A stretch of DNA of 64,000 nt from an uncultured Prevotellaceae bacterium (GTDB taxonomy: Bacteria > Bacteroidota > Bacteroidia > Bacteroidales > Bacteroidaceae). The translations under genes were made by a program, and so were the position numbers. How positions within the stretch are numbered: the first letter of the stretch is position 1; the number at the start of each line of letters is the position of its first letter. Shown one piece after another: positions 1 through 64,000 of the stretch. The DNA is taken from NCBI GenBank assembly GCA_902776475.1, contig CACYQD010000014.1:68146-132145 (forward strand), written 5' to 3'. The notes under the pieces are model-generated. The model had not been told where the DNA came from and ran no database searches. It saw nothing but the letters and a program-made list of their open reading frames with translations.

Positions 1-1
1 T

Positions 2-409
2 CCCGTGTTCACCGACTTCCCCACCGATGACTGGCAGGATGTCAATTGGTGGGAACTGGTGAACGGTGCCCAGGTGATGAATTTGTCGGAGTTTCCCAAG
101 GACTATCAGCCTATCGTTCAGCCGATAGACACATGGCATGTCAGCCGTAAGTTGGGCATGCTTGTCGAAGCTCAGGTGCTGGGTGGAAAATTGCTGATGA
201 CGACGATGGACATCTCCCACAACCTGGACCGTCGTCCCGCCGCCCGGCAGTTGCGTAAGTCGGTGCTGCGCTATATGCAGAGCGACAAGTTTGATCCGTC
301 CCTCCACCTCGACGTCGAGGTGATCCGCCATTTGTTTGAAAACGAGGCTCCCCAAGTGAATATGTTCACCAAGGAATCCCCCGATGAACTGAAGCCCAAA
401 TTGAAATAG
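2..409 (+). CDS. Glycoside hydrolase family 2 (beta-galactosidase-like), C-terminal part; gene starts before the window
   Basis: Open frame from the window edge; FPT..W..VNWWELVN...PIVQPIDTW..SRKLG...EA.V..GKLL is the typical C-terminal domain of Bacteroidales GH2 proteins. Confidence 0.7.
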   Translation, partial: PVFTDFPTDDWQDVNWWELVNGAQVMNLSEFPKDYQPIVQPIDTWHVSRKLGMLVEAQVLGGKLLMTTMDISHNLDRRPAARQLRKSVLRYMQSDKFDPSLHLDVEVIRHLFENEAPQVNMFTKESPDELKPKLK

Positions 410-416
410 CGGATGT

Positions 417-459
417 GAGGTTCGGTGAGGAGTGAGACGCCACAATGTGACGTCTCTAC
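417..459. repeat. GTAG-type REP hairpin with GAGGnnnGGTGAGG leader
   Basis: gaggttcggtgagg-agt-gagacgccacaatgtgacgtctctac; reverse strand reads GTAG+AGACGTCAC-ATT-GTGGCGTCT; further copies at 16361, 24687, 62174, 62294. Confidence 0.85.
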
Positions 460-466
460 ATGGGGC

Positions 467-643
467 TTACCTCATCCCGTAGGGGTGGTTGAACCAGTTG
501 GTGTTATAGAGAGGATAGTTGAACTTGCTGGATTCGTCATAGCTGTTGATGAAACAAGCTATGGCTTTTCTCATGATCCCTGTCCAATGCGCTTTCTTTG
601 CTCTCAACATGCTTTTTTCTGTTTTCTTGTTGGTCTCCATCAT
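467..643 (-). CDS. Small 57-58 aa hypothetical protein (MMETNKKTEKSMLRAKKAHWTGIMRKAIACFINSYDESSKFNYPLYNTNWFNHPYGMR), below the ORF-track cutoff
   Basis: Hand translation; TACCTTTG -7 box at 676-683 (minus), A-rich leader aacaactaagaaacaaca before ATG, REP hairpin just after the stop. Confidence 0.6.
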   Translation of the reverse strand: MMETNKKTEKSMLRAKKAHWTGIMRKAIACFINSYDESSKFNYPLYNTNWFNHPYGMR

Positions 644-675
644 TGTTGTTTCTTAGTTGTTCGTCATTCTGCAGA

Positions 676-683
676 CAAAGGTA
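676..683 (-). promoter_or_regulatory. Bacteroidetes sigma-A -7 box TACCTTTG for the small ORF
   Basis: Exact TAnnTTTG match 32 nt upstream of the ATG at 643. Confidence 0.6.
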
Positions 684-860
684 CATTGGCTTTTGCGGGG
701 AAGAATCATTTCGGCCTTTTTTCAGACCAAGAAGTGATGACAATGGACTCGTTTTGCGACAAAGAGAGGCAATGAAGGTGAAATCTGTCGCAAAAGTGGG
801 TGTCGGCTTTGAAATCATGAAAAAATGGGCGTTTCCCTTGGAAAAACGCCAAGTTTGTTT

Positions 861-868
861 TATCTTTG
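861..868 (+). promoter_or_regulatory. -7 box TATCTTTG for the large LRR protein
   Basis: Exact TAnnTTTG match followed by an AT-rich leader and ATG at 892. Confidence 0.7.
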
Positions 869-891
869 CAGAAACACTAACCTTTATACTT

Positions 892-3800
892 ATGAAACAT
901 TTACGACCACTTTTTTTGCTTTCCATGTTGGTGGCATCGGTCTTCACAGTGCAAGCCCAGTCCTTGTCAGAAGATTTTTATAACGGCAGTGCCTTCGAAT
1001 GTAATCTGTTTATTTATAACAAGGTTTCGAGCCATTTCAAGGATGGCTGTGTCCTTTGGTTGCAGACTCCCAACAGCATGCCGGCCGTTGCGGGCGTCCA
1101 TGTGGCGCCGAATCAGAAAACGCTGGTGATTCCCGATGAATATGACGGAAAGCCCATCACTGAGATTCTTTTCCGTTATTATGATTACATCACCCTGGGA
1201 AGTCCCCAATGGGGCACGTATGATAACACTATTCATTACAAGACTCGTTTTGGTGCCTTTACAAGGAATTGTCCGATTGATGCCGATGGAAATTACGTCT
1301 TTGCCCACCAGGGAAATGGTTCGGCAGACGATCCGCTCATGGGAGATCCGATTGCTCTGGAGGAGATCGTGTTCCCTGCCTATTTGCAGCGTATAGACAT
1401 GAACACCTTCAAAGACGAACTGCCATCGCTGAAAAAGATCTATTTTCTTCAGACGGAGATGGAGACGTTTTACAACCTCTACAATTTACCAAATTTGGAG
1501 GAAGTGCATCTGTCAAGTGATGTGCCATACAGCTCATCGAATGTTACGAAAGAGCGATGTCAGAATATCACTTTGTATGTGCCTGAGCAGTATTTTGGGA
1601 AATATTTGAATAATGAAAAGTATTTCTCCGCCTTCAAAGCGATAAAGAAAGATGAAGAGTCCAGACTAAGTTTCGACAATCCCCACCCAGCGGTTTATTT
1701 GGAAATAAATGGTCTTCGGATTACTTACAACACAGGCCTCTTGTCGAATATAACCATGAATTTCAACCACCATCAGAAGCCCAAATATACTGTTTATTAC
1801 GACCCTGAACTTGGAGTCCCACATGTGACATTAAACGACGTGGAACTGGCCGATTTGTCAGGTGAACTGAATTTGCAAGAAGGAAGTAATATCTTAAGAG
1901 TAAATTTCGAATACAGTGTCCGCTCAGGCCTTAAAGTCAAGAGCAATGGCAATGGGAGCCATGTGGTTTGGGTGGATTCTGGGAAGGATATCCTTGGTAA
2001 CAGTGGTGGTTCCACTGTGGTCAAGAATGTGTTGGCCTATAAGCCGTATGTGATGCGGGTTTACTACAATAGCACCAATCAGCGCTGCACTGCCAAATTG
2101 AACGGTCATGAGTTGTCCGGCACAAACTATGGCAACTATACAGATTACAGTTTCTCCCAAATCCATGAAAATGACGAGGTGGATGTCCAGGTGACCGACA
2201 AACCCTGTCGCATCACTGTGTCAAAGAGTGAGGTCTATGCCAATCTTATGGCCACACGTATGATCGACGGTCAGTCTTATGCCACTTTCCTGTCCAATCA
2301 AATGCAAATGACGGCTGGTTATGGTACCAAATTCAGTTTTGTAGTTCCAAATACCGTGGCTTTGCAGACTGCAAAACTTGGTAACAATTCAGCCTCGGTG
2401 ATAACTGACAGCAACGGCAACAAGACCTACAGTTTCACTGTGCCCCAGTCAGAGAATGCCTATCTCACGTTGGTGGGAACGCCCGTAACATCACCCCAGT
2501 CAGATTATTCCCTCCAAACTATCACGAAGGTTGGACATGGCACAGTGAGGTACAGCACATGGTATTATGATGAAGATTATGTCAATCACCAAACTGCGGG
2601 TGAGTTGACGACACCTGTGAGCACCATCATTTCTCCCTTAGGCGAGAATGAAGGCGCGTGCGGATGGACGCTCACCATCACCCCAGACCCAGGCTATGAA
2701 CTGACCACCCTTTTCGGTAGTTGGAATACCAATAGTTCTGTAGATGGATATTCAAGGCCCGATGTGGTCAATATGCTTACCGAGCATGCCTATATAGATA
2801 ATGATACAGAGGAAAAATATCCCGGCATGGACGGCCCTACAGCAGAGCAGAAGTTAGCCTCTGGTGGAAATTTCTCGCTTGATTTGGATGTGGACCGCAC
2901 GCTGTCCTACAATGCCAGTACCCGCACTTATACCTTTAATGTCGAAGGTGTCGATTGGGAAGGTGTTTCAATGGCTGTCACGATAGGTTTCAGCGATCCC
3001 AATGAGACAGCGCAGAAACAGATCAATGTTGTGGCTTTGGGGACACCTATAGACGGATTGTTGAGCCTCGAATACAAAGATTCTCAGGGATATCATCATG
3101 AGTCGTTGACTTCCGCGGGCAGTTTTTCCAAGTCTTTCCTTCCAGAGGAGGTGCAAGACATCTATTTCATCATGGATTACGAGGAAGGATATGAAATACA
3201 AGCCGATGGCGGTGTGGTGACTATTCCCTTTACAGCCTATCATAATGGTGAGGAAAGCACCAGTTCCTTTGAATACGATGATGGTCAAATCAAGGCTTAC
3301 CTCCCCTTTGACCAGATGGTGGGAACCTGGACTTTCGTATTCCCTGAAGAGGTTAAGACCCATGCCAATGCCGTGGCCAACTGGTCGTTTGTGAAAGTGG
3401 GTGAAGGCCTGCTGAACTGCCAGATGGTTCCGCTGTCAGCATCTGCAGAATCAGAGACCCGCCACGTGTTGGGTAACAGTGAGATCATCAGTATCCCGAG
3501 TGGCCAAACGGAGAAGACCATCATCAGCCTTCAGTGCACTGACGGAGGTTCTTTCAGGGTATACTGCAATGGTGAGGACCGTACATCCGACTTCACGGCC
3601 GGAGCAAATGGCCTCTACACGTTGACCACTTTGCAGGCCGACCTGAAGGATGCTGGTTGGACAGTGGTATTCAACAAGGGCAGTGAAGCCAATACCTTCA
3701 CTTATTTGTTGCAGCAGACCAGTGGCGGTCAGGTGCTCGTTGGCGTGAATCCGAATGAAGGCCAGGAAGAGGGCGCTTCCCTCGACATGCAGCCCATCCA

Positions 3801-4950
3801 GGATGGCAACATGACCATGAACCTCTCTCCCAGTACAGCAAAAGGTATCACACTCGTCGTGACACCTGATGACGACATGACGGTGCGCATCTTCCAGGGT
3901 GATACCGACGTGACCGGTCAGTTTACTTACATTGAGGAGTCCAATTCCTACGTTAGGGAAACCGATGCGTTGGCCAATGAGTCGTTGCAGTTTGTTTTTG
4001 CCAATAAGACCGAACTTGGTGTCGTCGGATTCGAAAACATCGAGTTTGCCTGCGCAGAGGTGGAGCGCATCTGTGTCGAGAACTGGGACACCAGTGGCGA
4101 TGGAAAACTGTCGAGGGCTGAGGCAGCCGCTGTGACGACCCTGTTGAAGAATGGTGTCTCGGTATTTCAAAACCAAACATCGATTACATCGTTCGATGAG
4201 TTCCAATATTTCATAGGGATGACCAAGATTGAGATGCGTGCTTTCAATAACTGTACGTCTATGAAGTCTATCATCTTACCTCAGTCTATAACATCAATAG
4301 AATTCGCAGGCTTTAGCCAATGTAGAGCATTAACTGCTATAGATCTTCCAGAAGGGTTGTTGAGTATTGGCCAGGCGGCGTTTGGGAATACAGCGATCAA
4401 GAGCCTTTTCATTCCAAAGAACGTTAGGGACATCTCGTTTCAAATAGTAAGTGGTTGTAATAATCTTGTAAGCCTTTCGGTTGATCCGGCGAATACATAT
4501 TACGACTCTCGTGAAGGTTGTAATGCTGTGATAAGGACATCTACCAATAAACTGGTCGATGGCTATAAGCTCTCTGTTGTTCCAGAAGGTGTGAAAGACT
4601 TCGGCTTTGCTTGCTTTTCCGGTTCTGACATTGAGTCTGTTGTGTTACCAAGTACATTGTTAAGCTTGTCATACAGCTTTAATTGCTATAATCTGAAGAG
4701 TGTTGTTTCAAAAGCTGTAAATCCACCAACAATGGCACATAATGATGGAATAGGTAATTTAAATGCTGCCTGTGTCCTAAAAGTTCCCGTTGGTTCTCGT
4801 AATGCTTACCTCAATGCAGGCTGGACAGAAGATATCTTCAAGGGTGGTGTTGTAGAGGATATCTCTCCGTATGACACCAATAACGACGACAAGGTGACTG
4901 TCACCGACTTGATGAGGATGGTGAACGTCATTTTGGGGGTTGCACAATAA
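892..4950 (+). CDS. Large secreted/surface protein (1352 aa): signal peptide, LRR fragment, beta-rich repeat modules, EF-hand-like motif, BspA-type LRR, C-terminal single dockerin-like repeat
   Basis: True start placed at ATG 892 (MKHLRPLFLLSML..AQ) after the promoter box; WDTSGDGKLSRAEA; BspA repeats (SIILPQSITSIEFAGFSQC, AIDLPEGLLSIGQAAF); YDTNNDDKVTVTDLMRMVNVILG. Confidence 0.8.
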   Translation: MKHLRPLFLLSMLVASVFTVQAQSLSEDFYNGSAFECNLFIYNKVSSHFKDGCVLWLQTPNSMPAVAGVHVAPNQKTLVIPDEYDGKPITEILFRYYDYITLGSPQWGTYDNTIHYKTRFGAFTRNCPIDADGNYVFAHQGNGSADDPLMGDPIALEEIVFPAYLQRIDMNTFKDELPSLKKIYFLQTEMETFYNLYNLPNLEEVHLSSDVPYSSSNVTKERCQNITLYVPEQYFGKYLNNEKYFSAFKAIKKDEESRLSFDNPHPAVYLEINGLRITYNTGLLSNITMNFNHHQKPKYTVYYDPELGVPHVTLNDVELADLSGELNLQEGSNILRVNFEYSVRSGLKVKSNGNGSHVVWVDSGKDILGNSGGSTVVKNVLAYKPYVMRVYYNSTNQRCTAKLNGHELSGTNYGNYTDYSFSQIHENDEVDVQVTDKPCRITVSKSEVYANLMATRMIDGQSYATFLSNQMQMTAGYGTKFSFVVPNTVALQTAKLGNNSASVITDSNGNKTYSFTVPQSENAYLTLVGTPVTSPQSDYSLQTITKVGHGTVRYSTWYYDEDYVNHQTAGELTTPVSTIISPLGENEGACGWTLTITPDPGYELTTLFGSWNTNSSVDGYSRPDVVNMLTEHAYIDNDTEEKYPGMDGPTAEQKLASGGNFSLDLDVDRTLSYNASTRTYTFNVEGVDWEGVSMAVTIGFSDPNETAQKQINVVALGTPIDGLLSLEYKDSQGYHHESLTSAGSFSKSFLPEEVQDIYFIMDYEEGYEIQADGGVVTIPFTAYHNGEESTSSFEYDDGQIKAYLPFDQMVGTWTFVFPEEVKTHANAVANWSFVKVGEGLLNCQMVPLSASAESETRHVLGNSEIISIPSGQTEKTIISLQCTDGGSFRVYCNGEDRTSDFTAGANGLYTLTTLQADLKDAGWTVVFNKGSEANTFTYLLQQTSGGQVLVGVNPNEGQEEGASLDMQPIQDGNMTMNLSPSTAKGITLVVTPDDDMTVRIFQGDTDVTGQFTYIEESNSYVRETDALANESLQFVFANKTELGVVGFENIEFACAEVERICVENWDTSGDGKLSRAEAAAVTTLLKNGVSVFQNQTSITSFDEFQYFIGMTKIEMRAFNNCTSMKSIILPQSITSIEFAGFSQCRALTAIDLPEGLLSIGQAAFGNTAIKSLFIPKNVRDISFQIVSGCNNLVSLSVDPANTYYDSREGCNAVIRTSTNKLVDGYKLSVVPEGVKDFGFACFSGSDIESVVLPSTLLSLSYSFNCYNLKSVVSKAVNPPTMAHNDGIGNLNAACVLKVPVGSRNAYLNAGWTEDIFKGGVVEDISPYDTNNDDKVTVTDLMRMVNVILGVAQ

Positions 4951-4961
4951 CATCATCGACA

Positions 4962-7385
4962 ATGAAGCAAAAAGCATTATTACTGATGAGTCTCACTTTG
5001 CTGGTGCTTTCAGCAAGTGCTGGCAAAAAACCGACCGTCCCAGTTCCTATTCAGGAGGTGTCCTTCGCTCAGGTGCACCTGAATGATGGTTTTTGGTCGC
5101 CGCGCATCGAAATCAACCGCACGGTGTCCATCCCTTCTGCCTTTCATGAGTGCGAGGTGAATGGGCGCTTCGACAATTTCGCGTTGGCCGCCGGACTCAT
5201 CCAAGGTGAGCATAAAGGGGATTTCTCTTTTGACGACACCGACCCCTACAAGGTCATTGAGGGTGCGTCGTATTCCCTGGCAGTACACTATGACGCCAGG
5301 CTCGACCATTATCTCGACTCTGTCATCAACATCATCGCCCAGGCGCAGGAGCCGGATGGATACCTGACCACCTGCGTCACGAATAAGTGTACGCGCCTGA
5401 GCGGATGGTGGGGCACCCATAAGTGGGAGAAAATCAACTCTCACGAACTCTACAATTCCGGCCACCTCATTGAGAGTGCTGTGGCCCACTATCGTGCCAC
5501 GGGCAAGAAAACCTTCCTCAATGTCGCCATCAAGAATGCCGACCTTGTCTGCAAGACCTTCGGTCCCAACGAGGGACAGATCCATCGTCCGGGCGGCCAC
5601 CCCATCATCGAGATGGCGCTCTGCAAGTTGTACAAGGTGACGGGCAACAAGAAGTACCTCGACGGAGCCAAGTATTTCGTGGAGGAGACAGGACGCTGCA
5701 CTGACGGCCATCATCCCAGTGAATACTCACAGGACCACATGCCCATCCTGCAGCAAGAGGAGATTGTGGGGCACGCCGTCCGGGCGGGCTATCTCTACAG
5801 CGGTGTGGCTGATGTGGCTGCACTGACTGGCGACAAGGCTTATTTCGAGGCTTTGGAGCGTATCTGGGAGAACATGTCGTCCAAGAAACTCTTCATCACA
5901 GGCGGCATCGGCAGTCGTCCGCAGGGCGAGGGCTTCGGTCCCAACTACGAGTTGAACAATCACACCGCTTATTGCGAGACCTGTGCCGCCATCGCCAATG
6001 TCTATTGGAACTACCGCATGTTTCTGGCCACAGGTCAGAGCAAATATATCGATGTCTGTGAGCGTGCCTTATACAACAATGTCTTGAGTGGCGTCAGCCT
6101 TTCCGGCGATAAGTTCTTCTATGACAACCCATTGGAGAGCGACGGCGAGCACGAGCGCCAGAGGTGGTTCGGATGCGCCTGCTGTCCTGGTAACATCACC
6201 CGTTTTGTGGCCTCCGTACCCGGTTATATCTATGCCCAGCAAGGCAAGGATATCTTCGTGAACCTCTATGCACAGGGAAAGGCCAAGATAGGCAACATCG
6301 AGTTGGAGCAGACCACCGACTATCCATGGAACGGCAAGATCCGCATCCAGGTGACGAAAGGCAACGGCAAGTTCGCCATCAAACTCCGCATCCCTTCCTG
6401 GTTGAAGGATTCTCCGACCAACAACTCACTCTATACATATCATGAAGCCGCCTCTGCCTACACCGTCATGGTGAATGGTGTGGCAGCAGGCCCGGCGGAT
6501 GAAAACGGCTATGTCAGCATCACCCGCTCCTGGAAGAAGGGCGACGCCATCGAACTCGACTTCCCGATGAACATCCGCCGCATCGTAGCCAATGACAATG
6601 CTGAGGACGACCGCGGCAAGGTGGCCTTGGAGCGCGGACCTGTCGTGTTCTGCCTCGAAGGCAAGGACCAGGCCGACCATCAGGTCTTTAACAAGTACAT
6701 TCTCAACAGCGCTCCCATCACTGCCCACTACGAGCAGAACCTCCTCAACGGTGTGATGGTGCTCGAAGGCAATGCCAAGGAACTACAGCAGGATGGTGAA
6801 GTCAAGGATGTGAAATTCCGCGCCATCCCATATTCCACATGGAATAACCGTGGCAATGAGCAGATGGAGGTCTGGGTGGCCAACACGCCCGCCAAGGCCG
6901 TAGCCACACCACTTCCAACGATAGCCTCGAAGGCTCAGACCTTCTGCAACCGTGGTCCGATACAGAATGACGCCCCAGAGACCGCTCCTGTTGACTCCTG
7001 GGCCGGCGGCACCAACGACCAGTGGGAGCCCAAGCGCTCCTCCGACACCTCGAAGCCCTACCACTACTGGTGGTTGAAACGGGGCTCCACCGAGGCCATC
7101 ACCTACCAATTTGACCAGGAATACGAGGTGAGCAACGTACAGGTGTATTGGCTCGACTTCGACCACTACGACGGCAACTTCCGCACCCCCGAATCGTGGA
7201 AGCTCTATTACAAGGATGCCCAGGGCGAGTGGCACGAGGTGGCCGACCACAGCCCCTACACGGTCAGCAAAGACTGCTACAACAGTGTCAGTTTCGCCCC
7301 GGTGAAGACCACAGGCCTGAAAATTCTCGCCAAACTCCGTAAGGGCGAGTCGGGTGGTGTCCTCGAGTGGAAAGTAAACAAATGA
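4962..7385 (+). CDS. Glycoside hydrolase family 127 (beta-L-arabinofuranosidase-like) with C-terminal F5/8-like beta-sandwich
   Basis: Signal peptide; HELYNSGHLIE, GHAVRAGYLY, YCETCAAI, ALYNNVL, CACCPGN, VALERGPVVFC motifs. Confidence 0.92.
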   Translation: MKQKALLLMSLTLLVLSASAGKKPTVPVPIQEVSFAQVHLNDGFWSPRIEINRTVSIPSAFHECEVNGRFDNFALAAGLIQGEHKGDFSFDDTDPYKVIEGASYSLAVHYDARLDHYLDSVINIIAQAQEPDGYLTTCVTNKCTRLSGWWGTHKWEKINSHELYNSGHLIESAVAHYRATGKKTFLNVAIKNADLVCKTFGPNEGQIHRPGGHPIIEMALCKLYKVTGNKKYLDGAKYFVEETGRCTDGHHPSEYSQDHMPILQQEEIVGHAVRAGYLYSGVADVAALTGDKAYFEALERIWENMSSKKLFITGGIGSRPQGEGFGPNYELNNHTAYCETCAAIANVYWNYRMFLATGQSKYIDVCERALYNNVLSGVSLSGDKFFYDNPLESDGEHERQRWFGCACCPGNITRFVASVPGYIYAQQGKDIFVNLYAQGKAKIGNIELEQTTDYPWNGKIRIQVTKGNGKFAIKLRIPSWLKDSPTNNSLYTYHEAASAYTVMVNGVAAGPADENGYVSITRSWKKGDAIELDFPMNIRRIVANDNAEDDRGKVALERGPVVFCLEGKDQADHQVFNKYILNSAPITAHYEQNLLNGVMVLEGNAKELQQDGEVKDVKFRAIPYSTWNNRGNEQMEVWVANTPAKAVATPLPTIASKAQTFCNRGPIQNDAPETAPVDSWAGGTNDQWEPKRSSDTSKPYHYWWLKRGSTEAITYQFDQEYEVSNVQVYWLDFDHYDGNFRTPESWKLYYKDAQGEWHEVADHSPYTVSKDCYNSVSFAPVKTTGLKILAKLRKGESGGVLEWKVNK

Positions 7386-7394
7386 CAGGTCACC

Positions 7395-7605
7395 CGCCAG
7401 CCATCCTACAAAATCCAAAAAGCCCTGAGTGATTTGAAAGTAAACTTTCATCACTCAGGACTCTTTGTCTTTCGTGATCCCGTTGGGATTAGATATCCCA
7501 GTAGGCTGGCGCCAGCCATCCTACAAAGTAAAAAGGAGCCTTAAATATCTGAAAGCGAGCTTTCATATTTAATTCTCCTTTTTCCTTCGTGATCCCGTTG
7601 GGATT
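7395..7605. repeat. 115-bp tandem unit containing a tRNA 3'-end duplicate (att-like) and a long hairpin
   Basis: cgccagccatcctacaaa at 7395 and 7510; ttcgtgatcccgttgggatt at 7471 and 7586; each unit has a hairpin centred on TGAAAG-N4-CTTTCA. Confidence 0.85.
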
Positions 7606-7663
7606 CAAACCCAAGACCTTCAGAACCGGAATCTGACGCTCTATTCAGCTAAGCTACAGCAAA
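7590..7663 (-). tRNA. tRNA-Arg(CCG) with a mismatched 5' acceptor strand (probable pseudogene or att remnant)
   Basis: Minus strand: D arm, anticodon arm TCAGA-TTCCGGT-TCTGA, T arm TTGGG-TTTGAAT-CCCAA, 3' CGGGATC-A; 5' strand TTTGCTG fails to pair at positions 1, 2 and 4. Confidence 0.75.
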
Positions 7664-7713
7664 TTTTAAGGTTAAAAAGATAGACAGTCCGATTTTTCCG
7701 GAGATGTAGGGTT

Positions 7714-8943
7714 TTAGAAGTTGATCCATCGGGTCAGGTCGGTCTTGTCCTTGAAGTCGGGGGCTTTGGCGACTCCTGCTGTAGAGACATCCTCTCCGAG
7801 CAGGAAACGCTGGATGAAGGCCTTCACCTCTGGATACTGGCTTTCGGGCAACATGCAGTGGGGATGACCACCCACGATGGAGTATCCCACGCGGTCGGCG
7901 ATGCCATATTGTTGCCATACCTTCATGGCGGCGTTGATAGAGACGTAGGCAGACTCGTCGGCCAACCATTTGTAATCGGTGTTGCCAAGTATCAACAGCG
8001 CGCGCGGACAGATCATGGCGCACAATTCATGATGGTCGTGGGGCAGACGGAAAGTCTTCTCCTGGGCGAAGTTGGTGCGCATGCTCTCCTTGAACCAGTG
8101 ATAGTCGGTGCGGTCGAGGCTCTCCACGCTGTCGATGGTGTTGGAGACACGCCAGGCTGCAGCTCCGCCGCCACCGGGCTCCTGTGCGATGGTGAGGGCG
8201 ACACGCTCGTCAAAGGCTCCGCAGAAAAGAGCCATCTTGCCGGCGTAGGAGCAACCGGTGACACCGATGTGGCGGGTGTCGATACGGGTGATGGCAGGCC
8301 CGAGCTGTTGCAGTCCGTCAATCAATCGGCTGAAGCCCCAGGCCCATTCGCTGTAGGCTCCGTTTTCTGTCAGGTCGGGATACAGCTGGTCGAAAGCGAA
8401 TTCTCCACGGTCGTGGGGATGCCGCCACTGAGAATAGTCGTTGACCTGTGCCTCATGGAAGGTCATGGTGGCGATGGGGAGGTCGGAAAACAGCTGGCGG
8501 GGCAGGGAAATGCCGCTCGAGCCAATCAATACGGCGTAGGGTGCCTTGCCCGTCGTGGGGTAGTGGATGGTGGACTTCAGGGTGAGGGACTTGCCGTTGC
8601 GGGTGACATCCACGATGAGGGTGTCGCCGTCCATCCGGGCTTTCACCGTGGCGTCCTTGATGGATGGTTTCGTGCCGATCTCATAGTGCTGGATCTCGGC
8701 CGCGATCTCATTGCGACGGCGCTCCCACTGCTTGAATTTGAGGGCGCGGCCACGGCCGTTGCTCCACTGCAAGGGGTCGGTGAGGGTGTTGATGACAGGC
8801 AGTTCGCTGGCCGGGGGCATGACGGGTGCGCTGAACTTGGCTCCGGTGTTCTCCTGGTCATAAACGAGCGGAATTTTTTTCTGGGCGTTCACCGTCAGAA
8901 GGGTGAGACCCAAGAAGAGGAAGGTGGTTAGCGTTTTTTTCAT
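7714..8943 (-). CDS. Carbohydrate esterase family 15 (glucuronoyl esterase-like)
   Basis: Signal peptide; WAWGFSRLIDGL, IGVTGCSYAGKMAL, FDERVALTIAQEPGGGG, LPHDHHEL motifs. Confidence 0.88.
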   Translation of the reverse strand: MKKTLTTFLFLGLTLLTVNAQKKIPLVYDQENTGAKFSAPVMPPASELPVINTLTDPLQWSNGRGRALKFKQWERRRNEIAAEIQHYEIGTKPSIKDATVKARMDGDTLIVDVTRNGKSLTLKSTIHYPTTGKAPYAVLIGSSGISLPRQLFSDLPIATMTFHEAQVNDYSQWRHPHDRGEFAFDQLYPDLTENGAYSEWAWGFSRLIDGLQQLGPAITRIDTRHIGVTGCSYAGKMALFCGAFDERVALTIAQEPGGGGAAAWRVSNTIDSVESLDRTDYHWFKESMRTNFAQEKTFRLPHDHHELCAMICPRALLILGNTDYKWLADESAYVSINAAMKVWQQYGIADRVGYSIVGGHPHCMLPESQYPEVKAFIQRFLLGEDVSTAGVAKAPDFKDKTDLTRWINF

Positions 8944-9193
8944 GTTTATGGTTGGATTGAATAATGAATGTCCTTCACGGATATCGAACGGATGGACAAA
9001 GTTAGTTTTTTTTCTTGACTTCTTGCGCTAATTCGACAAGTTTTCTTCCCTTTTCGTCAATTTTTGTTCTTGATTTTCCTAAAACAAGATTGAAAATCAG
9101 TTAGATTAACGTCAAAATGATATAAAAATAATAATATTTCTGACTTTTTGCTTATTTCTTTGCAAAATATTCTTGCATATTAATATTTTTGAC

Positions 9194-9201
9194 TACCTTT
9201 G
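9194..9201 (+). promoter_or_regulatory. -7 box TACCTTTG for asnA
   Basis: Exact TAnnTTTG match 74 nt upstream of the ATG. Confidence 0.65.
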
Positions 9202-9275
9202 CACGCACATTTGTAATAGCGATGGGGCAACCCGTCGATGATGTGATTTTGAAGACTTTTCTAAGGTAAAAGGAA

Positions 9276-10313
9276 ATGAGCAGACTGATCAAGCCAAAAG
9301 ACTACAAGGCGCTTCTTGATATGCGCCAGACCGAACAGGGCATTAAATTGATTAAGGACTTCTTTCAGCAGAATTTGAGTACGGAACTGAGGCTCCATAG
9401 GGTCACCGCTCCGCTTTTCGTGTTGCAGGGATTGGGTATCAACGACGACCTCAATGGTGTGGAGCGTCCCGTTACCTTCCCCATCAAGGATCTGGGCGAC
9501 GCGCATGCAGAGGTGGTTCACTCACTGGCCAAATGGAAGCGGCTGACGCTGGCTGAATATCAGATAGAACCAGGGTATGGGGTCTATACCGACATGAACG
9601 CCATCCGTGCCGACGAGGAACTTGACAATATCCATTCACTTTATGTCGATCAGTGGGACTGGGAAGCGGTGATCACACCGGAAGACCGCACCATCGCCTA
9701 TCTCAAGGATGTGGTGAAGCGCATCTATTGTGCCATCAGGCGCACGGAGTATCTGGTCTGCGAGTCGTATCGGCAGATCAAGCCTTTCCTGCCCAAGGAG
9801 ATCTTCTTCATCCATAGTGAGGAACTCCTGCAGATGTATCCAGACCTGACGCCGAAAGAGCGTGAGGACAAGATCTGCCAGGAGCACGGCGCGGTGTTCA
9901 TCATGGGCATCGGCGGCAACCTGTCGAATGGCGAGCCCCATGACGGGCGTGCTCCCGACTACGACGACTGGTCTTCGGAGGGAGAGAAAGGCCTGAAAGG
10001 TCTCAATGGTGACATCCTGGTGTGGTATCCCGTGCTGGAGCGGTCGCTGGAATTGTCGTCCATGGGCATCCGTGTGGATCAGGAAGCTCTCCTCAGACAG
10101 TTGCAGCTGACAGGAAAAGAGGAGCGCACCGCGCTCTATTTCCACCAGCAACTGCTGAAGGGTGCGCTGCCGCTGAGTATCGGTGGCGGTATCGGACAAA
10201 GCCGCCTGTGCATGATGCTTCTCCAAAAAGCACATATCGGAGAGATCCAGGCCAGCATCTGGCCTGATGACATGCGGAGGGAATGTGAGCAGCTGGGTAT
10301 GCCGCTGATCTAA
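9276..10313 (+). CDS. asnA: Aspartate--ammonia ligase
   Basis: VVHSLAKWKR, HSLYVDQWDWE, GRAPDYDDW, LSIGGGIGQSRLCM motifs. Confidence 0.97.
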   Translation: MSRLIKPKDYKALLDMRQTEQGIKLIKDFFQQNLSTELRLHRVTAPLFVLQGLGINDDLNGVERPVTFPIKDLGDAHAEVVHSLAKWKRLTLAEYQIEPGYGVYTDMNAIRADEELDNIHSLYVDQWDWEAVITPEDRTIAYLKDVVKRIYCAIRRTEYLVCESYRQIKPFLPKEIFFIHSEELLQMYPDLTPKEREDKICQEHGAVFIMGIGGNLSNGEPHDGRAPDYDDWSSEGEKGLKGLNGDILVWYPVLERSLELSSMGIRVDQEALLRQLQLTGKEERTALYFHQQLLKGALPLSIGGGIGQSRLCMMLLQKAHIGEIQASIWPDDMRRECEQLGMPLI

Positions 10314-12217
10314 GCCAGTTCCAGATCGAGCAGTGAGCGCAACTTCTCGATGGCTTCGTTGTCTTGGCGCATTTTATCGAAAATCTCTTTTCTCGTGAGC
10401 ATCGGCTTCAACTCCTCGCCCTCTGCCAGGCGGATGTTGAAGTCGATGTTGCCGTTATGGAGATAGATGGCCATGGTCTTGCGGATACGCCCTTTGATCC
10501 GTATGATCTCATCCATCAACTGCCGGTTGTCCACCACCAGTTCGATATTGGGGAAATCGGTGATTTCAGGTGTGATGTTTTTCATCCTGGAGGCCAGTCC
10601 GGGCATGGAGGCGACCATGCGGTTGCACATGCCCATCCATTCCCGTTGGAGGTCGGCGGCGTCAAACGTGTTTTGCTCGTCTTTGTTGGTGACTTCTTGT
10701 TCCTCTGGTGATGTGGCAGTCTGCTGGCCGCCCATCAGATTGCGGAAGGACAAGGAGTTGTTGCCAAGTCTCGGCCGCTGACCTGATATCGGCCGGCGAT
10801 GGGGTGGGGCCACGGCAGGGGAAGTCGGATCTGCCGGGGTGGAACTGATGCCCGGAGATGTGGCTGGTGTGCCTGCCGGAGCGGTGCTGGCGGCAGACGG
10901 AGAGGGTGCTGTGCCTGCCGGAGTGATGCTGGCGGCAGACGGAGTGGTACTTGCTGTCTCAGGCTGGGGCGCAGCGGAAACGGTCGGGGCAGCCTGAGTG
11001 CGCCCCTGGGTGTTTCCTTCAGTCGCGGCCACCTGCGATGCCGCTTTCTGTTGACTGAGCGCTGCGAGTTTCTTGAACAGGGATTTCAAACTCTTACGGG
11101 GGCGGGCCCCCGCGCTGGCATCATCCTCCTGCGTGGCTTGTGCGATCTCGATCAGGGTCAGTTCGACAAGCAACCGCTTGTTGCTGCTCTGACGGTAGTT
11201 GATGTCGCATTCATTGCAGTAGCGCAGGGCCTGGTAGAGGAACTTGGCCGGGCATTTCTGCGCCTGTTCCTGGTATTTGCCGCGCTGCCGCTCGCTGACC
11301 TCCAGCAAGGGGAGGGTAGAGGGGTCTTTGGCCATTAGCACGTTGCGGATATGGCTGGCCAGTCCGTTGATGAGCTGTCCGCCGTCAAAGCCGTTGCTGA
11401 TGATGCGGTTGAGCAACAGCATCACGTCGGCCACCTTGTTCTCCAGACTGAGATCCACCAGATTGAAGTAGTTGTCGCTCTCCAGCACGTTGAGGTTGCT
11501 CACCACCTTCTCATAACTGAGGTTTCCGCCGCAGAAACTCACGCTCTGGTCGAAGATTGACAAGGCGTCGCGCATGCCGCCGTCGGCCTTCTCGGCAATC
11601 AGGTTGAGGGCTTCCTCTTCGTAGGAGATGCCCTCGCGCTCGGCCACCATCTTCAGATGGCCCACGATGTGGGGCACGTCCATGCGCTCGAAGTCATAGA
11701 TCTGGCAGCGGGAGATGATGGTGGGCAGGATCTTGTGCTTCTCCGTGGTGGCAAGGATGAAGATGACGTATGAGGGCGGTTCCTCCAGCGTCTTGAGGAA
11801 GGCGTTGAAGGCAGCTGCCGAGAGCATGTGCACCTCGTCGATGATGAATACCTTGTATCGGCCCAGTTGCGGCGGTATGCGGGTCTGTTCCATCAGGGTC
11901 TTGATGTTGTCCACAGAGTTGTTGCTCGCCGCGTCGAGCTCGAAGATGTTAAGTGAGCGCTGTTCGTTGAACGCCTTGCAACTTTCGCATTCGTTGCAGG
12001 CTTCTCCGTCGGCAGTCACGTTTTCGCAGTTGATGGTTTTGGCAAAGATACGGGCGCAGGTGGTCTTGCCTACGCCACGGGGACCGCAGAAAAGGAATGC
12101 GTGGGCGAGTTTACCGCTCTTCACCGCATTCTTCAGCGTGGTCGTCAGTGCCGATTGCCCCACGACGGAAGAGAACGTCATGGGACGGTATTTGCGTGCT
12201 GAAACGATGTATTCCAT
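10310..12217 (-). CDS. dnaX: DNA polymerase III subunit gamma/tau
   Basis: ARKYRP, GPRGVGKTT, CNECESC, IIDEVHMLS, LKTLEEPP, ISRCQ; Pro/Ala-rich linker. Confidence 0.97.
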   Translation of the reverse strand: MEYIVSARKYRPMTFSSVVGQSALTTTLKNAVKSGKLAHAFLFCGPRGVGKTTCARIFAKTINCENVTADGEACNECESCKAFNEQRSLNIFELDAASNNSVDNIKTLMEQTRIPPQLGRYKVFIIDEVHMLSAAAFNAFLKTLEEPPSYVIFILATTEKHKILPTIISRCQIYDFERMDVPHIVGHLKMVAEREGISYEEEALNLIAEKADGGMRDALSIFDQSVSFCGGNLSYEKVVSNLNVLESDNYFNLVDLSLENKVADVMLLLNRIISNGFDGGQLINGLASHIRNVLMAKDPSTLPLLEVSERQRGKYQEQAQKCPAKFLYQALRYCNECDINYRQSSNKRLLVELTLIEIAQATQEDDASAGARPRKSLKSLFKKLAALSQQKAASQVAATEGNTQGRTQAAPTVSAAPQPETASTTPSAASITPAGTAPSPSAASTAPAGTPATSPGISSTPADPTSPAVAPPHRRPISGQRPRLGNNSLSFRNLMGGQQTATSPEEQEVTNKDEQNTFDAADLQREWMGMCNRMVASMPGLASRMKNITPEITDFPNIELVVDNRQLMDEIIRIKGRIRKTMAIYLHNGNIDFNIRLAEGEELKPMLTRKEIFDKMRQDNEAIEKLRSLLDLELA

Positions 12218-12239
12218 TCCTTAGTGTTAGTTGTTCCTT

Positions 12240-12329
12240 GCAAAATTACGGAAAATCGAGTGGAGAATAAAAAGAATTCATTCATTTTTTTCCCGAGATG
12301 GAGTAATTTTAGCAAAATTACGGAAAATC
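12240..12329 (-). repeat. Promoter-carrying dispersed repeat upstream of dnaX (two TAATTTTG boxes)
   Basis: gcaaaattacggaaaatc at 12240 and 12312 flanking GAGTGGAGAATAAAAAGAATTCATTC...CCCGAG; related to 42750-42850 and 49490-49655. Confidence 0.7.
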
Positions 12330-12353
12330 ATTTTTTATTTCACTTGGTTTTCG

Positions 12354-12361
12354 TATCTTTG
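12354..12361 (+). promoter_or_regulatory. -7 box TATCTTTG for the LysM-PorT genes
   Basis: Exact match 20 nt upstream of ATG 12382. Confidence 0.65.
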
Positions 12362-12381
12362 CCACAAATATTGATGAGGAA

Positions 12382-13884
12382 ATGAAACAGATCAAATACA
12401 TCATGACCGCCCTGCTCATCGTGATGACGATGACCGCAGCCGCACAAGGTACCAATGTCCGCACCAGGCATAAGGTGGAGAAAAGCGAGACGGTGTTTGG
12501 AATAGCCAAAAAATATGGCATCACCATCGAGGAACTCATAAATGCCAACCCCGATATGAAGAAGCAGGGGTATGAACTCAAGTATGGTGACACCATCAAC
12601 ATCCCCTACGCCAAGGACCAGTCGCAGCAAGCCAATACCAATACCAATGCGCCCAAGGCCAATACCAATGCGCCCAGCACCAATGCCAATGCGCCCAAGA
12701 CCAATGCCAATACGCCCAGCACCAGTGCCAATGCACCCAAGGCCAATACCAATACGCCCAAGACCAATACAGACGCGCCCAAGACCAGTGTGGTGAACAC
12801 TGCCAAGCCTGTCACCACCGTGGTGGGGAAAAAGGAGGTCAAGGTGGGCGTGATGCTCCCCCTGCACGACAATGACGGCGACGGACGCCGCATGGTGGAA
12901 TATTACCGTGGACTCCTCCTCGGTGTCGATCGGGTGAAGAAGGACGGCGTCACCGTCGATATGCACGCCTGGAACGTGCCCATCGATGCGGATATCAACA
13001 AGACCCTGAGTGAGAAAGAGGCTGCTGAATGCGACATCATCTTCGGCCCGCTCTATACCAATATGGTGAAACCGCTGGCAGACTTCTGTGCCAAGCACGA
13101 CATCATGATGGTCATACCGTTCTCCATCTCGGGCAATGATGTGGAGAACTACTCCAATATCTTCCAGGTCTATCAGGCACAGCCCGAATTTGACAAGCAG
13201 ACCATCAAGAACTTCATCCAGTGGTTTAACAACTATCATGTTGTGATCATCGACTGTGAGGACGAGAAGAGTGGGAAGGCCGAATTCACCAAAAACCTGA
13301 GGGCCGAACTCGACAATTACGCCCTCAAATACTCTCTCACCAGCCTTAAGACCAATGAGAAGAGCTTCGCCAAGGCCTTCAGTCTCTCGCAGCAGAATGT
13401 GGTGATACTCAATACCGAGCACTCGCCGTCGCTCAACAGCACCTTGGCCAAACTCAACACGCTGACCCAGAACAACAATGATATCAGCGTGTCGCTCTTC
13501 GGCTACAAGGAGTGGTTGATGTATACCAAGGTGTATCTCGACTACTATTTCAAATACGACACCTATATCCCTACCTATTTCTATTATAATGACCTCTCCG
13601 CCGACACCAAATGGGTGGAGCGCAACTACAAGAAATGGTTTGAGAAGGATATGAACGCCGATGCCCTGCCGAGATTCGCTCTCACAGGATTCGACCACGC
13701 TTGTTTCTTCATCGGAGGATTCAGCCAATTCGGAGCGGGATTCAACGGAGGAAAGGGCCAGATGACCTACAAGCCGGTACAGTCGCCCCTGAAGTTCAAG
13801 TCGGCAGGAAAAGGGCACAAGAACACCAACTTCATGTTCGTGCATTACAAGAACGACCGCACCATCGAGTCGGTGAATTATTGA
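12382..13884 (+). CDS. LysM peptidoglycan-binding protein with C-terminal periplasmic-binding-protein-like domain
   Basis: Signal peptide; HKVEKSETVFGIAKKYGITIEELINANP...LKYGDTINIP; KVGVMLP...EYYRGLLLG; IIFGPLY. Confidence 0.85.
   Translation: MKQIKYIMTALLIVMTMTAAAQGTNVRTRHKVEKSETVFGIAKKYGITIEELINANPDMKKQGYELKYGDTINIPYAKDQSQQANTNTNAPKANTNAPSTNANAPKTNANTPSTSANAPKANTNTPKTNTDAPKTSVVNTAKPVTTVVGKKEVKVGVMLPLHDNDGDGRRMVEYYRGLLLGVDRVKKDGVTVDMHAWNVPIDADINKTLSEKEAAECDIIFGPLYTNMVKPLADFCAKHDIMMVIPFSISGNDVENYSNIFQVYQAQPEFDKQTIKNFIQWFNNYHVVIIDCEDEKSGKAEFTKNLRAELDNYALKYSLTSLKTNEKSFAKAFSLSQQNVVILNTEHSPSLNSTLAKLNTLTQNNNDISVSLFGYKEWLMYTKVYLDYYFKYDTYIPTYFYYNDLSADTKWVERNYKKWFEKDMNADALPRFALTGFDHACFFIGGFSQFGAGFNGGKGQMTYKPVQSPLKFKSAGKGHKNTNFMFVHYKNDRTIESVNY
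12640..12786 (+). repeat. Coding tandem repeat, 7 x 21 bp (NTNAPKA-like linker)
   Basis: aataccaatgcgcccaaggcc-type units in frame in the LysM gene. Confidence 0.9.
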
Positions 13885-13888
13885 TAGG

Positions 13889-14656
13889 ATGAGAAAGGTA
13901 ACCGTGAAGCATACCTGGGGATTGTGGGTCGCGATCGCATCCATGTGGCTGTTGCCCGTGAGGACGGCAGCGCAGATCGGAGAGCATCGCGATGACCTCT
14001 CCGTGGGTGCCAATGCGGGCTACCAGCTCTCTTCTGTGGGCTTCAACCCGAGAGTGCCGCAGGGACAGCACGGCGGACTCACCGGTGGTCTGTCGGTGAG
14101 GTATGTCTGCGAGAAATATTACAGCACGATCTGTTCGGTCTATGCGGAACTCAATGTGACCCAGATGGGATGGAAGGAGGACATCCTCGATGCACACGAC
14201 CAGATGGTGATCAATCCCGCCACCTCGAAAGCCGAGGAATACAGCCGCACGATCAACTACGTGCAAGTGCCGATCTTCGCCCATCTCGCATGGGGCAGGG
14301 AGACGAAAGGATTCAACTTCTTCTTCCAGGCCGGACCGCAGTTTGGCTTCTGCTTCGGTGAATCGACCTCCTGCAATTTTGATGTCAACCAGCCCAACAT
14401 GACCGACCGCTCCAACAAGACCATCAAGCAGTATTCGATGGATGTGGAGAAGAAATTCGACTATGGCATCGCCGGCGGACTGGGACTGGAATACACCATT
14501 CCCCAACTGGGGCATTTCCTGCTTGAAGGGCGCTATTACTACGGACTGGGAAATATCTACGGAGCGTCGAAACGTGACTATTTCGGCGTGTCCAACTTCA
14601 AGGGGATATCCGTCAAACTCACTTATCTCTTCGACCTGAAGAGGACAGAGAAATAG
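13889..14656 (+). CDS. PorT-family outer-membrane beta-barrel protein
   Basis: Signal peptide; YVQVPIFAHL, GPQFGF, FDYGIAGGLG, LEGRYYYGLGNI; C-terminal TYLF. Confidence 0.8.
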   Translation: MRKVTVKHTWGLWVAIASMWLLPVRTAAQIGEHRDDLSVGANAGYQLSSVGFNPRVPQGQHGGLTGGLSVRYVCEKYYSTICSVYAELNVTQMGWKEDILDAHDQMVINPATSKAEEYSRTINYVQVPIFAHLAWGRETKGFNFFFQAGPQFGFCFGESTSCNFDVNQPNMTDRSNKTIKQYSMDVEKKFDYGIAGGLGLEYTIPQLGHFLLEGRYYYGLGNIYGASKRDYFGVSNFKGISVKLTYLFDLKRTEK

Positions 14657-14710
14657 GCCGGCGACGGCAAGGACAACAATTGGAAACAGTTAAACTTAAA
14701 ACGATAAACT

Positions 14711-16264
14711 ATGTTCAAAAATCATCCTAAAGGATTGCTGCTTGCTGCATTAAGCAATATGGGAGAGCGGTTCGGATACTATATCATGAACGCCGTGCTC
14801 GCGCTCTTCCTGTGTTCGAAATTCGGCCTCTCCGATGGCCAGAGTGGTTTCATCGCCGCCATGTTCCTCACCGCCATCTATGTGCTCAGCCTCGTGGGTG
14901 GCATCATCGCCGACCGTACCCAGAACTACAAAGGCACGATCGCATGGGGCCTCGTGGTGATGGCATTGGGTTATATCCTCCTGGCTATTCCCATCCTGGC
15001 CACACCCGGCAACATCTCCTGGCTCCTGCCATTCACCATCTTCGCTCTTGCACTCATCGCTTGTGGAAACGGTCTGTTCAAAGGCAACCTGCAGGCCATC
15101 GTCGGTCAGATGTATGACAACTTCGAAGCCAGTGCCGCCAAACAGGGACCTGAGAAACTGAAGTGGGCTCAGGGACAGCGTGATGCCGGTTTCCAGATTT
15201 TCTACGTCTTCATCAATATCGGTGCCTTGGCAGCACCGTTCATCGCTCCATTGTTGCGGAGCTGGTGGCTGAAGGTGCATGGACTGGCTTATAATGCCGA
15301 CCTTCCCAAACTTTGCCATGAGTACATCGCTGGCAATATGGACACCAATAACATGCAGAACTTGACGGAATTGGTCCAGAAAGTGGGGGGCGACACCTCT
15401 GATTTGGCTGGCTTCTGCACGCACTATCTCGATATCTTCAATACGGGTATCCACTACTCGTTCATCGCTTCCGTGGTCACCATGTTGATCTCATTGGCCA
15501 TCTTCTTGCTGTCGAAGCATCTCTTCCCGACTCCGGGAAAGAAAGAGGCTGTTTCATCGGAGGGATACACCGAGGACGAGAAAAGGGCCATGGCCAAGGA
15601 AATCAAGCAGCGTATGTATGCGCTCTTCGCCGTGCTGGGCATCGCCGTCTTCTTCTGGTTCTCATTCCACCAGAACGGACAGTCGCTGTCGTTCTTCGCC
15701 CGCGACTTCGTGCAGACTGATTCCATCGCACCAGAGATTTGGCAGGCTGTCAACCCGTTCTTCGTCATTGTCCTCACTCCGGTCATCATGTGGTTCTTCG
15801 CCACGCTCACAGCTCGTGGAAAGGCCATCTCCACACCGCGTAAGATCGCATACGGTATGGGTATCGCCGGATTGGCTTACCTCTTCCTCGCTCTCTACTC
15901 GGCTTCACAGAGCTATCCTTCGGCTGAGACATTCACAGCCCTGTCCGACTCGGCAAAGGCTGGTCTGAAAGCCGGTCCTTGGGTGCTCATCGTCACCTAT
16001 TTCTTCCTGACTGTGGCCGAATTGTTCATCTCACCGCTGGGACTTTCGTTCGTGTCGAAGGTGGCACCCAAGAACTTGCAGGGTCTCTGCCAGGGATTGT
16101 GGCTGGGAGCTACAGCCGTGGGCAACGGCCTGCTGTGGATTGGTCCGCTGATGTATAACAAGTGGCCGATCTGGGTGTGCTGGGTCGTGTTCCTCATCAT
16201 CTGCCTCATCTCCATGGGTGTGATGTTCGGCATGGTGAAGTGGTTGGAAAGAGTAACCAAGTAA
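14711..16264 (+). CDS. Proton-dependent oligopeptide transporter (POT/PTR family MFS)
   Basis: NMGERFGYY (ExxERFxYY-like), GNGLFKGN, FYVFINIGAL, ELFISPLGLS motifs. Confidence 0.92.
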   Translation: MFKNHPKGLLLAALSNMGERFGYYIMNAVLALFLCSKFGLSDGQSGFIAAMFLTAIYVLSLVGGIIADRTQNYKGTIAWGLVVMALGYILLAIPILATPGNISWLLPFTIFALALIACGNGLFKGNLQAIVGQMYDNFEASAAKQGPEKLKWAQGQRDAGFQIFYVFINIGALAAPFIAPLLRSWWLKVHGLAYNADLPKLCHEYIAGNMDTNNMQNLTELVQKVGGDTSDLAGFCTHYLDIFNTGIHYSFIASVVTMLISLAIFLLSKHLFPTPGKKEAVSSEGYTEDEKRAMAKEIKQRMYALFAVLGIAVFFWFSFHQNGQSLSFFARDFVQTDSIAPEIWQAVNPFFVIVLTPVIMWFFATLTARGKAISTPRKIAYGMGIAGLAYLFLALYSASQSYPSAETFTALSDSAKAGLKAGPWVLIVTYFFLTVAELFISPLGLSFVSKVAPKNLQGLCQGLWLGATAVGNGLLWIGPLMYNKWPIWVCWVVFLIICLISMGVMFGMVKWLERVTK

Positions 16265-16287
16265 AAAGTTCGGAGATTCAAAACCAA

Positions 16288-16386
16288 CCTCTCCCTTTGG
16301 GAGATCCAAAAGCAACCATCCCCTCTCCCTTTGGGAGAGGACGGGTGAGGGAAAAAAATAGAGACGTCACATTGTGGCGTCTCTAC
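16288..16386. repeat. Composite REP element: two CCTCTCCCTTTGGGAGA hairpins + GGnnnGGTGAGGG + GTAG-REP
   Basis: Read directly between the convergent POT and queC genes; same architecture at 62174-62444. Confidence 0.85.
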
Positions 16387-16409
16387 TGCGTTTCAGTGTA
16401 TTTCTGTTT

Positions 16410-17063
16410 TTATGAAATATAATCCGTGGGGTCTTCTATTCCGGCCTCTCGAAGTGCTTCCTTGCGCTCTAGACAGGTGCCGCAGCGGCCGCAGTGGCGC
16501 TCTCCTCCCTTGTAGCAGGAGTAGGTCTCGGCATAGTTGATGCCCAGACGTTTCCCGATCTTGGCGATGTCGGTCTTCGTGATGCCCGTGTAGGGTGCCA
16601 GGACCTCCACTCCGATGTAGGTGCCGGCACGCATGGCTTCCGACATGGGTTTGACAAACTCCGCCGTACAGTCGGGGTAGATGGAATGGTCACCGAAATG
16701 GTTGGCCATCATCACCTTGGTCAGGCCGCGGCTCTCTGCTATGCCGCAGGCTATGGAGAGCATGATGCCGTTGCGGAAAGGCACAACGGTCGATTTCATG
16801 TTGTCATCGGCATAGTCACCTTCAGGGATGGCATCAGCCCCCTCCAACAGCGATGACTTGAAATACTGGCTCATGAAGGAAAGGGGTATCACGAGATGTT
16901 CGATGCCCAACCGTTGGCAGTGAAGGGCGGCGAAGTGAGCTTCCCGCTTGTTGTGGTTGCTGCCGTAGTCAAAGGTGACGGCAAGGGCGATCCTGTCTTT
17001 ATGGTCATGCAACAGGGTGACGGAATCCATTCCGCCTGATAGGATGATGACAGCGTCTTTCAT
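16410..17063 (-). CDS. queC: 7-cyano-7-deazaguanine synthase
   Basis: LSGGMDS, FDYGSNH, VPFRNGIML, YPDC, TYSCY, HCGRCGTCLER. Confidence 0.96.
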   Translation of the reverse strand: MKDAVIILSGGMDSVTLLHDHKDRIALAVTFDYGSNHNKREAHFAALHCQRLGIEHLVIPLSFMSQYFKSSLLEGADAIPEGDYADDNMKSTVVPFRNGIMLSIACGIAESRGLTKVMMANHFGDHSIYPDCTAEFVKPMSEAMRAGTYIGVEVLAPYTGITKTDIAKIGKRLGINYAETYSCYKGGERHCGRCGTCLERKEALREAGIEDPTDYIS

Positions 17064-18457
17064 TGTTTTGTTTTTGTGGATTTGATATTGGCCTCATGCA
17101 GACCATAGCCTTTCTTGCGGTCGATGACCATCAGCAGCAGGGCGAAGAGGATGGCTCCAGCGCCGAGAGCGGTGAAGACCAGCATCGGGATGGTGTAATC
17201 GACATGGCCGTCGGAAGAGGTGTATTCACCGATGATGTTGCCTACGAACATCGGCACCAGCATCAGGCCGATGTTCTGAACGAAATAGATGATGCTGTAG
17301 GCCGTGCCCAACTGTTTGAGCGGTACGATCTTGGGTACACTGGGCCACATCGCGCTGGGTACCAGGGAGAACGAGACTCCGTAGAGGATCATCGTCAGTG
17401 AGGCAAACCAGGTGTGGTTGAGGATCGGGAGGGCCAGGAAAAGATGGCAGAGGGTGACCAGCACACAACCGATGAGCATCAGCGTCGAACCGCGCCCCAT
17501 ACGGTCGTAAATGATTCCGAAAAGGGGTGTGAGGACAATGGTGCCGTAGGGCAGGATGGAGGTGATCCAGCCGGCTGTCACAGGAGCAATGCCATATTTG
17601 TTGATGAGCAGGTCTGTGGCAAACTTCAGGAAGGGGCGCAGACTGGAGTAGAACATCACGCACAGGATGGCGATGAGCCAAAAACCAGGGTTGCGGAGCA
17701 CCTTGACGAAATCGCGGAACGAGAACTCCTCGTTCTCCGTGGCTGAAGAGGCCGTGTCCTTCACGGCCATCTTGTCGAAGCGCTTGTCCATGAAGATATA
17801 GACGATGAACATCACAAAACCCATCAGCAAAAGGGCTGCACCTACAAGAATCGGGGCCGACAGTCCGTAAGCGTTGGCGATGACCGGACTCATGCTGATG
17901 GCCGATGCGGTGCCCAGACGGGCCATGGCCACCTGAATGCCCATGGCAGAGGCCAGTTCGTGGCCTGTAAACCACTTGGTGACAACCTTGGACACGGTGA
18001 TGCCTGTGATGTCGCATCCCACGCCAAACAAGCCAAAACCGAGGGATGCCACCAGCACCTGTGTCTTGATGTGACTGGGGATGAGACCGAAGAGGGTGAA
18101 GGGAAGGTCAACGTAGGAGAAGGGCCAGATGACGGTCACTGCCAGGTAGTTGATCGCCGCTCCGCTGAGCATCATGCCGGTGGCAAGGATGCCTGTGAAG
18201 CGGATGCCGCATTTGTCGAGGATGATGCCGCCCCAGAAGAGCATCAACAGGAAGATGTTGAAGATGCTGTAGCTGCCGGCATAGAAGCCATATTCAGCGG
18301 CGGTCCATCCCATGCCACCGGATTTTACCGAGGCCTTGAGGGTGGTGGAAAGTGGCGAAACGATGTCCCAGAACACATACCCCATCATCATGACAAAGGC
18401 CACGATGAAGAGCACGGTCCAGCGGCGTGTGCGTGAGTTGTTGGAGACGGTTTGCAT
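17060..18457 (-). CDS. MFS transporter, MFSD1-like paralogue 2 (start probably MQTVSN at 18457)
   Basis: About 12 hydrophobic helices; GYVFWD, GGIILDKCGIR, FGVGCD..KWFTGHEL..MARLG, MWPSV, VQNIG; stop overlaps the queC start (ATGA). Confidence 0.88.
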   Translation of the reverse strand: MQTVSNNSRTRRWTVLFIVAFVMMMGYVFWDIVSPLSTTLKASVKSGGMGWTAAEYGFYAGSYSIFNIFLLMLFWGGIILDKCGIRFTGILATGMMLSGAAINYLAVTVIWPFSYVDLPFTLFGLIPSHIKTQVLVASLGFGLFGVGCDITGITVSKVVTKWFTGHELASAMGIQVAMARLGTASAISMSPVIANAYGLSAPILVGAALLLMGFVMFIVYIFMDKRFDKMAVKDTASSATENEEFSFRDFVKVLRNPGFWLIAILCVMFYSSLRPFLKFATDLLINKYGIAPVTAGWITSILPYGTIVLTPLFGIIYDRMGRGSTLMLIGCVLVTLCHLFLALPILNHTWFASLTMILYGVSFSLVPSAMWPSVPKIVPLKQLGTAYSIIYFVQNIGLMLVPMFVGNIIGEYTSSDGHVDYTIPMLVFTALGAGAILFALLLMVIDRKKGYGLHEANIKSTKTKQ

Positions 18458-18467
18458 CAATAAAAAT

Positions 18468-18501
18468 TGGGTGCGTCCCTCCATAGGCGGTGACGCACCC
18501 A
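18468..18501. repeat. Intercistronic hairpin tgggtgcgtc...gacgcaccca
   Basis: 10-bp perfect inverted repeat between the two MFS genes. Confidence 0.6.
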
Positions 18502-18517
18502 TTGTATTTGAGGTGGG

Positions 18518-20173
18518 TTATTTAATGTTGGGCTCTTCGAGTCCAAGACCTTTCTTCTTATCCACCACCTTCAGCAGGAGACCCAGCACGAGGGCAGCCA
18601 CGCCGAGGCAGGCAAGCATCACAAGGGGTGCGGTGTAGTCATAGCTCACGGCAGCCTGTTCGGCGGTGATGCTGCCATTGGCAAGTCCGTTGACGATGTC
18701 GGGGTTGGTCTTGTCGAGCACCTTGCCGATCAACAGCGGGAACAGCCACAGTCCGATGTTCTGAATCCAGAAAATCAAAGCGTAGGCCGAACCGATGATC
18801 TTGGGTTCCACCAGTTTGGGAACGCTTGGCCACAGTGAAGCCGGAACCAGAGAGAACGAGGCTCCCAGCACGAGGATGGTGATGTATGCCACGGCCACGC
18901 CACCAATGGCGTTGCCCTTGAAGGCCGGCAGCACGAAGGCGAAGGTGAGGTGGCAGGCGATGAGGAGCAGCGAACCGAGGACCAGCATCGAGGCCGCCTT
19001 ACCCTTGTTGTCGACATAGCTTCCCAGGATGGGAGTGATGAGCACAGCCAGCAAGGGGAACACGGCAAAGATCGACTCTGCCGACTGGCGCATGTAACCC
19101 ATGTAGCAATAGGTGATGAGGGCTATGATGGACAGTCCGAGAAGACTGTATTTCTTGCCGGGGGCTTTCTGGAAGTTGCTGGCGAAACCAGCGGCAGCCA
19201 CCACGAGCATGATGATATACTGGACGATGGTCACCGATGAGTTTGCCCAGAATGAATCAGCGTCCGGCGGGGTGAGCGTGAGGTTGCACTGCAGCATGTT
19301 GACCGCATATTTCTGGAAGGGGAAAATGGCGGAGTAATAGAGCACACAGAGCAGGGCCACAAGCCAGAAGCCGCTGCTGGTGAGGATCTTGCCGATGTCG
19401 CTCACCTTGAACGGGTCATCCTTCTCCTCAGCCTCGCCGGTTTGTGCGTCGAGCTTGCTGTCCATGAAGAAATAGACAATAAACATGATGAGGGCAATGC
19501 ACATGAGCACTACACCGAAGGCTACTGAACGGGTGACACTCACCTGGCCGCCCAAACGGGCAAAGAACGGTGAGAAAATCATACAGGTGGCCACACCCAG
19601 ACGGGCCAGGGCCATTTCGGAACCCATTGCCAGAGCCATCTCACGGCCCTTGAACCATTTCACGATACCACGGCTCACGGTGATACCGGCCATCTCGCAG
19701 CCGCAACCGAAAATCATGAATCCGCAGGCGGCAAACTTAGCGGATGCCGGCATGCCCTCATAGAAGGGAGATACGCCCAGGTCATCGAAGACGGGGATGT
19801 AATTCAGGTGATTGGTGAACCACTGTTCGAGGCCGCTGCCCATGAACGCCTCGCTCACGGCATACCATTTGATGATGGCGCCGATAAGCATGACTGCACC
19901 TGAGAGAACAGCGGTGAAGCGTACACCCATCTTGTCGAGGATGATACCTGCGAAGATGAGGAAGAACACGAAGACGTTGAGAAACACCTCTGAGCCTTGC
20001 ATGGTGCCGAAGGCGGTGGAATCCCATCCGCGCTCACTGAGCATCAAGTCCTTGATCGGTGAAAGGATGTCCATGAAGATGTAAGAACAGAACATGGCCA
20101 GGGCCAGCAGGAGAAGTGCCGTCCATCTCATGGCGGCTGAGTCTCTCAATGTTTTTTTGATTGTCTCTGTCAT
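18518..20173 (-). CDS. MFS transporter, MFSD1-like paralogue 1
   Basis: SYIFMD, AGIILDKMGVR, FGCGCE..KWFKGREMALAMGSEMALARLG, LWPSV, IQNIG. Confidence 0.9.
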   Translation of the reverse strand: MTETIKKTLRDSAAMRWTALLLLALAMFCSYIFMDILSPIKDLMLSERGWDSTAFGTMQGSEVFLNVFVFFLIFAGIILDKMGVRFTAVLSGAVMLIGAIIKWYAVSEAFMGSGLEQWFTNHLNYIPVFDDLGVSPFYEGMPASAKFAACGFMIFGCGCEMAGITVSRGIVKWFKGREMALAMGSEMALARLGVATCMIFSPFFARLGGQVSVTRSVAFGVVLMCIALIMFIVYFFMDSKLDAQTGEAEEKDDPFKVSDIGKILTSSGFWLVALLCVLYYSAIFPFQKYAVNMLQCNLTLTPPDADSFWANSSVTIVQYIIMLVVAAAGFASNFQKAPGKKYSLLGLSIIALITYCYMGYMRQSAESIFAVFPLLAVLITPILGSYVDNKGKAASMLVLGSLLLIACHLTFAFVLPAFKGNAIGGVAVAYITILVLGASFSLVPASLWPSVPKLVEPKIIGSAYALIFWIQNIGLWLFPLLIGKVLDKTNPDIVNGLANGSITAEQAAVSYDYTAPLVMLACLGVAALVLGLLLKVVDKKKGLGLEEPNIK

Positions 20174-20215
20174 TGTATTTTTTGATTGATGTTTTTTTTG
20201 AGGGTGGGGCTGGGG

Positions 20216-20382
20216 CTAGTGGCTCTAGGGTTTCTAGTGGTCCTAGGGTTTCTAGTGGTCCTAGGGTTTCTAGTGGCTCTAGGGTTTCTAGTGGTGCTAG
20301 GGTTTCTAGTGGTCCTAGGGTTTCTAGTGATCCTAGGGTTTCTAGTGATTCTAGGGTTTCTAGTGCCTCTAGTGATCCTAGG
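20216..20382. repeat. CTAG-phased tandem repeat (18-bp unit of two 9-mers, about 9 units, 19 CTAG)
   Basis: ctagtggtc-ctagggttt repeated between the S9 peptidase stop and the MFS start. Confidence 0.95.
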
Positions 20383-20385
20383 TTG

Positions 20386-22566
20386 TTATTTCAGCCAGCG
20401 GTTGAGCCAGTTGAAGTAGGTGCGCTGCCATAAGACGCCGTTCTGGGGCTTCAGCACCCAGTGGTTCTCATCAGGGAAGATGAGCAGCTGCGCCTCTATG
20501 CCTTTCATGCGGGCGGCATTGAAAGCACTCATGCCCTGCGTGGCATTGATGCGGTAGTCCTTCTCACCGTGGATGCACAGGATGGGGGTATCCCACTGGT
20601 CGATGAAACGGTGGGGAGAATTCTCATAGGTCTTGCGGGCGTTGGCCGTCTGGTCTTTGTTCCAATAGGCATCGTCATATTCCCAGTTGGAGAACCAGTT
20701 CTCCTCGGTCTCGGTGTACATGGCCTCGAGATTGAAGGCTCCGTCGTGGGCGATGAAGCACTTGAAACGCTTGTCATGATGGCCGGCAAGATAATAGACG
20801 CTGAAACCACCGAAACTGGCACCCACGGCACCCAGACGGTCTTTGTCCACGTAGGGCAGGTTGGCAGCAGCGTCGTCGATGGCAGTGAGGTAGTCGCTCA
20901 TGCACTGACCGGTCCAGTCGCCGCTGATCTCCTCACACCACTCACTGCCGAAACCGGGCAGTCCATGGCGGTTGGGAGCGATTATGACGTAGCCGTTGGA
21001 GGCCATGATCATAAAGTTCCAGCGGTAGCTCCAGAACTGAGATACCGGACTTTGCGGACCACCCTCGCAGAAGAGTAGGGTGGGGTATTTCTTGTTGGCA
21101 TCGAAGTGAGGTGGCAAGATGACCCAATAGAGCATGTCCTTGCCATCTGTGCTCTTGACCCAACGCTTTTCGACCGTGGGTTTGGCCAGCTGGTCGAGGA
21201 TGTGCTTGTTCTCGTAGGTAAGCTGTTTGACCGTCACCTTCTTGGCATTCTTTGAGTTGGGCGTGATGATATAGAGGTCGGCTGGCGACGTATAGTTGTG
21301 GCGCTCGGCCACGATGCGCTTGCCGTCGCCTAACATTTGCAGCGAACCGAAGTCGGCCCAGTGGCAGTCGGACGTGGCGGTTTCTATCTGGCGCAGTTCA
21401 CCTTTCTGAGAGATGGAGTAAAGGTTGTAGGTGCCATGCCATACGCCAGTGAAGTAAATCATGGCGTCTTTGGTGTCAGACCAGCAGAAAGCATCGACAT
21501 CTGAGTCGAAACTCTCGGTGAGATAACGCTTTTCGCCAGTGGCCAACTCATAGACACACAGGCGGTTGCGGTCGGCTTCATAGCCGTCGCGCGCCATGCT
21601 CTGCCAGGCGATGTATTTGCCGTCGGGCGAGAACTGTGGGTTCTGGTCGTAGCCGGGATTGTTTTTCAGATTGTCAGCAGCGTTGACTTTTTGGTTGCGC
21701 AATGTCTTGGTGGCATCCACCTCAGGATCCTTGTATCCAGCAGGCTTGCAAAGGTTGCGGGTGGTCTTTTTCTCCACGTCATACAGATAGATGTCGGAAT
21801 CGGTGGAGATAGAGTAGGCGAGACCGGTCTTCTTGCGGCAGGTGTAGGCAATCTGCTTGGAGTCCATGCTCCAGTCAAGCTGTTCGATGCCGCCAAAAGG
21901 TTCCATCGGACATTCGTAAGGTTCCCCTTTGAGGATGTCGGTGCCTTTGCCGATCTCCCCTGCGGTCACGTTGGCCACAAAAGGATGCTGGATGCTCTCC
22001 ACATAGTGGTCCCAGTGACGGTACATCAGGTCGGTCACCAGACGGCCTGTGGCTTTGGGCAGGTCGGAGGGGTTCTCCTGGATGATATCATGGAAGGGGA
22101 TGGACTGCAGGAGGATTACGCGGCTGCCGTCGGGAGAGAACTTGAACCCTTCCACGGCCCCGTCGGTATGGCTCATTTGCTTGCGGTTGCCGCCGTTGCT
22201 GTCCATGCTCCACACCTCACCGCCTTTGAGGAAGACGATGCGGTCGCCCAGCCATGCCGGGTCGGTCTCATTGTCTGCATCCTGGGTGAGCAGCTGCTGT
22301 CCGGAACCATCGCTGTGGATGAGGTAGAGCACCTGGTGGCTCTTGTTCTCCTTCACACTGTAATAGCCTACCTGATAGACGATTTCATCGCCTCCGGTGC
22401 GGGGTGCATAGCTGCCGATGCGGCCCATGGCCCAGAGTCCCTCTGGGGTGAGCAGGTCGCTCTGCAGTGTGATGTCGCTTTTGCCTATGTTCACTTTCTG
22501 TTGTGCTTCCATTGGCATCCCAACCATCAGGGAGAGGGCTGCCGCCATGATCAATGATTTGTGCAT
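20386..22566 (-). CDS. S9 family (S9C, DPP5-like) secreted dipeptidyl peptidase
   Basis: Signal peptide; beta-propeller with PD40-like repeats; EGGPQS, GASFGG (Ser), HGEKDYR (Asp), DENHW (His). Confidence 0.9.
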   Translation of the reverse strand: MHKSLIMAAALSLMVGMPMEAQQKVNIGKSDITLQSDLLTPEGLWAMGRIGSYAPRTGGDEIVYQVGYYSVKENKSHQVLYLIHSDGSGQQLLTQDADNETDPAWLGDRIVFLKGGEVWSMDSNGGNRKQMSHTDGAVEGFKFSPDGSRVILLQSIPFHDIIQENPSDLPKATGRLVTDLMYRHWDHYVESIQHPFVANVTAGEIGKGTDILKGEPYECPMEPFGGIEQLDWSMDSKQIAYTCRKKTGLAYSISTDSDIYLYDVEKKTTRNLCKPAGYKDPEVDATKTLRNQKVNAADNLKNNPGYDQNPQFSPDGKYIAWQSMARDGYEADRNRLCVYELATGEKRYLTESFDSDVDAFCWSDTKDAMIYFTGVWHGTYNLYSISQKGELRQIETATSDCHWADFGSLQMLGDGKRIVAERHNYTSPADLYIITPNSKNAKKVTVKQLTYENKHILDQLAKPTVEKRWVKSTDGKDMLYWVILPPHFDANKKYPTLLFCEGGPQSPVSQFWSYRWNFMIMASNGYVIIAPNRHGLPGFGSEWCEEISGDWTGQCMSDYLTAIDDAAANLPYVDKDRLGAVGASFGGFSVYYLAGHHDKRFKCFIAHDGAFNLEAMYTETEENWFSNWEYDDAYWNKDQTANARKTYENSPHRFIDQWDTPILCIHGEKDYRINATQGMSAFNAARMKGIEAQLLIFPDENHWVLKPQNGVLWQRTYFNWLNRWLK

Positions 22567-22572
22567 AGTATG

Positions 22573-24483
22573 TCAGTTTCGGTTGTTGAGGTCACGTTTC
22601 TTGCGGTTCAGGTCCTCACGCTTGCGCTGCATCTCCAACTGTTGTTTCTGCATGGCTTCCAGACGTGCGGCCAGTCCGCCGGTCTTTTTCTTGGGGTTGT
22701 TCTTGTTCTCGCGGTAGCGGGCCTCAAGGATGGCCAGCAATTTGGCATCGTTGGTGGTCTTGCGCAGGGTGAACATGATGGCTGCGCTGAAGAACAGCGA
22801 GACAAAGTAGTAGAAGTTGAGTCCTGCGGAGTAGTCGTTGAAGATGAAGAAGAACATCACGGGCATGAGATACATCATCCACTGCATCATCTTCATCTGT
22901 TCGGCTTGCTGTCCCACCATCTGGTCGCGCTGCTGGCGCATGGTCATGATCGAGTAGAGAATGTTGGCCACGCAGAAGAGGATACAGGTGAGTGACAGGT
23001 GATCGCCGATGGCCCAATAGCTCTTGCCCCATTCAATGATGGGGTCGTAGGTCGAGAGGTCTTTGATCCAGAGGAAACTCTCGCCGCGGAGTTGGATGGC
23101 ATTGGGCACAAAGTTGAACATCGCGATCCAGATAGGCATCTGGATGAGCATCGGCAGGCACCCGCTGAGCGGGCTGACACCATAGTCAGCATACATCTTC
23201 ATCTGAGCCTGTTGCTTGAGCATCTGGTCCTCAGGCTTGTCATATTGCTTGGTGGCTTCCTCCAGTTTGGGTCTGAGCACGCGCATCTTGGCCGAACTCA
23301 TGTAACTCTTCTTGACAAGAGGATAGGTGATGGCCTTGAGCAGGAGAGTGATGAGGATCAGCACGATACCCATGTTGATGCCCCATTTGGTCAACCAGTC
23401 GAAGACATAAAGGGTGAAGAAGCGGTTGATGTAGCGGATCAGAGGCCATCCGAGATAGACCAGACTCTCCATGTCGAGGTCCTTGCCGAATTTGCTCTCT
23501 TTCTCAACAGCCTTCAGCAGGTTGAAGTCGTTGGGACCATAGAAGAACTCCAGTTCCGTCGGGGTCTCTCCCTTGGGATCGAAGAAAGTCTCCAGTTCTG
23601 CATCATATTTCTTCAGGTATCCTGTCGATTTGTCCTGGGGAATGCTGCTCAGTACGGCATTGGCGGAGAAATCCGTCTTGGCAATCATCATCGCGCAGAA
23701 GAACTGGCACTTGAAGGCCACCCAGTCGAGCGGCTCTTCGATTTTCTGGTCAGTCTTCTCCGACGTCTCGCTCAGATGGTCGGTGCCCGATCCCTTCTCT
23801 TTATAGGTGAGGGAGGCGTAGCGGTTTTCGAAGGAGTGGCCTTTCTCCTGCTGCTTGCAGTTCTCATGCCAGCTGACATTCATTGTGTGGGTCTTGGTAG
23901 AGAAGAGGCCTTCCATACCCACAGCGCGGAAAGAGAAGTGGGTAAGATAGTCATTGCCAAGCAGATAGGACATCTCGATGCGACGGCCGTTGCCAGCATC
24001 GGCGGTGAAGGTCACAGTGCTGTCGGTCTGCTCGGAGGGTGTGAAATAAAGGTCGGAGACAGCGATGTTGTTCTCCTTGCCTTCGAGTTTGAAGTCCAAC
24101 TGGTGGTCCTTGCCCTCAAACAAGGTGACATCTGGTTTGCCGTCCAGGGATTTGTAGTTTTTCACGACAGCCTTGGTCACCACGCCGCCCTTGGTGCTCA
24201 GCGTGAGTTCCACCTTGTCGTTGCGGAGCACGACATCACTGGCCGTGCCGTTGAGAGCCTCATGGAAGAGCGCTGTACTGTCCTCGCGGGCCTGGGCGAG
24301 GGCAGCGGTCTTCTTGGCCTCGGCCACTTTCTTCTGTTCAGCGGCTTTCTTCCGCTCGGCTTCCTGTTTTTCCACTTGCTCCTGTTGGGCCTTGATCTCT
24401 TCCTCAGAAGGACGGGTCCACCAACTGAAACCTATCAGTACGACGGCTATCAGAACGAAGCCGATGATCGTATTTTTATCCAT
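22573..24483 (-). CDS. yidC: Membrane protein insertase YidC
   Basis: MDKNTIIGFVLI start, periplasmic domain, SGCLPMLIQMPIWIAMF, LWIKDLS.YD, GLNFYY. Confidence 0.96.
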   Translation of the reverse strand: MDKNTIIGFVLIAVVLIGFSWWTRPSEEEIKAQQEQVEKQEAERKKAAEQKKVAEAKKTAALAQAREDSTALFHEALNGTASDVVLRNDKVELTLSTKGGVVTKAVVKNYKSLDGKPDVTLFEGKDHQLDFKLEGKENNIAVSDLYFTPSEQTDSTVTFTADAGNGRRIEMSYLLGNDYLTHFSFRAVGMEGLFSTKTHTMNVSWHENCKQQEKGHSFENRYASLTYKEKGSGTDHLSETSEKTDQKIEEPLDWVAFKCQFFCAMMIAKTDFSANAVLSSIPQDKSTGYLKKYDAELETFFDPKGETPTELEFFYGPNDFNLLKAVEKESKFGKDLDMESLVYLGWPLIRYINRFFTLYVFDWLTKWGINMGIVLILITLLLKAITYPLVKKSYMSSAKMRVLRPKLEEATKQYDKPEDQMLKQQAQMKMYADYGVSPLSGCLPMLIQMPIWIAMFNFVPNAIQLRGESFLWIKDLSTYDPIIEWGKSYWAIGDHLSLTCILFCVANILYSIMTMRQQRDQMVGQQAEQMKMMQWMMYLMPVMFFFIFNDYSAGLNFYYFVSLFFSAAIMFTLRKTTNDAKLLAILEARYRENKNNPKKKTGGLAARLEAMQKQQLEMQRKREDLNRKKRDLNNRN

Positions 24484-24521
24484 TGCTTAGCTTTTTCTAT
24501 GAAAGATAAAATATCAAGGTG

Positions 24522-24529
24522 CAAAATTA
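24522..24529 (-). promoter_or_regulatory. -7 box TAATTTTG for the yidC operon
   Basis: Exact match 38 nt upstream of yidC. Confidence 0.65.
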
Positions 24530-24593
24530 CACTTTTTTTACGAGATGGACAAAAAGTATGCCAAAAACATCTTGGTTTTCCCCGTTTTATATT

Positions 24594-24711
24594 GAGACGC
24601 CATGATGTCATTCATTTAGACGCCACGATGATATCCATTTAGACGCCATGATGGTATTCATTTAGACATCACGATGTCATCCATTTAGACGCCACGATGT
24701 GACGTCTCTAC
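24594..24711. repeat. Tandem array of four 23-bp REP-derived units ending in a complete GTAG-REP
   Basis: agacgcca(t/c)gatg.....cattt at 24595, 24618, 24641, 24664, then agacgccacgatgtgacgtctctac at 24687. Confidence 0.9.
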
Positions 24712-24752
24712 TTTTTTTCTCACCAAAAATTGCAAAATATCGTAAAAGTTTC

Positions 24753-24760
24753 TAAATTTG
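24753..24760 (+). promoter_or_regulatory. -7 box TAAATTTG for the DUF3078 gene
   Basis: Exact match 28 nt upstream of ATG 24789. Confidence 0.65.
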
Positions 24761-24788
24761 CACAAATAATTACTAATTCCGCATTGAT

Positions 24789-26108
24789 ATGAGAAAACTA
24801 TTCGCATTACTACTCATGGCTTTAGCGCTTCAGGTTCAGGCTCAACCGAGGAGTACGGCAAGCCGCAACATCGAGTATCAGGAGTATCAGGTCAACAAAA
24901 ACTATTCAGACTCGCTTGTCGCCTTCAAGGAGAAACTTGACTCCATGCAGATGGCGGAGGAGGCCCTGGAAGACCTGGGACTCGCCGATGGACGTTTCTA
25001 CAAGTTGTTTGCTCCGCTGACGTTCTATCATTCTCCTGCCAGGAAGGCCCTGAGAATGGTCAGCCACAGTGAGGGTACCGACCCTGTCAGTGATGAGATT
25101 GACAACACCCTGCTCAGCGTCTATCTCAACCGTCCTGACCTCGTGCTCAACAGCGAGAACCGTCTTAATAAGGTGGGTGGCTTGAACCATGACTTCAGCG
25201 CTCCCATCCAGCAGGACGTGGCACTGGTGGAGAAGGTTGATCCGGTGACTGTGGAACAGGTGGAGGATCCCCCCGTGGAGGTGCTCGTCACCAAACCCAA
25301 TTTCTGGACCTTCAAGGGCGACTACTTCCTCCAGGGCCTGCAGTCGTATATCTCCGGCAACTGGTACAAGGGAGGCGAGAGCAACTACTCCATCCTCGGA
25401 AGCATCACCATGGAAGCCAACTATAACAACAAGCAGAAAGTGAAGTGGGACAACAAATTGGAAATGAAACTCGGTTTCCTCACCTCCAAGAGCGACAGCG
25501 TGCATTCCCTCAAGACTTCGGATGACCTCTTGCGCTTGACCAGCAAACTGGGCTTGCAGGCCACCAAGAAATGGTACTACACACTCCAGCTGTTGGCTTA
25601 CACACAGTTCTGGAGGGGATTCAAGAGCAACGACAGACACGTCTATTCCGATATCATGTCACCGTTCAACCTGAACATCTCACTCGGTATGGATTACAAC
25701 GTGGAGGCTTGGAAGAAGAAACTCACCGGTACGATCCACCTCGCACCGTTTGCCTATAACTTCAAGTATGTGGACCGCAACTGGTTTGGTGACAAGGAGA
25801 ACTTCACCACGCGCTATGGACTCGACCTGGGCAAGCACACCTTGCACGACTTCGGTTCACAGTTCACCATCGACCTGAAATGGGCCATCGCAGAGAACAT
25901 CACCTACCAGACACGTATGTATGGCTTCACCACCTTCAAGAGAGTGGAGTGGGAGTGGGAGAACACGTTCACTTTCAATTTCAACAAGTACATCTCGACA
26001 AAACTGTTTATCTATCCGAGGTTTGACGACAGCACCATGCGCGACGACCACCACGGATACTTCCAATTTAAGGAATTCATGTCACTTGGATTCTCTTATT
26101 CATTCTGA
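24789..26108 (+). CDS. DUF3078-type outer-membrane beta-barrel protein
   Basis: Signal peptide; NFWTFKG...QSYISGNWYKGGESN, WDNKLEMKLG, D.LRLTSKLG; C-terminal F. Confidence 0.82.
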   Translation: MRKLFALLLMALALQVQAQPRSTASRNIEYQEYQVNKNYSDSLVAFKEKLDSMQMAEEALEDLGLADGRFYKLFAPLTFYHSPARKALRMVSHSEGTDPVSDEIDNTLLSVYLNRPDLVLNSENRLNKVGGLNHDFSAPIQQDVALVEKVDPVTVEQVEDPPVEVLVTKPNFWTFKGDYFLQGLQSYISGNWYKGGESNYSILGSITMEANYNNKQKVKWDNKLEMKLGFLTSKSDSVHSLKTSDDLLRLTSKLGLQATKKWYYTLQLLAYTQFWRGFKSNDRHVYSDIMSPFNLNISLGMDYNVEAWKKKLTGTIHLAPFAYNFKYVDRNWFGDKENFTTRYGLDLGKHTLHDFGSQFTIDLKWAIAENITYQTRMYGFTTFKRVEWEWENTFTFNFNKYISTKLFIYPRFDDSTMRDDHHGYFQFKEFMSLGFSYSF

Positions 26109-26127
26109 ACTTTACCTGAAAAGGTCG

Positions 26128-26186
26128 CTTAAAGGACTGGCGGTTGGCTCAGCTTGATGCTGATGCCAACCGCCAGTCTTTTTAAG
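26128..26186. terminator. Bidirectional terminator-like hairpin
   Basis: cttaaaggactggcggttggc ... gccaaccgccagtctttttaag between convergent genes. Confidence 0.75.
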
Positions 26187-26202
26187 CAGCGGAGAATCGC
26201 GG

Positions 26203-26586
26203 CTATTCCGTCATGTCGCCTTCCACATAGAGGCGAGTCATTTCCGTCAGACCATTGGTGCGCACGGTAATGCTCTTCTTGAAATGGCCGGGTATCTTGC
26301 CCGCTCCGTTGTAAGTCACCTCGATGGTGCCTTTCTGGCCGGGAGCAATCGGACTTTTGGTGTATTGGGGCACCGTGCATCCGCAACTGGCCACTGCCTG
26401 ATTGATCACCAGCGGGGCATCACCCACGTTGGTGAATGTGAATGTGCACTTCTGGACAGCATCACTCTCAGCAAATTTGCCGAAGTCGTGCGTCTTCTTG
26501 TCAAACTTGATCTCAGCTTGCTTCTGGGCTGCCGCATAGCTGAATGTGCAGAGCAGCAGCAATGTCATCATGATAATCTTTTTCAT
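26203..26586 (-). CDS. DUF1573 domain protein (Ig-like)
   Basis: Signal peptide; HDFG, FTNVGDAPLVI, ASCGCTVP, PIAPGQKG.IEVTYN. Confidence 0.9.
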   Translation of the reverse strand: MKKIIMMTLLLLCTFSYAAAQKQAEIKFDKKTHDFGKFAESDAVQKCTFTFTNVGDAPLVINQAVASCGCTVPQYTKSPIAPGQKGTIEVTYNGAGKIPGHFKKSITVRTNGLTEMTRLYVEGDMTE

Positions 26587-26678
26587 CTTTTCTCTCCTTA
26601 GTGGTGCAAAAATACGACTTTTTATAAGACAATTGATAGGTTTGCTTCCATTATTGGGTTATTTTAACCTAAAAAATG

Positions 26679-28796
26679 TCAAATAAAGGACCTGAAGGTT
26701 TTCAGCACGTCGCATTTCCTGACAAATGCAGGTGTGGTTTCGCTGTTCTTCTGCACATACTCGTTGAGGTTGTACAGGGCCTTGTATTGTCGCGACTGGC
26801 GGAGGGGTTTGTAAATGTATTTGTCTTTCTCCCAGTCGAATTCTGTCTCACACCATGGGTCATAGGGGATGAAAGCCAGGGCGTACAGACTGTTAAAACG
26901 CAGGTTTCCTTTATCGGAAGCGGCACTCTCGCCGAGGAACTTGATGGCGAGGCTTACGAAGTCGGGACGGTCCTCGCGGGCGGTCTCATAGACGCTGTTG
27001 CCGTAGTTGGTGAGCCACCAGCATTCACCGAGGAAGGATGCCTGATAGTAGCGTACGGCCAAATCGTAGGCGATTTCCGGACGGGTGGCTGCGTTGGCCA
27101 ATGAGTGGCGCTCCTCCAGCTGTATCATCTCACGGCAGAAGTCGGCTTTGCGGTTTGAGGTGATTTTACCCAGGTTGGGACCATCGGTGTAAGTTTCTTC
27201 CTCGTTGTCCTTCTGTCTCACAAACCAACGGGCTTTTGTGTAGTCGCGGTGTGAGGTGTAGTAGCTGATGTTTTGCGACTCGAGGAAACTGAGCGGCACT
27301 TTCTCAAAATAGGGAATGGCCTTGCCGAACTCGCGGTTGGCGAGATACTTGGTGCCGATGAGGTCGTTGAGGTAGTCTTTGGGATAGCTGACAAACCCTT
27401 TGACATATTTCTCAAACGGATCGTCTGTGCTGCTCTGCAGAAATTTCGCATGACTGATCAGCTGCTCTGGAGTCATCTTGTCGATGATGTTGAAATAGTT
27501 AGAGTAGTAACCAGGATTCTCCTGCTGTGCGCCCTCTCCTACAATCTTGTTGCTTTCCATCATCGAGATGAGGGCGGCTGCCATGTCAGAACGGCCGTTC
27601 TCCTCGTATTTCGGCACAAGGTTGCTATACACCAGACGGTCGAGCACGTCATAGTAGTGGTTGTAGTAGATGCTGTGATCCGGGTCGGGACTGGTCCTGT
27701 CCTCCTCGTGAATTTTCCCTACGAGCCACTTGATCTCGTCGGTTATCCATTGGCTGTATTCCTTGTTGAGTTTGGCGTTTTTCACCGAGGCAACCATGCG
27801 TATGGCGCGGGCATTGTCTTTCATGCGCTGGGTGCCTTTCATGTCCACGGCTTTGTTGAGGGTTTTCATGGCCTCGTCGTTTTGACCGTAGAGATATTGC
27901 AGTTCACCCACTGCGGCCATCCACAAAGCAGGCGACAGTGTCTTGCCGCTCTTCACCAGGTTGGAGGCGTAATTGATGAAGTTGTCAACCTCATGTTTCA
28001 AAATGACACGATGGTCGAACATGTCTTCCACCAATTCCTTGTCACCGTTATAGTCGATGGTTTCCTGTGCATTGTTCACGAAGTCCTGCACGAGGTAATT
28101 GATGGTGGGAGAGTTGGGCGCCTCCTGATAGATGGTGCGTATGCCACCCAGATTGCGCATTTTGCGCATCGCCCACTTGATGCTCACCATGTCGCCCTGT
28201 TCGGCATAGATGTCGCAGGCCTCGGTGCGCCGTCCCTCATGCAGAAGTGCGCCGGCATAGATGTTGCGCATCATGTCACGATAGACGCTCTGAGGCAACT
28301 TCGAGCCTTGGTTGTTCCAGAACGTGATGTTGGCGGCATGCTGGCCAAGCACCATGTTTGCCCTCATTTTGAGCAGTTGCCACTGGGCTTTCAGACGGGT
28401 TCCCTTGTAGGCTGAGGCCGCACTTAACATGATGTTGAGGTTTTGGCGGCGTTGCTGCAATTCTTCCTTGGTGGGATAGGTCCATGACTCCTGGAGCTGG
28501 TCGGATATGTCGAGATAAACATTCAATTGCTTGAGGTAGTTGATCATTTCTTGGTCGCCCTTTTTCTTGGCGGCATTCATGATCAGCTCTTTGTTCCATG
28601 AATAATTATCGCAAGCTCCGTTGGTGTAGGTTTCCCAAAACGCGTTGAGCTCTTTCTCGAACAGGAAAGAATTCATCATTTCGCGACGGAAAACGCTGAA
28701 GAGATAATGGTTGTGAGAGTAATCTTCACCACCACAGCCCCAAGACGGAACGCCCATGATGAGCGTCAGCAAACTAAGGATGATAAATCTTCTCAT
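26679..28796 (-). CDS. Secreted 705-aa helical/TPR-like hypothetical protein
   Basis: Signal peptide ending SWG-CGG; TPR-like helices (AAVGELQYLYGQNDEAMKTL, YLANREFGKAIPYF); overlaps the upstream gene by 23 nt. Confidence 0.75.
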   Translation of the reverse strand: MRRFIILSLLTLIMGVPSWGCGGEDYSHNHYLFSVFRREMMNSFLFEKELNAFWETYTNGACDNYSWNKELIMNAAKKKGDQEMINYLKQLNVYLDISDQLQESWTYPTKEELQQRRQNLNIMLSAASAYKGTRLKAQWQLLKMRANMVLGQHAANITFWNNQGSKLPQSVYRDMMRNIYAGALLHEGRRTEACDIYAEQGDMVSIKWAMRKMRNLGGIRTIYQEAPNSPTINYLVQDFVNNAQETIDYNGDKELVEDMFDHRVILKHEVDNFINYASNLVKSGKTLSPALWMAAVGELQYLYGQNDEAMKTLNKAVDMKGTQRMKDNARAIRMVASVKNAKLNKEYSQWITDEIKWLVGKIHEEDRTSPDPDHSIYYNHYYDVLDRLVYSNLVPKYEENGRSDMAAALISMMESNKIVGEGAQQENPGYYSNYFNIIDKMTPEQLISHAKFLQSSTDDPFEKYVKGFVSYPKDYLNDLIGTKYLANREFGKAIPYFEKVPLSFLESQNISYYTSHRDYTKARWFVRQKDNEEETYTDGPNLGKITSNRKADFCREMIQLEERHSLANAATRPEIAYDLAVRYYQASFLGECWWLTNYGNSVYETAREDRPDFVSLAIKFLGESAASDKGNLRFNSLYALAFIPYDPWCETEFDWEKDKYIYKPLRQSRQYKALYNLNEYVQKNSETTPAFVRKCDVLKTFRSFI

Positions 28797-29706
28797 AGTG
28801 TTTTTGTTTTATGTGTTTGATGTTGTTCTTGCTGATATCGAAGAGGATGATTTCGCGGTTGGCGTCACTGCGAAGGCGGCTGATGGCATCCCTGACGGCC
28901 TGCACGGTGTCGAGGCTCACCTCGTGGCTGATGATGGTGTCGCCGGGGAGGATCGTGAGATTGTCGTCGTTGTGGATGATGCCGATAAAATGGTCGCCAC
29001 GCACGAGCAACTGCCAAGTGAATACCGGGTAGGCGGTGCTCAGCGGCAGGTCGTAGCCCTTGATGTGCCGCATATAGGGGGCGGCATCATCCATGTCGAG
29101 GATGGGATTGCGGTCCAACCGGCGCAGGTCGCCAGTGTTGTACATCATCAGCACGCCGCAATCCACAGGGGGCACTTGCTGCGAGAGTTGATGCAGACGG
29201 ATGGTGGCTGACAGGCGCAGACCTTTGGCGTGTGCTGCTTCCCGCAATTGGCTCAGCATCTCAAAATAGGCTGCTCGGGTGCGCTGCGACCAGTCGCAGT
29301 CTATCTGTATCTCCTTCACGCCCATCACGTCGTGGGTTTCCGACATCTGAAGCACTCGGTTCAGAATCAGTTCACCGAGGTTTTCCACTCCTTTGGCCAT
29401 GCAGTCGTTGACAATAAAGACTGTGGGAATGATTTCCACGCCCTGGGGGATGGAGTCCGCGAAACGCAGGGTGGCGTTGGGCATGACTTCTCCATTTTGG
29501 TCGATGACGACATCGAAATAGCGCAGGTAGATGCGGCTCACCTGGTTTTCTGCCAGAAAAGCACGCTGGGCGGAATCCAGTTCCCATGTCGTACTCCAGT
29601 AATAGGCCGAACGGGTCTCGACGGCGGCATTCTCCTTGCCATTGCATGACAGGAGGGCGAGAACGACAGCCAACAGGCTGAGTGGATGGATGATTCTGCA
29701 GGACAT
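28774..29706 (-). CDS. Lipoprotein with GH18-like/DUF3142-like TIM-barrel motifs
   Basis: Lipobox LLSC; AYYW, IYLRYFDV, EIQIDCDW, LSATIRLHQ, GVLMMYN. Confidence 0.7.
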   Translation of the reverse strand: MSCRIIHPLSLLAVVLALLSCNGKENAAVETRSAYYWSTTWELDSAQRAFLAENQVSRIYLRYFDVVIDQNGEVMPNATLRFADSIPQGVEIIPTVFIVNDCMAKGVENLGELILNRVLQMSETHDVMGVKEIQIDCDWSQRTRAAYFEMLSQLREAAHAKGLRLSATIRLHQLSQQVPPVDCGVLMMYNTGDLRRLDRNPILDMDDAAPYMRHIKGYDLPLSTAYPVFTWQLLVRGDHFIGIIHNDDNLTILPGDTIISHEVSLDTVQAVRDAISRLRSDANREIILFDISKNNIKHIKQKHYEKIYHP

Positions 29707-29802
29707 GACAGTCTGGTTTGTTTCCTATAGGATTTCAGGAGACAAACTTACAACATTATTTTGAAATATCAGCAATAAGGAGGCGAAAAAATGCGTGTGC
29801 CG

Positions 29803-30696
29803 TCATCGAAGACCCCAACTGTTGAGGAAAACCATGCGTTCGGTACTTTCCTCGATATCATCAGGCAGGTTGCAGAAGAAGTCGATGCCCGTGAGACGCT
29901 CCAGTTCGTCGATGCTCACCACATATTGGGTCAGACTGTCGCTGCTCCGGTCCTCGTTGATGTGCTCCACCCAGAAGCCCATGGCTTTGTAGCCCTGGCT
30001 GTTCTTGGCTAAGATGGCCATAAAGAAATACTTGGGCACGATGAGTCCTTTGGTTGTCTTCAGTAGAATCTGATCTGGGTTGTCGATGGTGCCGCCCTTG
30101 CAGACGTAGAGCGTGTCGATGGTCTTACGGTTGTTCTTGAAATAGTTGGAGACGAAATTCTCCATCTGCAACCACAAACCTGCATTGAACTTGTTGCGCT
30201 GCGGCTGCATGTTTGAGAGATAGAACGTCTGGATGTTGGCTTCGCGGCTGTTGAGGCGGTCATACGACGGACAGATGTGGCCGTGGTCGTAACCGGAATT
30301 CCAGTAGGGATCGTCTTTGAAACATGCTGAGGAGGGGATGTCGGGGTCGAAGGGATATTGCGGGTCGCCATAATACCTGCTGACATTCTTGACGTAGTTG
30401 GCGCCATCGATGGTGTAGCATGTCCATCGCTGCGATTTCTTGATGCAGTCCCATTCCACGATGAAGTTCACCCCATACTCAGAAGTGGAGTGCACGAGCA
30501 CGAGATTGTCGTCGGTGCCTTTGATTCGGGGCATCTCCAACCGGGCATACTCCTTTCGGGTGGTGGGGTTGGCGTTGGCGTTCTTTGTCTTGGAAGGCTT
30601 CTCACTGCTTCCGCCGCCATTGTCGTCGCCTCCGCTGCAACTGCAGAGAGCCATGGCGCATATTACAAAACCAATCAGAATATGAACAGGTCTCAT
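29803..30696 (-). CDS. DNA/RNA non-specific endonuclease (NucA/EndA His-Me finger), lipoprotein
   Basis: Lipobox LCSC; YDHGHICPS (DRGH variant), TFYLSNMQPQ, FNAGLWLQME, IDELERLTGIDFF. Confidence 0.92.
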   Translation of the reverse strand: MRPVHILIGFVICAMALCSCSGGDDNGGGSSEKPSKTKNANANPTTRKEYARLEMPRIKGTDDNLVLVHSTSEYGVNFIVEWDCIKKSQRWTCYTIDGANYVKNVSRYYGDPQYPFDPDIPSSACFKDDPYWNSGYDHGHICPSYDRLNSREANIQTFYLSNMQPQRNKFNAGLWLQMENFVSNYFKNNRKTIDTLYVCKGGTIDNPDQILLKTTKGLIVPKYFFMAILAKNSQGYKAMGFWVEHINEDRSSDSLTQYVVSIDELERLTGIDFFCNLPDDIEESTERMVFLNSWGLR

Positions 30697-30760
30697 AGGC
30701 TAAAAAATAGATGGTTTTTCATGTTCCCTTCTCAGAGGGGTTGTGGTGGTATTAAAAAAA

Positions 30761-30807
30761 TCAGGTGCCACTGAGCGCATATGCAACTACGCTTCAGACG
30801 CACCTGA
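30761..30807 (-). terminator. Intrinsic terminator of the L31 gene
   Basis: tcaggtg...cacctga stem with an A7 tract on its left (U tract on minus). Confidence 0.65.
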
Positions 30808-30870
30808 TGTATCGTCTCACCTGCTGGGCACGGCACGTCGGGTGCCTTCGTCCGTCTTCGGTGTATGTTA

Positions 30871-31122
30871 TTACTTCTTGATCTTGCCGTAACGGCTCAT
30901 GAAGCGGTCCACGCGACCGGCTGTATCGACAAGCTTCTTCTTGCCAGTGTAGAACGGGTGCGAGGTGTTCGAGATCTCGATTTTCACCAATGGATAAGTC
31001 TCACCTTCAAATTCCACTGTCTCTGTAGTCTTGCATGTGGACTTTGTAAGGAACATATCGCCGTTGGACATATCCTTGAATACGACGGGGCGATAGTTGT
31101 CTGGATGGATACCTTTTTTCAT
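30871..31122 (-). CDS. rpmE2: 50S ribosomal protein L31 type B
   Basis: [16 protein letters not shown]...[12 protein letters not shown]...GRVDRF; no CxxC zinc motifs; TAATTTTG box at 31173-31180. Confidence 0.97.
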
Positions 31123-31240
31123 TTTAAAATGTTGTTGTACTGTTTATTGAATCTAATTTCACGTTTGGGGTGCAAAATTACACATTTTCCTCCATTCCAC
31201 AAAATTTATCCAATGTTTTTTTCGAGTTATGTTTAAAGGA

Positions 31241-31279
31241 TGGCCCTGACACTTCACTTTTCAGTGCTGCGCAGGGCCA
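31241..31279 (-). terminator. Hairpin after the OB-fold lipoprotein gene
   Basis: tggccctg...cagggcca inverted repeat 9 nt past the stop; weak U tract. Confidence 0.5.
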
Positions 31280-31288
31280 AAGGTTCTG

Positions 31289-33070
31289 TTATGGTTTCTT
31301 ACCGACGCTGTTGCCGCCGATTTCTGCATAAGTCACTGACTTCACGCCGGGAGCACCGAAATATTTCTCGATGTTGCCGTAAAGTTTCACTTCCTTGCCC
31401 AGGTAGTCCGGGTGATCCACCAGGTTCAGTCCGGTGCGCACGTCGCCGTTGGGCAACTGCACGGGCATGCACTTGGTCACGTCCGTCTCCGAGGCCGACT
31501 CAGCGATCAGGAGGTTGGTCTTCACGTCGCAGCCCTCGGCGGTGAAATGAGCACCGCTGGAGAGCACCTGACCCTCTACATAGCCCACGATGAAGGCTTT
31601 CACATAGACTCCAGTGCCTGAGCCGGCTGCTATGGCTGCGCTCACGCTGTAAGGATCGTCATAACTGCCTGCGCCGGTTTGTTCACCGCCGCCGCCACCA
31701 CCTTGGCCGTCGTCCTCGGTCTTGCCGTTGAGGGAGTAGAGATAGGCCTTGCCAGCCACTGTCTCAGGTGTGTTGCCACGATAATTCATCAACTGACCGT
31801 AGATAATGACCTCGTCGCCGACCTTGATGTCAGTATTGCCAGCCTCGAACTTCTTGTTGCCCAGATAAAGGACGCGGAAGCAGTAGAATTCGCCGCTCTG
31901 TTTTCCATCTTCAGAGATATAGAAGGATGCGTTGCCATACGTGCCGCCTTCGGTGAAGGTGCCTTTGTCAGCGATGCGGGAAATCTTGCCTTTTACATAG
32001 ACATCGCCAGTGGTATCGTAGGTGTTGTTGTCCGTCCAGGTGAGATTTTTCACCGCTGCGGCTGCACCTGCCGGGTTATACGGGTCATTGAGCGTACCGC
32101 TTCCCTTGGCTTCACCGGTGTCTCCACCGCCGCCGCCACCACCACCTTCGCTCTTACCATTGAGCGAGTAGAGGAAGGCCTTGCCAGCCACTGTCTCAGG
32201 TGTGTTGTTGCGATAATTCATCAGCTGGCCGCAAATGATGACCTCGTCGCCGACCTTGATGTCAGTATTGCCGGATGTAAACTTCTTGTTGCCCAAATAA
32301 AGGATACGGTAGCAGTAGAATTCACCACTCTCTTTTCCGTCTTCAGAGATATAGAAGGATGCATTGCCATAGGTGCCGCCTTCGGTGAAGGTGCCTTTGT
32401 CAGCGATGCGGGAGATTTTGCCTTTTACATAGACATCGCCAGTGACTTGGTAGTCGTCGTTGCTCGTCCAGCTGAGCTTGCTTGCAGCAGCATTTGCACC
32501 TGCCGGATTATACGGGTCATCGAGCGTGCCGCTACCCTTGGCTTCACCAGTGTCACCACCGCCACCGCCGCCAGCGGTCTCGCCGTTGAGGGAGTAGATA
32601 TAGGCTTTGTTCTGGTCTGTCTCAAGTGTTCCATTGTAGTTGGTCACGATACCGCAGATGATGACCTCGTCACCCACCTGAATCTGTTTGTCGCTTTCTG
32701 TCCATTTCTTGTTGCCCAGATACATGGCGCGGTAGATGAGGAATGTGTTTTTCTCATTCCCGTCATCAGAGATGCTGAAAGTACCGTTTCCAAACTGGCT
32801 GCTGAACTCTTCCCTGATAGAGGCGATTTTGCCTTTGATGTAGATGTTCGAAGGACTTTTCTCTCCGCTTTCCAACGTCTGTGCGTAGGCGATGGCTGCA
32901 GCCACGTTGTAGGGGTCAGCCACGGTGCCGCTGCCTGCCGGATCAACGACTACGGTCGGTTTGTCATTGCTCTCTGTGGGGATGTCGAATGGTGCGGGCA
33001 CATCCTCACAGCTCGTGAATGTCATGGCTGTCGTAGCCAAGATGAATAAAGAATAAATTAACTTTTTCAT
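31289..33070 (-). CDS. Lipoprotein with three tandem OB-fold-like modules and a C-terminal DUF6359-like module
   Basis: Lipobox FTSC; four GSG...DPY motifs; repeated YVKGKI(S/A)...FYIS.DG...F..YR..YLGNKK...I.VGDEVII.G; Gly-rich linkers. Confidence 0.8.
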   Translation of the reverse strand: MKKLIYSLFILATTAMTFTSCEDVPAPFDIPTESNDKPTVVVDPAGSGTVADPYNVAAAIAYAQTLESGEKSPSNIYIKGKIASIREEFSSQFGNGTFSISDDGNEKNTFLIYRAMYLGNKKWTESDKQIQVGDEVIICGIVTNYNGTLETDQNKAYIYSLNGETAGGGGGGDTGEAKGSGTLDDPYNPAGANAAASKLSWTSNDDYQVTGDVYVKGKISRIADKGTFTEGGTYGNASFYISEDGKESGEFYCYRILYLGNKKFTSGNTDIKVGDEVIICGQLMNYRNNTPETVAGKAFLYSLNGKSEGGGGGGGGDTGEAKGSGTLNDPYNPAGAAAAVKNLTWTDNNTYDTTGDVYVKGKISRIADKGTFTEGGTYGNASFYISEDGKQSGEFYCFRVLYLGNKKFEAGNTDIKVGDEVIIYGQLMNYRGNTPETVAGKAYLYSLNGKTEDDGQGGGGGGEQTGAGSYDDPYSVSAAIAAGSGTGVYVKAFIVGYVEGQVLSSGAHFTAEGCDVKTNLLIAESASETDVTKCMPVQLPNGDVRTGLNLVDHPDYLGKEVKLYGNIEKYFGAPGVKSVTYAEIGGNSVGKKP

Positions 33071-33106
33071 GTCTATTTCGTTTTTTGTTTTATACTGAAG
33101 GATGTT

Positions 33107-33961
33107 TTACTGGGCTGGCTGGATGTCTGCTGTCGTGCGCATCAGAATCTGCCAGGTGTCGCGGTAGCGGGTGAAAATGCCGGTCACATCCACCTTTCCT
33201 GTCGGCATCACATTGCCGGCGAAGTCGGCATAGCTGCTCGTGCGGAGCACCAGACGGCTGCTGCTGATTCCCTTGAAGTTGCGGTTGGCGCAGTTGGCGG
33301 TCAGGGTCACGCTGCCGTCGGAAGGGGCATACACGGCCTTGCCGTCGGCTGCTTGCAGTTCCACGCCTTTCAAGGTCATCAACCGTCCGCAGTTCTCTTC
33401 GATGTAGCTGGCGTTGGTGAGTTTGCTTTGGTCAAACACGATGGGTTTCACCGTGTTTGGATCGGCGGTGCCGAGGGTCTTGTAATGGCTGTTCCAGATA
33501 AAGCGGCTCATACGGCTCACGTAGGTCGAACCACTGGCACTGGTGTAGGGCACGCCGATCTCACCCTGTTGGCCGTAGGCTCCGATATACAGGCCTTTCA
33601 GGTCGATGAGGATCTTCTGTCCCACGGGCAGGTAACCGAACAGACCACCTTGGTTGATGCAGACGATGAAGGCACCTGTGCCGTCGTCGATGATCACTTC
33701 GTTGTAGATATTGCCTTCGATGTCGTTGCCGATCACCGTGCCTGTGATCTTGATGTCGTCGGTCACCTCTTTCATGCCGTTGTTGGCGATGGTGGATTTG
33801 AAGGCGTCCTTCAACTGGGCGATGGTGATGATGTTGGTCTCGGTGAGGCTGGTGTTGCCGTAGGGCGACTCAGACAGGTCGGGGGCGTCATAACTGTCGG
33901 CCATGCACGAGGCCAGGATGGCCACGGTCATGATCATGAATATGTTGCTGATGGTTTTCAT
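33107..33961 (-). CDS. DUF5689-type OB-fold lipoprotein
   Basis: Lipobox LASC; ITIAQLK, ITGTVIGND..GNIY, IDDGTG, VLRTSSYADFA, TGIFTRY...QIL.R. Confidence 0.8.
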   Translation of the reverse strand: MKTISNIFMIMTVAILASCMADSYDAPDLSESPYGNTSLTETNIITIAQLKDAFKSTIANNGMKEVTDDIKITGTVIGNDIEGNIYNEVIIDDGTGAFIVCINQGGLFGYLPVGQKILIDLKGLYIGAYGQQGEIGVPYTSASGSTYVSRMSRFIWNSHYKTLGTADPNTVKPIVFDQSKLTNASYIEENCGRLMTLKGVELQAADGKAVYAPSDGSVTLTANCANRNFKGISSSRLVLRTSSYADFAGNVMPTGKVDVTGIFTRYRDTWQILMRTTADIQPAQ

Positions 33962-33973
33962 GTCGATGCGGTT

Positions 33974-36523
33974 TTAGAATCTGAGTGTCAGGTTGAGCAT
34001 GCCGTTGGTGCCGAATGCGTAGTATTTCTTAGGGTTGCGTGAGAACTTATAGGCGCGCTGATTGTTCATCAGGATGTTGTCGCCGTCGGTCTTCACGGTG
34101 TAGTCGCTGCGGCTCTGCTCATAGCCACCGGTGCACAACTTGGTGTTGTTGAGGATGTTGGTCACCGACAGGTTGATGGAGAGCTGTCTGCCGTGGGGCA
34201 GGCGGAGGGTCTTGCCGATTGAACCGTCGAGCATGAAGCCTCCCTTGCCTTTGGCCTGCTCAGGCACGTCGTAGGTGCCGTCGTTGTTGACGCGGCCCAT
34301 GGTGGTCAGTGTGCCTTGGTAGCGGTAACTGGGCGAGTAGCTCAGATAGATGCGGTCGTAGTAGTTGCCGTTGAGGTCGATGAACCAGCCACCGGAGTGG
34401 TAGCTGAGGATGAGGCTGGCTGCGGTCAGCGGGGTGCTGGCCTCGCGCATGTCCTTGTTCATCACGATGTCATCATGGTAGGTGGCTTTCGTGGAGTTCA
34501 TGTAGCGCACCTTGGCGTTGTTGGCGTTCTTCGCCTCGCTAATGGTACCGAGCACCTTGATGTTGAATGCCGAAGTCAGTTTGTAGTCGATGCCGGCCTC
34601 GATGCCGTAGTAGTTCTTCTTGATGTCGGTCAGCGATACGTAAGAGAAGGAGTTGATGTCGTCGAAGTAGAAATTCTGCCACTCCGTCACCTTATTCATA
34701 TTAATGAAATATCCGCTGATGTTGATGTGCACCTTGGAGTTGAGGAACTGATAGCCGATCTCGCTGCTGAAGAGCTGCTCGTTTTTGAGGTTGCTCACGA
34801 AATCGTTGTTCATCTCAGGCGATACGAAGGCCGTCGTGATCTGCGGGGCGCGGTATTCGAATCCGGCACCGAGCAGCACGGCGTGGCCGCCGCCCAGGTT
34901 GAAGCTGGAATTGAACTTGCCGCCGCCGCTCAGGAAGTGGGCGCTTTTGCTCTTGCCGTAGGAATAATCGGCAAACATACCGTTGCGCATACGGCCATCA
35001 CGCTGCATGCCGTCGTAGTTGACCTTGCCTGACACGCTGTAGTGGAGGATGCCGTAATCCTGGGTGTAGTTGCCCCACAGCACGGCGCGGCGGGCCAACA
35101 GGTTGTAGTCGTAACCGAAGCGGTCGTCCTCGCCGACGAGGCCGTTGCGGTTGTTGAGGTCATACTGCACGACGTCGGAGGTGGCGGCGTAGTTGCCCAG
35201 AGCATAAGTGTTGATGTTGTGGAAGATGTTGGCTCCCAGGAGGTCATCCATGGTCTTGTAGTGCATGCCCTTGTTGGCTCCCATCATCACACCCAGGTTG
35301 ATGCGCGACTTGTTGGTGAGCTGTTTCTGCAACGTCGAAGCGAGGGTGAAGTGCAGGTTGTCGTTATGCTTGGCTTCCACATAGTAGAGCGCGTCGCTGC
35401 CTTGCAAGTTGGCATTGCGGTTTGACCAGTAGAGGCGGTCCCAGTTGATCTGACGGTTGGCCTTGCTCTCCTTGAGGAAATCCAGGGCGTTGTTGAAGTC
35501 GATCAGGCACTGGGTGGTGCGGTATTGGTCATCGTCCACGTCCCAGACGTCGAAGCTGCTGCTCGGCAGGTTCTTCCAGTAGTCGGGCTGGGGATTCTCG
35601 GCATTGTTGTAGTTGAGACGGGTGCTCTTATACATGCTGTACTTGCCGAAGAGTGAGGTCACCAGGCGGGTCTTGCGGTCGATGTTCCAGTCCCAGGTGA
35701 ACAAGGCGCTGGGGGCGAAATCATTGATCACGCGAGAGTTGCGCACCTTGCCGTTCTGATAACCCCAGTAGGGGTTGTACTGGTTGTTGTTGGCGATCCA
35801 GTAACTCTCGTCGGTGGCGGCGCCCTGTGAGGCGCGCTCCGTGGGATTGCCCCACGTCATCAGCGAGAAGGAGTGGTCGCCCATCAGTTTCTGCACACCG
35901 AAATAATAAGAGAGAGAGTTGTAGAACGTGCCTTCCACATAACCTCTGTGAGCCCAGCGATAGGCGATGCTCCCGGCGAAGGCCCATCCTTTCTCGCTGA
36001 TGCCCGAGCCATAGGTGTACATGGCCCGGAGGGTGTAGTTGCGGTTGGCGCCGCTCAGCGACAACTTGTTGCCTGCTGACACCTGCGAAGGACGGAAGTT
36101 GTAGTTGTTGCTTCCACCCAGGCCTGTCATGGCATAATTGTTGTCCTCAAAAGGCAACGTGGCATCGACGTTGCGCGTCAGATTGTTGATACCTCCCACG
36201 TTGGAGTACCTGAACTGTCCAGACTCCGGGTCGTTCAATGGGGCTCCGTTGACATAGATGTCGTTGTACTTCTGCCCCAAGGCGCGGTAGCGGAATCGGA
36301 CAGGCGAGAAGAGGAATCCCACTTCATTGGCGTATACGTTGGTGTTGGAACTGAGAATGGTCACATTTTGCGACATGTCATCATCTTCACCCAACTGAGC
36401 CTCAGTGAACGTGAAGGCTGCATCGTCCAACGCACCGGTCTGCTCCAATGAGTCAACCTCCTGCGCGAAGGCAAGAGGGGTGTAGCAGAGCGCAAACACT
36501 GCTATTTTGAGCATTTTTTGCAT
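33974..36523 (-). CDS. TonB-dependent receptor-like outer-membrane protein with no SusD partner
   Basis: Signal peptide; plug-like RFRYRALG..YND.YVNG; long amphipathic strand region; C-terminal YYAFGTNGMLNLTLRF. Confidence 0.85.
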   Translation of the reverse strand: MQKMLKIAVFALCYTPLAFAQEVDSLEQTGALDDAAFTFTEAQLGEDDDMSQNVTILSSNTNVYANEVGFLFSPVRFRYRALGQKYNDIYVNGAPLNDPESGQFRYSNVGGINNLTRNVDATLPFEDNNYAMTGLGGSNNYNFRPSQVSAGNKLSLSGANRNYTLRAMYTYGSGISEKGWAFAGSIAYRWAHRGYVEGTFYNSLSYYFGVQKLMGDHSFSLMTWGNPTERASQGAATDESYWIANNNQYNPYWGYQNGKVRNSRVINDFAPSALFTWDWNIDRKTRLVTSLFGKYSMYKSTRLNYNNAENPQPDYWKNLPSSSFDVWDVDDDQYRTTQCLIDFNNALDFLKESKANRQINWDRLYWSNRNANLQGSDALYYVEAKHNDNLHFTLASTLQKQLTNKSRINLGVMMGANKGMHYKTMDDLLGANIFHNINTYALGNYAATSDVVQYDLNNRNGLVGEDDRFGYDYNLLARRAVLWGNYTQDYGILHYSVSGKVNYDGMQRDGRMRNGMFADYSYGKSKSAHFLSGGGKFNSSFNLGGGHAVLLGAGFEYRAPQITTAFVSPEMNNDFVSNLKNEQLFSSEIGYQFLNSKVHINISGYFINMNKVTEWQNFYFDDINSFSYVSLTDIKKNYYGIEAGIDYKLTSAFNIKVLGTISEAKNANNAKVRYMNSTKATYHDDIVMNKDMREASTPLTAASLILSYHSGGWFIDLNGNYYDRIYLSYSPSYRYQGTLTTMGRVNNDGTYDVPEQAKGKGGFMLDGSIGKTLRLPHGRQLSINLSVTNILNNTKLCTGGYEQSRSDYTVKTDGDNILMNNQRAYKFSRNPKKYYAFGTNGMLNLTLRF

Positions 36524-36717
36524 AAGACAATTGTTGTATTAGTGTTTGGATGCAAAGTAACAAAAATATTTTGAAAAAAAAAAGACTTCATGGTTTATTT
36601 TTTTTGAAATTTTGCGTTTTTTGTCGATAAAATTTCCGATATTTGCAGTCATCTAATGACTTTGGCTTTGCGCCTTGTCGGAGGCCGGCCTTTACTGCTA
36701 ACTAAAATCATCAATAT

Positions 36718-37758
36718 ATGAAAAGACAAACCCTGCTAATCGCTGCTTTGCTTCTGCTGGCACTCACTGTGGCAGCCCAGAAGAAATACAATGTCTATGG
36801 TGTCGGATTCTACAATCTGGAGAATCTTTTTGACACTTGTCACGACGAGGGGAAGAACGATTACGATTTCCTCCCCAACGGCACCTACAAATGGGACAAG
36901 CTGCGCTATGAGCGCAAACTCCACAACATGGCGTATGCCCTGGCCGACATGGGAACGGACATGCTGCCCATCGGATGCGCCATCATCGGTGTCTCTGAGG
37001 TGGAGAACAGCCGGGCGCTTGACGATCTCGTGGCTCAGCCCGAACTGGCCAAGAGAGGTTACAAATTCGTGCACATTGAGGGTCCCGACCGCCGTGGCGT
37101 CGATTGCGCCATGCTCTATAACCCGTCGCTCTTCACGTTCAGAGAGGCCCATCTGGTGCCCTACGTGCCCGAACTGGAGGCCGACAGCACATTCAAGACC
37201 CGTGGATACCTCACCGTGACAGGCATGTTGGCCGACGAGATGGTGACCGTCATCGTGTGCCACTGGCCCAGCCGTTTCTCCGGCTCCTTCTACCGTGAGA
37301 CGGCAGGCCGGCAGGTCAGGGTGGTCAAAGACTCCATCCTGCGTGCCGACCCCACCCGCAAGATCATCGTCATGGGTGATATGAACGATGACCCGCAGAA
37401 CGCCAGTATGAAAACGGCTTTGGGAGCCAAACCCAACATCAAGGATGTCGAAGATGGCGATATGTTCAACCCTTGGTGGAAGATCCTCGATGGAGGAAAG
37501 GGAACCCTCAGCTATCAAGGCAGTTGGAACCTCTTCGACCAGATCGTGCTGTCGTCCAATCTGCTCGACCGCAAGGGCACCAAGGATTACAGCAAGCTCA
37601 CCTACCTGAAATGCCAGATTCAGAACAGGCCCTATCTGGTGCAGGATGAAGGCAAATACAAGGGATCGCCGAAACGAACGACAGCCAGCGGCGTGTGGCT
37701 TGACGGCTATTCCGACCACCTGCCCACCGTGGTTTATCTCATCAAGGAGAAACCCTGA
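36718..37758 (+). CDS. Secreted endonuclease/exonuclease/phosphatase (EEP) family nuclease
   Basis: Signal peptide; FYNLENLFD, GVSEVEN, D.RGVDC, HWPSR, MGDMNDDP, WNLFDQI, YSDHLP. Confidence 0.92.
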   Translation: MKRQTLLIAALLLLALTVAAQKKYNVYGVGFYNLENLFDTCHDEGKNDYDFLPNGTYKWDKLRYERKLHNMAYALADMGTDMLPIGCAIIGVSEVENSRALDDLVAQPELAKRGYKFVHIEGPDRRGVDCAMLYNPSLFTFREAHLVPYVPELEADSTFKTRGYLTVTGMLADEMVTVIVCHWPSRFSGSFYRETAGRQVRVVKDSILRADPTRKIIVMGDMNDDPQNASMKTALGAKPNIKDVEDGDMFNPWWKILDGGKGTLSYQGSWNLFDQIVLSSNLLDRKGTKDYSKLTYLKCQIQNRPYLVQDEGKYKGSPKRTTASGVWLDGYSDHLPTVVYLIKEKP

Positions 37759-38375
37759 TGGCCGGTGAACCGGCGCAGGTGGAGCGGCATCCCTGGGCGC
37801 CGTTCCTGCCCGATCACACCAGGGTCCTCATGCTGGGCAGCTTTCCACCGGCTCCCCATCGGTGGTGCATGGCGTTCTTCTACCCCAACTACACCAACGA
37901 CATGTGGCGGATTTTCGGCCTATGCCTGCATCAGGACAAAAACTGGTTTGTCGATGAGGAGCACCGCACCTTCCGCCTGGAGCGGATCATTGCGATGCTC
38001 CGAGCGACCGGGGTGGGACTTTATGACACTGCCGTGGCTGTGAGACGGACGCGCAATACGGCCTCCGACAAGGACCTGGAGGTTGTGGAGACCACCGATC
38101 TTGACCGTCTGCTCGCTGATGCGCCCGAATGTGTGGCTGTGGTGACGACAGGACAAAAGGCCACCACACTTTTCGCCCAGCATTTCGGCATCACGGAACC
38201 CAAAGTGGGGGAGTCTGTCGCCTTCAAGGTAGGGCAGCGTGAGTTGCGGCTGCTGCGCATGCCGAGCAGCAGCAGGGCCTATCCCATGAAAGTGGAACGG
38301 AAGGCGGAATTCTATCAGCCGCTCTTCGAGGAGTACTTGAAACCATACAACAACAATAACTACCAAAAATCATGA
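37758..38375 (+). CDS. Uracil-DNA glycosylase superfamily protein (family 6/MUG-like)
   Basis: HPWAPF, MLGSFPP, FFYPN..NDMWRI, ASDKDL, RMPSSSRAY; TGATG coupling to the EEP gene. Confidence 0.82.
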   Translation: MAGEPAQVERHPWAPFLPDHTRVLMLGSFPPAPHRWCMAFFYPNYTNDMWRIFGLCLHQDKNWFVDEEHRTFRLERIIAMLRATGVGLYDTAVAVRRTRNTASDKDLEVVETTDLDRLLADAPECVAVVTTGQKATTLFAQHFGITEPKVGESVAFKVGQRELRLLRMPSSSRAYPMKVERKAEFYQPLFEEYLKPYNNNNYQKS

Positions 38376-38989
38376 CAATCATTGGAATAGCCGGAGGAAC
38401 AGGCTCAGGAAAAACAACCGTCGTAAAGAAAATCGTCAATGCGCTGCCTCCGCATTATGTGGCTGTTGTTCCGCTCGATTCATATTATAATGACACCTCG
38501 CACATGACGGATGACGAGAGACGGAAAATCAATTTCGACCACCCTGATGCCTTCGACTGGAAACTGCTGATCAAACAGATCAACATGCTGCGCAACGGGG
38601 AGGCCATCGAACAACCCACCTATTCCTATATCCTGAGCAACCGACTGAAGGAGACCGTGCATGTCAATCCCAAACCGGTGATCATCATCGAGGGCATCAT
38701 GACGCTCATCAACAAGAAACTCCGCGACCTCATGGACCTCAAGATCTTCGTTGATACCGACAGCGATGAACGGCTCATCCGCAACATCCAGCGCGATGTC
38801 GTGGAAAGGGGCAGGACGGTGGATATGGTCCTCGACCGCTATTTGTCAGTGCTCAAACCGATGCATGAGCAGTTTATCGAACCCACCAAGAAATACGCCG
38901 ACCTCATCATCCCGCAGGGAGGGGAGAACCTGAAAGGCATCGGCATCCTCTGCAAATATATCGAGGGCCTCGTCCCTCCAAAGGAATAA
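38372..38989 (+). CDS. udk: Uridine kinase
   Basis: IIGIAGGTGSGKTT, DSYY, NFDHPDAFDW, IIEGI, RLIRNIQRD, FIEPTKKYAD. Confidence 0.95.
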   Translation: MTIIGIAGGTGSGKTTVVKKIVNALPPHYVAVVPLDSYYNDTSHMTDDERRKINFDHPDAFDWKLLIKQINMLRNGEAIEQPTYSYILSNRLKETVHVNPKPVIIIEGIMTLINKKLRDLMDLKIFVDTDSDERLIRNIQRDVVERGRTVDMVLDRYLSVLKPMHEQFIEPTKKYADLIIPQGGENLKGIGILCKYIEGLVPPKE

Positions 38990-38996
38990 AAACTTC

Positions 38997-39503
38997 ATGA
39001 CCACACTTTTGCTCGTCAGGCATGGTGAGACCATCGACAACGTCGGTCACATCATGCAAGGACAGACACAGGGACAACTCAATGAGAACGGCATGGCTCA
39101 GGCACGGATGCTGGCTGAGCAGATGGTCGGCACCGAAATCGACGCTTTCGTGTCCTCCGATCTCAAACGGGCCTACGACACCTGCGTCATCATCGCTGAG
39201 CCTCATGGCAAAGAGGTCGTCACCACACCGCTCCTGAGGGAGCGCGACTGGGGCGATTTCACGGGTAAGTTCATCCCGGACCTCAAGGACAAGCCGTGGC
39301 CGCCCAATGTGGAATCCATGGCGATGCTCAGGCAGCGGTCGGCCGATTTCCTGGCTTTCATCCGCAATCGTTTTCCCGACCAGACGGTTCTTGCCGTGGG
39401 ACACGGCATCATCAACAAGGTCATCCAGTCGGTCTTTTACGACAAACCGGTCCAGGAGGTGCCGAGGATGGCCAACGCAGAGGTCAGAACCCTGTTGTTA
39501 TAG
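38997..39503 (+). CDS. Histidine phosphatase (phosphoglycerate mutase superfamily)
   Basis: LVRHGET, SSDLKRA, LRERDWG, AVGHG. Confidence 0.92.
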   Translation: MTTLLLVRHGETIDNVGHIMQGQTQGQLNENGMAQARMLAEQMVGTEIDAFVSSDLKRAYDTCVIIAEPHGKEVVTTPLLRERDWGDFTGKFIPDLKDKPWPPNVESMAMLRQRSADFLAFIRNRFPDQTVLAVGHGIINKVIQSVFYDKPVQEVPRMANAEVRTLLL

Positions 39504-39510
39504 AAAAAAT

Positions 39511-39535
39511 GCGGAGCGGGCACTGCCCGCTCCGC
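39511..39535. terminator. GC-rich hairpin ending the EEP-udk operon
   Basis: gcggagcgggc-act-gcccgctccgc, 7 nt after the phosphatase stop. Confidence 0.65.
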
Positions 39536-39543
39536 TTGCATTG

Positions 39544-39581
39544 AATAACTACATTCATTAATAACTACATTCATTAATAAC
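39544..39581. repeat. 16-bp tandem repeat (2.4 copies)
   Basis: aataactacattcatt x2 + aataac. Confidence 0.8.
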
Positions 39582-39676
39582 CAATCCTGAAATAACAATC
39601 TTTTACCTTAATATTCCTAATACCTGCATCGCATAATCAGATTGTAGTATGTATGTATTCGAGTGATTCGTGGATA

Positions 39677-40891
39677 TTATCTTCTTCCACCGAAGCCACC
39701 TCCGTGACCACCGCCACTGTGTCCGCCGCTGTGTCCGCCGCCGAACGATCTGCCTCCGCCATGGCTTCCACCGCTGAACGAACTGCCGCCGCGACTGCTG
39801 CTACCGCTGCTGAACGAACGGCTGGGTGCTGATGACGACCTGCTCATGCTCGATGAGGAGTGAGAGGGACTTGATGAGATGCTCCGTGAGGAGGAGGGAG
39901 AGGAACTGCGGCTTGAGGAGAAGGTGCGGGAGGGGTTGCTGAAGGTGCCTACAGAAGAGTGGGAACCTGATGGTCTGCTGCCCACGCTCGAACTGCTGCT
40001 CGGACGGTTCGTGCTGCTGCCGATCCGTGACCTTTCGCCGCTGTTGCTGCTGGCACCCGGAGTCATCCGTGTGCTGCTCTCACGGCTGCCGTTGTTGCGG
40101 AAAGTCCTCATGCCCTGGTCGCTGGTGTTGTTGCGCACGCTGCCGGGATTGGTGCGGGTGGTGGCGTTGCCATTGCCGAAACGGCTGTTGTTGCTGCCGT
40201 TCGTGATGCCGCCGTTGCCGGGACGTCCGCCGTTGTTGCCGCCATTGCGACCGTTGCCATTGCCGAAGTGACTGCCGGTGCTGCCGCCACTGCGACTGCC
40301 GTTGCCATAATGGCCTCCGTTGCCTCCATGTCCGCCATGTCCACCATTGTGTCCGTAGTCACCGCGGTCATATCTGTCGCGCATGCCGTGTCCACCGTGT
40401 CCGTTGTTTCTTCCGTGTCCGCGATGGCCGAAGTCACGTCCGTGATACCAGCTGCGTCCACCGTTCATTCTCCAACTGTGTCCGCCGCGATAGACGGTCC
40501 AGAAGTGAGGACGTCCGAAGTAGAAGAAGTCACGATAGGGATAGCGTGCATAGATGCCGAAGTGCCAGTAGCCAGCCTCCCAGTAGAGGGGACGGTAGAA
40601 ATACCTTGCTGCGAGATAGGCTTCATATTGCCAGTCAAGCAGGATATAGCTCAGGTCCATATTGCGCTGTGTCCAATAGACTCCATAAAGGTCGGCTTGG
40701 GTATTGACGCTCATCAGGTAGTCAAGGTTCACCTCGTAGGCAGCCTCATACTGCTCTTCCGTCAGGTTGAGCTCATAGGCCATCTTGTCGGTGAGGAACA
40801 AAGCCTGCTGCCGGGCCTGCTCGTAACTCATTGCGCTTGCTGAGATGTTGATGGTCAGCAGTGCGATCATGGCTATCAGAATTCTTTTCAT
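39677..40891 (-). CDS. Secreted hypothetical protein with a helical N-domain and long Gly/Ser/Arg/His-rich disordered tail
   Basis: Signal peptide; MSYEQARQQALFLTDKMAYELNL; aromatic-rich segment; about 250 aa of low complexity. Confidence 0.8.
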   Translation of the reverse strand: MKRILIAMIALLTINISASAMSYEQARQQALFLTDKMAYELNLTEEQYEAAYEVNLDYLMSVNTQADLYGVYWTQRNMDLSYILLDWQYEAYLAARYFYRPLYWEAGYWHFGIYARYPYRDFFYFGRPHFWTVYRGGHSWRMNGGRSWYHGRDFGHRGHGRNNGHGGHGMRDRYDRGDYGHNGGHGGHGGNGGHYGNGSRSGGSTGSHFGNGNGRNGGNNGGRPGNGGITNGSNNSRFGNGNATTRTNPGSVRNNTSDQGMRTFRNNGSRESSTRMTPGASSNSGERSRIGSSTNRPSSSSSVGSRPSGSHSSVGTFSNPSRTFSSSRSSSPSSSRSISSSPSHSSSSMSRSSSAPSRSFSSGSSSRGGSSFSGGSHGGGRSFGGGHSGGHSGGGHGGGFGGRR

Positions 40892-41008
40892 CGTCGTATG
40901 GTTTTAATATGGTTTTACATTTTTCTCATTCTCACGATGCAAAGGAACAAAGAATTTCTTACCCCCGAAAAGGATTTTCCCTACTTTGGGAGGGGAAAAT
41001 CCCTAAAT

Positions 41009-41032
41009 CAAAAACCCCCTCGTCTGAGGGGG
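41009..41032 (-). terminator. Intrinsic terminator of the nucleoside kinase gene
   Basis: ccccctc-gtct-gaggggg with an A tract on its left. Confidence 0.65.
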
Positions 41033-41045
41033 CAAATCGGGAGGG

Positions 41046-42728
41046 TTATCTGTATTTAAAACTCGAACCGCCGACGAATTCACGCATGATGCTGGTGGGA
41101 GGTATCTCTTTGTCGCTGACGGGGATGAAGTAATGGATGAATTTCAGCAGCCGGTGCGCTTCGGAATATTCCGGGCAGTTCTTCGGCACGGAGGCCAGGA
41201 TGATCTCCGCATGGGTGCGGAGCACGGCAAACTCGATGTTGAGCGCAGAGTTGAACATCACGTCGGCAGTCTCCTGGAAGGGCAGGATCCACTGTTCCTC
41301 GGCCTCGCAGACGTTGGGCCACATGCGGATGGTTTCCACGGCGGTATAGGCACCTTTGTTGTAGTCGCGGATGATGCGCCGGAGCAATCGGTTGTCGTGG
41401 GTGGGAATCCAGTTGTGGTCATCCAGTGAGATGCTGGTGAGCGCCGAGATGAAGATCTTGAATTTTGCCGTGTCGGGAATCTTCTCCGTCAGCAGGGGGT
41501 TGAGGGCGTGGATACCTTCTATGATCAGCACGCAGTCGTTTTGCAGTTTCAGTTTCTTGCCGTTGAATTCGCGCTTCCCGGTGACGAAATTATATTCGGG
41601 CACCTCCACGCGCTCCCCGCGCATCAGCCGTTGCAGATGGTCTTCGAGCAGGGCGCAGTCCACGGCCTTGATGTTGTCGAAGTCATACTGTCCGTTGGGC
41701 AGCAGCGGGGTGTCGACCCGGTTGACGAAATAGTCATCGGTGGAAAAGGAGATGGGATGCAGGCCACAGGCGAGCAACTGCACCGACAGGCGCTTGCAGA
41801 ATGTCGTCTTGCCCGAGCTCGACGGACCGGTGATGAGCACGAGGCGGATGGGGTCTTTCTCCGCACGGAAACGGGAGTCGATCTCCTCGGCGATCTTCAC
41901 GATTTTCTTCTCCTGAAGGGCCTCGCTCACTTGGATGAGTTCGGAGGCATGACCCTTTAATATGGCTTTGTTCACGTCGCCGGCGTTCGACAGGCGCATG
42001 ATGACGTCCCAGTGCACCTTCTCAGCAAACATCTCGTAGGTTTTGGGCTGATCGAACTTCTTGGCGAGTTCAAGCGGGTTTTTCTTGTCGGGCACCCGCA
42101 GCAACAGTCCATCGCCGTATGGTTCCAGACCCCAGACCTTCAGATAACCGGCCGAGGGCACCAGCGGACCATAATAATAATCCACGGTGTCGCCCAACAT
42201 ATAATAGTCGGTGTAGATTTGTCCACTCGTTTCGGTCAGTTTCACTTTGTCGGAGAATCCGCGGTCGGAGAAAATCCGCACGGCCTCCTCTGTCGTCGCC
42301 TCAAAGCGGCGGAAGGGCATGTCGAGGTTGATGATCTGCTGCATACGCTCCTTGATGCGCTCCACATCCTCCACCGAGAACGACTCATTTCCTCGGCGCT
42401 TGAGGTTGCAGTAATAACCGCGCGACAGGGGATGCTCGATAAATAACTTGCTGCCGGGGAAGATGTCGCAGACAGCTTTGTAGAGCACGAAGCAGAGAGA
42501 ACGGACATAGACGCGGTGGCCGGAACCCTCCCTGGCGTCCAGAAATTCCACGTCGCGGTTCTGGAAAAGGCGGAATTTCAGTCCCTGCGAGGCGTTGTTC
42601 ACTTTGGCCGATACCACAGGGTAGGGGAGTTGGATCTCATCGGCAAATTCCTGATACACATCCAGAAGGGAGCACCCCTCAGGAAAACTTTTAGTCACGT
42701 TGTTGTTTTTGCATCGAATCTGGAGCAT
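41046..42728 (-). CDS. Nucleoside (uridine) kinase family protein fused to ThrRS-like N-terminal TGS/second domains
   Basis: SAKVNN (TGS), RVYVRSL; GPSSSGKTT P-loop, DDYF, LIIEGIHALNP, RLLRRIIRD. Confidence 0.88.
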   Translation of the reverse strand: MLQIRCKNNNVTKSFPEGCSLLDVYQEFADEIQLPYPVVSAKVNNASQGLKFRLFQNRDVEFLDAREGSGHRVYVRSLCFVLYKAVCDIFPGSKLFIEHPLSRGYYCNLKRRGNESFSVEDVERIKERMQQIINLDMPFRRFEATTEEAVRIFSDRGFSDKVKLTETSGQIYTDYYMLGDTVDYYYGPLVPSAGYLKVWGLEPYGDGLLLRVPDKKNPLELAKKFDQPKTYEMFAEKVHWDVIMRLSNAGDVNKAILKGHASELIQVSEALQEKKIVKIAEEIDSRFRAEKDPIRLVLITGPSSSGKTTFCKRLSVQLLACGLHPISFSTDDYFVNRVDTPLLPNGQYDFDNIKAVDCALLEDHLQRLMRGERVEVPEYNFVTGKREFNGKKLKLQNDCVLIIEGIHALNPLLTEKIPDTAKFKIFISALTSISLDDHNWIPTHDNRLLRRIIRDYNKGAYTAVETIRMWPNVCEAEEQWILPFQETADVMFNSALNIEFAVLRTHAEIILASVPKNCPEYSEAHRLLKFIHYFIPVSDKEIPPTSIMREFVGGSSFKYR

Positions 42729-42749
42729 AAGCTTTACAATATGGTTTCG

Positions 42750-42850
42750 ACAAATTTATGAAAAAACGGGAGGAGAACAAAAAGAATTCGTTCTTTTCTT
42801 ATCCCGAGTGCTCAAGTAAGTTCGCCACGCAGTGGCAAATTTACGAAAAA
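42750..42850 (-). repeat. Promoter-carrying dispersed repeat upstream of the nucleoside kinase (two TAAATTTG boxes)
   Basis: caaattta at 42751 and 42836 flanking GGGAGGAGAACAAAAAGAATTCGTTC...CCCGAG and TTCGCCACGCAGTGGCAAA. Confidence 0.7.
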
Positions 42851-42974
42851 AAGTTGTAACGGCTAACGGATTTGGGAGAATTCATTCAATTCACTTGTTG
42901 TTTTGAGAATTATCCATTATTTTTGCTCATTGAAATACCAATTCATGTTGATCACAAAAGAGAATGTCGAAAGC

Positions 42975-43673
42975 ATGAAACACTTGTTTGAAGCGTGCAC
43001 CGCCAATATGGCGAGTGTGAGAGAAGCCGTCTTGGGCGGTGCGGAACGCATTGAATTGTGCACGGCACTGCCGCTTGGAGGACTCACGCCATCGATAGGT
43101 ATGGTCAAGGCCGTCAGGGAGATGGCTCCCCACCTCACCATCCATCTCCTCATCCGTCCACGAGAGGGCGATTTTGTCTATCGGGAGGATGAGGTAGCCG
43201 TGATGGAGCGCGACATGGAGGAAGCCCAACCTTTTGTCGATGGGTTCGTCTGCGGTGCGCTGTTGCCCGATGGCGGCATCGATACTGCCACCATGCGCCG
43301 TCTGATCAAGAAGGCTGGGGAGAAACCCGTCACCTTCCATCGTGCGTTCGACGTTTGCCGTGACCCTATAGAGGGACTTCAACAAGTGATAGATTTAGGA
43401 TGCAGGCGGCTGTTGAGTTCAGGACAACAGCCCACAGCCGTGGAGGGCATTCCACTATTACGGCAACTTCACTCGCTTGCCGCGGGACGCATCATTGTCA
43501 TGCCCGGAAGTGGTGTGAATGAAAAGAATGTGCGTCAGATTATCCAACAGACGGGTGTCTCCGAAATCCACGGGTCGGCTTCCTCTTCCACAGGCATCAC
43601 GAGCCGGGAGACGGTAAGGAGTATTATTCAAAAATTGAATATTGAGTTCGGGCAAAGCCCGATTGAAGATTGA
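42975..43673 (+). CDS. cutC: CutC family protein (alternative start at 42945)
   Basis: EAC, GAERIELC, GGLTPS, LIRPREGDF, TFHRAFD, LSSGQ, MPGSGV; TATTTTTG box at 42918-42925; last residues are encoded by the downstream repeat. Confidence 0.92.
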   Translation: MKHLFEACTANMASVREAVLGGAERIELCTALPLGGLTPSIGMVKAVREMAPHLTIHLLIRPREGDFVYREDEVAVMERDMEEAQPFVDGFVCGALLPDGGIDTATMRRLIKKAGEKPVTFHRAFDVCRDPIEGLQQVIDLGCRRLLSSGQQPTAVEGIPLLRQLHSLAAGRIIVMPGSGVNEKNVRQIIQQTGVSEIHGSASSSTGITSRETVRSIIQKLNIEFGQSPIED

Positions 43674-43930
43674 GTTCGGCCTTTGGCCGATTGAAAATTG
43701 AGTTCGGGCAGCCCGATTGAAGATTGAGTTGGCCTTTGGCCGATTGAATATTGAAAATTATATCGGCTTCGCCGATTGAATATAACCCCGCTCCTTATAT
43801 ACGAAGCATCGGGATTATTCCGATGAGCGAGTACTCAATTTTCAATCTTGAATAATCAATCGGGCTTTGCCCGAGTTCATTTTTCAATCTTTAATCTTTA
43901 ATTTTCAATTTTCAATTTTGAATTTTCAAT
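43633..43930. repeat. Hairpin array / MITE-like element with inverted arms between cutC and the transglutaminase gene
   Basis: Five TTGAGTTCGG-loop-CCGATTGAA-like units, about 50 bp of unique core, an inverted unit tcaatcgggctttgcccgagttca, then ttttcaa heptamers. Confidence 0.85.
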
Positions 43931-46432
43931 CTTAATAATTGTTTTGAGCAGTTGTTCTCCCAGATTGATGGTGTATCCCTGTTGTACGTGGAGGACGCGG
44001 TTGAAAGAATCGTAGATGATGAAAACAGGCAGCGCCGGTGAATGCAGTTTCATCTGCTCACGGATTTCAGTCAGACATTTTCCGTCCTCGTCGATGCCCC
44101 ATTCCACAGTGGAAGGCAGGGGAGGCAATTCGGTGAAATTGAAACGTTGCGCCTCGTCCTCGTTTTCGAAGAGCAGCATGATTTTCCGTCCCCATTTCTC
44201 CCATTCTTCCTTGCAGGCACAGAGGTCTCTCAAGGCATGATTGGTCGGTTCGTGATTGGGAGCGAGGATGCCCAGCACGTTGTATCCTCGTCCTGTGGCG
44301 CTCAACAATGTTTTTGACTCCGAAGTTTCTGTCAGTGGGCGGTATTTGTTTTCTGCATTGAAACTCCCGATCACCTGCACGTCTTGTTTGTCTTCACGCA
44401 TGGTGAACGTCGCCTCATGGTACGCCTCATTGTGGGGTATGGTGATCCGTTGCATGGTGGCGAGCACTTTTCCACTTGCCATGCGGGTTCCGGTGGTCAA
44501 CAGGTAGTCGTCGCAGTCTCCAGAACGGGCCACCTTCACCCCCTCACTGAAACTGTTGCGCCAGGTGGCATCCTCGGGATAGGTGAGCAGACGGGGCCGT
44601 CCTCCCTCCAGTTTGCTTAAGGTGAAATGGATATAATATTTGGGATCGTCGTAGTATTCCACGGGCAGGTATTTGAGCAACAACGTCGCTGTAGACAGCG
44701 TCTCCGACTGGTGCTGTGTCTGGAAATCCACATCGTGCCAGACGCCCTCCTCAACATATTGCAAGGCGCCATTCACCTCATTGATGCGCGACGGCCACCC
44801 CAAACTGCGAGCCACACTCACGAAAAAGATTTTGCGCCCCATTTCGTCGGTCACTCTGCTCTGATAAACACTCATGGGTCTCATCCGCAACAACTGCGGA
44901 TTGTGAACACTGTCGATGCGTATGCTTTCCGTGCACCAGCGGACAAGGTCGCGGGGATTTTTCAGCAAACCCTGAAACTGTTGTCTAAAAAATGCCTTGT
45001 AGGGTGTGAGCCATTCGTTTTCCACACGGGGATTGAGCAAATATTTCCCGTAGAGTTGCGTCGTGTCAACTTCTGTTGTCTCATTGTCTTTCAGCACCTC
45101 CAACGTGATGTCGCGCAAATCCTTGGGAGAGAGGACTTCCTGCAGACGGCGGGCCATCAAAGGATTCTTTGCTTCGTTGAGAAACCGCTGGATTACCTCG
45201 TGGTTACCTCTCCATGCCTCCTGGGGCATTGTCAGTTCATACTGGTGTCTGATGCTGTCCTCGCTGGCCAGTCGCCGGTTGTTCTCTGCTCGTTGTTCGG
45301 GGGTGACCAGAGGCAATTTGGCGCTGACGGGAGGCGGTACGATGTCAAGTTCGATATATCGTGGAATTGGTTGACCGTTCAAAACGACAGTCACCTGCTG
45401 CTGTTTTCCGAAACTCACCTTTTGGATGGCCGTCATCCCATCCTTTGTCACCCACAGCAGCATATCGCCCTTTCCGGCGGTCAGACAAGTGTGGCCGGTC
45501 GCATCGGTGGTTTTCTGAGCCACCGTATAGAATTCAGCATAGTTGTAGAGCTTGAACTCCACCAAAGCCCCTGCTACGGCATCGCCTTTGGCATCCACCA
45601 CGGCCACATCCATCTGTGAGACAGGCGCATAGTGGTCCACCACATTGATTTCAGTATAACAGGGCGTCCGGCTCATCACCTCCTCAGGACCGTCGTAGTC
45701 GCCAAACACCTTGGTGTGCATCAGTATGCCCTGTGAGGCACTCTCGTTGAACCATCCCAAGTTGAGCACCGGCTCCGGTTCGCAGGCACCCAGAAAAAAC
45801 CACTGTCCATCAGCCCAGGCCTCCACCCAGGCGTGATTGTCGTCCGTGTGAGCCCATCGGGGAGTATAGACCTGGCGGGCGGGAATACATACCGACCGGA
45901 GGGCAGCCACCAACAGGGTGCTCTCCTCTCCGCATCTGCCGTAAGCGGTCCTGACTGTGGCCAGCGGACTGCTTGTCCGGGCATCGCTCGGACGATAGGT
46001 GGCCTTCTCGTGACACCAATGGTTGACCTCGAGAACCGCATCCTGCATGGACAGACCTGTCACCCGTTGGCGCAGTTCCCCGTAAAACACCATGCGGCTG
46101 TCGTCCAGATTCTCATTGTTTACCCTGACAGGTAAGATGAAATGCCTGAACTCCCTTTCGGGAACTTTTGCTCCCCATGGCATCTCCCGTCGGGCCTTCA
46201 TGGCTGCTTCCACATTGCGCCGGTAAAACCCCTCGCTGTAATCGTAGCGGTCGGGCAGGGGCATGCTTCGATACAGGAAGTCCATGTAGCCATCCACATC
46301 CATACTGTCGCAGACCACGGGTGTCTCAGCAAGAGCCTTTCCATGGATGGACAGCGCATGGACAAACGCAAAAGCCATGACGACAAATGCGCTTGTCCAA
46401 ATTCTATGATGGGATGGACGGTGTGTGTTCAT
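43898..46432 (-). CDS. Secreted transglutaminase-like (PNGase-like) domain protein
   Basis: Hydrophobic N-terminus; AYGRCGEES (Cys), NHAWVEAW (His), FLGACE; second degenerate domain VARSLGWPSR. Confidence 0.85.
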   Translation of the reverse strand: MNTHRPSHHRIWTSAFVVMAFAFVHALSIHGKALAETPVVCDSMDVDGYMDFLYRSMPLPDRYDYSEGFYRRNVEAAMKARREMPWGAKVPEREFRHFILPVRVNNENLDDSRMVFYGELRQRVTGLSMQDAVLEVNHWCHEKATYRPSDARTSSPLATVRTAYGRCGEESTLLVAALRSVCIPARQVYTPRWAHTDDNHAWVEAWADGQWFFLGACEPEPVLNLGWFNESASQGILMHTKVFGDYDGPEEVMSRTPCYTEINVVDHYAPVSQMDVAVVDAKGDAVAGALVEFKLYNYAEFYTVAQKTTDATGHTCLTAGKGDMLLWVTKDGMTAIQKVSFGKQQQVTVVLNGQPIPRYIELDIVPPPVSAKLPLVTPEQRAENNRRLASEDSIRHQYELTMPQEAWRGNHEVIQRFLNEAKNPLMARRLQEVLSPKDLRDITLEVLKDNETTEVDTTQLYGKYLLNPRVENEWLTPYKAFFRQQFQGLLKNPRDLVRWCTESIRIDSVHNPQLLRMRPMSVYQSRVTDEMGRKIFFVSVARSLGWPSRINEVNGALQYVEEGVWHDVDFQTQHQSETLSTATLLLKYLPVEYYDDPKYYIHFTLSKLEGGRPRLLTYPEDATWRNSFSEGVKVARSGDCDDYLLTTGTRMASGKVLATMQRITIPHNEAYHEATFTMREDKQDVQVIGSFNAENKYRPLTETSESKTLLSATGRGYNVLGILAPNHEPTNHALRDLCACKEEWEKWGRKIMLLFENEDEAQRFNFTELPPLPSTVEWGIDEDGKCLTEIREQMKLHSPALPVFIIYDSFNRVLHVQQGYTINLGEQLLKTIIKIENSKLKIEN

Positions 46433-46520
46433 GGTTTCTCATTTTGGACAGGTCGGAAAAGAACCACCCGCGGTAGACTTCAAATTACTTTTAATTACTC
46501 CAAGTTCGTCAGAGAGGACG

Positions 46521-46958
46521 TTACAATTTCCGGAATTGCAGGATGACATTTCCGTCAGAGAGCGTCATCCGTTCCGAGGAAAGGTTTTCTATCCGAAATC
46601 GTGGCGACCACGACCCCAGGCCGTAGAACTGCAGGCGGATGAGTTCCTCCACTTCAGGATCACCCTTGTCGCGCTCATTATAATATGGTCTCTCCAGTAT
46701 CAGGGAATCTCCCTGCCGCTCATACCGCGAAATCAGGGAAGAATACTGGTAGTCGCGGTCAGTCATCTGGATCAGATGTCCCTGTATGGCCCAGAAAACC
46801 TTTTTCTGTCCATAGTCTGCAGAGGCGGCATGGAGTGTGTCGATGCGCTCCAAATGCCAGTAACCATCCAGTTTCCCTCCATGTGAGGACTCCATCTCGC
46901 ACGACATCAGCATGGCAACCATGATGACAAGGAGAGGGATGTAAAACAGTCTTTTCAT
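46521..46958 (-). CDS. Lipocalin-like lipoprotein
   Basis: Start MKRLFYIPLL, lipobox LMSC; GKLDGYWHL..ID motif. Confidence 0.78.
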   Translation of the reverse strand: MKRLFYIPLLVIMVAMLMSCEMESSHGGKLDGYWHLERIDTLHAASADYGQKKVFWAIQGHLIQMTDRDYQYSSLISRYERQGDSLILERPYYNERDKGDPEVEELIRLQFYGLGSWSPRFRIENLSSERMTLSDGNVILQFRKL

Positions 46959-46988
46959 CTTGTCTGATCGTTTTTTCACGGAAACCAT

Positions 46989-48326
46989 TTACCTCACGTT
47001 CTCCCGATAAACCGCCGGGCGGTCATCCGCCTTGCGGGAATAGATTTTCACATTGTCGAACGTGACGTTTTTGGCATTCTTCACGAAGAATCCTTTCGAG
47101 GGAAGCGTGCCGAACATCGTGCCTTCCGGGTAGGCATTGATTTTCTCGTCGGTGGGAGCCTTCACTTGTCCCATGCCGCCACTATGTGTGATGGAGATGT
47201 TGCGGAGTTTCACATTTTCCACAATCTGACCGGGTACGCCGGTGATCGAACAGCCCGTGTTGCCGGCATTCGTCACTGTCACGTTGCTGATGCTCACGCC
47301 GTTGATGCTGCTCCGCTTCGGTTTCGTGAGTTTCTGTCCGAAGGTGTTGCCGCAGTTTCCCAACCTCACGAAGATAGGCACTTCAGTGCCATCGACGGTG
47401 ATGTCGTCAAACGTGACGTTTTCCAACTTCGCACCGTCAACACTCTCCACGGCGATGGCGGAGATGCCGTTGCGCCTGCCATTGATCACCTTCTTCTGTT
47501 TGCTTTGTTTCACTGTGCAGTGCGTGAAACTGACGTCGCTGATGTCGCCGAGAGTCTCAGTGCCGATTTTCATGGCGTTGCAGTGGCTGCTGATGACACA
47601 GTTGGTCACACGGATGTTTCTCGACGGACTCAACGTGACATTTTTCAGGCAGATGCCGTCGTCGTCGGAGTCCACGGTCACTCCCTTGACGGTCACGTTG
47701 CTGCAACCGTTGATGTCCATGCCGTCGTTGCAGTTGTTGCAGTGGTTGTAGATATTGACATCCTCGATGACCATGTCTTCGCATAGATGATAGAGTTGCA
47801 TCCACACGCCGGAGTTGCGCAACTTCACCCCGCTGATCCTGACCCCTTTGCAGGTGTCGAAACGGATGAGCATGGGCCGGGTGATGCCCAGGGCATTGCA
47901 TGCTTGGTCGGAGAACACCTTGCCTTGTCCGTCGATGGTGCCGCTGCCGCTGATGCCGATGTTCTTGGCATGGGCGGCGAAGATCAGCTGCGAAGTGATA
48001 TAGACATCGGGCCTCGCCTTACTGAGCACATAGTCGGCGGGTTTTTTGCTGCCCAGGAGCGTCGCCCCTTCTTCCAGATGCAGGGTGACACCGCTTTTCA
48101 GGACGAGAGCTCCCGTCAGGAATTTCCCGGAGGGGATGATCACCCGTCCGCCACCGCTTTTGTGGCAGTCATCGATGGCTTGCTGTATCGCCTTGGTACA
48201 GGTCTTTTTCGTCCCTTTCTTGGCACCATATTCAGTGATGGTGACATCCTTGGCTTGCAGTCCCATACCTGCCGTCACCATCATGGCCAGTATGACAAGC
48301 CTGAAAAATAGGTTTCTCCTCATCAT
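46989..48326 (-). CDS. Glycoside hydrolase family 28 (polygalacturonase-like)
   Basis: Signal peptide; TKAIQQAIDDC..GGGRV.IP.G.FLTG, N.DGMDI, DDGICLK, AMKIGTE; beta-helix repeats. Confidence 0.9.
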   Translation of the reverse strand: MMRRNLFFRLVILAMMVTAGMGLQAKDVTITEYGAKKGTKKTCTKAIQQAIDDCHKSGGGRVIIPSGKFLTGALVLKSGVTLHLEEGATLLGSKKPADYVLSKARPDVYITSQLIFAAHAKNIGISGSGTIDGQGKVFSDQACNALGITRPMLIRFDTCKGVRISGVKLRNSGVWMQLYHLCEDMVIEDVNIYNHCNNCNDGMDINGCSNVTVKGVTVDSDDDGICLKNVTLSPSRNIRVTNCVISSHCNAMKIGTETLGDISDVSFTHCTVKQSKQKKVINGRRNGISAIAVESVDGAKLENVTFDDITVDGTEVPIFVRLGNCGNTFGQKLTKPKRSSINGVSISNVTVTNAGNTGCSITGVPGQIVENVKLRNISITHSGGMGQVKAPTDEKINAYPEGTMFGTLPSKGFFVKNAKNVTFDNVKIYSRKADDRPAVYRENVR

Positions 48327-48342
48327 GGTCTCATATTCATTG

Positions 48343-49482
48343 TCAAGTGTGAGAACCCTTGGTCCTCACGAGTTCCTCATAGATTTCGAGATGCTTGCTG
48401 AGCACCTGTTCGATGTCAAATTCCTTTTCGGCCTTCTCGCGGCTGCGGCGCCCCATGCGGAGGCGGAGTTCCTTGTCGTTGATCAGTGTGCGGAGACGGT
48501 CGGCCAATGCGGCGCTGTCGCGCACGGGCACCAGAAAACCGTTTTCTCCTTCCTCCACGGTGTCCTTGCATCCATACCACTGGGTGGTGACGATGGGCCG
48601 TCCGATGGCCGCAGCCTCAATCAGCGAAAGGGGCAGTCCCTCGCGGTAGTAGCTGGGAAAGGCCATGATATGCGACTGCTGAAGCAGTTGCTTGATGTCG
48701 GAGCGGTATCCCAACCACTGGATGTAGTCGCCGTCGCAGAGGCTCTCCAGTTCCTCCCGGCTGATGGCCTTGGGATTGTTGGACAACATGCCGCAGAGCC
48801 AGAAATGCACGCGCCCTTGCATCTCCTTGCGGAGGAGTTCGGCCGCCTCCACGAGAACCAGGATGCCTTTTTCCTTCACCATGCGGGCGGTGAAGATGAT
48901 GTTCACCTCCTGGCCGTCGGGTTCCGGGGTGAAGGCGAAGTCTTTCAGATTGACTCCAGACCCCTTGATATAGACACAGTCTTGTTCTTGGATGATGTTG
49001 TGCCTCACAAAGAGGGCTTTGTCCTCATGGTTTTGGAAGATCGCGCGGATATTGTCACGGTGGTTGGCATATTTCATCAGGGCCATCACTCCGCGGGTCT
49101 TCAGTCCGGGTTTCTTGTTGGAGAACAGCACGCCGAGACCGCTTACGGCATTCACCACACCGTGGCACTTTGCCAGTTTTGCGGCCAATCCGCCCCAAAG
49201 GATGGTCTTCAGTCCCACATGATGCACGATGTCGGGGCGTTCTTTCTTGTAGAGCTTATAGAGGAATCGAAGCGTGCGGAATTCCTCCCGGATATTCATG
49301 CCCGTAGGGTTGATGGGCAGGTCAATCATCCGCAGGCCAAGGGCTTCCACTGCTGCGCGATCACCCGTGTCCTTGCATACAATGGTCACGTCGTGACCCG
49401 CTTGACGGGCCCGAAGTGCAATCTCCTTCCTATGTGAGAGAAAGAAGCGGTCTTCATTGATGATAATCAGCAATTTCGCCAT
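48343..49482 (-). CDS. Glycosyltransferase family 4
   Basis: FFLSHR, DIVHHVGLK, FTARMVKEKG, FPSYYREGLPLSLIEAAAIGRP (EX7E). Confidence 0.93.
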   Translation of the reverse strand: MAKLLIIINEDRFFLSHRKEIALRARQAGHDVTIVCKDTGDRAAVEALGLRMIDLPINPTGMNIREEFRTLRFLYKLYKKERPDIVHHVGLKTILWGGLAAKLAKCHGVVNAVSGLGVLFSNKKPGLKTRGVMALMKYANHRDNIRAIFQNHEDKALFVRHNIIQEQDCVYIKGSGVNLKDFAFTPEPDGQEVNIIFTARMVKEKGILVLVEAAELLRKEMQGRVHFWLCGMLSNNPKAISREELESLCDGDYIQWLGYRSDIKQLLQQSHIMAFPSYYREGLPLSLIEAAAIGRPIVTTQWYGCKDTVEEGENGFLVPVRDSAALADRLRTLINDKELRLRMGRRSREKAEKEFDIEQVLSKHLEIYEELVRTKGSHT

Positions 49483-49489
49483 ATAGGGG

Positions 49490-49655
49490 GCAAAGATAGT
49501 GCAAACCGAGCGGAAAGCAAAACAAATCTTGATTTTTTTGCTTTTCCGAGGTGCCGCCTATCTTCGCCGCGGAGCGGCAAAATACGAATAAGTGAGTGGA
49601 ATGCAAAACAAAATACAAAGTTTTTGTTTTCATTCCCGAGCGAGAGTACTATCGG
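49490..49655 (-). repeat. Promoter-carrying dispersed repeat, two tandem units, upstream of GT4
   Basis: gcaaagatag (TATCTTTG on minus, 49491-49498)...GAGCGGAAAGCAAAACAAA...TTTTCCGAG...TTCGCCGCGGAGCGGCAAA, then a second degenerate unit. Confidence 0.7.
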
Positions 49656-49716
49656 CAATGTCCATAGAACTGATGATTCATCGTCTGTAATAGAATATGA
49701 CTTGCAAAAGTAATGT

Positions 49717-49805
49717 CTACACTCCCAAACTCCCAAACTCCTACACTCCCAAACTCCTACACTCCCAAACTCCTACACTCCTAATCTCCCAATCTCCCAA
49801 ACTCC
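49717..49805. repeat. 8-bp tandem repeat, 11 units (ccaaactc / ctacactc)
   Basis: Read directly; related tract at 59465-59563. Confidence 0.95.
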
Positions 49806-49864
49806 ACCCTCCTTTCAACTTGAGAAAGTTGAGTTTATTATTTGCCGAATCAAGAAAAAAATGT

Positions 49865-49872
49865 TATCTTTG
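49865..49872 (+). promoter_or_regulatory. -7 box TATCTTTG for the 1053-aa gene
   Basis: Exact match 51 nt upstream of ATG 49924. Confidence 0.6.
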
Positions 49873-49923
49873 GGCAAAAATCTACCCTTCATAACGGAAT
49901 GGTATTCCAAATTCGAATAGCGC

Positions 49924-52900
49924 ATGAGACAGATGTTTTGTTTGGCCTTTGCCTTGTTGAGCATGATGGCACAGGCTCAGTCGGCACTGAACAGCCGGCA
50001 GTTCAAGAAATATTGGCGTGTGGAGTCGGAGGCTCCTGACTACAAGGTGTCGTTTTATGGCGATACGTGTGAGATCTTGTCGCCCAAAGGTTTGACTCTG
50101 TGGCGCAAAGAACAACTGCACGAAGGCCAGACGGTGGAATATGATGCCTGTGTAAAAGATGAGGGGAAAGAGGGCGACCGCTTGAGCGACCTCAACTGCT
50201 TCTGGTTGGCCAGCGACCCCAATGTCCGTGACATCTGGGCAAGAGCGCAGTGGCGCAGCGGTATCTTCATGCGTTGTTACACCTTGCAGATGTATTATCT
50301 CGGCTTTGGTGGCAATCACAATACAACGACCCGTTTCCGCCGTTATGACGGCGATGAGGGTGGGGTGGAGGATGCTGCCCGCCGACCTGCCATCCTGAAG
50401 GAATATACCGACAGCGCCCACCTGCTGAAGGCCAACCACTGGTATCATGTGAAGATAGAGAGCAAGATGGGACACACCAGGTTCTTCATTGATGGGGAAT
50501 GCATCGTCGATTATTATGATCCGCAACCCCTTCGCGAGGGCTGGTTTGGTTTCCGCACGACGCTCTCACGCACATGCATCACCAATTTCAAATGCTATGA
50601 CACGCCGATGCTTGGCTACGACTCGACAGGCATCCCCCTGCATTGGCTCGATGGAGCCCCAGACGTTCAACAGCCAGTGAGTTTCGGCGTCCCCTTCGCT
50701 CCGGGGGAATTGCGGGATGTGTCAGCCCTCACGCTGAATCACGGCATAGCCACTGATACGTGGGTCAACGCCCGGTGGCCCGATGGTTCGGTGAAATGGG
50801 CGGGCCTGGCAGCAGTGGTGCCGGAGAATGCCAATGACCTGAAGGTCGTCAGGCAGTCGGAGAAAGTCAAGGACAACGGCTTGACCATCCATGAAGACGC
50901 CGGACAAATCATGGTGGAGGCAGGGAAGTTGAAGGCATGGCTGTCGAAGCAGGGCCGGCAACTGTTCGACAGTCTCGCGATCGACGGACGACGGGTGGGA
51001 GGCAGTGCCGTGCTGACAGCTTCCGCAGGTGGCGTGGAATACCTCTCGTTGGTCAAGAAGATGACTGTGGAACGTCAGGGACGTGTACGTGCCGTCGTCA
51101 GGGTCGAAGGCGTCCATCAGTCACCTTCCCGTGAGTGGTTGCCTTTCACCGTGCGCCTTTATTTCTATGCCGGCAGCGAACAGATCAGGCTGGTGCACAC
51201 CTTCGTTTACGACGGCGACCAGCAGCGCGATATGATCACCTCATTGGGCGTGAGACTGAAGGTGCCGATGCACGAGGCGGTCTATGACAGACATGTGGCG
51301 TTTGCCACTGGCGATGACGGGGTGTGGGCAGAACCCGTGCAGGTGCTCGAGGCCGGCAGCGACCGTTCGCGCCTGCGGGCGATGCAGATGGCGGGCAAGG
51401 AAATCAAGGATGAAGACATCCCGCAGAGAACCCGTATGATGCTCAGCGACTGGTCACAGTGGGATGGTTACCGCCTCTCCCAACTCACCGACAATTCCTT
51501 CTCTATCCGCAAGCGGGCCACAGCCCAAAGTCCTTGGTTGGGCACACTGACAGGCGTCCGCTCTCCCGGCTATGTATTCGTGGGCGGCACCCAGGGCGGC
51601 CTCGGAGTGGCACTGAAGGATTTTTGGCAGTCGTATCCCTCGACCATCGAGGTGGGAAAGGCGCGCAGCGATGAAGCGGAACTGACACTGTGGCTATGGA
51701 GTCCCGAGGCTGAACCCATGAATCTCTGCCATTACGACACCGTGGCCCATGGCCTGCGCGCGAGCTATGAGGACGTGCAGGAAGGCATGAGCACGCCCTA
51801 TGGCATTGCCCGCACCAGTGTCGTGTGGATTCTTCCACAGGCAACCTATGGTGGTAAGGCGCAGGTGGCCGCCGACGCACGACGCCTGACAGCCGATGCA
51901 CGGTTGTTGCCGACGCCGGAGTATCTCTACGAGAAAAGGGCTTTCGGCATCTGGTCGCTGCCGCATGGCGACAATGCCGTGGAGCGCCGCCTCGCCCAAT
52001 ATGTTGATTTTTACAAGAATGCCATCGAACAACAGAAGTGGTATGGCTTCTGGAACTATGGCGACATGATGCATGCCTACGACTTCGACCGCCATTCCTG
52101 GCGCTACGATGTGGGAGGATATGCCTGGGACAACACCGAACTGGCTACGCCCATGTGGCTTTGGTACAACTTCCTGCGCACGGGCAGGGCAGACATCTGG
52201 CGGATGGCAGAGGCGATGACGCGCCACAACAGTGAGGTGGATACGTATCATATAGGTCCCTTTGCCCCGTTGGGAAGCCGCCATAATGTGAGCCACTGGG
52301 GCTGTGGAGCCAAGGAGGCCCGCATCAGTCAGGCGGCTTTCAGCCGGTTCTATTATTACCTGACCACCGATGAGCGCACGGGCGACTTGATGACCGAACA
52401 GGTGGATGCCGATACATTGCTCTATCATCTCGACCCGATGCGGTTGGCCGAACCTCGTGAAGACTTTCCGTGCAGTGCACCGGCCCGCCTGCGTGTGGGC
52501 CCCGACTGGTTGGCGTATGCGGGCAACTGGATGACGGAGTGGGAACGGACGGGCAACTTGAAGTACCGCGACAAGATCGTGGCGGGGATGCGCTCCATTG
52601 CCGAACTGCCCGATGGGGTATTTACAGGCAACCTGGCCAAGGGTTATGACCCCGCCACAGGACGTCTGTCCTACGACGGCGACCCCGCGTTGCGCTCCAC
52701 CAACCACCTGCTTTCGATCATGGGCGGTTTCGAGGTGATGAACGAACTGTTGCCGTTGACCAAAGAGGCTTCGTTTGCCGACACCTGGCTCGATCTGGCT
52801 CGCAGATACAAGAAAATGGCATTTGAAATCCGTCACAACAACTTCCCCGTGCGGCGCCTTGAGGCTTATGCCGCCTGGCAAGACCGTGATGCCACACGCA

Positions 52901-53085
52901 TGGCATCCACCTGGCAGGCTCTCTGGCAACTGGCCGACCACGGTCTGCGGTTGCCCGACGCGTCCACCCGTCTGATGCCGCCCGATGTTCCCATGCCGAT
53001 GGATGAACTGCCAGGACTGAGCACCAACAACGCGGCTCTCTGGAGTTTGGATGCGATTTATATGCTCGAAGTGCTCATTCCCTGA
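49924..53085 (+). CDS. Fusion of a DUF6250/YesU-like beta-sandwich and a YetA/PcRGLX-like exo-rhamnogalacturonan lyase region
   Basis: Signal peptide; SDLNCFWLASDP, YYLGFGGNHNTTTRFRRY, GWFGFRT; then SFGVPF, RWPDGSVKW, WYGFWNYGDMMH, GGYAWDNTE, GSRHNVSHWGCGAKE. Confidence 0.75.
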   Translation: MRQMFCLAFALLSMMAQAQSALNSRQFKKYWRVESEAPDYKVSFYGDTCEILSPKGLTLWRKEQLHEGQTVEYDACVKDEGKEGDRLSDLNCFWLASDPNVRDIWARAQWRSGIFMRCYTLQMYYLGFGGNHNTTTRFRRYDGDEGGVEDAARRPAILKEYTDSAHLLKANHWYHVKIESKMGHTRFFIDGECIVDYYDPQPLREGWFGFRTTLSRTCITNFKCYDTPMLGYDSTGIPLHWLDGAPDVQQPVSFGVPFAPGELRDVSALTLNHGIATDTWVNARWPDGSVKWAGLAAVVPENANDLKVVRQSEKVKDNGLTIHEDAGQIMVEAGKLKAWLSKQGRQLFDSLAIDGRRVGGSAVLTASAGGVEYLSLVKKMTVERQGRVRAVVRVEGVHQSPSREWLPFTVRLYFYAGSEQIRLVHTFVYDGDQQRDMITSLGVRLKVPMHEAVYDRHVAFATGDDGVWAEPVQVLEAGSDRSRLRAMQMAGKEIKDEDIPQRTRMMLSDWSQWDGYRLSQLTDNSFSIRKRATAQSPWLGTLTGVRSPGYVFVGGTQGGLGVALKDFWQSYPSTIEVGKARSDEAELTLWLWSPEAEPMNLCHYDTVAHGLRASYEDVQEGMSTPYGIARTSVVWILPQATYGGKAQVAADARRLTADARLLPTPEYLYEKRAFGIWSLPHGDNAVERRLAQYVDFYKNAIEQQKWYGFWNYGDMMHAYDFDRHSWRYDVGGYAWDNTELATPMWLWYNFLRTGRADIWRMAEAMTRHNSEVDTYHIGPFAPLGSRHNVSHWGCGAKEARISQAAFSRFYYYLTTDERTGDLMTEQVDADTLLYHLDPMRLAEPREDFPCSAPARLRVGPDWLAYAGNWMTEWERTGNLKYRDKIVAGMRSIAELPDGVFTGNLAKGYDPATGRLSYDGDPALRSTNHLLSIMGGFEVMNELLPLTKEASFADTWLDLARRYKKMAFEIRHNNFPVRRLEAYAAWQDRDATRMASTWQALWQLADHGLRLPDASTRLMPPDVPMPMDELPGLSTNNAALWSLDAIYMLEVLIP

Positions 53086-53205
53086 CGTCAAGAAATCTGT
53101 CATAAAGAGTATCTCCCTGACGAGGAAGAATGGCCCGGAAAGAGCGTAAAAAGGGCTAATCATTAAAAAAGTATAAACAAAAAGGAGCAATGACAATATT
53201 TTTTG

Positions 53206-53213
53206 TAATTTTG
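53206..53213 (+). promoter_or_regulatory. -7 box TAATTTTG for the plus-strand polysaccharide operon
   Basis: Exact match 25 nt upstream of ATG 53239. Confidence 0.65.
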
Positions 53214-53238
53214 CATTTTTAACAAAGAAAGGAAGCCG

Positions 53239-54081
53239 ATGCGACCACGTCATACAGCGATACTGATGGCCACCTACAACGGGGGCAGGCATCTGAGAGA
53301 ACAGATGGACTCCATCCTCTCCCAGACTGACAAGGATTGGACGCTGTATGTGCATGACGACGGTTCATCTGACGACACCAGGCAGATCATCGATGAATAT
53401 GTGGCTGCCTGCGACCAAGTGAAGGTCCTTGACTATGCGCCATGTGGCGGTGCCTGCGCCAATTTCCTCAGCATGCTCCAACGGGTGGAGGCAGACTACT
53501 ATCTCTTCTCCGACCAGGATGACGTGTGGCTCGCCGACAAAATCCGGCTGACACGTCAGGAAATGGCCTGTCAGGAGGAGCGGCACCCCGGAAAACCGGT
53601 CGTCGTGCATACCGACCTCTATGTGACTGACGGACAACTGAACATCCTCCATGAGTCATTCATGACGCTTGCAGGCATCCACCCGGAGTTTCTGACCACT
53701 TTCGACGAGTGCGTCATTCCCTTCGTGACCGGCTGCACGATGATGTTCAATGCTGAGGCCCGTCGCCAGACCGTGTTCCCAGCTGATGCGGCGGTCATGC
53801 ACGACAGTTGGGTAACCCTGTGCTCCCTGAGGGCAGACGGTGTGGTGAGCGTGCTTCGTCAACCCCTGGTGCTGTACCGCCAGCACGGCCACAACTCCGT
53901 GGGCGCGCGCGACGTGAGCACCATCACCTGGGGCTACCGGTTGCATCACCTGAAGGAAATCCTTTCCCTCAACAGGCGCATCTACGGTATGCTGCGCGCC
54001 TTGGGATACGGTTCGGTGCTCAAATACATCCGATACAAGCGGAGATACCGCCGGATGGTTCATGGCCGTGCATCCCGCTGA
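53239..54081 (+). CDS. Glycosyltransferase family 2 (rhamnosyltransferase-like)
   Basis: LMATYNG, HDDGSSD, FSDQDDVW, VTGCTMMFN, MHDSW, YRQHG. Confidence 0.92.
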   Translation: MRPRHTAILMATYNGGRHLREQMDSILSQTDKDWTLYVHDDGSSDDTRQIIDEYVAACDQVKVLDYAPCGGACANFLSMLQRVEADYYLFSDQDDVWLADKIRLTRQEMACQEERHPGKPVVVHTDLYVTDGQLNILHESFMTLAGIHPEFLTTFDECVIPFVTGCTMMFNAEARRQTVFPADAAVMHDSWVTLCSLRADGVVSVLRQPLVLYRQHGHNSVGARDVSTITWGYRLHHLKEILSLNRRIYGMLRALGYGSVLKYIRYKRRYRRMVHGRASR

Positions 54082-54114
54082 CCTTATAACGACAAAAATG
54101 CTAATTCTCTGATC

Positions 54115-55203
54115 ATGGAAGAATATCAAAGCAAGAAGATTGTCATCGACTATTTTGGCCTGGTCAAGGTCATCAAGTCCGACAAATTGTGGATGGGCCT
54201 GTTTGTCGGCCTGGCGGCAGTCCTCGGACTCGCCGTTGCCTTCGGCACCCCCAAAGAATACAAGTCAAGCGTCATGCTCGCCCCGGAGACGGCCACGAGC
54301 AACAACCTGACGTCGGGTATCTCCTCCCTGGCTTCTATGGTGGGCATGGACATGAACTTCGGCAACAGCGATGACGCCATCTACCCCGAACTCTACCCCG
54401 ACCTGATCCAGTCGACAGACTTCCTTGTCAACCTGTTTCCCATCCAGGTGGAGACAAAGGACGGTAAACTGCGCACGGATTACTACGACTATCTGAAAAA
54501 CCACAACAAGAAAGGGTGGTGGACGGCTCCCGCCCGGTGGTTGGCCGCCTTTGTGGAGAAAATGACGTCGGATGACAATGCCTTCCAGGGCGAGGCCAAT
54601 AAAGTGAACCCCTTCCGGTTGACGAAGGAACAGTTCAATATCGCTCACAATATCAGCCAGAACATTGACTGCATGGTCGATAAGAAGACGAGCGTCATCA
54701 CCATCGAGGTGACAGACCAGGACCCGGTCATCGCAGCCACCATGGCTGACTCCGTGAAAAACCGGCTGCAGGTGTTTATCACCAACTACCGCACGCAGAA
54801 GGCCCGCAATGACCTGGCTTACATGCAACAGTTGTTTGCTGAGGCCAGGGAACAGTATGTGATGGCTCGCCAGCAGTTTGCTGCCTTCTCCGATGCCAAC
54901 CAGGATGTCCTCCTCCAGTCCTACCGTTCCAAACAGGATGATTTGGAGAACGACATGCAACTCAAGTACAACGCCTACAGCCAGGTCTATGACCAACTGC
55001 AACTGTCGAAGGCGAAAGTGCAGGAGCGCACGCCTGCTTTCACCGTCGTGCAGTCGGCCTCCGTACCCATCAAGCACAGCAATAAGTCCAAAATCTCTGT
55101 CCTGCTGACCTTTATGTTTCTGGGAGCGTTCTGCAGACTGTTGGTGCTGCTGGTCTCACGGCGCAAGGAAATCTTCCGTATAGTGACTGCCGACGCCAAA
55201 TGA
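54115..55203 (+). CDS. wzz: Wzz-type chain-length determinant 1
   Basis: Two TM helices; PKEYKSSVMLAPE, DAIYPELYPD, ITIEVTDQDP, coiled coil, TPAFTVVQSASVP. Confidence 0.88.
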   Translation: MEEYQSKKIVIDYFGLVKVIKSDKLWMGLFVGLAAVLGLAVAFGTPKEYKSSVMLAPETATSNNLTSGISSLASMVGMDMNFGNSDDAIYPELYPDLIQSTDFLVNLFPIQVETKDGKLRTDYYDYLKNHNKKGWWTAPARWLAAFVEKMTSDDNAFQGEANKVNPFRLTKEQFNIAHNISQNIDCMVDKKTSVITIEVTDQDPVIAATMADSVKNRLQVFITNYRTQKARNDLAYMQQLFAEAREQYVMARQQFAAFSDANQDVLLQSYRSKQDDLENDMQLKYNAYSQVYDQLQLSKAKVQERTPAFTVVQSASVPIKHSNKSKISVLLTFMFLGAFCRLLVLLVSRRKEIFRIVTADAK

Positions 55204-55214
55204 AGTAGGACCAG

Positions 55215-56207
55215 ATGACGGAGCCGAGAGGATATACTTGGAGCGCCGGCGCAGAATGCGCCAGACACTGGAAATGGTTTGCAGCCGCAGCCGCAGGTGC
55301 ACTGCTGTTGGCCATTGCCATCTCGGCCAGTCTCCCCAAGGAATACTCCGCTCAGGTGAAGATCTCCGACGAAAGGAAGGAGACCGACATCTTGATAGGC
55401 CTGAACAATTTCGCGGCATGGGCGCGCGGCACCATCAATGAGCGCAAGGGATACCGCATGCCGGAGGTCTATGCGATGACCGTCACCACCAAGGAATTCG
55501 CGGAGGAGATGGCCAAGGTCAAGGTGGAGGGTTTTCACACGGACTACTACCACTACATCCTCAAGCACCACAAGTCGCCCTGGTGGGACAAACTGCTGCA
55601 CATCGGTGATGATCCGGTGGATGAGCACGACCGTGTCATTGACATCATCCAGCAGAACATCCGTTCGGAGGCCTCTTCCGTCTATAACACGACACTGTTG
55701 CAGGTGACAGACCAGGATCCGGTGGTGGCGGCCATGATGGTTGACACCATCCGTGTGCGGCTCGAACAGAAGTTGAAGAGACATTACTACACGAGGGCGT
55801 TCCGCGACTTGATCCAGGCGAGGGAGAAAACGGCGATGGCGGAGACCCGCTACCGGAAAGCGCAGAAGGACTATATTGACTTCGCCGACAGCAACCAGGA
55901 ACTGACCTCGCCGGCGGCCACCAGTCAGGAGAATCACCTGTTTACGGAATACGAGACGGCATTTGATGCGTACAACAAGGAGTGTGAGCAACTGCGCCGT
56001 GCCCAGGCGTTGCTGGACAAGCAGCCTTCGACATTTGCCGTCCTGAAAAACGCGACAGTTCCCCTGCGGCCTTCACGTCCGGCTACGGTGGGATATGTCC
56101 TGTCGTTTGTCTTCATCGCCCTGACGTTTACGGCGTGGATCGTGCTGGGTAGGAGGAAATACAGGGAATACAAGTCATTGGAAACGAGAGACAACGGATG
56201 GAAATAG
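55215..56207 (+). CDS. wzz: Wzz-type chain-length determinant 2 (divergent paralogue)
   Basis: PKEYSAQVKI, LQVTDQDPVVAAMM, coiled coil, FAVLKNATVPLRP, C-terminal TM. Confidence 0.8.
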   Translation: MTEPRGYTWSAGAECARHWKWFAAAAAGALLLAIAISASLPKEYSAQVKISDERKETDILIGLNNFAAWARGTINERKGYRMPEVYAMTVTTKEFAEEMAKVKVEGFHTDYYHYILKHHKSPWWDKLLHIGDDPVDEHDRVIDIIQQNIRSEASSVYNTTLLQVTDQDPVVAAMMVDTIRVRLEQKLKRHYYTRAFRDLIQAREKTAMAETRYRKAQKDYIDFADSNQELTSPAATSQENHLFTEYETAFDAYNKECEQLRRAQALLDKQPSTFAVLKNATVPLRPSRPATVGYVLSFVFIALTFTAWIVLGRRKYREYKSLETRDNGWK

Positions 56208-57403
56208 CAATTATCATCATCATGAGCGTGATGCTCGTCGCCTTCCTTGCACTCAAGGTGGGTGACGTGTTCGCTCCATGGACCATCACCACGACGATAT
56301 GGCTCGCCATCCTCGTGATGTTTCAGTTCCAGGGCAAGTTGCTCTATCCCCTGGGCAGCCAGTTCTATGGTTGTCTCATGCTGTGGGTGCCCATCTTCTG
56401 CCTCTCTTCCCTTGTGACCTATTTTGTCATGCCCGACAATGGCGACCCGCATGAGCGGTCAGCCTCCGTGCCGCAGTTCAACCATACGGTGTTCACGGTG
56501 CTCTATGTCATCTCCATGGTCATCACCCCGCTTTATCTCTATGAGATCATGAAGACGGTGATGATGTTCGACACGGCCGATATGCTCTACAACCTCCGTA
56601 TCCTGGCCGTGCATGGTGACGAGAAATATGGTTTCCTCAATTATTCCTACGTGCTCAACCAGGTGCTGCTGGTGGTAGCCCTGTGGCAATATCCCAAGGT
56701 GCCGATGTGGCAGTTGGCGACCATTATCATCGCCAGTCTGATGAGCGCTTTCGCCATCATGGAGAAGGGCATGGTGTTCTTCCTGTTCTCCGGGGTGCTG
56801 TTCACGCTGTATGAGAAGCGGGTGATCCGCATGAGGTCGATCATCATGTCGGCCGTCTCGGTGGTGGTCTTGTTCTTCCTCATCAACGTGGCCCGTGATT
56901 ACCGTGAGGATGCCAATCCCGACGACGCCATGTCGTTTCTCGACTTCTTCGGCATCTACGTCCTGTCGCCTTCTGTGGCCTTTGAGCGGGTCCATGAGGA
57001 CCTCACGCCTCAGTTTGGCTCTCACACCTTTCACACGGTCTATTTGTTCCTCAACCGTTTCGGAGGACAATATGAGGTGAAGGCCGCCCTGCAGGAATTT
57101 GTGTGGGTGCCTCTCCCCACCAACGTCTATACGGTGTTCCAGCCATTTTTTGAGGATTTCAAATACAAGGGCGTGGCGTTCTTCGCCATGTTCTACGGCC
57201 TGTTCTCCGGTTGGTGCTACCGCCTGATGCGCAATGGCAACGGGGTGGGCAAGTGCCTCTATGTCTATGTCGTCTATGTGCTGGCCTTGCAGTTCTTCCA
57301 GGAGAACGTGATGATCAGCATCGTGAACATCATCCAGTTCATCTTCTTCGTCACGCTGATCCAGCAGCAGGTGTTCAAAGTCGATTTCATCCCCCGAAAG
57401 TGA
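56198..57403 (+). CDS. wzy: O-antigen/polysaccharide polymerase
   Basis: 10-12 TM helices; FGSHTF, PLPTNVYTVFQPFFEDF loop typical of oligosaccharide repeat-unit polymerases. Confidence 0.85.
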   Translation: MEIAIIIIMSVMLVAFLALKVGDVFAPWTITTTIWLAILVMFQFQGKLLYPLGSQFYGCLMLWVPIFCLSSLVTYFVMPDNGDPHERSASVPQFNHTVFTVLYVISMVITPLYLYEIMKTVMMFDTADMLYNLRILAVHGDEKYGFLNYSYVLNQVLLVVALWQYPKVPMWQLATIIIASLMSAFAIMEKGMVFFLFSGVLFTLYEKRVIRMRSIIMSAVSVVVLFFLINVARDYREDANPDDAMSFLDFFGIYVLSPSVAFERVHEDLTPQFGSHTFHTVYLFLNRFGGQYEVKAALQEFVWVPLPTNVYTVFQPFFEDFKYKGVAFFAMFYGLFSGWCYRLMRNGNGVGKCLYVYVVYVLALQFFQENVMISIVNIIQFIFFVTLIQQQVFKVDFIPRK

Positions 57404-57409
57404 GTGGCC

Positions 57410-58309
57410 ATGGCTAAAGTTTGTGTCCTTTTGTCCGCGTACAACGGTGAGCAGTTTATCGAAGAGCAGTTGGCGTCGCTGACGGCTCAGAAAGGGGTGG
57501 AAGTGGAGATTCTCGTCAGGGATGATGGTTCGACCGACACGACCCGCACCATTCTCGAACGATGGCAGCAGAAGGGTGCGCTGAGTTGGTACGGGGGTGA
57601 GAACCTGGGCTGGGCGATGAGTTTCATCCATCTGCTCTGCCATGCGCCCGAGTCCGACTACTATGCCTTCTGCGACCACGATGATATCTGGTTGCCGGAG
57701 AAATTGGAGGAGGCGGTCAAGATGCTGGAGAGGATGTCTGGCGACAAAAAACTGTATTTCTCCAACCTCAATTATTACAAGGACGGGAAAGACGAGGGAC
57801 TGGTCAAACCCGCCGTTCTCCACTACAATATCCGCACGGCCCTGGTGAAGTGCATCACCCTGGGCTGTACGATGGTCATGAACCGTGGTCTGCAGCAGAG
57901 CATCTCGCAACATCCGCCGAAGTCGGTCTGTGCCCATGATTTCTGGGTCTATCAGGTGGCCTTGGCTGTGGGAAATGTCTGTTATGACCCCAGGTCGTTC
58001 ATCCTTTACCGTCAGCATGCCCACAACCAGATCGGACAGACCCGTTCGTGGTGTGAGATCTGGAGAAGCCGTCTCAAAAGACTGAAGGGGCTGCGCCACC
58101 AGCACGACAGGGAGGAGTTGGCCACACAACTCCTGGAATGCCATGGCACCGAAATGGATGAGGAGACGAGGGCTGCCGTGAGAAAAGTGGCCGACTACAG
58201 GCGAAGTCTGAAAAACCGTCTGTCGCTCTTCGCCGACCGGCGCTACACGATGGGCCGGCGCTCCAATGACGTCTGGCTCAGGCTGCGGATTTTATTTGGT
58301 AAACTCTAA
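57410..58309 (+). CDS. Glycosyltransferase family 2
   Basis: LLSAYNGE, RDDGSTD, FCDHDDIW, GCTMV, AHDFW, YRQH. Confidence 0.92.
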   Translation: MAKVCVLLSAYNGEQFIEEQLASLTAQKGVEVEILVRDDGSTDTTRTILERWQQKGALSWYGGENLGWAMSFIHLLCHAPESDYYAFCDHDDIWLPEKLEEAVKMLERMSGDKKLYFSNLNYYKDGKDEGLVKPAVLHYNIRTALVKCITLGCTMVMNRGLQQSISQHPPKSVCAHDFWVYQVALAVGNVCYDPRSFILYRQHAHNQIGQTRSWCEIWRSRLKRLKGLRHQHDREELATQLLECHGTEMDEETRAAVRKVADYRRSLKNRLSLFADRRYTMGRRSNDVWLRLRILFGKL

Positions 58310-58324
58310 AATCATCTCTCTTTG

Positions 58325-58393
58325 GCAAATTCTCGCACTATAGCAAATTCTCACTTTAGCAACCCCTCTCACATTAGCAAATAATCTCACCTA
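58325..58393. repeat. Four degenerate 16-18 bp direct repeats just before the acetyltransferase ATG
   Basis: gcaaattctcgcactata / gcaaattctcacttta / gcaacccctctcacatta / gcaaataatctcaccta. Confidence 0.7.
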
Positions 58394-59091
58394 TGATGTG
58401 CAAAATACTGCTTATACTGGTCCTGCTGCTCTATCTGAAATGGATTCTGATGCTCATTTTCTTCCCGTTTCAGGCTATCTGCGGACAACTCATGCGCAGG
58501 AACTGGAGCCTGAAGAAGATAGCTGTCTTCTGTGCCCCGTATCTCGCTTGGGAATGGCTGCTCAGATGGGGCTGGCAACGGTATATGCTCTATCAGGTGT
58601 CGACATTGCCCTCCTGCCATCTGAGGAAGTTCATTTACAAGGCTTTGGGCGCCTCTGTCGGTCCCAAAGTGGTCTTCCATTTCCGGACGGAGATCCGCTA
58701 TCCCCATTGCCTCACCGTGGGACGGGGCACCATTATCGGTGACAATGCTTTGCTGGATGCCCGGCGTGGACTGACCTTGGGCAATCATGTCAATATCTCG
58801 TCCAACGTGTCAATCTATACCGAACAGCATGACCACCGTGACCCCGACTTCAGATGCACGAATCCTGAGACCAAGGCTGTGAGCGTCGGCGACAGGGTCT
58901 GGCTGGGGAGCAACGTCGTGGTGCTTCCGGGAGTCACGATAGGAGAGGGTGCTGTGTGCTGTGCGGGATGCGTTGTGACCAAGGATGTGCCACCTTATGC
59001 CATCGTGGCGGGAATACCTGCCCGGCAGGTGGCGGAGCGTCCGAAAAACCTGCGATACGAGTTCGACGGCAAGACCTACCGGCTCTATTGA
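58393..59091 (+). CDS. Hexapeptide-repeat O-acyltransferase (LbH)
   Basis: N-terminal hydrophobic segment; LTVGRGTIIG, IYTEQHD, VGDRVWLG, LPGVTIGEGAV, VTKDV, GIPAR. Confidence 0.9.
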   Translation: MMCKILLILVLLLYLKWILMLIFFPFQAICGQLMRRNWSLKKIAVFCAPYLAWEWLLRWGWQRYMLYQVSTLPSCHLRKFIYKALGASVGPKVVFHFRTEIRYPHCLTVGRGTIIGDNALLDARRGLTLGNHVNISSNVSIYTEQHDHRDPDFRCTNPETKAVSVGDRVWLGSNVVVLPGVTIGEGAVCCAGCVVTKDVPPYAIVAGIPARQVAERPKNLRYEFDGKTYRLY

Positions 59092-59118
59092 TTTCGGCTT
59101 AAGTAGTAAGGAGTGTAG

Positions 59119-59364
59119 TCCCCCTCACCCATCCTCTCCCTCAAGGGAGAGGGGCTGCTTCCTTTTTGAAATCAGTCCTTCCCTCTTTGGGAGACACTGC
59201 AAACTTATCCCTCTCCCTTTGGGAGAAACAACAAACTTATCCCTCTCCCTTTGGGAGACACTGCAAACTTATCCCTCTCCCTTTGGGAGAGGCTAGGTGA
59301 GGGAATTATCTCAAATTGTAGTTTATCCCCCTCTCCCATCCTCTCCCTCAAGGGAGAGGGGCTG
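59119..59364. repeat. Cluster of CCCTCTCCC..GGGAGA hairpins, including three 32-bp tandem units
   Basis: ttatccctctccctttgggaga at 59205, 59237, 59269; cccatcctctccctcaagggagaggggctg at 59128 and 59335. Confidence 0.9.
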
Positions 59365-59464
59365 TTTCCTTTTGGGCAGCTTCCTTTTTATCTCTCTCAC
59401 GCTCTGGATAGAAAATAAAGCTCATTTTTATATTTTCTCTCCTCTCGCTTAATCGAACTATTGT

Positions 59465-59563
59465 CCAAACTCCTAATCTCCTAAACTCCTAAACTCCCAA
59501 AACATCCAAACTCCTAAACTCCCCAAAATCCTAAACTCCCCAAAATCCAAACATCCAAAACTC
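59465..59563. repeat. Degenerate 8-9 bp tandem repeat (ctaaactc / ccaaactc)
   Basis: Read directly; same family and orientation as 49717-49805. Confidence 0.9.
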
Positions 59564-59587
59564 TCAAAAGTTGAGCAAATGCTTGAG

Positions 59588-60697
59588 TCATTCAAAAGTC
59601 TTCTGACCTTTACGGCGGATGCCGGCATTGACCAGTTCGTTGAGGATCGTGAACAGGATGATGTCGACAACGAGTGTGTTGGTCAGGTCTATGCCCAGAC
59701 CGAAAGTCATCAGAATGTTCAGTCCGGCGAATCCGAGGGCGGTGGAAAGAATGGCCGCCAATGCCTTGTGCTGGCTGAGTCCCATGCGCATCAGCTTGTG
59801 GTGGATGTGGTTTTTGTCGGCCTTGAAGAGCGGACGGCGGTTGCGGATGCGTTGAAGCACCACTCTGACCACGTCAAACATCGGAACGATGAGCATCGTG
59901 ATGGAGAGGATCAGTCCGTCTTTGTGGTAGCTCATCACATTGGGGTTGTTCATGGCGAATTTCACGAAGAGGAAACCCAGAATGAAACCCAGGGTGAGAC
60001 TGCCTGAGTCGCCCATGAAGATTTTGCGGTTCTTGGCCGGATCACCACAGATGTTGAAATAGAGATAGGGAATCAGCACGCCCATCAGACCGGAAATGAG
60101 GATGGAGTAGGTGAACAGTCCTTCACGCAGGAAGCACACGAGAAATCCACCGAGAGCTAAGAAGGCCAGGCCGCCTGCAAGTCCGTCAATACCGTCGATG
60201 AGGTTGATGGCGTTGTCAATGAAAACGATGAGAAACACCGTCAGCAGTGTGCCTGCCCAGAAAGGTATCTCATGGATGCCCAGGAAACCGTAGAGGTCGT
60301 TGATGTAGAGTCCTGACAGGGGCAGCAGCGTGGCTGCGAGGATCTGCACGGCAAACTTCGATTTGGCCCCCAGTCCGATGATGTCGTCAATCAGTCCGAC
60401 ACCGTAGATGAGGATCAGACTGATGAAGAAGGTGCAGGTCCACAGGCTGATGGCCACATGCTCCTTGCCGGTGAGGTTGTCCATCACCACAAGGGCGATG
60501 AGAAAAGCCAGCAGCATGCTGGGCATAAAGCTGATGCCGCCCAGACGTGGAATGGCGTTTTTGTGCACCTTCCTCGCATTGGGGATATCGTATAGGTTCT
60601 TCTGCTTGCAGAAATTCATGATCTGGGGGATCATGAAGAATCCGCAGAGCGCACTCACGAAGAAGGCTACGACAATAAACAGGATATAAGGCATCAT
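59588..60697 (-). CDS. wecA: Undecaprenyl-phosphate HexNAc-1-phosphate transferase (WecA/MraY family)
   Basis: RKVH..IPRLGG, GLIDD, NAINLIDGIDGLAGG, IFMGDSGS, DKNHIHH. Confidence 0.92.
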   Translation of the reverse strand: MMPYILFIVVAFFVSALCGFFMIPQIMNFCKQKNLYDIPNARKVHKNAIPRLGGISFMPSMLLAFLIALVVMDNLTGKEHVAISLWTCTFFISLILIYGVGLIDDIIGLGAKSKFAVQILAATLLPLSGLYINDLYGFLGIHEIPFWAGTLLTVFLIVFIDNAINLIDGIDGLAGGLAFLALGGFLVCFLREGLFTYSILISGLMGVLIPYLYFNICGDPAKNRKIFMGDSGSLTLGFILGFLFVKFAMNNPNVMSYHKDGLILSITMLIVPMFDVVRVVLQRIRNRRPLFKADKNHIHHKLMRMGLSQHKALAAILSTALGFAGLNILMTFGLGIDLTNTLVVDIILFTILNELVNAGIRRKGQKTFE

Positions 60698-60822
60698 CTA
60701 CAATCAATTATTCCGTGGTGTGTCGGCCACTTTTATATAATAACTCCTCTTCCGCCTGTTTTATTGTTTGAATGTTCAGGATTTTGATTTCCAGAGACCT
60801 ATTTTTTTGCCAATTGCAAAAA

Positions 60823-62151
60823 CTATTGTCTCCAGATGCCTTGTGCGGTGCCCCGCATGATCTTATAATATTGGATCATGTTGACGACGAGTCCGGGGAG
60901 GTTGACGATGATCATGGCAAGTACGATGCTTTCAATCCGTGGACTCACGGTCTTCACAGCCAACCAAGTGAGGGGGATGAACAAAATGGCCGCTCCCACG
61001 GTGAAAAACAGTTGCAGATTGAGTGCTCCCATGCCGTTGAGGAAATAGGCATAGCTCATGCTGGCAAGGATCTCCAGCATGTAGATGGCCATGAGGATGC
61101 TCAATGTGAGGGGTATCTGTACCTCGCTGCCCACCCAGATGCGGTAGGCCGGTGCGGAAACGGCTGTCATGAGGGCCAGCAGGAGAAACACACCAATCAT
61201 GATCTTGTCCATGCTGCGGCGCGACCTGCGTATCCAGTCTTTGTCGCCGCGCTCCCAGGCATCGGTGGTGGCGGTCCAGTAGGGGGCGCTGACGATGGTG
61301 AAGAGCATCATCACCGTACTGAAATAGCGATAAGCTATTTGGTAAGGTGTTACCATCGATGGGTCGAAAAGCTTGGAAATCAGGATGTTGGAGGACATAA
61401 AGAGCAATATGCTCGCAATCTGCAACACGAAGAATTTCACGCCGATGGTGAACAATCCCCCTACGGCCTGTCGGTTGAAAAAACTCCATGATGGACGCAG
61501 TTCGGGATGCAGCCGGTAGAAGGTGTAGGGGTAGGAGAGGAGATAGGCCACCAGCGGTGCGGCGGTGTTGACGATGGCGACATGCATCAGCGAACGGCTT
61601 CCGGCAAGATAGACGGCGTAGGTGCCGACGAGGGCGAGGGTGTGGCCGAGGGTGACGAGCAGGTTATTGACCGCCGGCAACTGGAGTCCGAGATAGACGT
61701 TGCCAATGAACTTGAAGATGAACGTGGAGGAGACAAAAATGATGGACACGATGACGACGGCCTCAAGGTCGGGAATGAGGCCTCGGTCAACATTGAGAAA
61801 GCCATAGAGATCGGCGAAATGCGCGATGGCGATGGCCATTGCCATCACGGGGAGGATGATCACCCCGAGCATGACGAAGGTGGAGGTGACGGCCTCACGT
61901 GCCTGTCGGGTCTCTCCGTGGGCGAGATGGGCCGCGAGTTTGTTGCGCAGACCGTTGCCCAGACCGATGTCGAGGTTGTCGATCCAGATGAGCATCGAAC
62001 TGATGGTGAGCCACAGTCCGTTTTTGTAGTCGCCGAGGCAATGCAGCGTGACAGGCACCAACAAAAGGGTGACCAATCCTGACCACCCTTTAATGAGGAA
62101 AGACACCAGGATGTTTTTCCTCATCAATGCTGTACGACTGTCTGTGACCAT
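60823..62151 (-). CDS. wzx: Polysaccharide flippase (Wzx/MATE-like)
   Basis: 12-14 TM helices; YGLW-like KNGLWLTISS, DIGLGNGLRN, PYQIAYRYF. Confidence 0.85.
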   Translation of the reverse strand: MVTDSRTALMRKNILVSFLIKGWSGLVTLLLVPVTLHCLGDYKNGLWLTISSMLIWIDNLDIGLGNGLRNKLAAHLAHGETRQAREAVTSTFVMLGVIILPVMAMAIAIAHFADLYGFLNVDRGLIPDLEAVVIVSIIFVSSTFIFKFIGNVYLGLQLPAVNNLLVTLGHTLALVGTYAVYLAGSRSLMHVAIVNTAAPLVAYLLSYPYTFYRLHPELRPSWSFFNRQAVGGLFTIGVKFFVLQIASILLFMSSNILISKLFDPSMVTPYQIAYRYFSTVMMLFTIVSAPYWTATTDAWERGDKDWIRRSRRSMDKIMIGVFLLLALMTAVSAPAYRIWVGSEVQIPLTLSILMAIYMLEILASMSYAYFLNGMGALNLQLFFTVGAAILFIPLTWLAVKTVSPRIESIVLAMIIVNLPGLVVNMIQYYKIMRGTAQGIWRQ

Positions 62152-62173
62152 TATTTTAATACTCCCTTCAAAT

Positions 62174-62444
62174 GAGACGCCCCAATGTGACGTCTCTACT
62201 TTTGTTCTGGCATTTCGTATCTATCCCTCTCCCTGAGGGATTCTCAGCAAATCTATCCCTCTCCCTGAGGGAGAGGTTAGGTGAGGGGCAAATGAGACGC
62301 CCCAATGTGACGTCTCTACTTTTGTTCTGACATTTCGTATCTATCCCTCTCCCTGACGGATACTCCCTTCAAATCTATCCCTCTCCTTTTGGGATACCAC
62401 TTAAAAAATATCCCTCTCCCTTTGGGAGAGGTTAGGTGAGGGGC
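62174..62444. repeat. Composite REP element, tandemly duplicated (120-bp period)
   Basis: aaatgagacgccccaatgtgacgtctctacttttgttct at 62170 and 62290; tatccctctccc..gggagaggttaggtgaggggc units. Confidence 0.9.
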
Positions 62445-62689
62445 AAATTTTCATCTTTCATCTTCTTTTCCCAACCATCCCGCACCCTTCCTTGTCGTAA
62501 GGAAGGGCTTCGACCCTCCCCCCGTCCCCCGCCCTCTCCAGGGCGGGGGCTCAACCGCTCCTCCTCGTCGCTCGTTCACTAAGGTATGCTCGACCCATCA
62601 AAGGGTCGGCATCGTGTTTACGCAACAGAGTTGCGATTATTTTTCGGGCTTCGCCCGTCGCTGACATTCATCAGGCAAAGCCCGATAAT

Positions 62690-62870
62690 CTTCAATTTTC
62701 AATCGGCGTAGCCGAAATCAATCTTCAATCGGCCGAAGACCTTCGGCTTTCGCCGAACTCGATCTTCAATCGGCGCAGCCGAATTCAATCTTCAATTTTC
62801 AATATTCAATATTCAATCGGCGTAGCCGAACTCAATCTTCAATCGGCCAAAGGTCTTCGGCCTTGGCCGC
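62690..62870. repeat. Hairpin array of the TTCAATCGGC-loop-GCCGAA family after the SLBB gene
   Basis: Five units, reverse complement of those at 43643-43780. Confidence 0.85.
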
Positions 62871-64000
62871 TTATTTCACAATATTCGCAATCGTGGCTAT
62901 GATGGCTGCGAACGAACCTACTGAAGTGGCGATGCTCAGCGTCTCCTGGATAGAGGTCTTGCTGATGGGTTTCGAGGGCACCACAATCTCACAACCGGGC
63001 TGGGGCTTGGCGCCATGGTTGACCTTGGCCACCTTGCCGCTCATGTAGATGATGTAGGCCTGGCGCTTGCGAGCCTTCGTACCATAGCCGCCGGCCTGGT
63101 CGATGTAGTAGCTGGCTTTGCGGCCGGCCTCATAGGCCACGGAGTTGGGGTGCATCACCTCACCACTGATCTTCACGGTACCAGTGTATTGAGGCACGAT
63201 GATGCGGTCGCCCTCACGCAATACGATGTCCTCGTCACCGCCGGGGTTGCCCATGGCCAGGTCGAGGGAGATACCAACGGGGTAGGTCTCGCCAATCTCA
63301 TATTTCTGCAACTGCTGACTTTGGTTGATGTTGGCCAGGTTGGAGTTGCCGCTCTTGGCTATCTGTTCAAGCATGTTGGTCTCTGCCTGTTCGCGGGCTT
63401 TCTTGAGAGCCTCTATGGCGTTGAGCCGCTCCTCCTGGGTGTAGCGGCGCTCCAGACGGGCACCCTTCACATAGGCACGGTCGTTGACACCGCCGGCGGC
63501 TTTCACGAGATCGCTTAGACGCATGTTCTTCGAAGCGATGGTATAGGTGCCGGCAAACATCACCTCTCCTTCTATCATCACGTTCTGCAACTTGTTGCTG
63601 CCTGGGCTCTTGCGCACATACACCTCATCGAAGGGCATGAGCGTGAAACCAGGCTCACCCTCGATCACAAAACCGTCTTTGAGCTGGAAACTATAGGTGT
63701 GGCTGAGCAGCGAGTCGGTGGTCAGCGCACTGGGGTTGTTGATGCGCCTCGAGACATCGACCTTCATGGTCGAGGCGGTCTCGGTGAGTCCTCCGGCTTG
63801 CAGGATGAAGTCCTCGATGGTCTCATTGGAGGCGTAGCGATAGACACCGGGGAAGTGCACCTCGCCGTGGATGGTGATGGTCTGCTCCTCCATCAGGTCC
63901 TGCCGGGTGGGGATGAACAGCACATCGTTGGGCTGCAGGTCGATGTCGGCCTTTGTGCCGTCGAGGATACCGTCGATGTCGAGGCGGAGCACCTCCAGGG
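62871..64000 (-). CDS. SLBB-domain polysaccharide export protein (Wza/KpsD-like), C-terminal part; gene starts beyond the window
   Basis: ITIHGEVHFPG.Y..ED.ILQAGG, VMIEGEVMFAG, VKISGEVMHP..YIDQAGG; PGCEIVVP. Confidence 0.88.
   Translation of the reverse strand, partial: LEVLRLDIDGILDGTKADIDLQPNDVLFIPTRQDLMEEQTITIHGEVHFPGVYRYASNETIEDFILQAGGLTETASTMKVDVSRRINNPSALTTDSLLSHTYSFQLKDGFVIEGEPGFTLMPFDEVYVRKSPGSNKLQNVMIEGEVMFAGTYTIASKNMRLSDLVKAAGGVNDRAYVKGARLERRYTQEERLNAIEALKKAREQAETNMLEQIAKSGNSNLANINQSQQLQKYEIGETYPVGISLDLAMGNPGGDEDIVLREGDRIIVPQYTGTVKISGEVMHPNSVAYEAGRKASYYIDQAGGYGTKARKRQAYIIYMSGKVAKVNHGAKPQPGCEIVVPSKPISKTSIQETLSIATSVGSFAAIIATIANIVK

Follow-up and report, generated by a model that had tools for sequence, protein, structure and literature searches.

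Three short stretches of DNA upstream of unrelated genes in a rumen Prevotella belong to one family of repeated promoter cassettes. All three lie within the window analysed here (the whole stretch of 64,000 nucleotides), and a search profile built from them (the sites before dnaX, a PRK/uridine-kinase-family gene and a family-4 glycosyltransferase gene, GT4) detects about 101 units, spread over about 65 loci of the 3.6-Mb source genome (nhmmer). We think it probable, judging from sequence comparisons, that this is a lineage-wide family in which the unit proximal to each gene drives that gene, and in which arrays change mainly by recombination. An earlier sequence-only reading of this DNA had proposed a dispersed repeat carrying an outward-facing promoter for unrelated genes, including dnaX. 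That proposal is strongly supported, and the three sites do share the one architecture it described, with the AAAAAGAATTCRTTC word common to the dnaX and kinase copies, the TTCGCC...GGCAAA hairpin, and a proximal TAnnTTTG box 8-23 nt from the start codon at every site. Its gene identities were also right by Pfam.

The dnaX gene (10310..12217, minus strand; DNA polymerase III gamma/tau, Pfam DNA_pol3_delta2 2.4e-45 and DNAX_ATPase_lid) is preceded by a complete promoter unit at 12240..12311 on the same strand, which we take to serve it (CM R1 match 12241-12310). Reading towards the gene, this unit consists of a left arm that is an inverted copy of the box (12303-12310), a CTCGG (12293-12297), a palindrome, H1 (about 12262-12291), a spacer CTCG (12257-12260) and the -7 box TAATTTTG (12241-12248), with the dnaX ATG at 12217, 23 nt past the G of the box. 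Immediately behind it on the minus strand lies a distal partial copy (12312..12329), 18 nt identical to 12240-12257 that supply a second TAATTTTG box, and this copy folds with the left arm as a hairpin, H2. Further out, on the plus strand, is the promoter of a divergent LysM-domain gene (12330..12362, box TATCTTTG at 12354-12361). Its family weight-matrix score of 10.3 places it in the top 1% of 505 non-family boxes, and it resembles a family-type unit that has decayed and faces the other way.

The PRK/uridine-kinase-family gene (41046..42728, minus strand; 560 aa, Pfam PRK 9e-18) would likewise be served by a complete unit on its own strand at 42750..42829 (CM match 42751-42831), with its box TAAATTTG at 42751-42758, CTCGG region at 42803-42808 and left arm at 42816-42828. 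A distal partial copy follows at 42832..42853 (minus strand, box 42836-42843). The unit is present in three other strains, differing by SNPs only, and in other strains the partial copy repeats 18 nt of the proximal box end exactly and in direct orientation. Upstream of GT4 (48343..49482, minus strand; Pfam Glycos_transf_1 4e-34 and Glyco_trans_4_2) there are two minus-strand units, both apparently serving the gene. The proximal unit, B, occupies 49489..49570; its box TATCTTTG (49491-49498) stands 8 nt before the ATG at 49482, and its left arm is at 49558-49570. The distal unit, A (49574..49655; nhmmer E=5e-3 and an alignment of A, A' and B), belongs to a different subfamily and has a box defective by one base (TATTTTG).

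The likeness among these three sites far exceeds chance, with E-values in the whole-genome nhmmer search of 1.7e-9, 3.7e-8 and 1.7e-9 for the proximal units of dnaX, the kinase gene and GT4, respectively. Genome-wide, the same search gives 42 single, 12 double, 9 triple and 2 quadruple loci, so that arrays comprise one to four units, arranged head-to-tail. Scored with a weight matrix spanning -50 to -8, family units reach at least 25 (median 43.5), whereas 97% of the 505 other gene-upstream TAnnTTTG boxes fall below 0 and shuffled controls never exceed 0; the promoter-cassette family is discrete from ordinary promoters. With the box excluded, the best identity of a unit to one elsewhere in the genome has a median of 80% over 54 nt, and 19 of 87 units have such a match of at least 90%. 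Assemblies also break at the repeats, with contigs terminating within arrays, and the discovery of promoter motifs can be misled by them.

Each unit, about 55-85 nt in length, is by motif a complete Bacteroidota-type promoter, with a -33 TTTG, a spacer and a -7 box TAnnTTTG. H1 is an A/T-rich palindrome of an A-tract and a T-tract whose right (3') arm supplies the -33 TTTG, and between it and the -7 box runs a conserved spacer of 19-20 nt with an invariant TCG; across subfamilies this TCG, at -18 to -16, is almost invariant while other spacer positions vary. Of 87 units, 72 have a -33 TTTG placed 19-21 nt upstream of the box, a spacing seen at 24% of the 505 other boxes. Sequence conservation ends precisely where the generic -7 motif does, at TTTG+CA. 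In Segatella copri, dRNA-seq has placed a conserved -7 box at more than 70% of primary start sites, and its motif agrees with that of the units (bioRxiv 10.1101/2024.04.05.588293). The idea that the family is the source of the extended -33 motif of S. copri, AAAnnTTTGG, finds no support, there being one weak family match in Segatella sinensis and two in S. cerevisiae. Between subfamilies the sequence of H1 varies with its pairing kept. RNAalifold, applied to 52 units, returned no consensus pairs across the whole family because H1 is out of register between subfamilies, and hairpins were assessed by folding each unit instead of by a family consensus fold.

A co-oriented gene start is faced by all 44 strong loci and by 65 of 66 overall, against an expected 53% (p about 1e-12). 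Neither this orientation bias nor the abundance of further genomic copies, both named as checks by the sequence-only reading, refutes it. The box stands a median of 23 nt from the ATG, and since genes were called with a crude in-house program, distances to start codons are approximate. In one case the box ends 9 nt ahead of position 1 of the Rfam match for RNase P RNA, and another unit directly adjoins a cobalamin riboswitch on its upstream side; the 5' boundaries of both RNAs, defined independently, fall where a box-driven start would be expected. The genes served belong to unrelated Pfam families, mostly housekeeping, and include dnaX, efp, lon, metK, metF, dapA, pta, two tRNA synthetases and RNase P RNA. 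Genome-wide, no family copy was found within genes or in 3' intergenic regions. By motif and position the element is a promoter and occurs solely as one, and to call it domesticated, as had been suggested, understates the case. From their motifs, their position and the two RNA boundaries, we infer that family units act as promoters.

Units next to the gene differ from those inside arrays. The box is canonical in 52/52 proximal units and 22/29 internal ones (p=4e-4), and a C directly follows it in 46/52 and 6/29, respectively (p=1e-9). Between units, the box pairs with its own inverted copy to form H2, whose mean energy is -13.4 kcal/mol for internal units compared with -2.6 for proximal ones.

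Comparison of strains reveals changes in whole units. Six other assemblies of the species carry an extra full unit of 73 nt in the dnaX array, the two forms being separated by a clean 73-nt indel of exactly one unit, and the window's single dnaX unit is a chimera of the longer allele's two units. At GT4, strain L179 has a copy of unit A standing in place of unit B between identical flanks. The comparison of empty with filled sites that the sequence-only reading had called for yielded this unit indel and this replacement, both of which lie within existing arrays and fit recombination; no newly seeded locus was caught. Orientation is the same in all 14 strain-level copies compared, which does not fit an invertible promoter (inverton). 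A recombinase would, moreover, have a very short unit to invert.

Across the source's GTDB family the repeat occurs in 23 of 35 sampled genera, which rules out a genus-restricted element, and copy number ranges from none to more than 100 across genomes, with the same span among congeners. In genome G017, 8 of 18 element-bearing genes also bear units in the source genome (p=5e-9), with subfamilies and unit numbers that differ between the two. The best unit matches between species fall at non-orthologous loci (median 81%, up to 94%). Among 47 orthologues of efp (82-98% amino acid identity), only two besides that of the source genome have units, each of a different subfamily, and in the efp array of strain L204 the distal-most box sits at the native promoter position of unit-free relatives. 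Phage records held no family matches, and the one 34-nt match in a Phocaeicola record is a single ordinary unit before an ORF; carriage by phage or plasmid was rejected on these grounds.

These observations can be accommodated by a scheme in which each unit would be a full promoter for the Bacteroidota primary sigma factor. The gene-adjacent unit would supply the gene's promoter, with transcription predicted to start about 5-8 nt past the box, and upstream units would be extra, often weakened copies whose box is paired with its inverted self-copy in a strong H2. Arrays may gain, lose or alter whole units by unequal recombination or slippage, and units may also be swapped through replacement by another unit, while selection would retain only gene-driving copies and hold the proximal box canonical. 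Since the strain differences amount to deletion or duplication of whole units together with replacement, recombination would suffice without transposition, and we infer that it is the main mode of change. Several considerations weigh against this scheme. Recombination between units accounts for change inside an array but leaves unexplained how a unit reaches a promoter with which it shares only an 8-10-nt box. Subfamily sequences persist across species at different loci with up to 94% identity over 54 nt, while the proteins are about 80% identical, a persistence that calls for strong selection acting on entire units or else for an active process of copying. Moreover, bounding inverted arms and arrays of mixed subfamilies are the outcome of discrete-element insertion.

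Another way to view the family is as a true non-autonomous transposon (MITE), the arm-to-box unit being mobilised in trans by an enzyme with the promoter as cargo, and the orientation bias being due either to insertion targeted to -7 boxes already in place or to selection. The 9-13-nt inverted arms that bound units speak for this, as do the mixing of subfamilies within arrays, the precise one-unit replacement between strains, the identical subfamilies at non-orthologous loci in different species, the spread of copy number among congeners and the L204 efp array, which gives the impression that units were placed behind a box already there. An arm complementary to its own unit's box occurs in units that come after another box, and at GT4 the left arm matches its own unit's box and not the preceding one, a comparison that covers GT4 and one or two other cases because too few junctions have differing boxes. 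However, we see no target-site duplication: the direct repeats flanking single units are the unit's own box end, specific to the subfamily, and their lengths of 9 to 23 nt exclude a distal partial copy of fixed length made by a defined cut. The left arm is absent from many copies, including many single units, and the confinement to promoters and the lack of matches in phage records also count against transposition. The comparison of transposase with repeat covered the genome's sole Y1 (RAYT-like) gene, on contig C46 (Pfam Y1_Tnp; NCBIfam REP_Tyr_transpos 62.5 bits, under the 80-bit cut-off). This gene is flanked by a different, G-rich inverted repeat, and a homologue is absent from the high-copy genomes G015 (95 copies), G005 (54) and G016 (28), which led us to reject RAYT/IS200-type mobilisation. 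A transposon is an unlikely account, and the label MITE-like given by the sequence-only reading is not supported in the transposon sense, since no target-site duplication is seen, the Y1 gene is no partner of the repeat and orientation is almost uniform. Unlikely, too, is the idea of a self-propagating promoter cassette homing to resident -7 boxes; because the left arm repeats the box in inverted form, such a unit would dock behind an existing promoter and either add a fresh, standardised promoter or overwrite the resident one. If this were so, the family would be a mobile element for which 'promoter' is both target and cargo, giving copy-number-tunable expression of core genes, among them dnaX, efp, lon and RNase P RNA, in Prevotella-type bacteria.

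Function, rather than copying, might instead maintain the likeness, if CTCGG, the H1 palindrome and CGCTCG were the candidate binding site of a common regulator at housekeeping promoters. The near-invariance of the TCG, the dominance of core functions among downstream genes and the finding that orthologous genes bear units in two species far above chance would fit such a regulon. Yet a sequence-specific dimer site does not permit an H1 that varies in sequence with pairing kept, near-identical tandem units and indels of whole units arise by copying, and the same genes in many congeners have no copy or one; we consider a regulon improbable as the explanation, although it is compatible with repeated cassettes changing by recombination. 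It is more improbable still that the units act at the RNA level, as structured leaders, small RNAs or terminators/insulators whose promoter likeness is secondary. One subfamily's H1, with a GC-containing stem and A-tract/T-tract flanks, resembles a weak terminator acting in both directions, H2 forms a strong hairpin, and transcripts from upstream units would start with an arm that can base-pair with the box that follows. Against this, no T-run follows H2, most H1 stems are A/T only, no covarying consensus structure was found across the family as a whole, and H2-free single units are the commonest form (42/65 loci) and still lie at promoter distance from start codons. A known RNA family was also discarded, Rfam giving no match at gathering score in the window and none at E up to 1 in six arrays.

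If cassettes are counted as promoters, roughly 1 in 9 recognisable promoters in the genome is a copy of one repeat (about 65 loci compared with 505 other boxes). The promoters of some essential genes are among them, and strains differ in whole copies, so that the regulatory layer of rumen Prevotella would evolve partly by the copying and swapping of ready-made promoters and not by point mutation. The family gives the "promoter reuse" idea a large and concrete example that can be tested. Its natural one-, two- and three-unit alleles suit tests of tandem-promoter dosage, and its units are compact native promoter parts for Prevotella genetic tools, which are scarce.

Several known systems share features with the family. 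REP/BIME and REPIN-RAYT elements are, like it, families of short extragenic palindromes that fall into subfamilies, form mosaic arrays and preserve their pairing. The REPs of Proteobacteria, however, are found mainly downstream of genes, alternate in orientation and accompany a RAYT transposase, whereas the units here are directly oriented at 5' ends, and the genome's one RAYT-like gene is flanked by different repeats and shows no covariation with copy number. BrickBuilt, a MITE/minisatellite of Porphyromonas gingivalis (Klein et al. 2015), is likewise an intergenic repeat of the Bacteroidales that contains units in tandem, is bounded by small inverted ends and shows promoter activity, but it has 23-nt units without spacers in 19 copies, lies 49-591 nt from genes and is active bidirectionally (PMC4596501). 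Here, in contrast, each unit (73-85 nt) is a whole predicted promoter, and the last is aimed into the gene at a fixed promoter distance. The Correia elements of Neisseria are cited as transposon-like repeats bearing promoters (PMC3575422). Like the present family, they are short, abundant intergenic repeats with inverted ends and outward promoters for their neighbours. Correia elements have terminal inverted repeats of about 26 bp, a TA target duplication and an IHF site, and insert in either orientation, also near 3' ends. Those repeats, duplication, IHF site and either-way insertion are absent from the Prevotella family, and its promoter is of the Bacteroidota -33/-7 type. Also close are the putative mobile promoters (PMPs; Matus-Garcia, Nijveen and van Passel 2012), which are summarised as upstream sequences at least 80% identical over at least 50 nt before non-paralogous genes of one genome and were proposed to rewire transcription, their way of moving being unknown (PMC3575422). 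Most PMP families are pairs; their sequences come from the region between -150 and -50, and a -10 box is usually absent. The units analysed here show that degree of identity upstream of non-paralogous genes, but they differ in that about 100 of them occupy 65 loci and each has, by motif, a full -33/-7 promoter, in forming head-to-tail arrays with defined hairpins, and in combining whole-unit polymorphism between strains with a spread over 23 of 35 sampled genera.

At each of the three window sites, the parts and their order are as the sequence-only reading had claimed, and the genes served, all on the minus strand, are indeed unrelated: dnaX (12240-12329), a 560-aa protein of the PRK/uridine-kinase family (42750-42853) and a family-4 glycosyltransferase, GT4 (49489-49655). 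Read in the direction of the gene, a unit comprises an arm (in some copies only) that repeats the -7 box in inverted orientation, about 5 bases leading to CTCGG, an A-rich/T-rich palindrome (H1), a pyrimidine-rich run with CTCG at its end, and 8-10 bases leading to the box, TAnnTTTG. The proximal box lies 23, 23 and 8 nt from the start codons of dnaX, the kinase-family gene and GT4, within the 8-23 nt noted earlier. At the dnaX and kinase sites the box end is partly repeated upstream, and this second copy pairs with the arm to form a hairpin, H2, which is the hairpin previously described as optional. The GT4 site consists of two full units of differing subtype.

We iterated an eight-copy profile with nhmmer to convergence over the source genome (3.64 Mb in 55 contigs, 52% GC, with the window on C14 and its DnaX related to those of uncultured rumen Prevotellaceae). 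The repeat proposed from three copies proved to number about 101 units at 65 loci, as 42 single, 12 double, 9 triple and 2 quadruple arrays. Contigs end or start within same-subtype arrays (C39, 20079-20357; C12, 91978 to the end; C32, start to 111), and an identical 60 nt terminates two contigs. These repeats break the assembly and the copy numbers are lower bounds; since contig ends fall inside arrays, the true number of units is probably higher. The suspected orientation bias is near complete: of the strong loci that have a gene downstream, all 44 face the 5' end of a gene in the same orientation, as called by a simple in-house caller, and so do 65 of 66 loci overall (after one gene-calling correction and removal of one palindromic double match). 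By comparison, 5' ends make up only 53% of intergenic flanks. The first in-frame ATG follows the box at a median of 23 nt.

Several features mark the units as predicted promoters that form a set distinct from ordinary ones. Of 87 units, 72 have a -33 TTTG at a spacing of 19-21 nt from the box, versus 24% of other boxes. Conservation of the unit stops exactly at TTTG plus CA, where the genome's generic -7 motif also ends, and the motif agrees with that mapped by dRNA-seq in Segatella copri (bioRxiv 10.1101/2024.04.05.588293). On a weight matrix spanning positions -50 to -8, family units score at least 25 and nearly all of 505 other gene-upstream boxes score below 0; 1-3% of the latter resemble decayed relatives, among them the promoter of the LysM gene divergent from dnaX. 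An RNase P RNA gene (C6:63746-64110, minus strand; Rfam RF00010, 221 bits) directly follows a unit whose box ends 9 nt upstream of position 1 of the match, and a cobalamin riboswitch (C6:137465-137655, plus strand; RF00174, 100 bits) abuts a unit; both 5' ends would fit the start predicted 5-8 nt past the box. Within the window, Rfam gives a single match at gathering score, a tRNA gene (7595-7659, minus strand).

Beside the three window genes, we sampled twenty downstream genes, which lack sequence kinship to each other and in most cases have core functions. Metabolism of one-carbon units, amino acids and acetate is represented by metF, metK, dapA, pta and a 2-hydroxyacid dehydrogenase, and translation and RNA editing by efp, leucyl-tRNA synthetase, a class-I tRNA synthetase of Val/Ile type and a tadA-like deaminase. 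There are two proteases, lon and a U32 peptidase; a DegT aminotransferase and agmatine deiminase; and, as carbohydrate-active enzymes, GH3 and further glycosidases.

Another way to view the units is by their place in an array. The box is canonical in 52 of 52 proximal versus 22 of 29 internal units, and a C directly follows it in 46 of 52 versus 6 of 29, which fits selection acting on the gene-proximal copy. Neighbouring units are either 94-100% alike or from different subfamilies. H1 varies in sequence among at least six subfamilies and is palindromic in each, with a mean folding energy of -5.2 kcal/mol versus -2.3 for shuffled units and -2.5 for ordinary promoters. H2 is strong where another unit follows (mean -13.4) and absent at the gene-adjoining unit (-2.6). 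Structural selection could have retained the H1 and H2 pairing; correction of palindromes by template switching could also be its source.

Strains of this species, taken as assemblies with identical encoded neighbour proteins, were compared at the three window loci. At dnaX, a short allele (one unit plus an 18-nt partial copy) occurs in the window and in two further assemblies, and six carry a long allele with one additional full unit; apart from this clean indel of 73 nt, the two alleles' sequences are identical outside the recombined unit. The unit in the window combines the long allele's two units as a chimera, the product expected from unequal exchange between them. At GT4, units A+B are shared by the window and one strain, and a third strain has A+A', a copy of A standing in place of B, with arm and box as the limits of the replacement and an identical 5' leader. 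Both the whole-unit indel at dnaX and the unit replacement at GT4 fall within arrays already present and would fit recombination, and no newly seeded site was seen at the three loci; the kinase site differs by SNPs only.

Between species, G017, a congener with at least 103 copies, has 18 element-bearing genes with orthologues in the source genome, and units are present there too at 8 of the 18 (p=5e-9), with differing subfamilies and unit numbers. Some of the remaining ten have ordinary or decayed promoters and some lie inside operons. The best cross-species unit matches, with a median of 81% and a maximum of 94% over 54 nt, are at non-orthologous loci. Among 29 congeners, the region ahead of dnaX has units in G047 (four), G065 and G034 and weakly so in G002, and the rest are without them; upstream of efp, only two of 47 metagenomic orthologues have units, in each case of another subfamily than the three identical units of the source genome.

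A sequence-only covariance model of 52 units, R1, matched 17 of 18 sampled congeners (0 to at least 103 matches per genome) and, weakly, one of 12 further families in the order. At E 1e-6 or better, 110 of 150 congeners have at least one match and 40 none, per-genome counts from about 30 upwards being lower bounds. Across the GTDB family, 68 of 150 genomes have matches, as do 23 of 35 genera, the sampled relatives not being independent; several further genera have high counts, again at-least values. All nine inspected loci of other genera show the same architecture, followed 6-50 nt on by an ATG-led ORF. Named human-associated genomes have few or no R1 matches (Segatella sinensis 1, S. cerevisiae 2, Phocaeicola plebeius 4 weak, Prevotella vespertina 0); one perfect unit, 22 nt upstream of an ATG, occurs in a record of Phocaeicola massiliensis.

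Each unit is thus a separate and complete predicted promoter module; change within populations is by whole units, and copies persist solely where they would drive a gene. The array changes seen here would be most simply explained by unequal recombination or slippage between units, with further change through conversion or replacement and selection afterwards retaining the proximal box. This does not explain how a unit arrives at a new promoter, nor subfamily likeness of up to 94% across species at different loci, both of which a transposon-like or box-homing process could supply. We nevertheless consider such spreading unlikely: target duplication is absent, the left arm is often lacking, no misplaced copies were seen in the source genome, and its sole RAYT-like gene is unrelated to the family. 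Of the "promoter-bearing MITE-like cassette" first proposed, the promoter-carrying dispersed repeat is strongly supported and a MITE nature is not supported. In addition to recombination and selection, a common regulator binding CTCG/H1 is possible, but identical tandem units and whole-unit indels are beyond its reach.

The genome and its relatives carry other repeats as well. The gene L101:1090-1944 (minus strand; locus C46:9214-11315) encodes a 284-aa IS200-type Y1_Tnp, REP-associated tyrosine transposase-like but below the NCBIfam cut-off, with a G-rich word (GGGGACGGGGAATCTGAT-like) present in inverted copies on both sides; this looks like a separate REP/RAYT-type system. Arrays of AACTCC/ACTCCYA-type words with GGAGTT complements close by form long imperfect palindromes at the GT4 locus of the window (49716-49800), where strains differ by a 10-nt indel and several substitutions, and in many other intergenic regions (e.g. 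C17 downstream of 45945; upstream of dnaX in L133 and L129). A terminator-like hairpin that recurs in the genome, CCTCTCCC-N3/4-GGGAGAGG with TTAGGTGAGGG often after it, lies just upstream of several units (C2 ~114,950-115,080; C20 ~56,780 and ~73,480; C35 ~13,190; C1 ~149,080) and probably marks the preceding gene's end. In congener loci L124, L125, L134 and L123, unrelated short tandem or palindromic repeats (e.g. aattcttaattctta, ggtgaatggtgaattgtga) sit between the promoter of dnaX and the divergent promoter of a gene for a small membrane protein; across the genus, this dnaX upstream region is a hotspot for repeats.

Our full-text literature search returned no description of this family; separately from that search, a large MITE catalogue has been published for Bacteroidota (PMC11602168). 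Correia elements, BrickBuilt (PMC4596501) and REP/BIME each have some traits in common with the units, but their defining features are not matched. Closest in concept is the "putative mobile promoter" described by Matus-Garcia, Nijveen and van Passel (PMC3575422): the family falls within its operational definition and exceeds it in copy number, in carrying a full promoter, in forming arrays and in documented polymorphism.

Follow-up and report, generated by a model that had tools for sequence, protein, structure and literature searches.

Bacteroidales of the gut, the rumen and the oral cavity live largely on peptides, and their dipeptide uptake is now ascribed to POT, with OPT. In P. gingivalis, POT and OPT carriers are also under discussion as targets for drugs. 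Most dipeptide uptake of this species is generally attributed to POT, and a pot/opt double mutant shows hardly any growth. The published P. gingivalis model lists SstT, POT and OPT as the only amino-acid and peptide carriers. TCDB 2.A.1.53 is presumably the Pht family. Its characterized bacterial members are reported to carry amino acids and nucleosides, NgtA carries intact glutathione but not Cys-Gly, and Pht transporters are described as confined to intracellular pathogens. MFSD1 is filed in the same TCDB 2.A.1.53 (PMC9333335), and its published substrate site includes Y56, D60, E150, R181, Y276, W373, Q396, N397 and L400. The literature on MFSD1 combined with Bacteroidales names, together with a B. 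thetaiotaomicron fitness paper, yielded nothing on an MFSD1-like bacterial family. Here, we describe two such proteins encoded next to a dipeptidyl-peptidase. On balance, the best reading of yidC, DPP5, MFS-A and MFS-B, with queC possibly attached, is a peptide-harvesting unit with dipeptide import, which we propose with moderate confidence.

Organization of the locus

The window analyzed here is a 64-kb stretch of DNA from an uncultured Prevotellaceae bacterium, a Prevotella of the rumen. According to ORF calls, the minus strand carries yidC, DPP5, MFS-A, MFS-B and queC in this order, and the opposite strand carries a POT gene facing them. The ORFs were found at the window positions given in the initial annotation, and the family scores agree with its description of a POT gene opposed to the operon. 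The first gene encodes the membrane insertase YidC (22573..24483, minus strand; NF002356, 712.8 bits). The gap between yidC and DPP5 is 6 nt, and most Prevotellaceae loci retain the pairing. A sigma-70 promoter scan gave no more than background, and a Bacteroidetes-type motif (TTTG-N-TAnnTTTG) was therefore used instead. This pattern occurs 8 times in the window, compared with an expectation of 0.55. The match at 24522..24553 on the minus strand, which precedes the yidC start by 39 nt, is likely the operon promoter. The 212-nt spacer between DPP5 and MFS-A is taken up by an 18-bp tandem repeat of 8.3 copies (20216..20365; TRF score 244, 93% matches). An intrinsic terminator read from the sequence (AGAGACG...CGTCTCT followed by a T-run; 16352..16384, minus strand) closes the operon.

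DPP5 (20386..22566, minus strand) scores 1020.9 bits with the NF053518 equivalog model (cut-off 900), and its S9 catalytic domain is recognized by PF00326 (Peptidase_S9, E 2e-51). The translation contains a signal peptide ending in AQQ and the serine motif GASFGG. By these scores and motifs, the operon's peptidase is a bona fide DPP5, in agreement with the secreted, dipeptide-releasing S9C peptidase first proposed for the locus. The peptide genes of the genome comprise S46, three DPP4-like genes, DPP5, OPT, one POT and three PepD-like genes. The POT gene (14711..16264, plus strand), a member of the di- and tripeptide:proton symporter family convergent to the operon, scores above the cut-offs of both PF00854 (E 9e-47) and TIGR00924 (178.7 bits), and a single tblastn hit indicates that it is unique in the genome. 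Its motif reads NMGERFGYY instead of ExxERFxYY, with the first Glu replaced by Asn, and most POTs adjoining MFSD1-like MFS genes carry the identical variant.

Homology to MFSD1 and the substrate site

MFS-A (18518..20173, minus strand) is a canonical permease of the MFSD1 family and MFS-B (17060..18502, minus strand) a derived paralogue with an altered pocket. In phmmer searches against all PDB sequences, MFSD1 (8r8q_A) was the sole match for both MFS-A (E 4e-15) and MFS-B (E 9e-27), which argues that the likeness in motifs is not due to chance. The HMM alignment suggested at the outset gave a specific match over the full length. A family profile (A1) matched 8r8q_A at E 3.8e-39, with profile positions 12-438 aligned to chain positions 40-437, followed by PepT_St (1e-4) and FLVCR1 (2e-4). 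The suspected likeness to MFSD1 hence reflects real homology. AF2 models of MFS-A (pLDDT 86.4) and MFS-B (pLDDT 85.1) show a 12-helix MFS fold. Foldseek searches of the PDB assigned a probability of 1.0 to many MFS structures and did not discriminate between MFSD1 and the remaining MFS folds. 8r8q_A ranked third with the highest identity, about 22%, and a difference in conformational state reduced its TM-score. All homologues listed by a protein homologue search are from near Prevotella relatives and are annotated simply as MFS transporters. Both proteins matched MFS families only and not Vut_1 (PF02592), the family of YhhQ-type queuosine-precursor transporters.

The motifs quoted in the initial annotation (Y-x3-D, FG.G.(E/D)...ARLG, WP and QN(I/L)G) are all present in the translations. 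TM1 contains YVFWD or YIFMD in the two proteins, the second motif reads FGCGCE...KWFKGRE...ARLG in MFS-A and FGVGCD...KWFTGHE...ARLG in MFS-B, and WP and QNIG are found as well. The MFSD1 site was mapped onto the bacterial proteins by sequence alignment. Y56, E150, R181, Y276, W373, Q396 and N397 are conserved in 65/65 Bacteroidales homologues, and D60 (62/65), F280 (63/65) and L400 (64/65) are nearly so. The site residues are likewise conserved in distant classes of Bacteroidota. Alignment with the published site thus supports the claim that the named residues correspond to the substrate site of MFSD1. As judged from this alignment, the bacterial pair keeps a bipolar site, with an acidic residue in TM4 for the amino end of a peptide and an Arg in TM5 for the carboxyl end. 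The Tyr, Trp and Gln-Asn lining of the MFSD1 site is also kept in MFS-A and MFS-B.

A free amino acid, with its amino and carboxyl groups, would fit a charged pair of this kind too. The two permeases might then take up individual amino acids or a different small zwitterion, similar to the Pht transporters of Legionella and Francisella, with the DPP5 and PepD neighbors reflecting general amino-nitrogen metabolism. MFSD1 shares TCDB 2.A.1.53 with Pht carriers of amino acids, nucleosides and glutathione, and dipeptides are therefore only a putative substrate of the bacterial proteins. However, the entire MFSD1 pocket is kept, including the aromatic and Gln/Asn lining and not just the charged pair. 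The commonest tight gene partners, DPP5 and PepD, also specifically make or split dipeptides. We consider amino-acid import unlikely.

Divergence of the two paralogues

MFS-A contains all tested site residues, including E160, R191 and Phe at the position of F280. In its AF2 model, TM7 and TM8 are separated by two additional helices (residues 312-332 and 338-362). Translation of MFS-B probably starts at Met16. MFS-B keeps all tested site residues except E150, which is replaced by Asp, and F280 is in addition replaced by Arg. Overall, its pocket carries four linked changes, Y59W, E150D, F280R and F393Y, corresponding to W45, D164, R289 and Y406. This signature is retained in 55-56 of 60 orthologues. 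The MFS-B clade is monophyletic with a support of 1.0, and the paralogue occurs in Prevotella only. Tandem second copies in other lineages also differ at the F280 position, where they carry Y or S. The Glu/Asp difference had been taken as a hint of split specificity between the paralogues. The difference is real, but it is one of four coordinated pocket changes, and the Asp-containing paralogue is a derived offshoot rather than an equal half of a pair.

Distribution and gene neighborhoods

MFSD1-like genes were found in 177 of the 201 sampled Bacteroidales genomes. DPP5 is located directly upstream in 43/57 Prevotellaceae loci and in 34/79 named loci. The synteny comparison across Bacteroidales proposed in the initial annotation thus recovered the linkage to DPP5 among Prevotellaceae, but it is limited to the Prevotella-related lineage and does not extend to the order. 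Outside this lineage, the evenly sampled order set showed no DPP5 adjacency except in one genome (G119). We rejected order-wide synteny of DPP5 and MFS genes, as the two are unlinked in most families. In a different Prevotella, a DUF1846 housekeeping gene is inserted at this operon.

Other peptide-related genes recur next to the family. In an even sample of 60 Bacteroidales loci, 8-9 have PepD (TIGR01893, 605 bits) as a direct neighbor, and one of these is arranged as DPP5-PepD-MFS. POT is the next gene downstream on the same strand at 8/79 loci and belongs to a divergent block at 7/60 loci, and T9SS trypsin-like, C10 and S8 proteases adjoin the MFSD1-like gene elsewhere. Peptide-related genes account for 15% of the immediate neighbors versus at most 4% at a distance of four or more genes, an effect of distance that is inflated because neighbor annotation covered recurrent clusters only. 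Most neighborhoods consist of housekeeping genes such as PPDK, a tRNA methyltransferase, RelA-Fur-PurA and menaquinone genes. Scattered neighbors include M23 peptidase (4 loci), SpoIID, MurF and a beta-lactamase-family protein, and FolC is directly upstream in Parabacteroides distasonis and at one other locus. Such neighbors might point to substrates that derive from the cell wall or otherwise resemble peptides (murein peptides, folate, p-aminobenzoyl-glutamate), or to a role in export, with incidental links to peptidases. We find this quite improbable, since each of these neighbors occurs at just 1-4 loci, less often than DPP5, PepD, POT or secreted proteases, and none is conserved across lineages.

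The last gene of the operon, queC (7-cyano-7-deazaguanine synthase; 16410..17063, minus strand), matches TIGR00364 at 176 bits against a cut-off of 150, and its start shares an ATGA overlap with the MFS-B stop. This translational coupling raises the question of whether MFS-B imports a queuosine precursor such as 7-carboxy-7-deazaguanine or preQ0. The genome (93.6% complete) encodes QueC and QueF but neither QueD nor a clear QueE, so that a precursor might need to be imported, and the Arg gained in the MFS-B pocket also speaks for this reading. The linkage, however, follows the peptidase rather than queC. In only 10 of 57 loci with the MFS-B clade does queC follow MFS-B, against 43/57 loci for DPP5. 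Among five same-genus genomes, queC is never adjacent, being either separated by 40 kb to 890 kb or placed on a different contig, and two of these genomes apparently lack MFS-B yet have queC. QueC without QueD is also common in family members that possess only the canonical MFS, unlinked to queC. Furthermore, the genome encodes two YhhQ-type (Vut_1) genes elsewhere, on contigs C8 and C19, one of them beside queF. The DUF1846 insertion shows that another housekeeping gene has joined this operon. We regard queuosine-precursor import as highly improbable and reject it given that the linkage to queC is narrow and recent. We judge queC to be a recently attached housekeeping passenger.

Proposed role in dipeptide uptake

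DPP5 is exported to the periplasm, and enzymes of its family cut dipeptides from oligopeptides. Under the dipeptide reading that we favor, MFS-A and MFS-B, as MFSD1-related permeases of the inner membrane, would move these dipeptides from the periplasm to the cytoplasm. PepD-type dipeptidases, for which the genome contains three genes, could then split the imported dipeptides. Hydrolysis by PepD in the cytoplasm would keep the gradient downhill. MFS-A would act as the general carrier, whereas MFS-B, given its four pocket changes, would accept another subset of dipeptides, perhaps acidic ones. The adjoining POT would represent the classical proton-coupled route, based on its family membership.

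More tentatively, the family may constitute a near-universal and hitherto unrecognized MFSD1-type dipeptide import route in Bacteroidales and some other Bacteroidota, operating beside POT as the bacterial counterpart of the lysosomal exporter. Such a carrier might work as a facilitator independent of protons, with hydrolysis by cytosolic PepD as the driving force. In this broader and doubtful scenario, the Prevotella duplicate MFS-B could have been re-tuned, through the Glu to Asp and Phe to Arg changes together with Tyr to Trp and Phe to Tyr, for a different class of dipeptides, perhaps acidic ones. Given that the P. gingivalis pot/opt mutant scarcely grows, an MFSD1-like homologue in this species, if one exists, cannot sustain growth alone. 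If confirmed, a second widespread carrier family would change models of peptide uptake, including those of nitrogen loss in the rumen. A conserved MFS transporter without an assigned role, present in roughly 90% of the Bacteroidales genomes sampled, would thereby be explained, and a tractable bacterial system would become available to study the MFSD1 mechanism and the residues determining specificity.

Comparison with known systems

Among described systems, the periplasmic DPP system of P. gingivalis (DPP4, DPP5, DPP7 and DPP11 with POT/OPT) has the same enzyme set as this genome, but the model of that system contains no MFSD1-like carrier, unlike the operon described here. POT/PTR2 transporters (DtpA-D, PepT_St and the P. 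gingivalis POT) likewise have an MFS fold and carry di- and tripeptides. They are proton symporters though, and their ExxERFxYY motif and HA/HB helices are missing from the MFSD1-like proteins, whose family profile matches PepT_St at E 1e-4 only. Pht transporters (Legionella PhtA, PhtJ and PhtC/D, Francisella NgtA), set beside MFS-A and MFS-B here by description only, are likewise bacterial MFS proteins and importers, and NgtA imports the peptide glutathione. Their substrates, however, are amino acids, nucleosides or a tripeptide. MFSD1, the lysosomal dipeptide uniporter that functions with GLMP (PDB 8R8Q), shares full-length sequence similarity and the MFS fold with the bacterial proteins. 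It differs in its lysosomal rather than bacterial inner-membrane location, in Y365 and Q393, which are Phe in the bacterial family, and in the absence of the two extra helices that MFS-A has between TM7 and TM8. The genes adjoining MFS-A and MFS-B encode enzymes rather than a glycoprotein comparable to GLMP, the obligate accessory subunit of MFSD1. MFSD1 moves its substrates from the extracytoplasmic side to the cytosol, and this topological direction matches the one proposed for the bacterial carriers.

Homology to MFSD1 and distribution of the family

The tandem permeases MFS-A and MFS-B are homologous to MFSD1, the eukaryotic lysosomal dipeptide uniporter. MFSD1 (8r8q_A) was the sole match for either protein in a search of PDB sequences (E 9e-27 for MFS-B, 4e-15 for MFS-A). 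A profile of 37 family members matched MFSD1 over its full length (E 3.8e-39), with the next families, PepT_St and FLVCR1, at 1e-4 to 2e-4. The MFSD1 likeness proposed in the initial annotation thus reflects homology rather than chance, and every motif quoted there is found in the MFS-A and MFS-B translations. Specific homology, MFS fold and site residues all place both proteins in the MFSD1 family. MFSD1 has been termed phylogenetically unassigned in the MFSD1 papers, and the passages available from these papers use "bacterial" of POT-family transporters only. No description of the Bacteroidales family was found in the literature searched, and the public names of relatives are just "MFS transporter".

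Of 201 sampled Bacteroidales genomes, 177 carry a homologue (E 1e-20 or better), usually in a single copy. A phylum-wide sample showed homologues in Bacteroidales and several other classes, and none in the large Flavobacteriales-type families sampled. At E 1e-30 or better, 759 representative proteins were recovered among 1.84 billion, clustered at 50%. A Prevotella-type MFSD1-like gene was also seen on contigs labelled Eggerthellaceae, Agathobacter, Lachnospiraceae, Gemmiger or Akkermansia (loci L153, L157, L166, L186 and L205). These are "cleanbin" assemblies, yidC-DPP5 is also present on four of the five contigs, and the contigs are probably mis-binned.

Predicted operon structure and gene neighbourhoods

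In this rumen Prevotellaceae genome, five genes follow one another on the minus strand, from yidC (22573-24483) through DPP5 (20386-22566), MFS-A (18518-20173; 551 aa) and MFS-B (17060-18502; 480 aa) to queC (16410-17063), and the POT gene (14711-16264, plus strand) converges on this row. The window sequence has gaps of 6 nt between yidC and DPP5, 212 nt between DPP5 and MFS-A and 15 nt between MFS-A and MFS-B, an ATGA overlap at the MFS-B/queC junction, and a hairpin followed by a T-run directly 3' of queC. A pattern search placed a Bacteroidetes-type promoter motif directly 5' of yidC. Spacing, promoter motif and hairpin together point to one predicted operon. DPP5 is an equivalog-level family match (1020.9 bits, curated cut-off 900) and has a signal peptide. 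An 18-bp tandem repeat (20216-20365; unit CTAGTGGTCCTAGGGTTT, 8.3 copies, 93% matches) fills the DPP5/MFS-A spacer of the window. Relatives have spacers of ~45 to ~190 nt. A separate hairpin, TCTCCCAAAGGGAGA, lies in two copies at 16290-16345, between the queC terminator and the POT gene end. Residues 16-24 of the POT read NMGERFGYY, with Asn replacing the first Glu of ExxERFxYY. This Asn variant recurs in 19/19 MFS-adjoining POTs of the named loci and in 5/8 of the order sample.

In Prevotellaceae, linkage of the MFS genes goes with the peptidase and not with queC. DPP5 lies upstream in 43 of 57 loci (43 of the 52 with enough upstream sequence), whereas just 10 of the 57 have queC after MFS-B. 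Five genomes belonging to this GTDB genus have queC 40-890 kb from the MFS genes or on another contig. The proposed peptidase linkage thus stands within Prevotellaceae but not for Bacteroidales at large, since DPP5 and the MFS gene are mostly unlinked in the evenly sampled order set. Other peptide-related genes appear there instead: a PepD-type cytosolic dipeptidase (TIGR01893, 605 bits) adjoins the MFS gene in 8-9 of 60 loci, a DPP5-PepD-MFS arrangement occurs once, POT lies in a divergent block beside it in seven loci, and T9SS-secreted trypsin-like, C10 and S8 proteases lie next to it in ~13. Peptide-related families account for 15% of the genes directly beside the MFS gene, versus 4% or less at a distance of at least four genes, a contrast somewhat inflated because only recurrent clusters of neighbours were annotated. 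In a second sample of 79 named loci, 34 have DPP5 directly upstream (28 of these with one canonical MFS copy), eight have a co-directional POT as the next gene downstream, and 52 have DPP5, POT or PepD no more than three genes away. The neighbours also include many housekeeping genes, among them PPDK, a tRNA methyltransferase, RelA-Fur-PurA and menaquinone genes. FolC is a co-directional neighbour of the MFSD1-like gene in Parabacteroides distasonis, where it is upstream, and in one other Bacteroidales genome (L195:6634-7950, L098:8418-9755).

The queC overlap had raised the alternative that MFS-B carries a queuosine precursor. The genome (93.6% complete) lacks QueD and any clear QueE while encoding QueC, QueF and a pair of YhhQ-type genes (gene set at window 16410-17063, C8:45352-46329 and C19:31646-32125), as might be expected if a precursor were imported. 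However, relatives with an unlinked MFS gene commonly have QueC but no QueD, and two same-genus genomes have QueC with MFS-B apparently missing. Another Prevotella locus, L197, carries a DUF1846/PRK13663 gene (6480-7943, 802 bits) between both MFS genes. This insertion and queC at the MFS-B end point to an operon that acquires passenger genes. A precursor carrier is very improbable. QueC without QueD also recurs in many relatives at least 98% complete. The pattern may reflect salvage of an intermediate, for instance 7-carboxy-7-deazaguanine (CDG), or an unrecognised replacement of QueD/QueE. TIGR00364 scores of QueC in this GTDB family fall into two classes, ~245-270 bits in most genera and ~165-182 bits in five, and the window's queC (176 bits) belongs to the latter.

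Substrate site and divergence of the paralogues

According to the MFSD1 paper, the dipeptide density is lined by Y56, Y59, E150, Q176, R181, Y276, F280, Y365, W373, Q393, Q396, N397 and L400, the two peptide termini are clamped by E150 and R181, and D60 is critical. An even sample of 60 Bacteroidales genomes supplied 65 homologues, in which we mapped these positions by sequence alignment. Y56, E150, R181, Y276, W373, Q396 and N397 are present in all 65, D60 in 62, F280 in 63 and L400 in 64, whereas Y365 and Q393 are replaced by Phe. In the alignment, distant homologues from other Bacteroidota classes retain the same residue set, plus Y59. Bacterial members of the Pht family, which we take to be TCDB 2.A.1.53, transport amino acids, nucleosides or glutathione. 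MFSD1 is filed under 2.A.1.53 (PMC9333335), and amino-acid transport is therefore the main rival reading for MFS-A and MFS-B, although we consider it unlikely.

MFS-A has the canonical site residues. In its AF2 model (pLDDT 86.4), a pair of additional, confidently predicted helices (312-332 and 338-362) lies between TM7 and TM8, and this insertion at residues 312-362 brings the helix total to 14. Similar insertions are probable in many of the Bacteroidales homologues that are 540-700 aa long. MFS-B carries W45, D164, R289 and Y406 at the positions of Y59, E150, F280 and Q393, a signature present in 55-56 of 60 orthologues. They group in a single clade (FastTree support 1.0, stem length 0.52) confined to Prevotellaceae. 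The kept signature and the single clade mark MFS-B as a conserved, derived offshoot whose pocket has been re-modelled. The initially noted split, with E in MFS-A and D in MFS-B, is real but is only one of four changes in this offshoot. The F280 position also varies in second tandem copies of other lineages, to Y or S. The added Arg of MFS-B might favour acidic dipeptides.

Proposed function and comparison with known systems

The predicted operon beside the POT gene combines a periplasmic DPP5 with two inner-membrane MFSD1 homologues whose putative dipeptide site is intact. We somewhat favor dipeptide import by MFS-A and MFS-B. Dipeptides released by DPP5 and other DPPs would enter through both permeases, MFS-A might act as the general and MFS-B as the specialised carrier, and cytosolic PepD would keep up the gradient. 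Relative to MFSD1, the 14-helix form and the pocket-altered paralogue stand out as variant features. The genome encodes one POT, one OPT, one S46 peptidase, three DPP4-like peptidases, one DPP5 and three PepD-like enzymes. This set matches a dipeptide economy of the P. gingivalis type, in which the recognised carriers are SstT, POT and OPT only.

Follow-up and report, generated by a model that had tools for sequence, protein, structure and literature searches.

The closest described system is the ddbABCDEF locus of Bacteroides thetaiotaomicron (Sharan et al., PNAS 2025, PMC12478041). It comprises a TonB-dependent transporter (TBDT; DdbC), a nuclease with an SPI signal peptide (DdbB), SPII nucleases (DdbA and DdbF), an SPII accessory protein (DdbE) and DdbD, which is assigned to the DUF5689 family and for which an OB/HIN-like fold is reported. 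Subtypes Bt1, Bt2, Pv1 and Pv2 are defined by 50% identity, and the locus is tied to RA0C_RS04915/20 of Riemerella (PMC12478041). The EEP family was labelled in the schema of BT3560-3563 by Bechon et al. (PNAS 2022, PMC8851478), who also remarked on synteny in Prevotella. In Riemerella anatipestifer, the genes of a barrel of the homologous family and of a DUF5689 protein share an operon, beside which lies a ddbB-like nuclease gene, and the function shown for the pair is transformation (Huang et al., Front Microbiol 2021, PMC8459023).

The locus described here lies in the window, a 64,000-nt stretch of DNA from an uncultured bacterium, and is very probably a rumen Prevotellaceae cluster of the ddb type, which would catch, cut and import outside DNA or RNA. 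All nine genes were recovered among the open reading frames of the window at the coordinates assigned to them by the sequence-only reading. That reading had proposed a PUL-like nucleic-acid system comparable to a ddb locus in B. thetaiotaomicron; such a locus is indeed described there (PMC12478041), all its defining parts are present here, and the genes are co-conserved. This kind of cluster is already published for Bacteroidales, and the one unusual feature of the present copy is the operon joining the EEP nuclease gene to a UDG-like gene and udk.

Surface lipoproteins and the outer-membrane barrel

The surface nuclease (29803..30696, minus strand) belongs to the DNA/RNA non-specific Endonuclease_NS family (PF01223, E 1.6e-38). 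Its translation, from which the signal-peptide class (SPI or lipobox) was read as for the other proteins, contains the lipobox ...AMALCSC with acidic residues after the Cys, and the active-site motifs DHGH and NMQPQ are intact. The earlier description as a lipoprotein non-specific nuclease is thus borne out, and an extracellular role like that of DdbA/DdbF could be ascribed to it.

Between this gene and that of the accessory protein is placed ribosomal protein L31 (30871..31122, minus strand; PF01197, E 9e-28), a position which distinguishes the locus from ddb. A single Cys and the absence of CxxC define it as type B. The gene has its own promoter box upstream (TAATTTTG) and a terminator downstream (stem-loop and T-run, about 30755-30810); it is an embedded housekeeping gene, a conserved neighbour outside the function of the system. 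Separation of one nuclease from the rest by rpmE2 had been regarded as a possible novelty. This is only partly borne out: the position and the conserved neighbourhood stand, but the gene is an ordinary L31 of type B, transcribed and terminated by signals of its own.

The next lipoprotein (31289..33070, minus strand; PF01336, tRNA_anti-codon OB, 39.1 bits; PF19886, E 2e-35) has the lipobox FTSC followed by ED. Self-alignment resolves three tandem OB modules (R2 and R3 85% identical, R1 44-47%), joined by Gly-rich linkers, and a C-terminal DUF6359. It is a putative DdbE-like nucleic-acid-binding accessory protein. The DUF5689 lipoprotein (33107..33961, minus strand; PF18942, E 5.6e-71) is, by its family, a homologue of DdbD and of Riemerella RA0C_RS04920, and is proposed as a candidate substrate-binding partner of the transporter. 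Where two OB-fold lipoproteins had been claimed, the first was found to carry the three OB modules; the second is DUF5689 by profile, and its OB/HIN-like fold comes from the ddb publication (PMC12478041).

The 849-aa outer-membrane protein (33974..36523, minus strand) is designated a DdbC-type transporter from its AF2 fold, Foldseek comparison and synteny. It has no match in Pfam or NCBIfam even at E=10, the Plug and TonB_dep_Rec profiles included. The AF2 model is confident (pLDDT 87.5, pTM 0.85) and aligns with TonB-dependent transporters over ~800 columns (Foldseek E 3e-24), the matches comprising Fiu, PqqU, FhuA, BtuB and FecA (E 1e-24 to 1e-21). The modelled structure is a plug with a barrel of about 22 strands, that is, the TBDT fold. 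Among 26 diverse relatives, Plug is detected in 8 and CarboxypepD_reg in 12, and NCBI labels relatives TonB-dependent receptor; the window barrel lacks this N-terminal CarboxypepD_reg domain, carried by many relatives. An invariant motif, FTFTEAQLGEDDDMSQ, in the disordered N-terminus is a candidate TonB box. Assignment of the barrel to the ddb type is suggested by family, fold and synteny.

A profile search found no SusD-family gene at the locus, so that a TonB-type receptor without SusD, as previously noted, is corroborated by the fold and by this absence. The logic is nevertheless that of a SusC/SusD PUL: surface binders and a hydrolase outside the cell, a TonB-dependent importer, and another hydrolase in the periplasm, SPI versus SPII signals setting the location. 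Apart from the missing SusD, the locus differs from such PULs in that its barrel falls outside the SusC family by profile, it has nucleases for enzymes, and neither a hybrid two-component nor an ECF/anti-sigma regulator adjoins it.

The divergent promoter region and the EEP operon

The barrel and EEP genes are separated by a divergent promoter region of 194 bp (36524..36717) in which two TTTGCA boxes of the Bacteroidota type are conserved, TGCAAAGTAAC on the barrel side (36551-36561, read on the minus strand) and GATATTTGCA on the EEP side (36638-36647). In a set of 63 homologous spacers, 49 contain ACTTTGCA and 38 contain GCAAATAT. An Rfam search of the spacer gave no match.

The EEP-family nuclease (Exo_endo_phos_3; 36718..37758, plus strand) matches PF19580 over its full length (E 1.6e-92). 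Its divergent orientation and family are as first described, but it had also been called secreted. The DdbB-like enzyme is probably periplasmic rather than secreted, because its signal peptide (...TVAA|QKK, without Cys) is of the SPI and not the lipoprotein type.

The EEP stop overlaps the start of the UDG-like gene (TGATG), the stop of the latter overlaps the udk start (ATGA), and a gap of 7 nt precedes the histidine phosphatase gene; these tight junctions, reported earlier, were all read directly in the sequence. The 205-aa UDG-superfamily protein (37758..38375, plus strand) scores 41.7 bits against TIGR04274 (E 1.2e-10), below the equivalog cut-off of 80 bits, and a profile search of PDB matched 2L3F alone (E 1.2e-6). 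UDG family 6 (TIGR04274; Methanosarcina HDG; PDB 2L3F) thus provides its sole detectable sequence relatives. Like that family, the protein lacks His in motif 2 (MPSSS), a feature reported for UDG families 2 and 6 (PMC5387724). Besides the sub-threshold score, it is set apart from that family by invariant motifs of its own (LGSFPP, TASDKDLE and MPSSSRAYP, with YPN..NDMW also invariant), and its activity is a predicted one. Relatives are named 'uracil-DNA glycosylase family protein' by NCBI. The protein may weakly be assigned as a cytoplasmic UDG-superfamily member closest to family 6 (hypoxanthine-DNA glycosylase).

Uridine/cytidine kinase Udk (38372..38989, plus strand) exceeds the cut-offs of NF004018 (288 bits against 180) and TIGR00235 (266 bits against 220), and is 77-98% identical across Prevotellaceae loci. 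The last gene (38997..39503, plus strand) encodes a branch 1 histidine phosphatase (His_Phos_1, PF00300, E 2.9e-37), whose best NCBIfam match, alpha-ribazole phosphatase, remains below cut-off (79.6 against 162.9 bits). In relatives it is only loosely linked to the operon, directly adjoining udk in 8/80 loci and lying within 8 kb in 37/50. A GC-rich hairpin of 11 pairs (39511..39535) lies in the gap separating the operon from the convergent gene that follows, and is a likely terminator.

Conservation of the locus and its relation to known systems

Relatives were gathered with two peptide patterns, which gave 570 species-level genomes; counts are from the best 80 loci. The PF19580 nuclease and DUF5689 accompany the barrel in 80/80 close loci and in each distant locus sampled. 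Throughout the relatives sampled, whose barrels are between 91% and 30% identical, EEP, barrel and DUF5689 remain collinear. DUF5689 lies within 150 bp of the barrel in 79/80 of the best loci and directly downstream of it in all distant loci, where the EEP nuclease (38-64% identical) likewise adjoins the barrel. This core is kept in Bacteroidaceae MAGs, a Paraprevotella-type cluster, Thermophagus, B. finegoldii and further Bacteroidota. Downstream genes were counted in the 55 of the best 80 Prevotellaceae loci with at least 8 kb of downstream sequence: all 55 have DUF5689, 43 have the OB protein, and 36 have adjoining L31 and nuclease genes, a pairing also seen in relatives at 44-46% barrel identity.

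The arrangement is not due to chance, since it recurs in the 570 species-level genomes and is shown by all of the best 80 loci. A generic metal- or vitamin-type TonB receptor lying fortuitously beside unrelated nucleases and housekeeping genes is therefore hardly credible. The nearest solved structures are indeed siderophore, PQQ, cobalamin and copper transporters, and L31, udk and the glycosylase are of housekeeping type; however, these fold matches have 9-12% identity, generic for any TBDT, and the constant company of DUF5689 and of the PF19580 nuclease is the published ddb core. The synteny data contradict such a neighbourhood.

With ddb the locus shares a barrel followed directly by DUF5689, an adjoining SPI EEP nuclease, an SPII nuclease, an SPII OB/DUF6359 accessory protein and the absence of SusD within a PUL-like logic. 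It differs in lacking the CarboxypepD_reg domain of many relatives and in its divergent EEP gene, which heads an operon with the UDG-like gene, udk and, here, the histidine phosphatase gene. Identity to the B. finegoldii homologue (the one Bacteroides compared) is 32.5%, below the 50% subtype threshold.

The barrel, DUF5689 and OB proteins could alternatively take up DNA in natural transformation, the role of their counterparts in R. anatipestifer, the glycosylase cleaning deaminated bases from incoming DNA. Transformation there requires both RA0C_RS04915 (barrel) and RA0C_RS04920 (DUF5689) (PMC8459023), the ddb and Riemerella systems are regarded as homologous (PMC12478041), and in Prevotellaceae the nuclease gene of the locus is transcribed together with that of a glycosylase of DNA-repair type. 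This role is nonetheless very improbable. With two nucleases present, including a non-specific one at the surface, transforming DNA would be destroyed, and the glycosylase is missing from non-Prevotellaceae loci. The Riemerella barrel carries CarboxypepD_reg and its partner combines DUF5689 with DUF5017, whereas the window proteins have neither addition; the window locus has two additional genes, for a nuclease and an OB protein, and shows no signs of competence, comEC and dprA not being seen among the neighbours examined. Results on DNA uptake in gut Bacteroidales are, moreover, inconsistent.

Catching, cutting and importing nucleic acid also has to be weighed against remodelling of biofilm-matrix eDNA, as by BT3563 in bile-dependent biofilms, with import and salvage secondary or absent. 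The homologous BT3560-3563 operon came from a biofilm screen, its surface DNase controls matrix eDNA (PMC8851478), and DNA is a poor nutrient for B. thetaiotaomicron (PMC12478041). Matrix trimming alone, however, needs neither transporter, binding partner nor periplasmic nuclease, which are conserved with the surface nuclease phylum-wide; some loci (L042-like) have the barrel, DUF5689 and OB protein without any nuclease, and ddb deletion abolished nucleobase production from DNA (PMC12478041). Biofilm remodelling as the main function is accordingly very improbable.

Proposed mechanism and coupling to pyrimidine salvage

By homology with the experimentally studied ddbABCDEF of B. thetaiotaomicron, we infer the substrate, the direction of transport and the localisation of the steps. 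Extracellular DNA or RNA would be bound by the two surface lipoproteins, and the captured nucleic acid would then be cleaved at the cell surface by the lipoprotein Endonuclease_NS. Fragments could cross the outer membrane via the DdbC-type transporter, with the DUF5689 partner replacing SusD, and be degraded further in the periplasm by the exported DdbB-like EEP nuclease.

The sharing of an operon by salvage genes and a nuclease, put forward as a novelty, is real and conserved across Prevotellaceae; it is also lineage-specific, and does not extend to the histidine phosphatase gene in most loci. In 68 of the best 80 Prevotellaceae loci, those with at least 3 kb of upstream sequence, EEP is present in 66, udk in 66 and the UDG-like gene in 59; all three are present in 59 species-level genomes and collinear in 54. 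The block stays intact in inverted loci (L023, L024, L044, L052 and L054; L062 likewise, without the UDG-like gene), and in Prevotella sp. oral taxon 299 it has survived an insertion of 13 kb.

The two housekeeping genes may have been captured behind the nuclease promoter in a Prevotellaceae ancestor. Neutral operon accretion is the fairly probable explanation of their co-transcription. Several observations count against functional coupling: nine distinct loci of the ddb type, sampled where barrel identity is 30-46%, all lack the UDG-like gene and udk; the UDG-like gene has gone from 7 Prevotellaceae loci keeping EEP and udk; and genes of the same glycosylase family stand by themselves in Acinetobacter, Neisseria, Bacteroides and Parabacteroides, with unrelated contexts in the last two. 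The substrates of Udk, furthermore, are ribonucleosides and not DNA products. Because the glycosylase stands alone in other genera, the wiring of the locus to pyrimidine salvage is no more than a plausible proposal drawn from co-transcription.

A functional co-transcription is a possibility, though one held with some doubt, in which pyrimidine-nucleoside salvage, and possibly the handling of deaminated bases, would be matched to nucleic-acid import. B. thetaiotaomicron made poor use of DNA as the sole C, N or P source (PMC12478041); 'utilisation' may thus stand for something different from nutrition.

Gene content of the locus and its relation to ddb

The ORF listing and profile searches recovered, in place, every gene named in the sequence-only reading. 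The reverse strand carries the genes of an Endonuclease_NS lipoprotein (29803-30696; PF01223, E 1.6e-38; lipobox present, DHGH and NMQPQ catalytic motifs intact), ribosomal protein L31 (30871-31122), a 593-aa OB/DUF6359 lipoprotein (31289-33070; ED after the lipidated Cys), a DUF5689 lipoprotein (33107-33961; PF18942, E 5.6e-71) and an 849-aa outer-membrane barrel (33974-36523; non-lipoprotein (SPI) signal peptide, C-terminus ...LTLRF). The DUF5689 gene starts 13 nt 3' of the barrel gene. Self-alignment divides the 593-aa lipoprotein into three tandem OB modules (R2 and R3 are 85% identical, R1 44-47%) and, at the C-terminus, a DUF6359 module, with glycine runs linking the modules.

The forward strand carries an Exo_endo_phos_3 nuclease gene (EEP, 36718-37758; PF19580, E 1.6e-92), followed by the genes of a 205-aa UDG-superfamily protein (37758-38375; the glycosylase below), uridine kinase (udk, 38372-38989) and a branch-1 histidine phosphatase (38997-39503). 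The TGATG, ATGA and 7-nt junctions are exactly as claimed, and a GC-rich hairpin lies 3' of the operon. Udk scores above the equivalog cut-offs of NF004018 (288 bits, cut-off 180) and TIGR00235 (266, cut-off 220). The signal peptide of EEP has no lipobox Cys and is of the SPI type, so that EEP is a putative DdbB-like periplasmic nuclease. Endonuclease_NS, given its lipobox and catalytic motifs, is the predicted extracellular nuclease with a lipoprotein (SPII) signal peptide, of the DdbA/DdbF-like kind.

The Bacteroides thetaiotaomicron locus referred to in the sequence-only reading exists as the ddbABCDEF DNA-utilisation genes (Sharan et al., PNAS 2025, PMC12478041). Its products include two SPII nucleases (DdbA, DdbF), one SPI nuclease (DdbB), a TonB-dependent transporter (TBDT; DdbC) and an SPII accessory protein (DdbE). 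The sixth, DdbD, belongs to DUF5689, and the predictions for it are docking onto the transporter and a resemblance to the dsDNA-binding HIN domain (PMC12478041). Upon ddb deletion B. thetaiotaomicron neither depletes DNA nor makes uracil and xanthine from it (PMC12478041). A DdbC-type barrel, an adjoining DUF5689 protein, an SPI nuclease and an SPII nuclease are common to ddb and the window. The reading as a PUL-like system for nucleic acid equivalent to ddb is supported, since the window has every ddb part in the same logic and the genes are co-conserved. It differs from a SusC/SusD PUL by having no SusD-family lipoprotein beside the transporter; as previously claimed, the neighbouring ORFs gave zero SusD-family matches.

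Riemerella has homologues of DdbC and DdbD in RA0C_RS04915 and RA0C_RS04920 (PMC12478041), which are essential for natural transformation (PMC8459023). Compared with this pair, the window barrel lacks CarboxypepD_reg and the window DUF5689 protein lacks DUF5017; both domains occur on these proteins in more distant relatives. The published subtypes Bt1, Bt2, Pv1 and Pv2 are defined by >50% identity and >75% coverage to a DdbC reference (PMC12478041). The window barrel is 32.5% identical to the sole Bacteroides homologue compared, that of B. finegoldii. Assignment of the locus to the ddb type is supported by family, fold and synteny. Systems of the ddb type have been described before and are widespread, and the synteny of BT3560-3564 reaching Prevotella was noted in 2022 (Bechon et al., PMC8851478).

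Fold and family of the barrel

The barrel has no Pfam or NCBIfam match, even at E=10, and PDB sequence searches with the barrel, EEP and the DUF5689 protein found nothing. An AF2 model built from 12 close homologues reached a pLDDT of 43.6; the model used here was built from a diverse-family alignment of 107 sequences (pLDDT 87.5, pTM 0.85). In Foldseek it resembles the classical TBDTs Fiu, PqqU, FhuA, BtuB and FecA over ~800 columns including the plug, with E-values of 1e-24 to 1e-21 (3e-24 for the TBDT fold match) and an identity of only 9-12%. Because of these matches and the DSSP strand pattern, the barrel is predicted to comprise an N-terminal plug and ~22 strands. Which structural neighbours rank best tells nothing of its substrate. 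Residues 16-55 of the barrel are disordered and contain the invariant motif FTFTEAQLGEDDDMSQ, a candidate TonB box.

The barrel family is large: clustering at 90% identity gives >4000 clusters, and clustering at 50% gives 1647 representatives. NCBI names its members TonB-dependent receptor. Among 26 diverse relatives, CarboxypepD_reg is found at the N-terminus of 12, the Plug profile matches 8, and TonB_dep_Rec matches none. The earlier label of a TonB-type receptor is upheld by the AF2/Foldseek fold, but not by profiles, as the window barrel matches neither Plug nor TonB_dep_Rec. This represents an annotation blind spot, in which a large family with a clear TBDT fold is missed by both profiles in most of its members.

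Conservation of the locus and its surroundings

Scanning of species-representative genomes with two barrel peptide patterns detected 570 species. The best 80 loci (L numbers here and below are our handles for relatives' loci) all belong to Prevotellaceae or Prevotella, mainly rumen and gut MAGs. The closest barrel among them is 91% identical, so that the window can be assigned to an uncultured Prevotellaceae lineage of the rumen. The synteny check proposed earlier showed the genes to be co-conserved: DUF5689 immediately follows the barrel in 79 of the 80, and tight collinear EEP>UDG>udk is found in 54 of the 68 loci that have 3 kb or more upstream. In the same 68 loci EEP and udk are each present in 66 and the glycosylase in 59. 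In the 55 loci with 8 kb or more downstream, DUF5689 is never missing; 43 of them have the OB/DUF6359 protein and 36 an adjoining pair of L31 and Endonuclease_NS genes. Farther from the core, synteny in the best 80 loci drops off fast; of 50 loci, 37 have the histidine phosphatase within 8 kb, but it touches udk in only 8 loci.

Rearrangements mostly leave the upstream genes together. EEP-UDG-udk is inverted or displaced in one piece in L023, L024, L044, L052 and L054; EEP and udk are likewise inverted in L062, where the glycosylase is absent. EEP-UDG-udk also stays intact in Prevotella sp. oral taxon 299, where 13 kb of inserted DNA part it from the barrel. Four breakpoints fall between EEP and the glycosylase (L029, L039, L055, L067) and none between the glycosylase and udk. 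Seven loci have lost the glycosylase yet retain EEP-udk. L035 and L042 possess the barrel, DUF5689 and OB protein (OB+CBM_4_9) alone, their 10-kb flanks being free of nuclease, glycosylase and udk genes, similar to the nuclease-less Pv2 subtype (PMC12478041); in L042 (Prevotella sp. CAG:1058, 8693-14862) these genes lie beside a 3-dehydroquinate synthase gene.

The best 120 matches for the barrel and for the glycosylase were saturated with Prevotella; distant barrels were reached by a profile query from diverse representatives and through chromosome fragments filed as plasmids. The PLSDB 'plasmids' NC_022111.1, NZ_CP077849.1, NZ_CP119142.1 and NZ_OY7259xx are clearly chromosomes or chromosome fragments (Prevotella, 1.77 Mb; Acinetobacter, 3.6-4.1 Mb; Neisseria, 2.17 Mb; Bacteroides/Parabacteroides 'plasmid 5/7/46').

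In most distant loci EEP is transcribed divergently from the barrel, which DUF5689 follows. In a Bacteroidaceae MAG (L081, L082 alike; barrel 43%) HisRS and EEP diverge from barrel-DUF5689-567 aa-Endonuclease_NS, and in the Paraprevotella-type cluster (L084, L085 alike; 44%) aldolase and EEP diverge from barrel-DUF5689-DUF6359-Endonuclease_NS-L31. L086 (46%) has an L084-like order with an insert, then L31-Endonuclease_NS; the insert, at 14091-14749 between the DUF6359 gene and L31, is a HepT/MNT (nucleotidyltransferase) toxin-antitoxin pair. EEP diverges from barrel-DUF5689-DUF5017/CBM protein in L087 (42%), from barrel-DUF5689/DUF6359 fusion-Endonuclease_1 in Thermophagus xiamenensis (L083, 35%), and from barrel-DUF5689/DUF5017, with or without a T9SS Endonuclease_1, in the Bacteroidota loci L089 and L090 (30-31%). 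In L088 (63%) udk-EEP diverges from barrel-DUF5689-532 aa-L31-Endonuclease_NS, with no glycosylase. All genes are co-directional in B. finegoldii (L095), in the order fimbrillin-nuclease fusion, barrel, DUF5689, EEP. In the product of the first of these (722-2317), annotated as a 'fimbrillin family' protein, the C-terminal region shares 30% identity with the catalytic part of the window Endonuclease_NS; it looks like a fimbrillin-nuclease fusion, encoded 5' of the ddb-type barrel.

Tblastn confirms orthology in the distant loci (EEP 38-64%, DUF5689 24-53% identity), and EEP adjoins the barrel in every one sampled. Because order and orthology hold across these loci, EEP, barrel and DUF5689 form a phylum-wide core. 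The L31/Endonuclease_NS neighbourhood, too, predates Prevotellaceae. By tblastn the glycosylase is in none of the distant loci L081-L090 and L095, and udk only in L088; the glycosylase-udk appendage is limited to barrels at ≥ ~60% identity.

L31 has a single Cys and hence is of type B; it is 82-98% conserved, with a TAATTTTG box on its 5' side and a stem-loop with a T-run on its 3' side. These features mark it as a self-contained housekeeping unit. Its type, own promoter and terminator, and conservation rule out rpmE2 as a regulated (Zur-type) paralogue belonging to the system. Separation of one nuclease from the other genes by rpmE2, formerly put forward as a novelty, loses that status, L31 being a housekeeping gene with its own promoter in a neighbourhood older than Prevotellaceae. 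Only ~55 nt separate the end of the stem-loop/T-run from the start codon of Endonuclease_NS, and no obvious TAnnTTTG box is seen between the terminator hairpin and that start (30696-30870); expression of the surface nuclease may therefore rely on transcripts that begin at the strong promoter of L31 and read through.

In the 194-bp spacer between EEP and the barrel, each direction has its own conserved TTTGCA box; among 63 homologous spacers, 49 contain ACTTTGCA and 38 contain GCAAATAT. The two boxes are probably the divergent promoters. A sigma-70 promoter scan gave no signal above shuffled sequences, Rfam detected neither a riboswitch nor any other element in 26000-43000, and no regulator gene adjoins the locus.

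On the reverse strand at 26679-29706 lie lipoprotein genes of 310 and 705 aa, overlapping by 23 nt, with no Pfam or NCBIfam family and faint TPR signals. The pair follows the surface nuclease gene in L004, L006, L010, L019 and L050. It was rejected as a part of the system, having no family match, being beside the nuclease gene in only ~5 loci and lying elsewhere in L005. On the other side, at 39677-40891 (reverse strand), a secreted 404-aa protein is encoded with no family match, whose C-terminal 250 residues are of extremely low complexity (Gly/Ser/Asn/His/Arg); its N-terminal part is conserved close to the locus across many Prevotellaceae, although its orientation varies. A further reverse-strand gene (41046-42728) encodes a protein of 560 aa, in which residues 299-494 form a PRK/uridine-kinase-family P-loop domain and a 290-residue N-terminal region has no Pfam match. 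It is a second udk-family kinase, 1.5 kb from the operon, kept at this position in one locus only, that of the closest relative (L001).

The glycosylase-udk appendage and nucleic-acid salvage

The glycosylase has no Pfam match. It reaches 41.7 bits against TIGR04274 (hypoxanthine-DNA glycosylase), under the equivalog cut-off of 80, and the single PDB entry that its profile matches is 2L3F (E 1.2e-6), deposited as an uncharacterized protein. Its family is marked by the invariant motifs LGSFPP, YPN..NDMW, TA.DKDL and MPSSSRAYP. As in UDG families 2 and 6, His is lacking at the motif-2 position, and family 6 enzymes remove hypoxanthine, not uracil (PMC5387724). The relation to family 6 is, judging by sequence, at the superfamily level only.

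Members of the glycosylase family occur as a stand-alone gene (42-52% identity) in B. finegoldii, Parabacteroides distasonis, Acinetobacter baumannii and Neisseria gonorrhoeae; neither udk nor EEP lies within 4-5 kb of any of the four copies. The B. finegoldii gene is flanked by a SusC/D pair and an arsenate-reductase-family gene. Udk is 77-98% identical across Prevotellaceae loci versus 58-84% for EEP; such conservation is typical of core metabolic genes. The simplest history is capture, in which the glycosylase and udk, two housekeeping genes, would have landed 3' of a ddbB-type nuclease promoter in the Prevotellaceae ancestor and would have been co-transcribed with EEP ever since. Co-transcription is predicted because the stop and start codons overlap and there is no convincing internal terminator within the operon.

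Udk phosphorylates ribonucleosides, and its co-expression with a ddb-type system whose surface nuclease is predicted to cut RNA too would be a sensible salvage match. A deaminated-base glycosylase in the operon is suggestive, by analogy, of a fit with nucleic-acid import, because B. thetaiotaomicron forms uracil and xanthine from DNA; the enzymes downstream of ddb import that yield these products are called unidentified (PMC12478041). Functional coupling of the glycosylase and udk to import is plausible but rather doubtful, the alternative being accretion of the two genes to the operon without a role in import. A fuller reading, in which the Prevotellaceae ddbB-type operon recruited a cytoplasmic branch (glycosylase, Udk and sometimes the phosphatase) co-expressed with import, appears unlikely. 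In such a branch, uridine and cytidine from RNA would be trapped by Udk, and the glycosylase could deal with hypoxanthine, xanthine and uracil in imported or salvaged material.

That salvage genes share an operon with a secreted nuclease had been proposed as novel. The arrangement stands as a conserved unit in Prevotellaceae, but it is lineage-specific and the glycosylase stands alone elsewhere. The main text of the ddb paper (PMC12478041) does not mention the operon, and a full-text literature search did not find it either. The Prevotellaceae-specific EEP-glycosylase-udk operon is the remaining point of interest, well documented as a conserved unit by gene order.

The near-universal Prevotellaceae version of ddb, detected in 570 species-level genomes with just two peptide patterns, carries the 2025 finding past Bacteroides. 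In the rumen and in many human guts Prevotellaceae are dominant, and nucleic acid from food and from microbes is plentiful there. For this family the EEP-glycosylase-udk operon gives an inexpensive and testable way to approach the fate of imported nucleic acid after the periplasm, which is the step that the ddb paper calls unidentified (PMC12478041).
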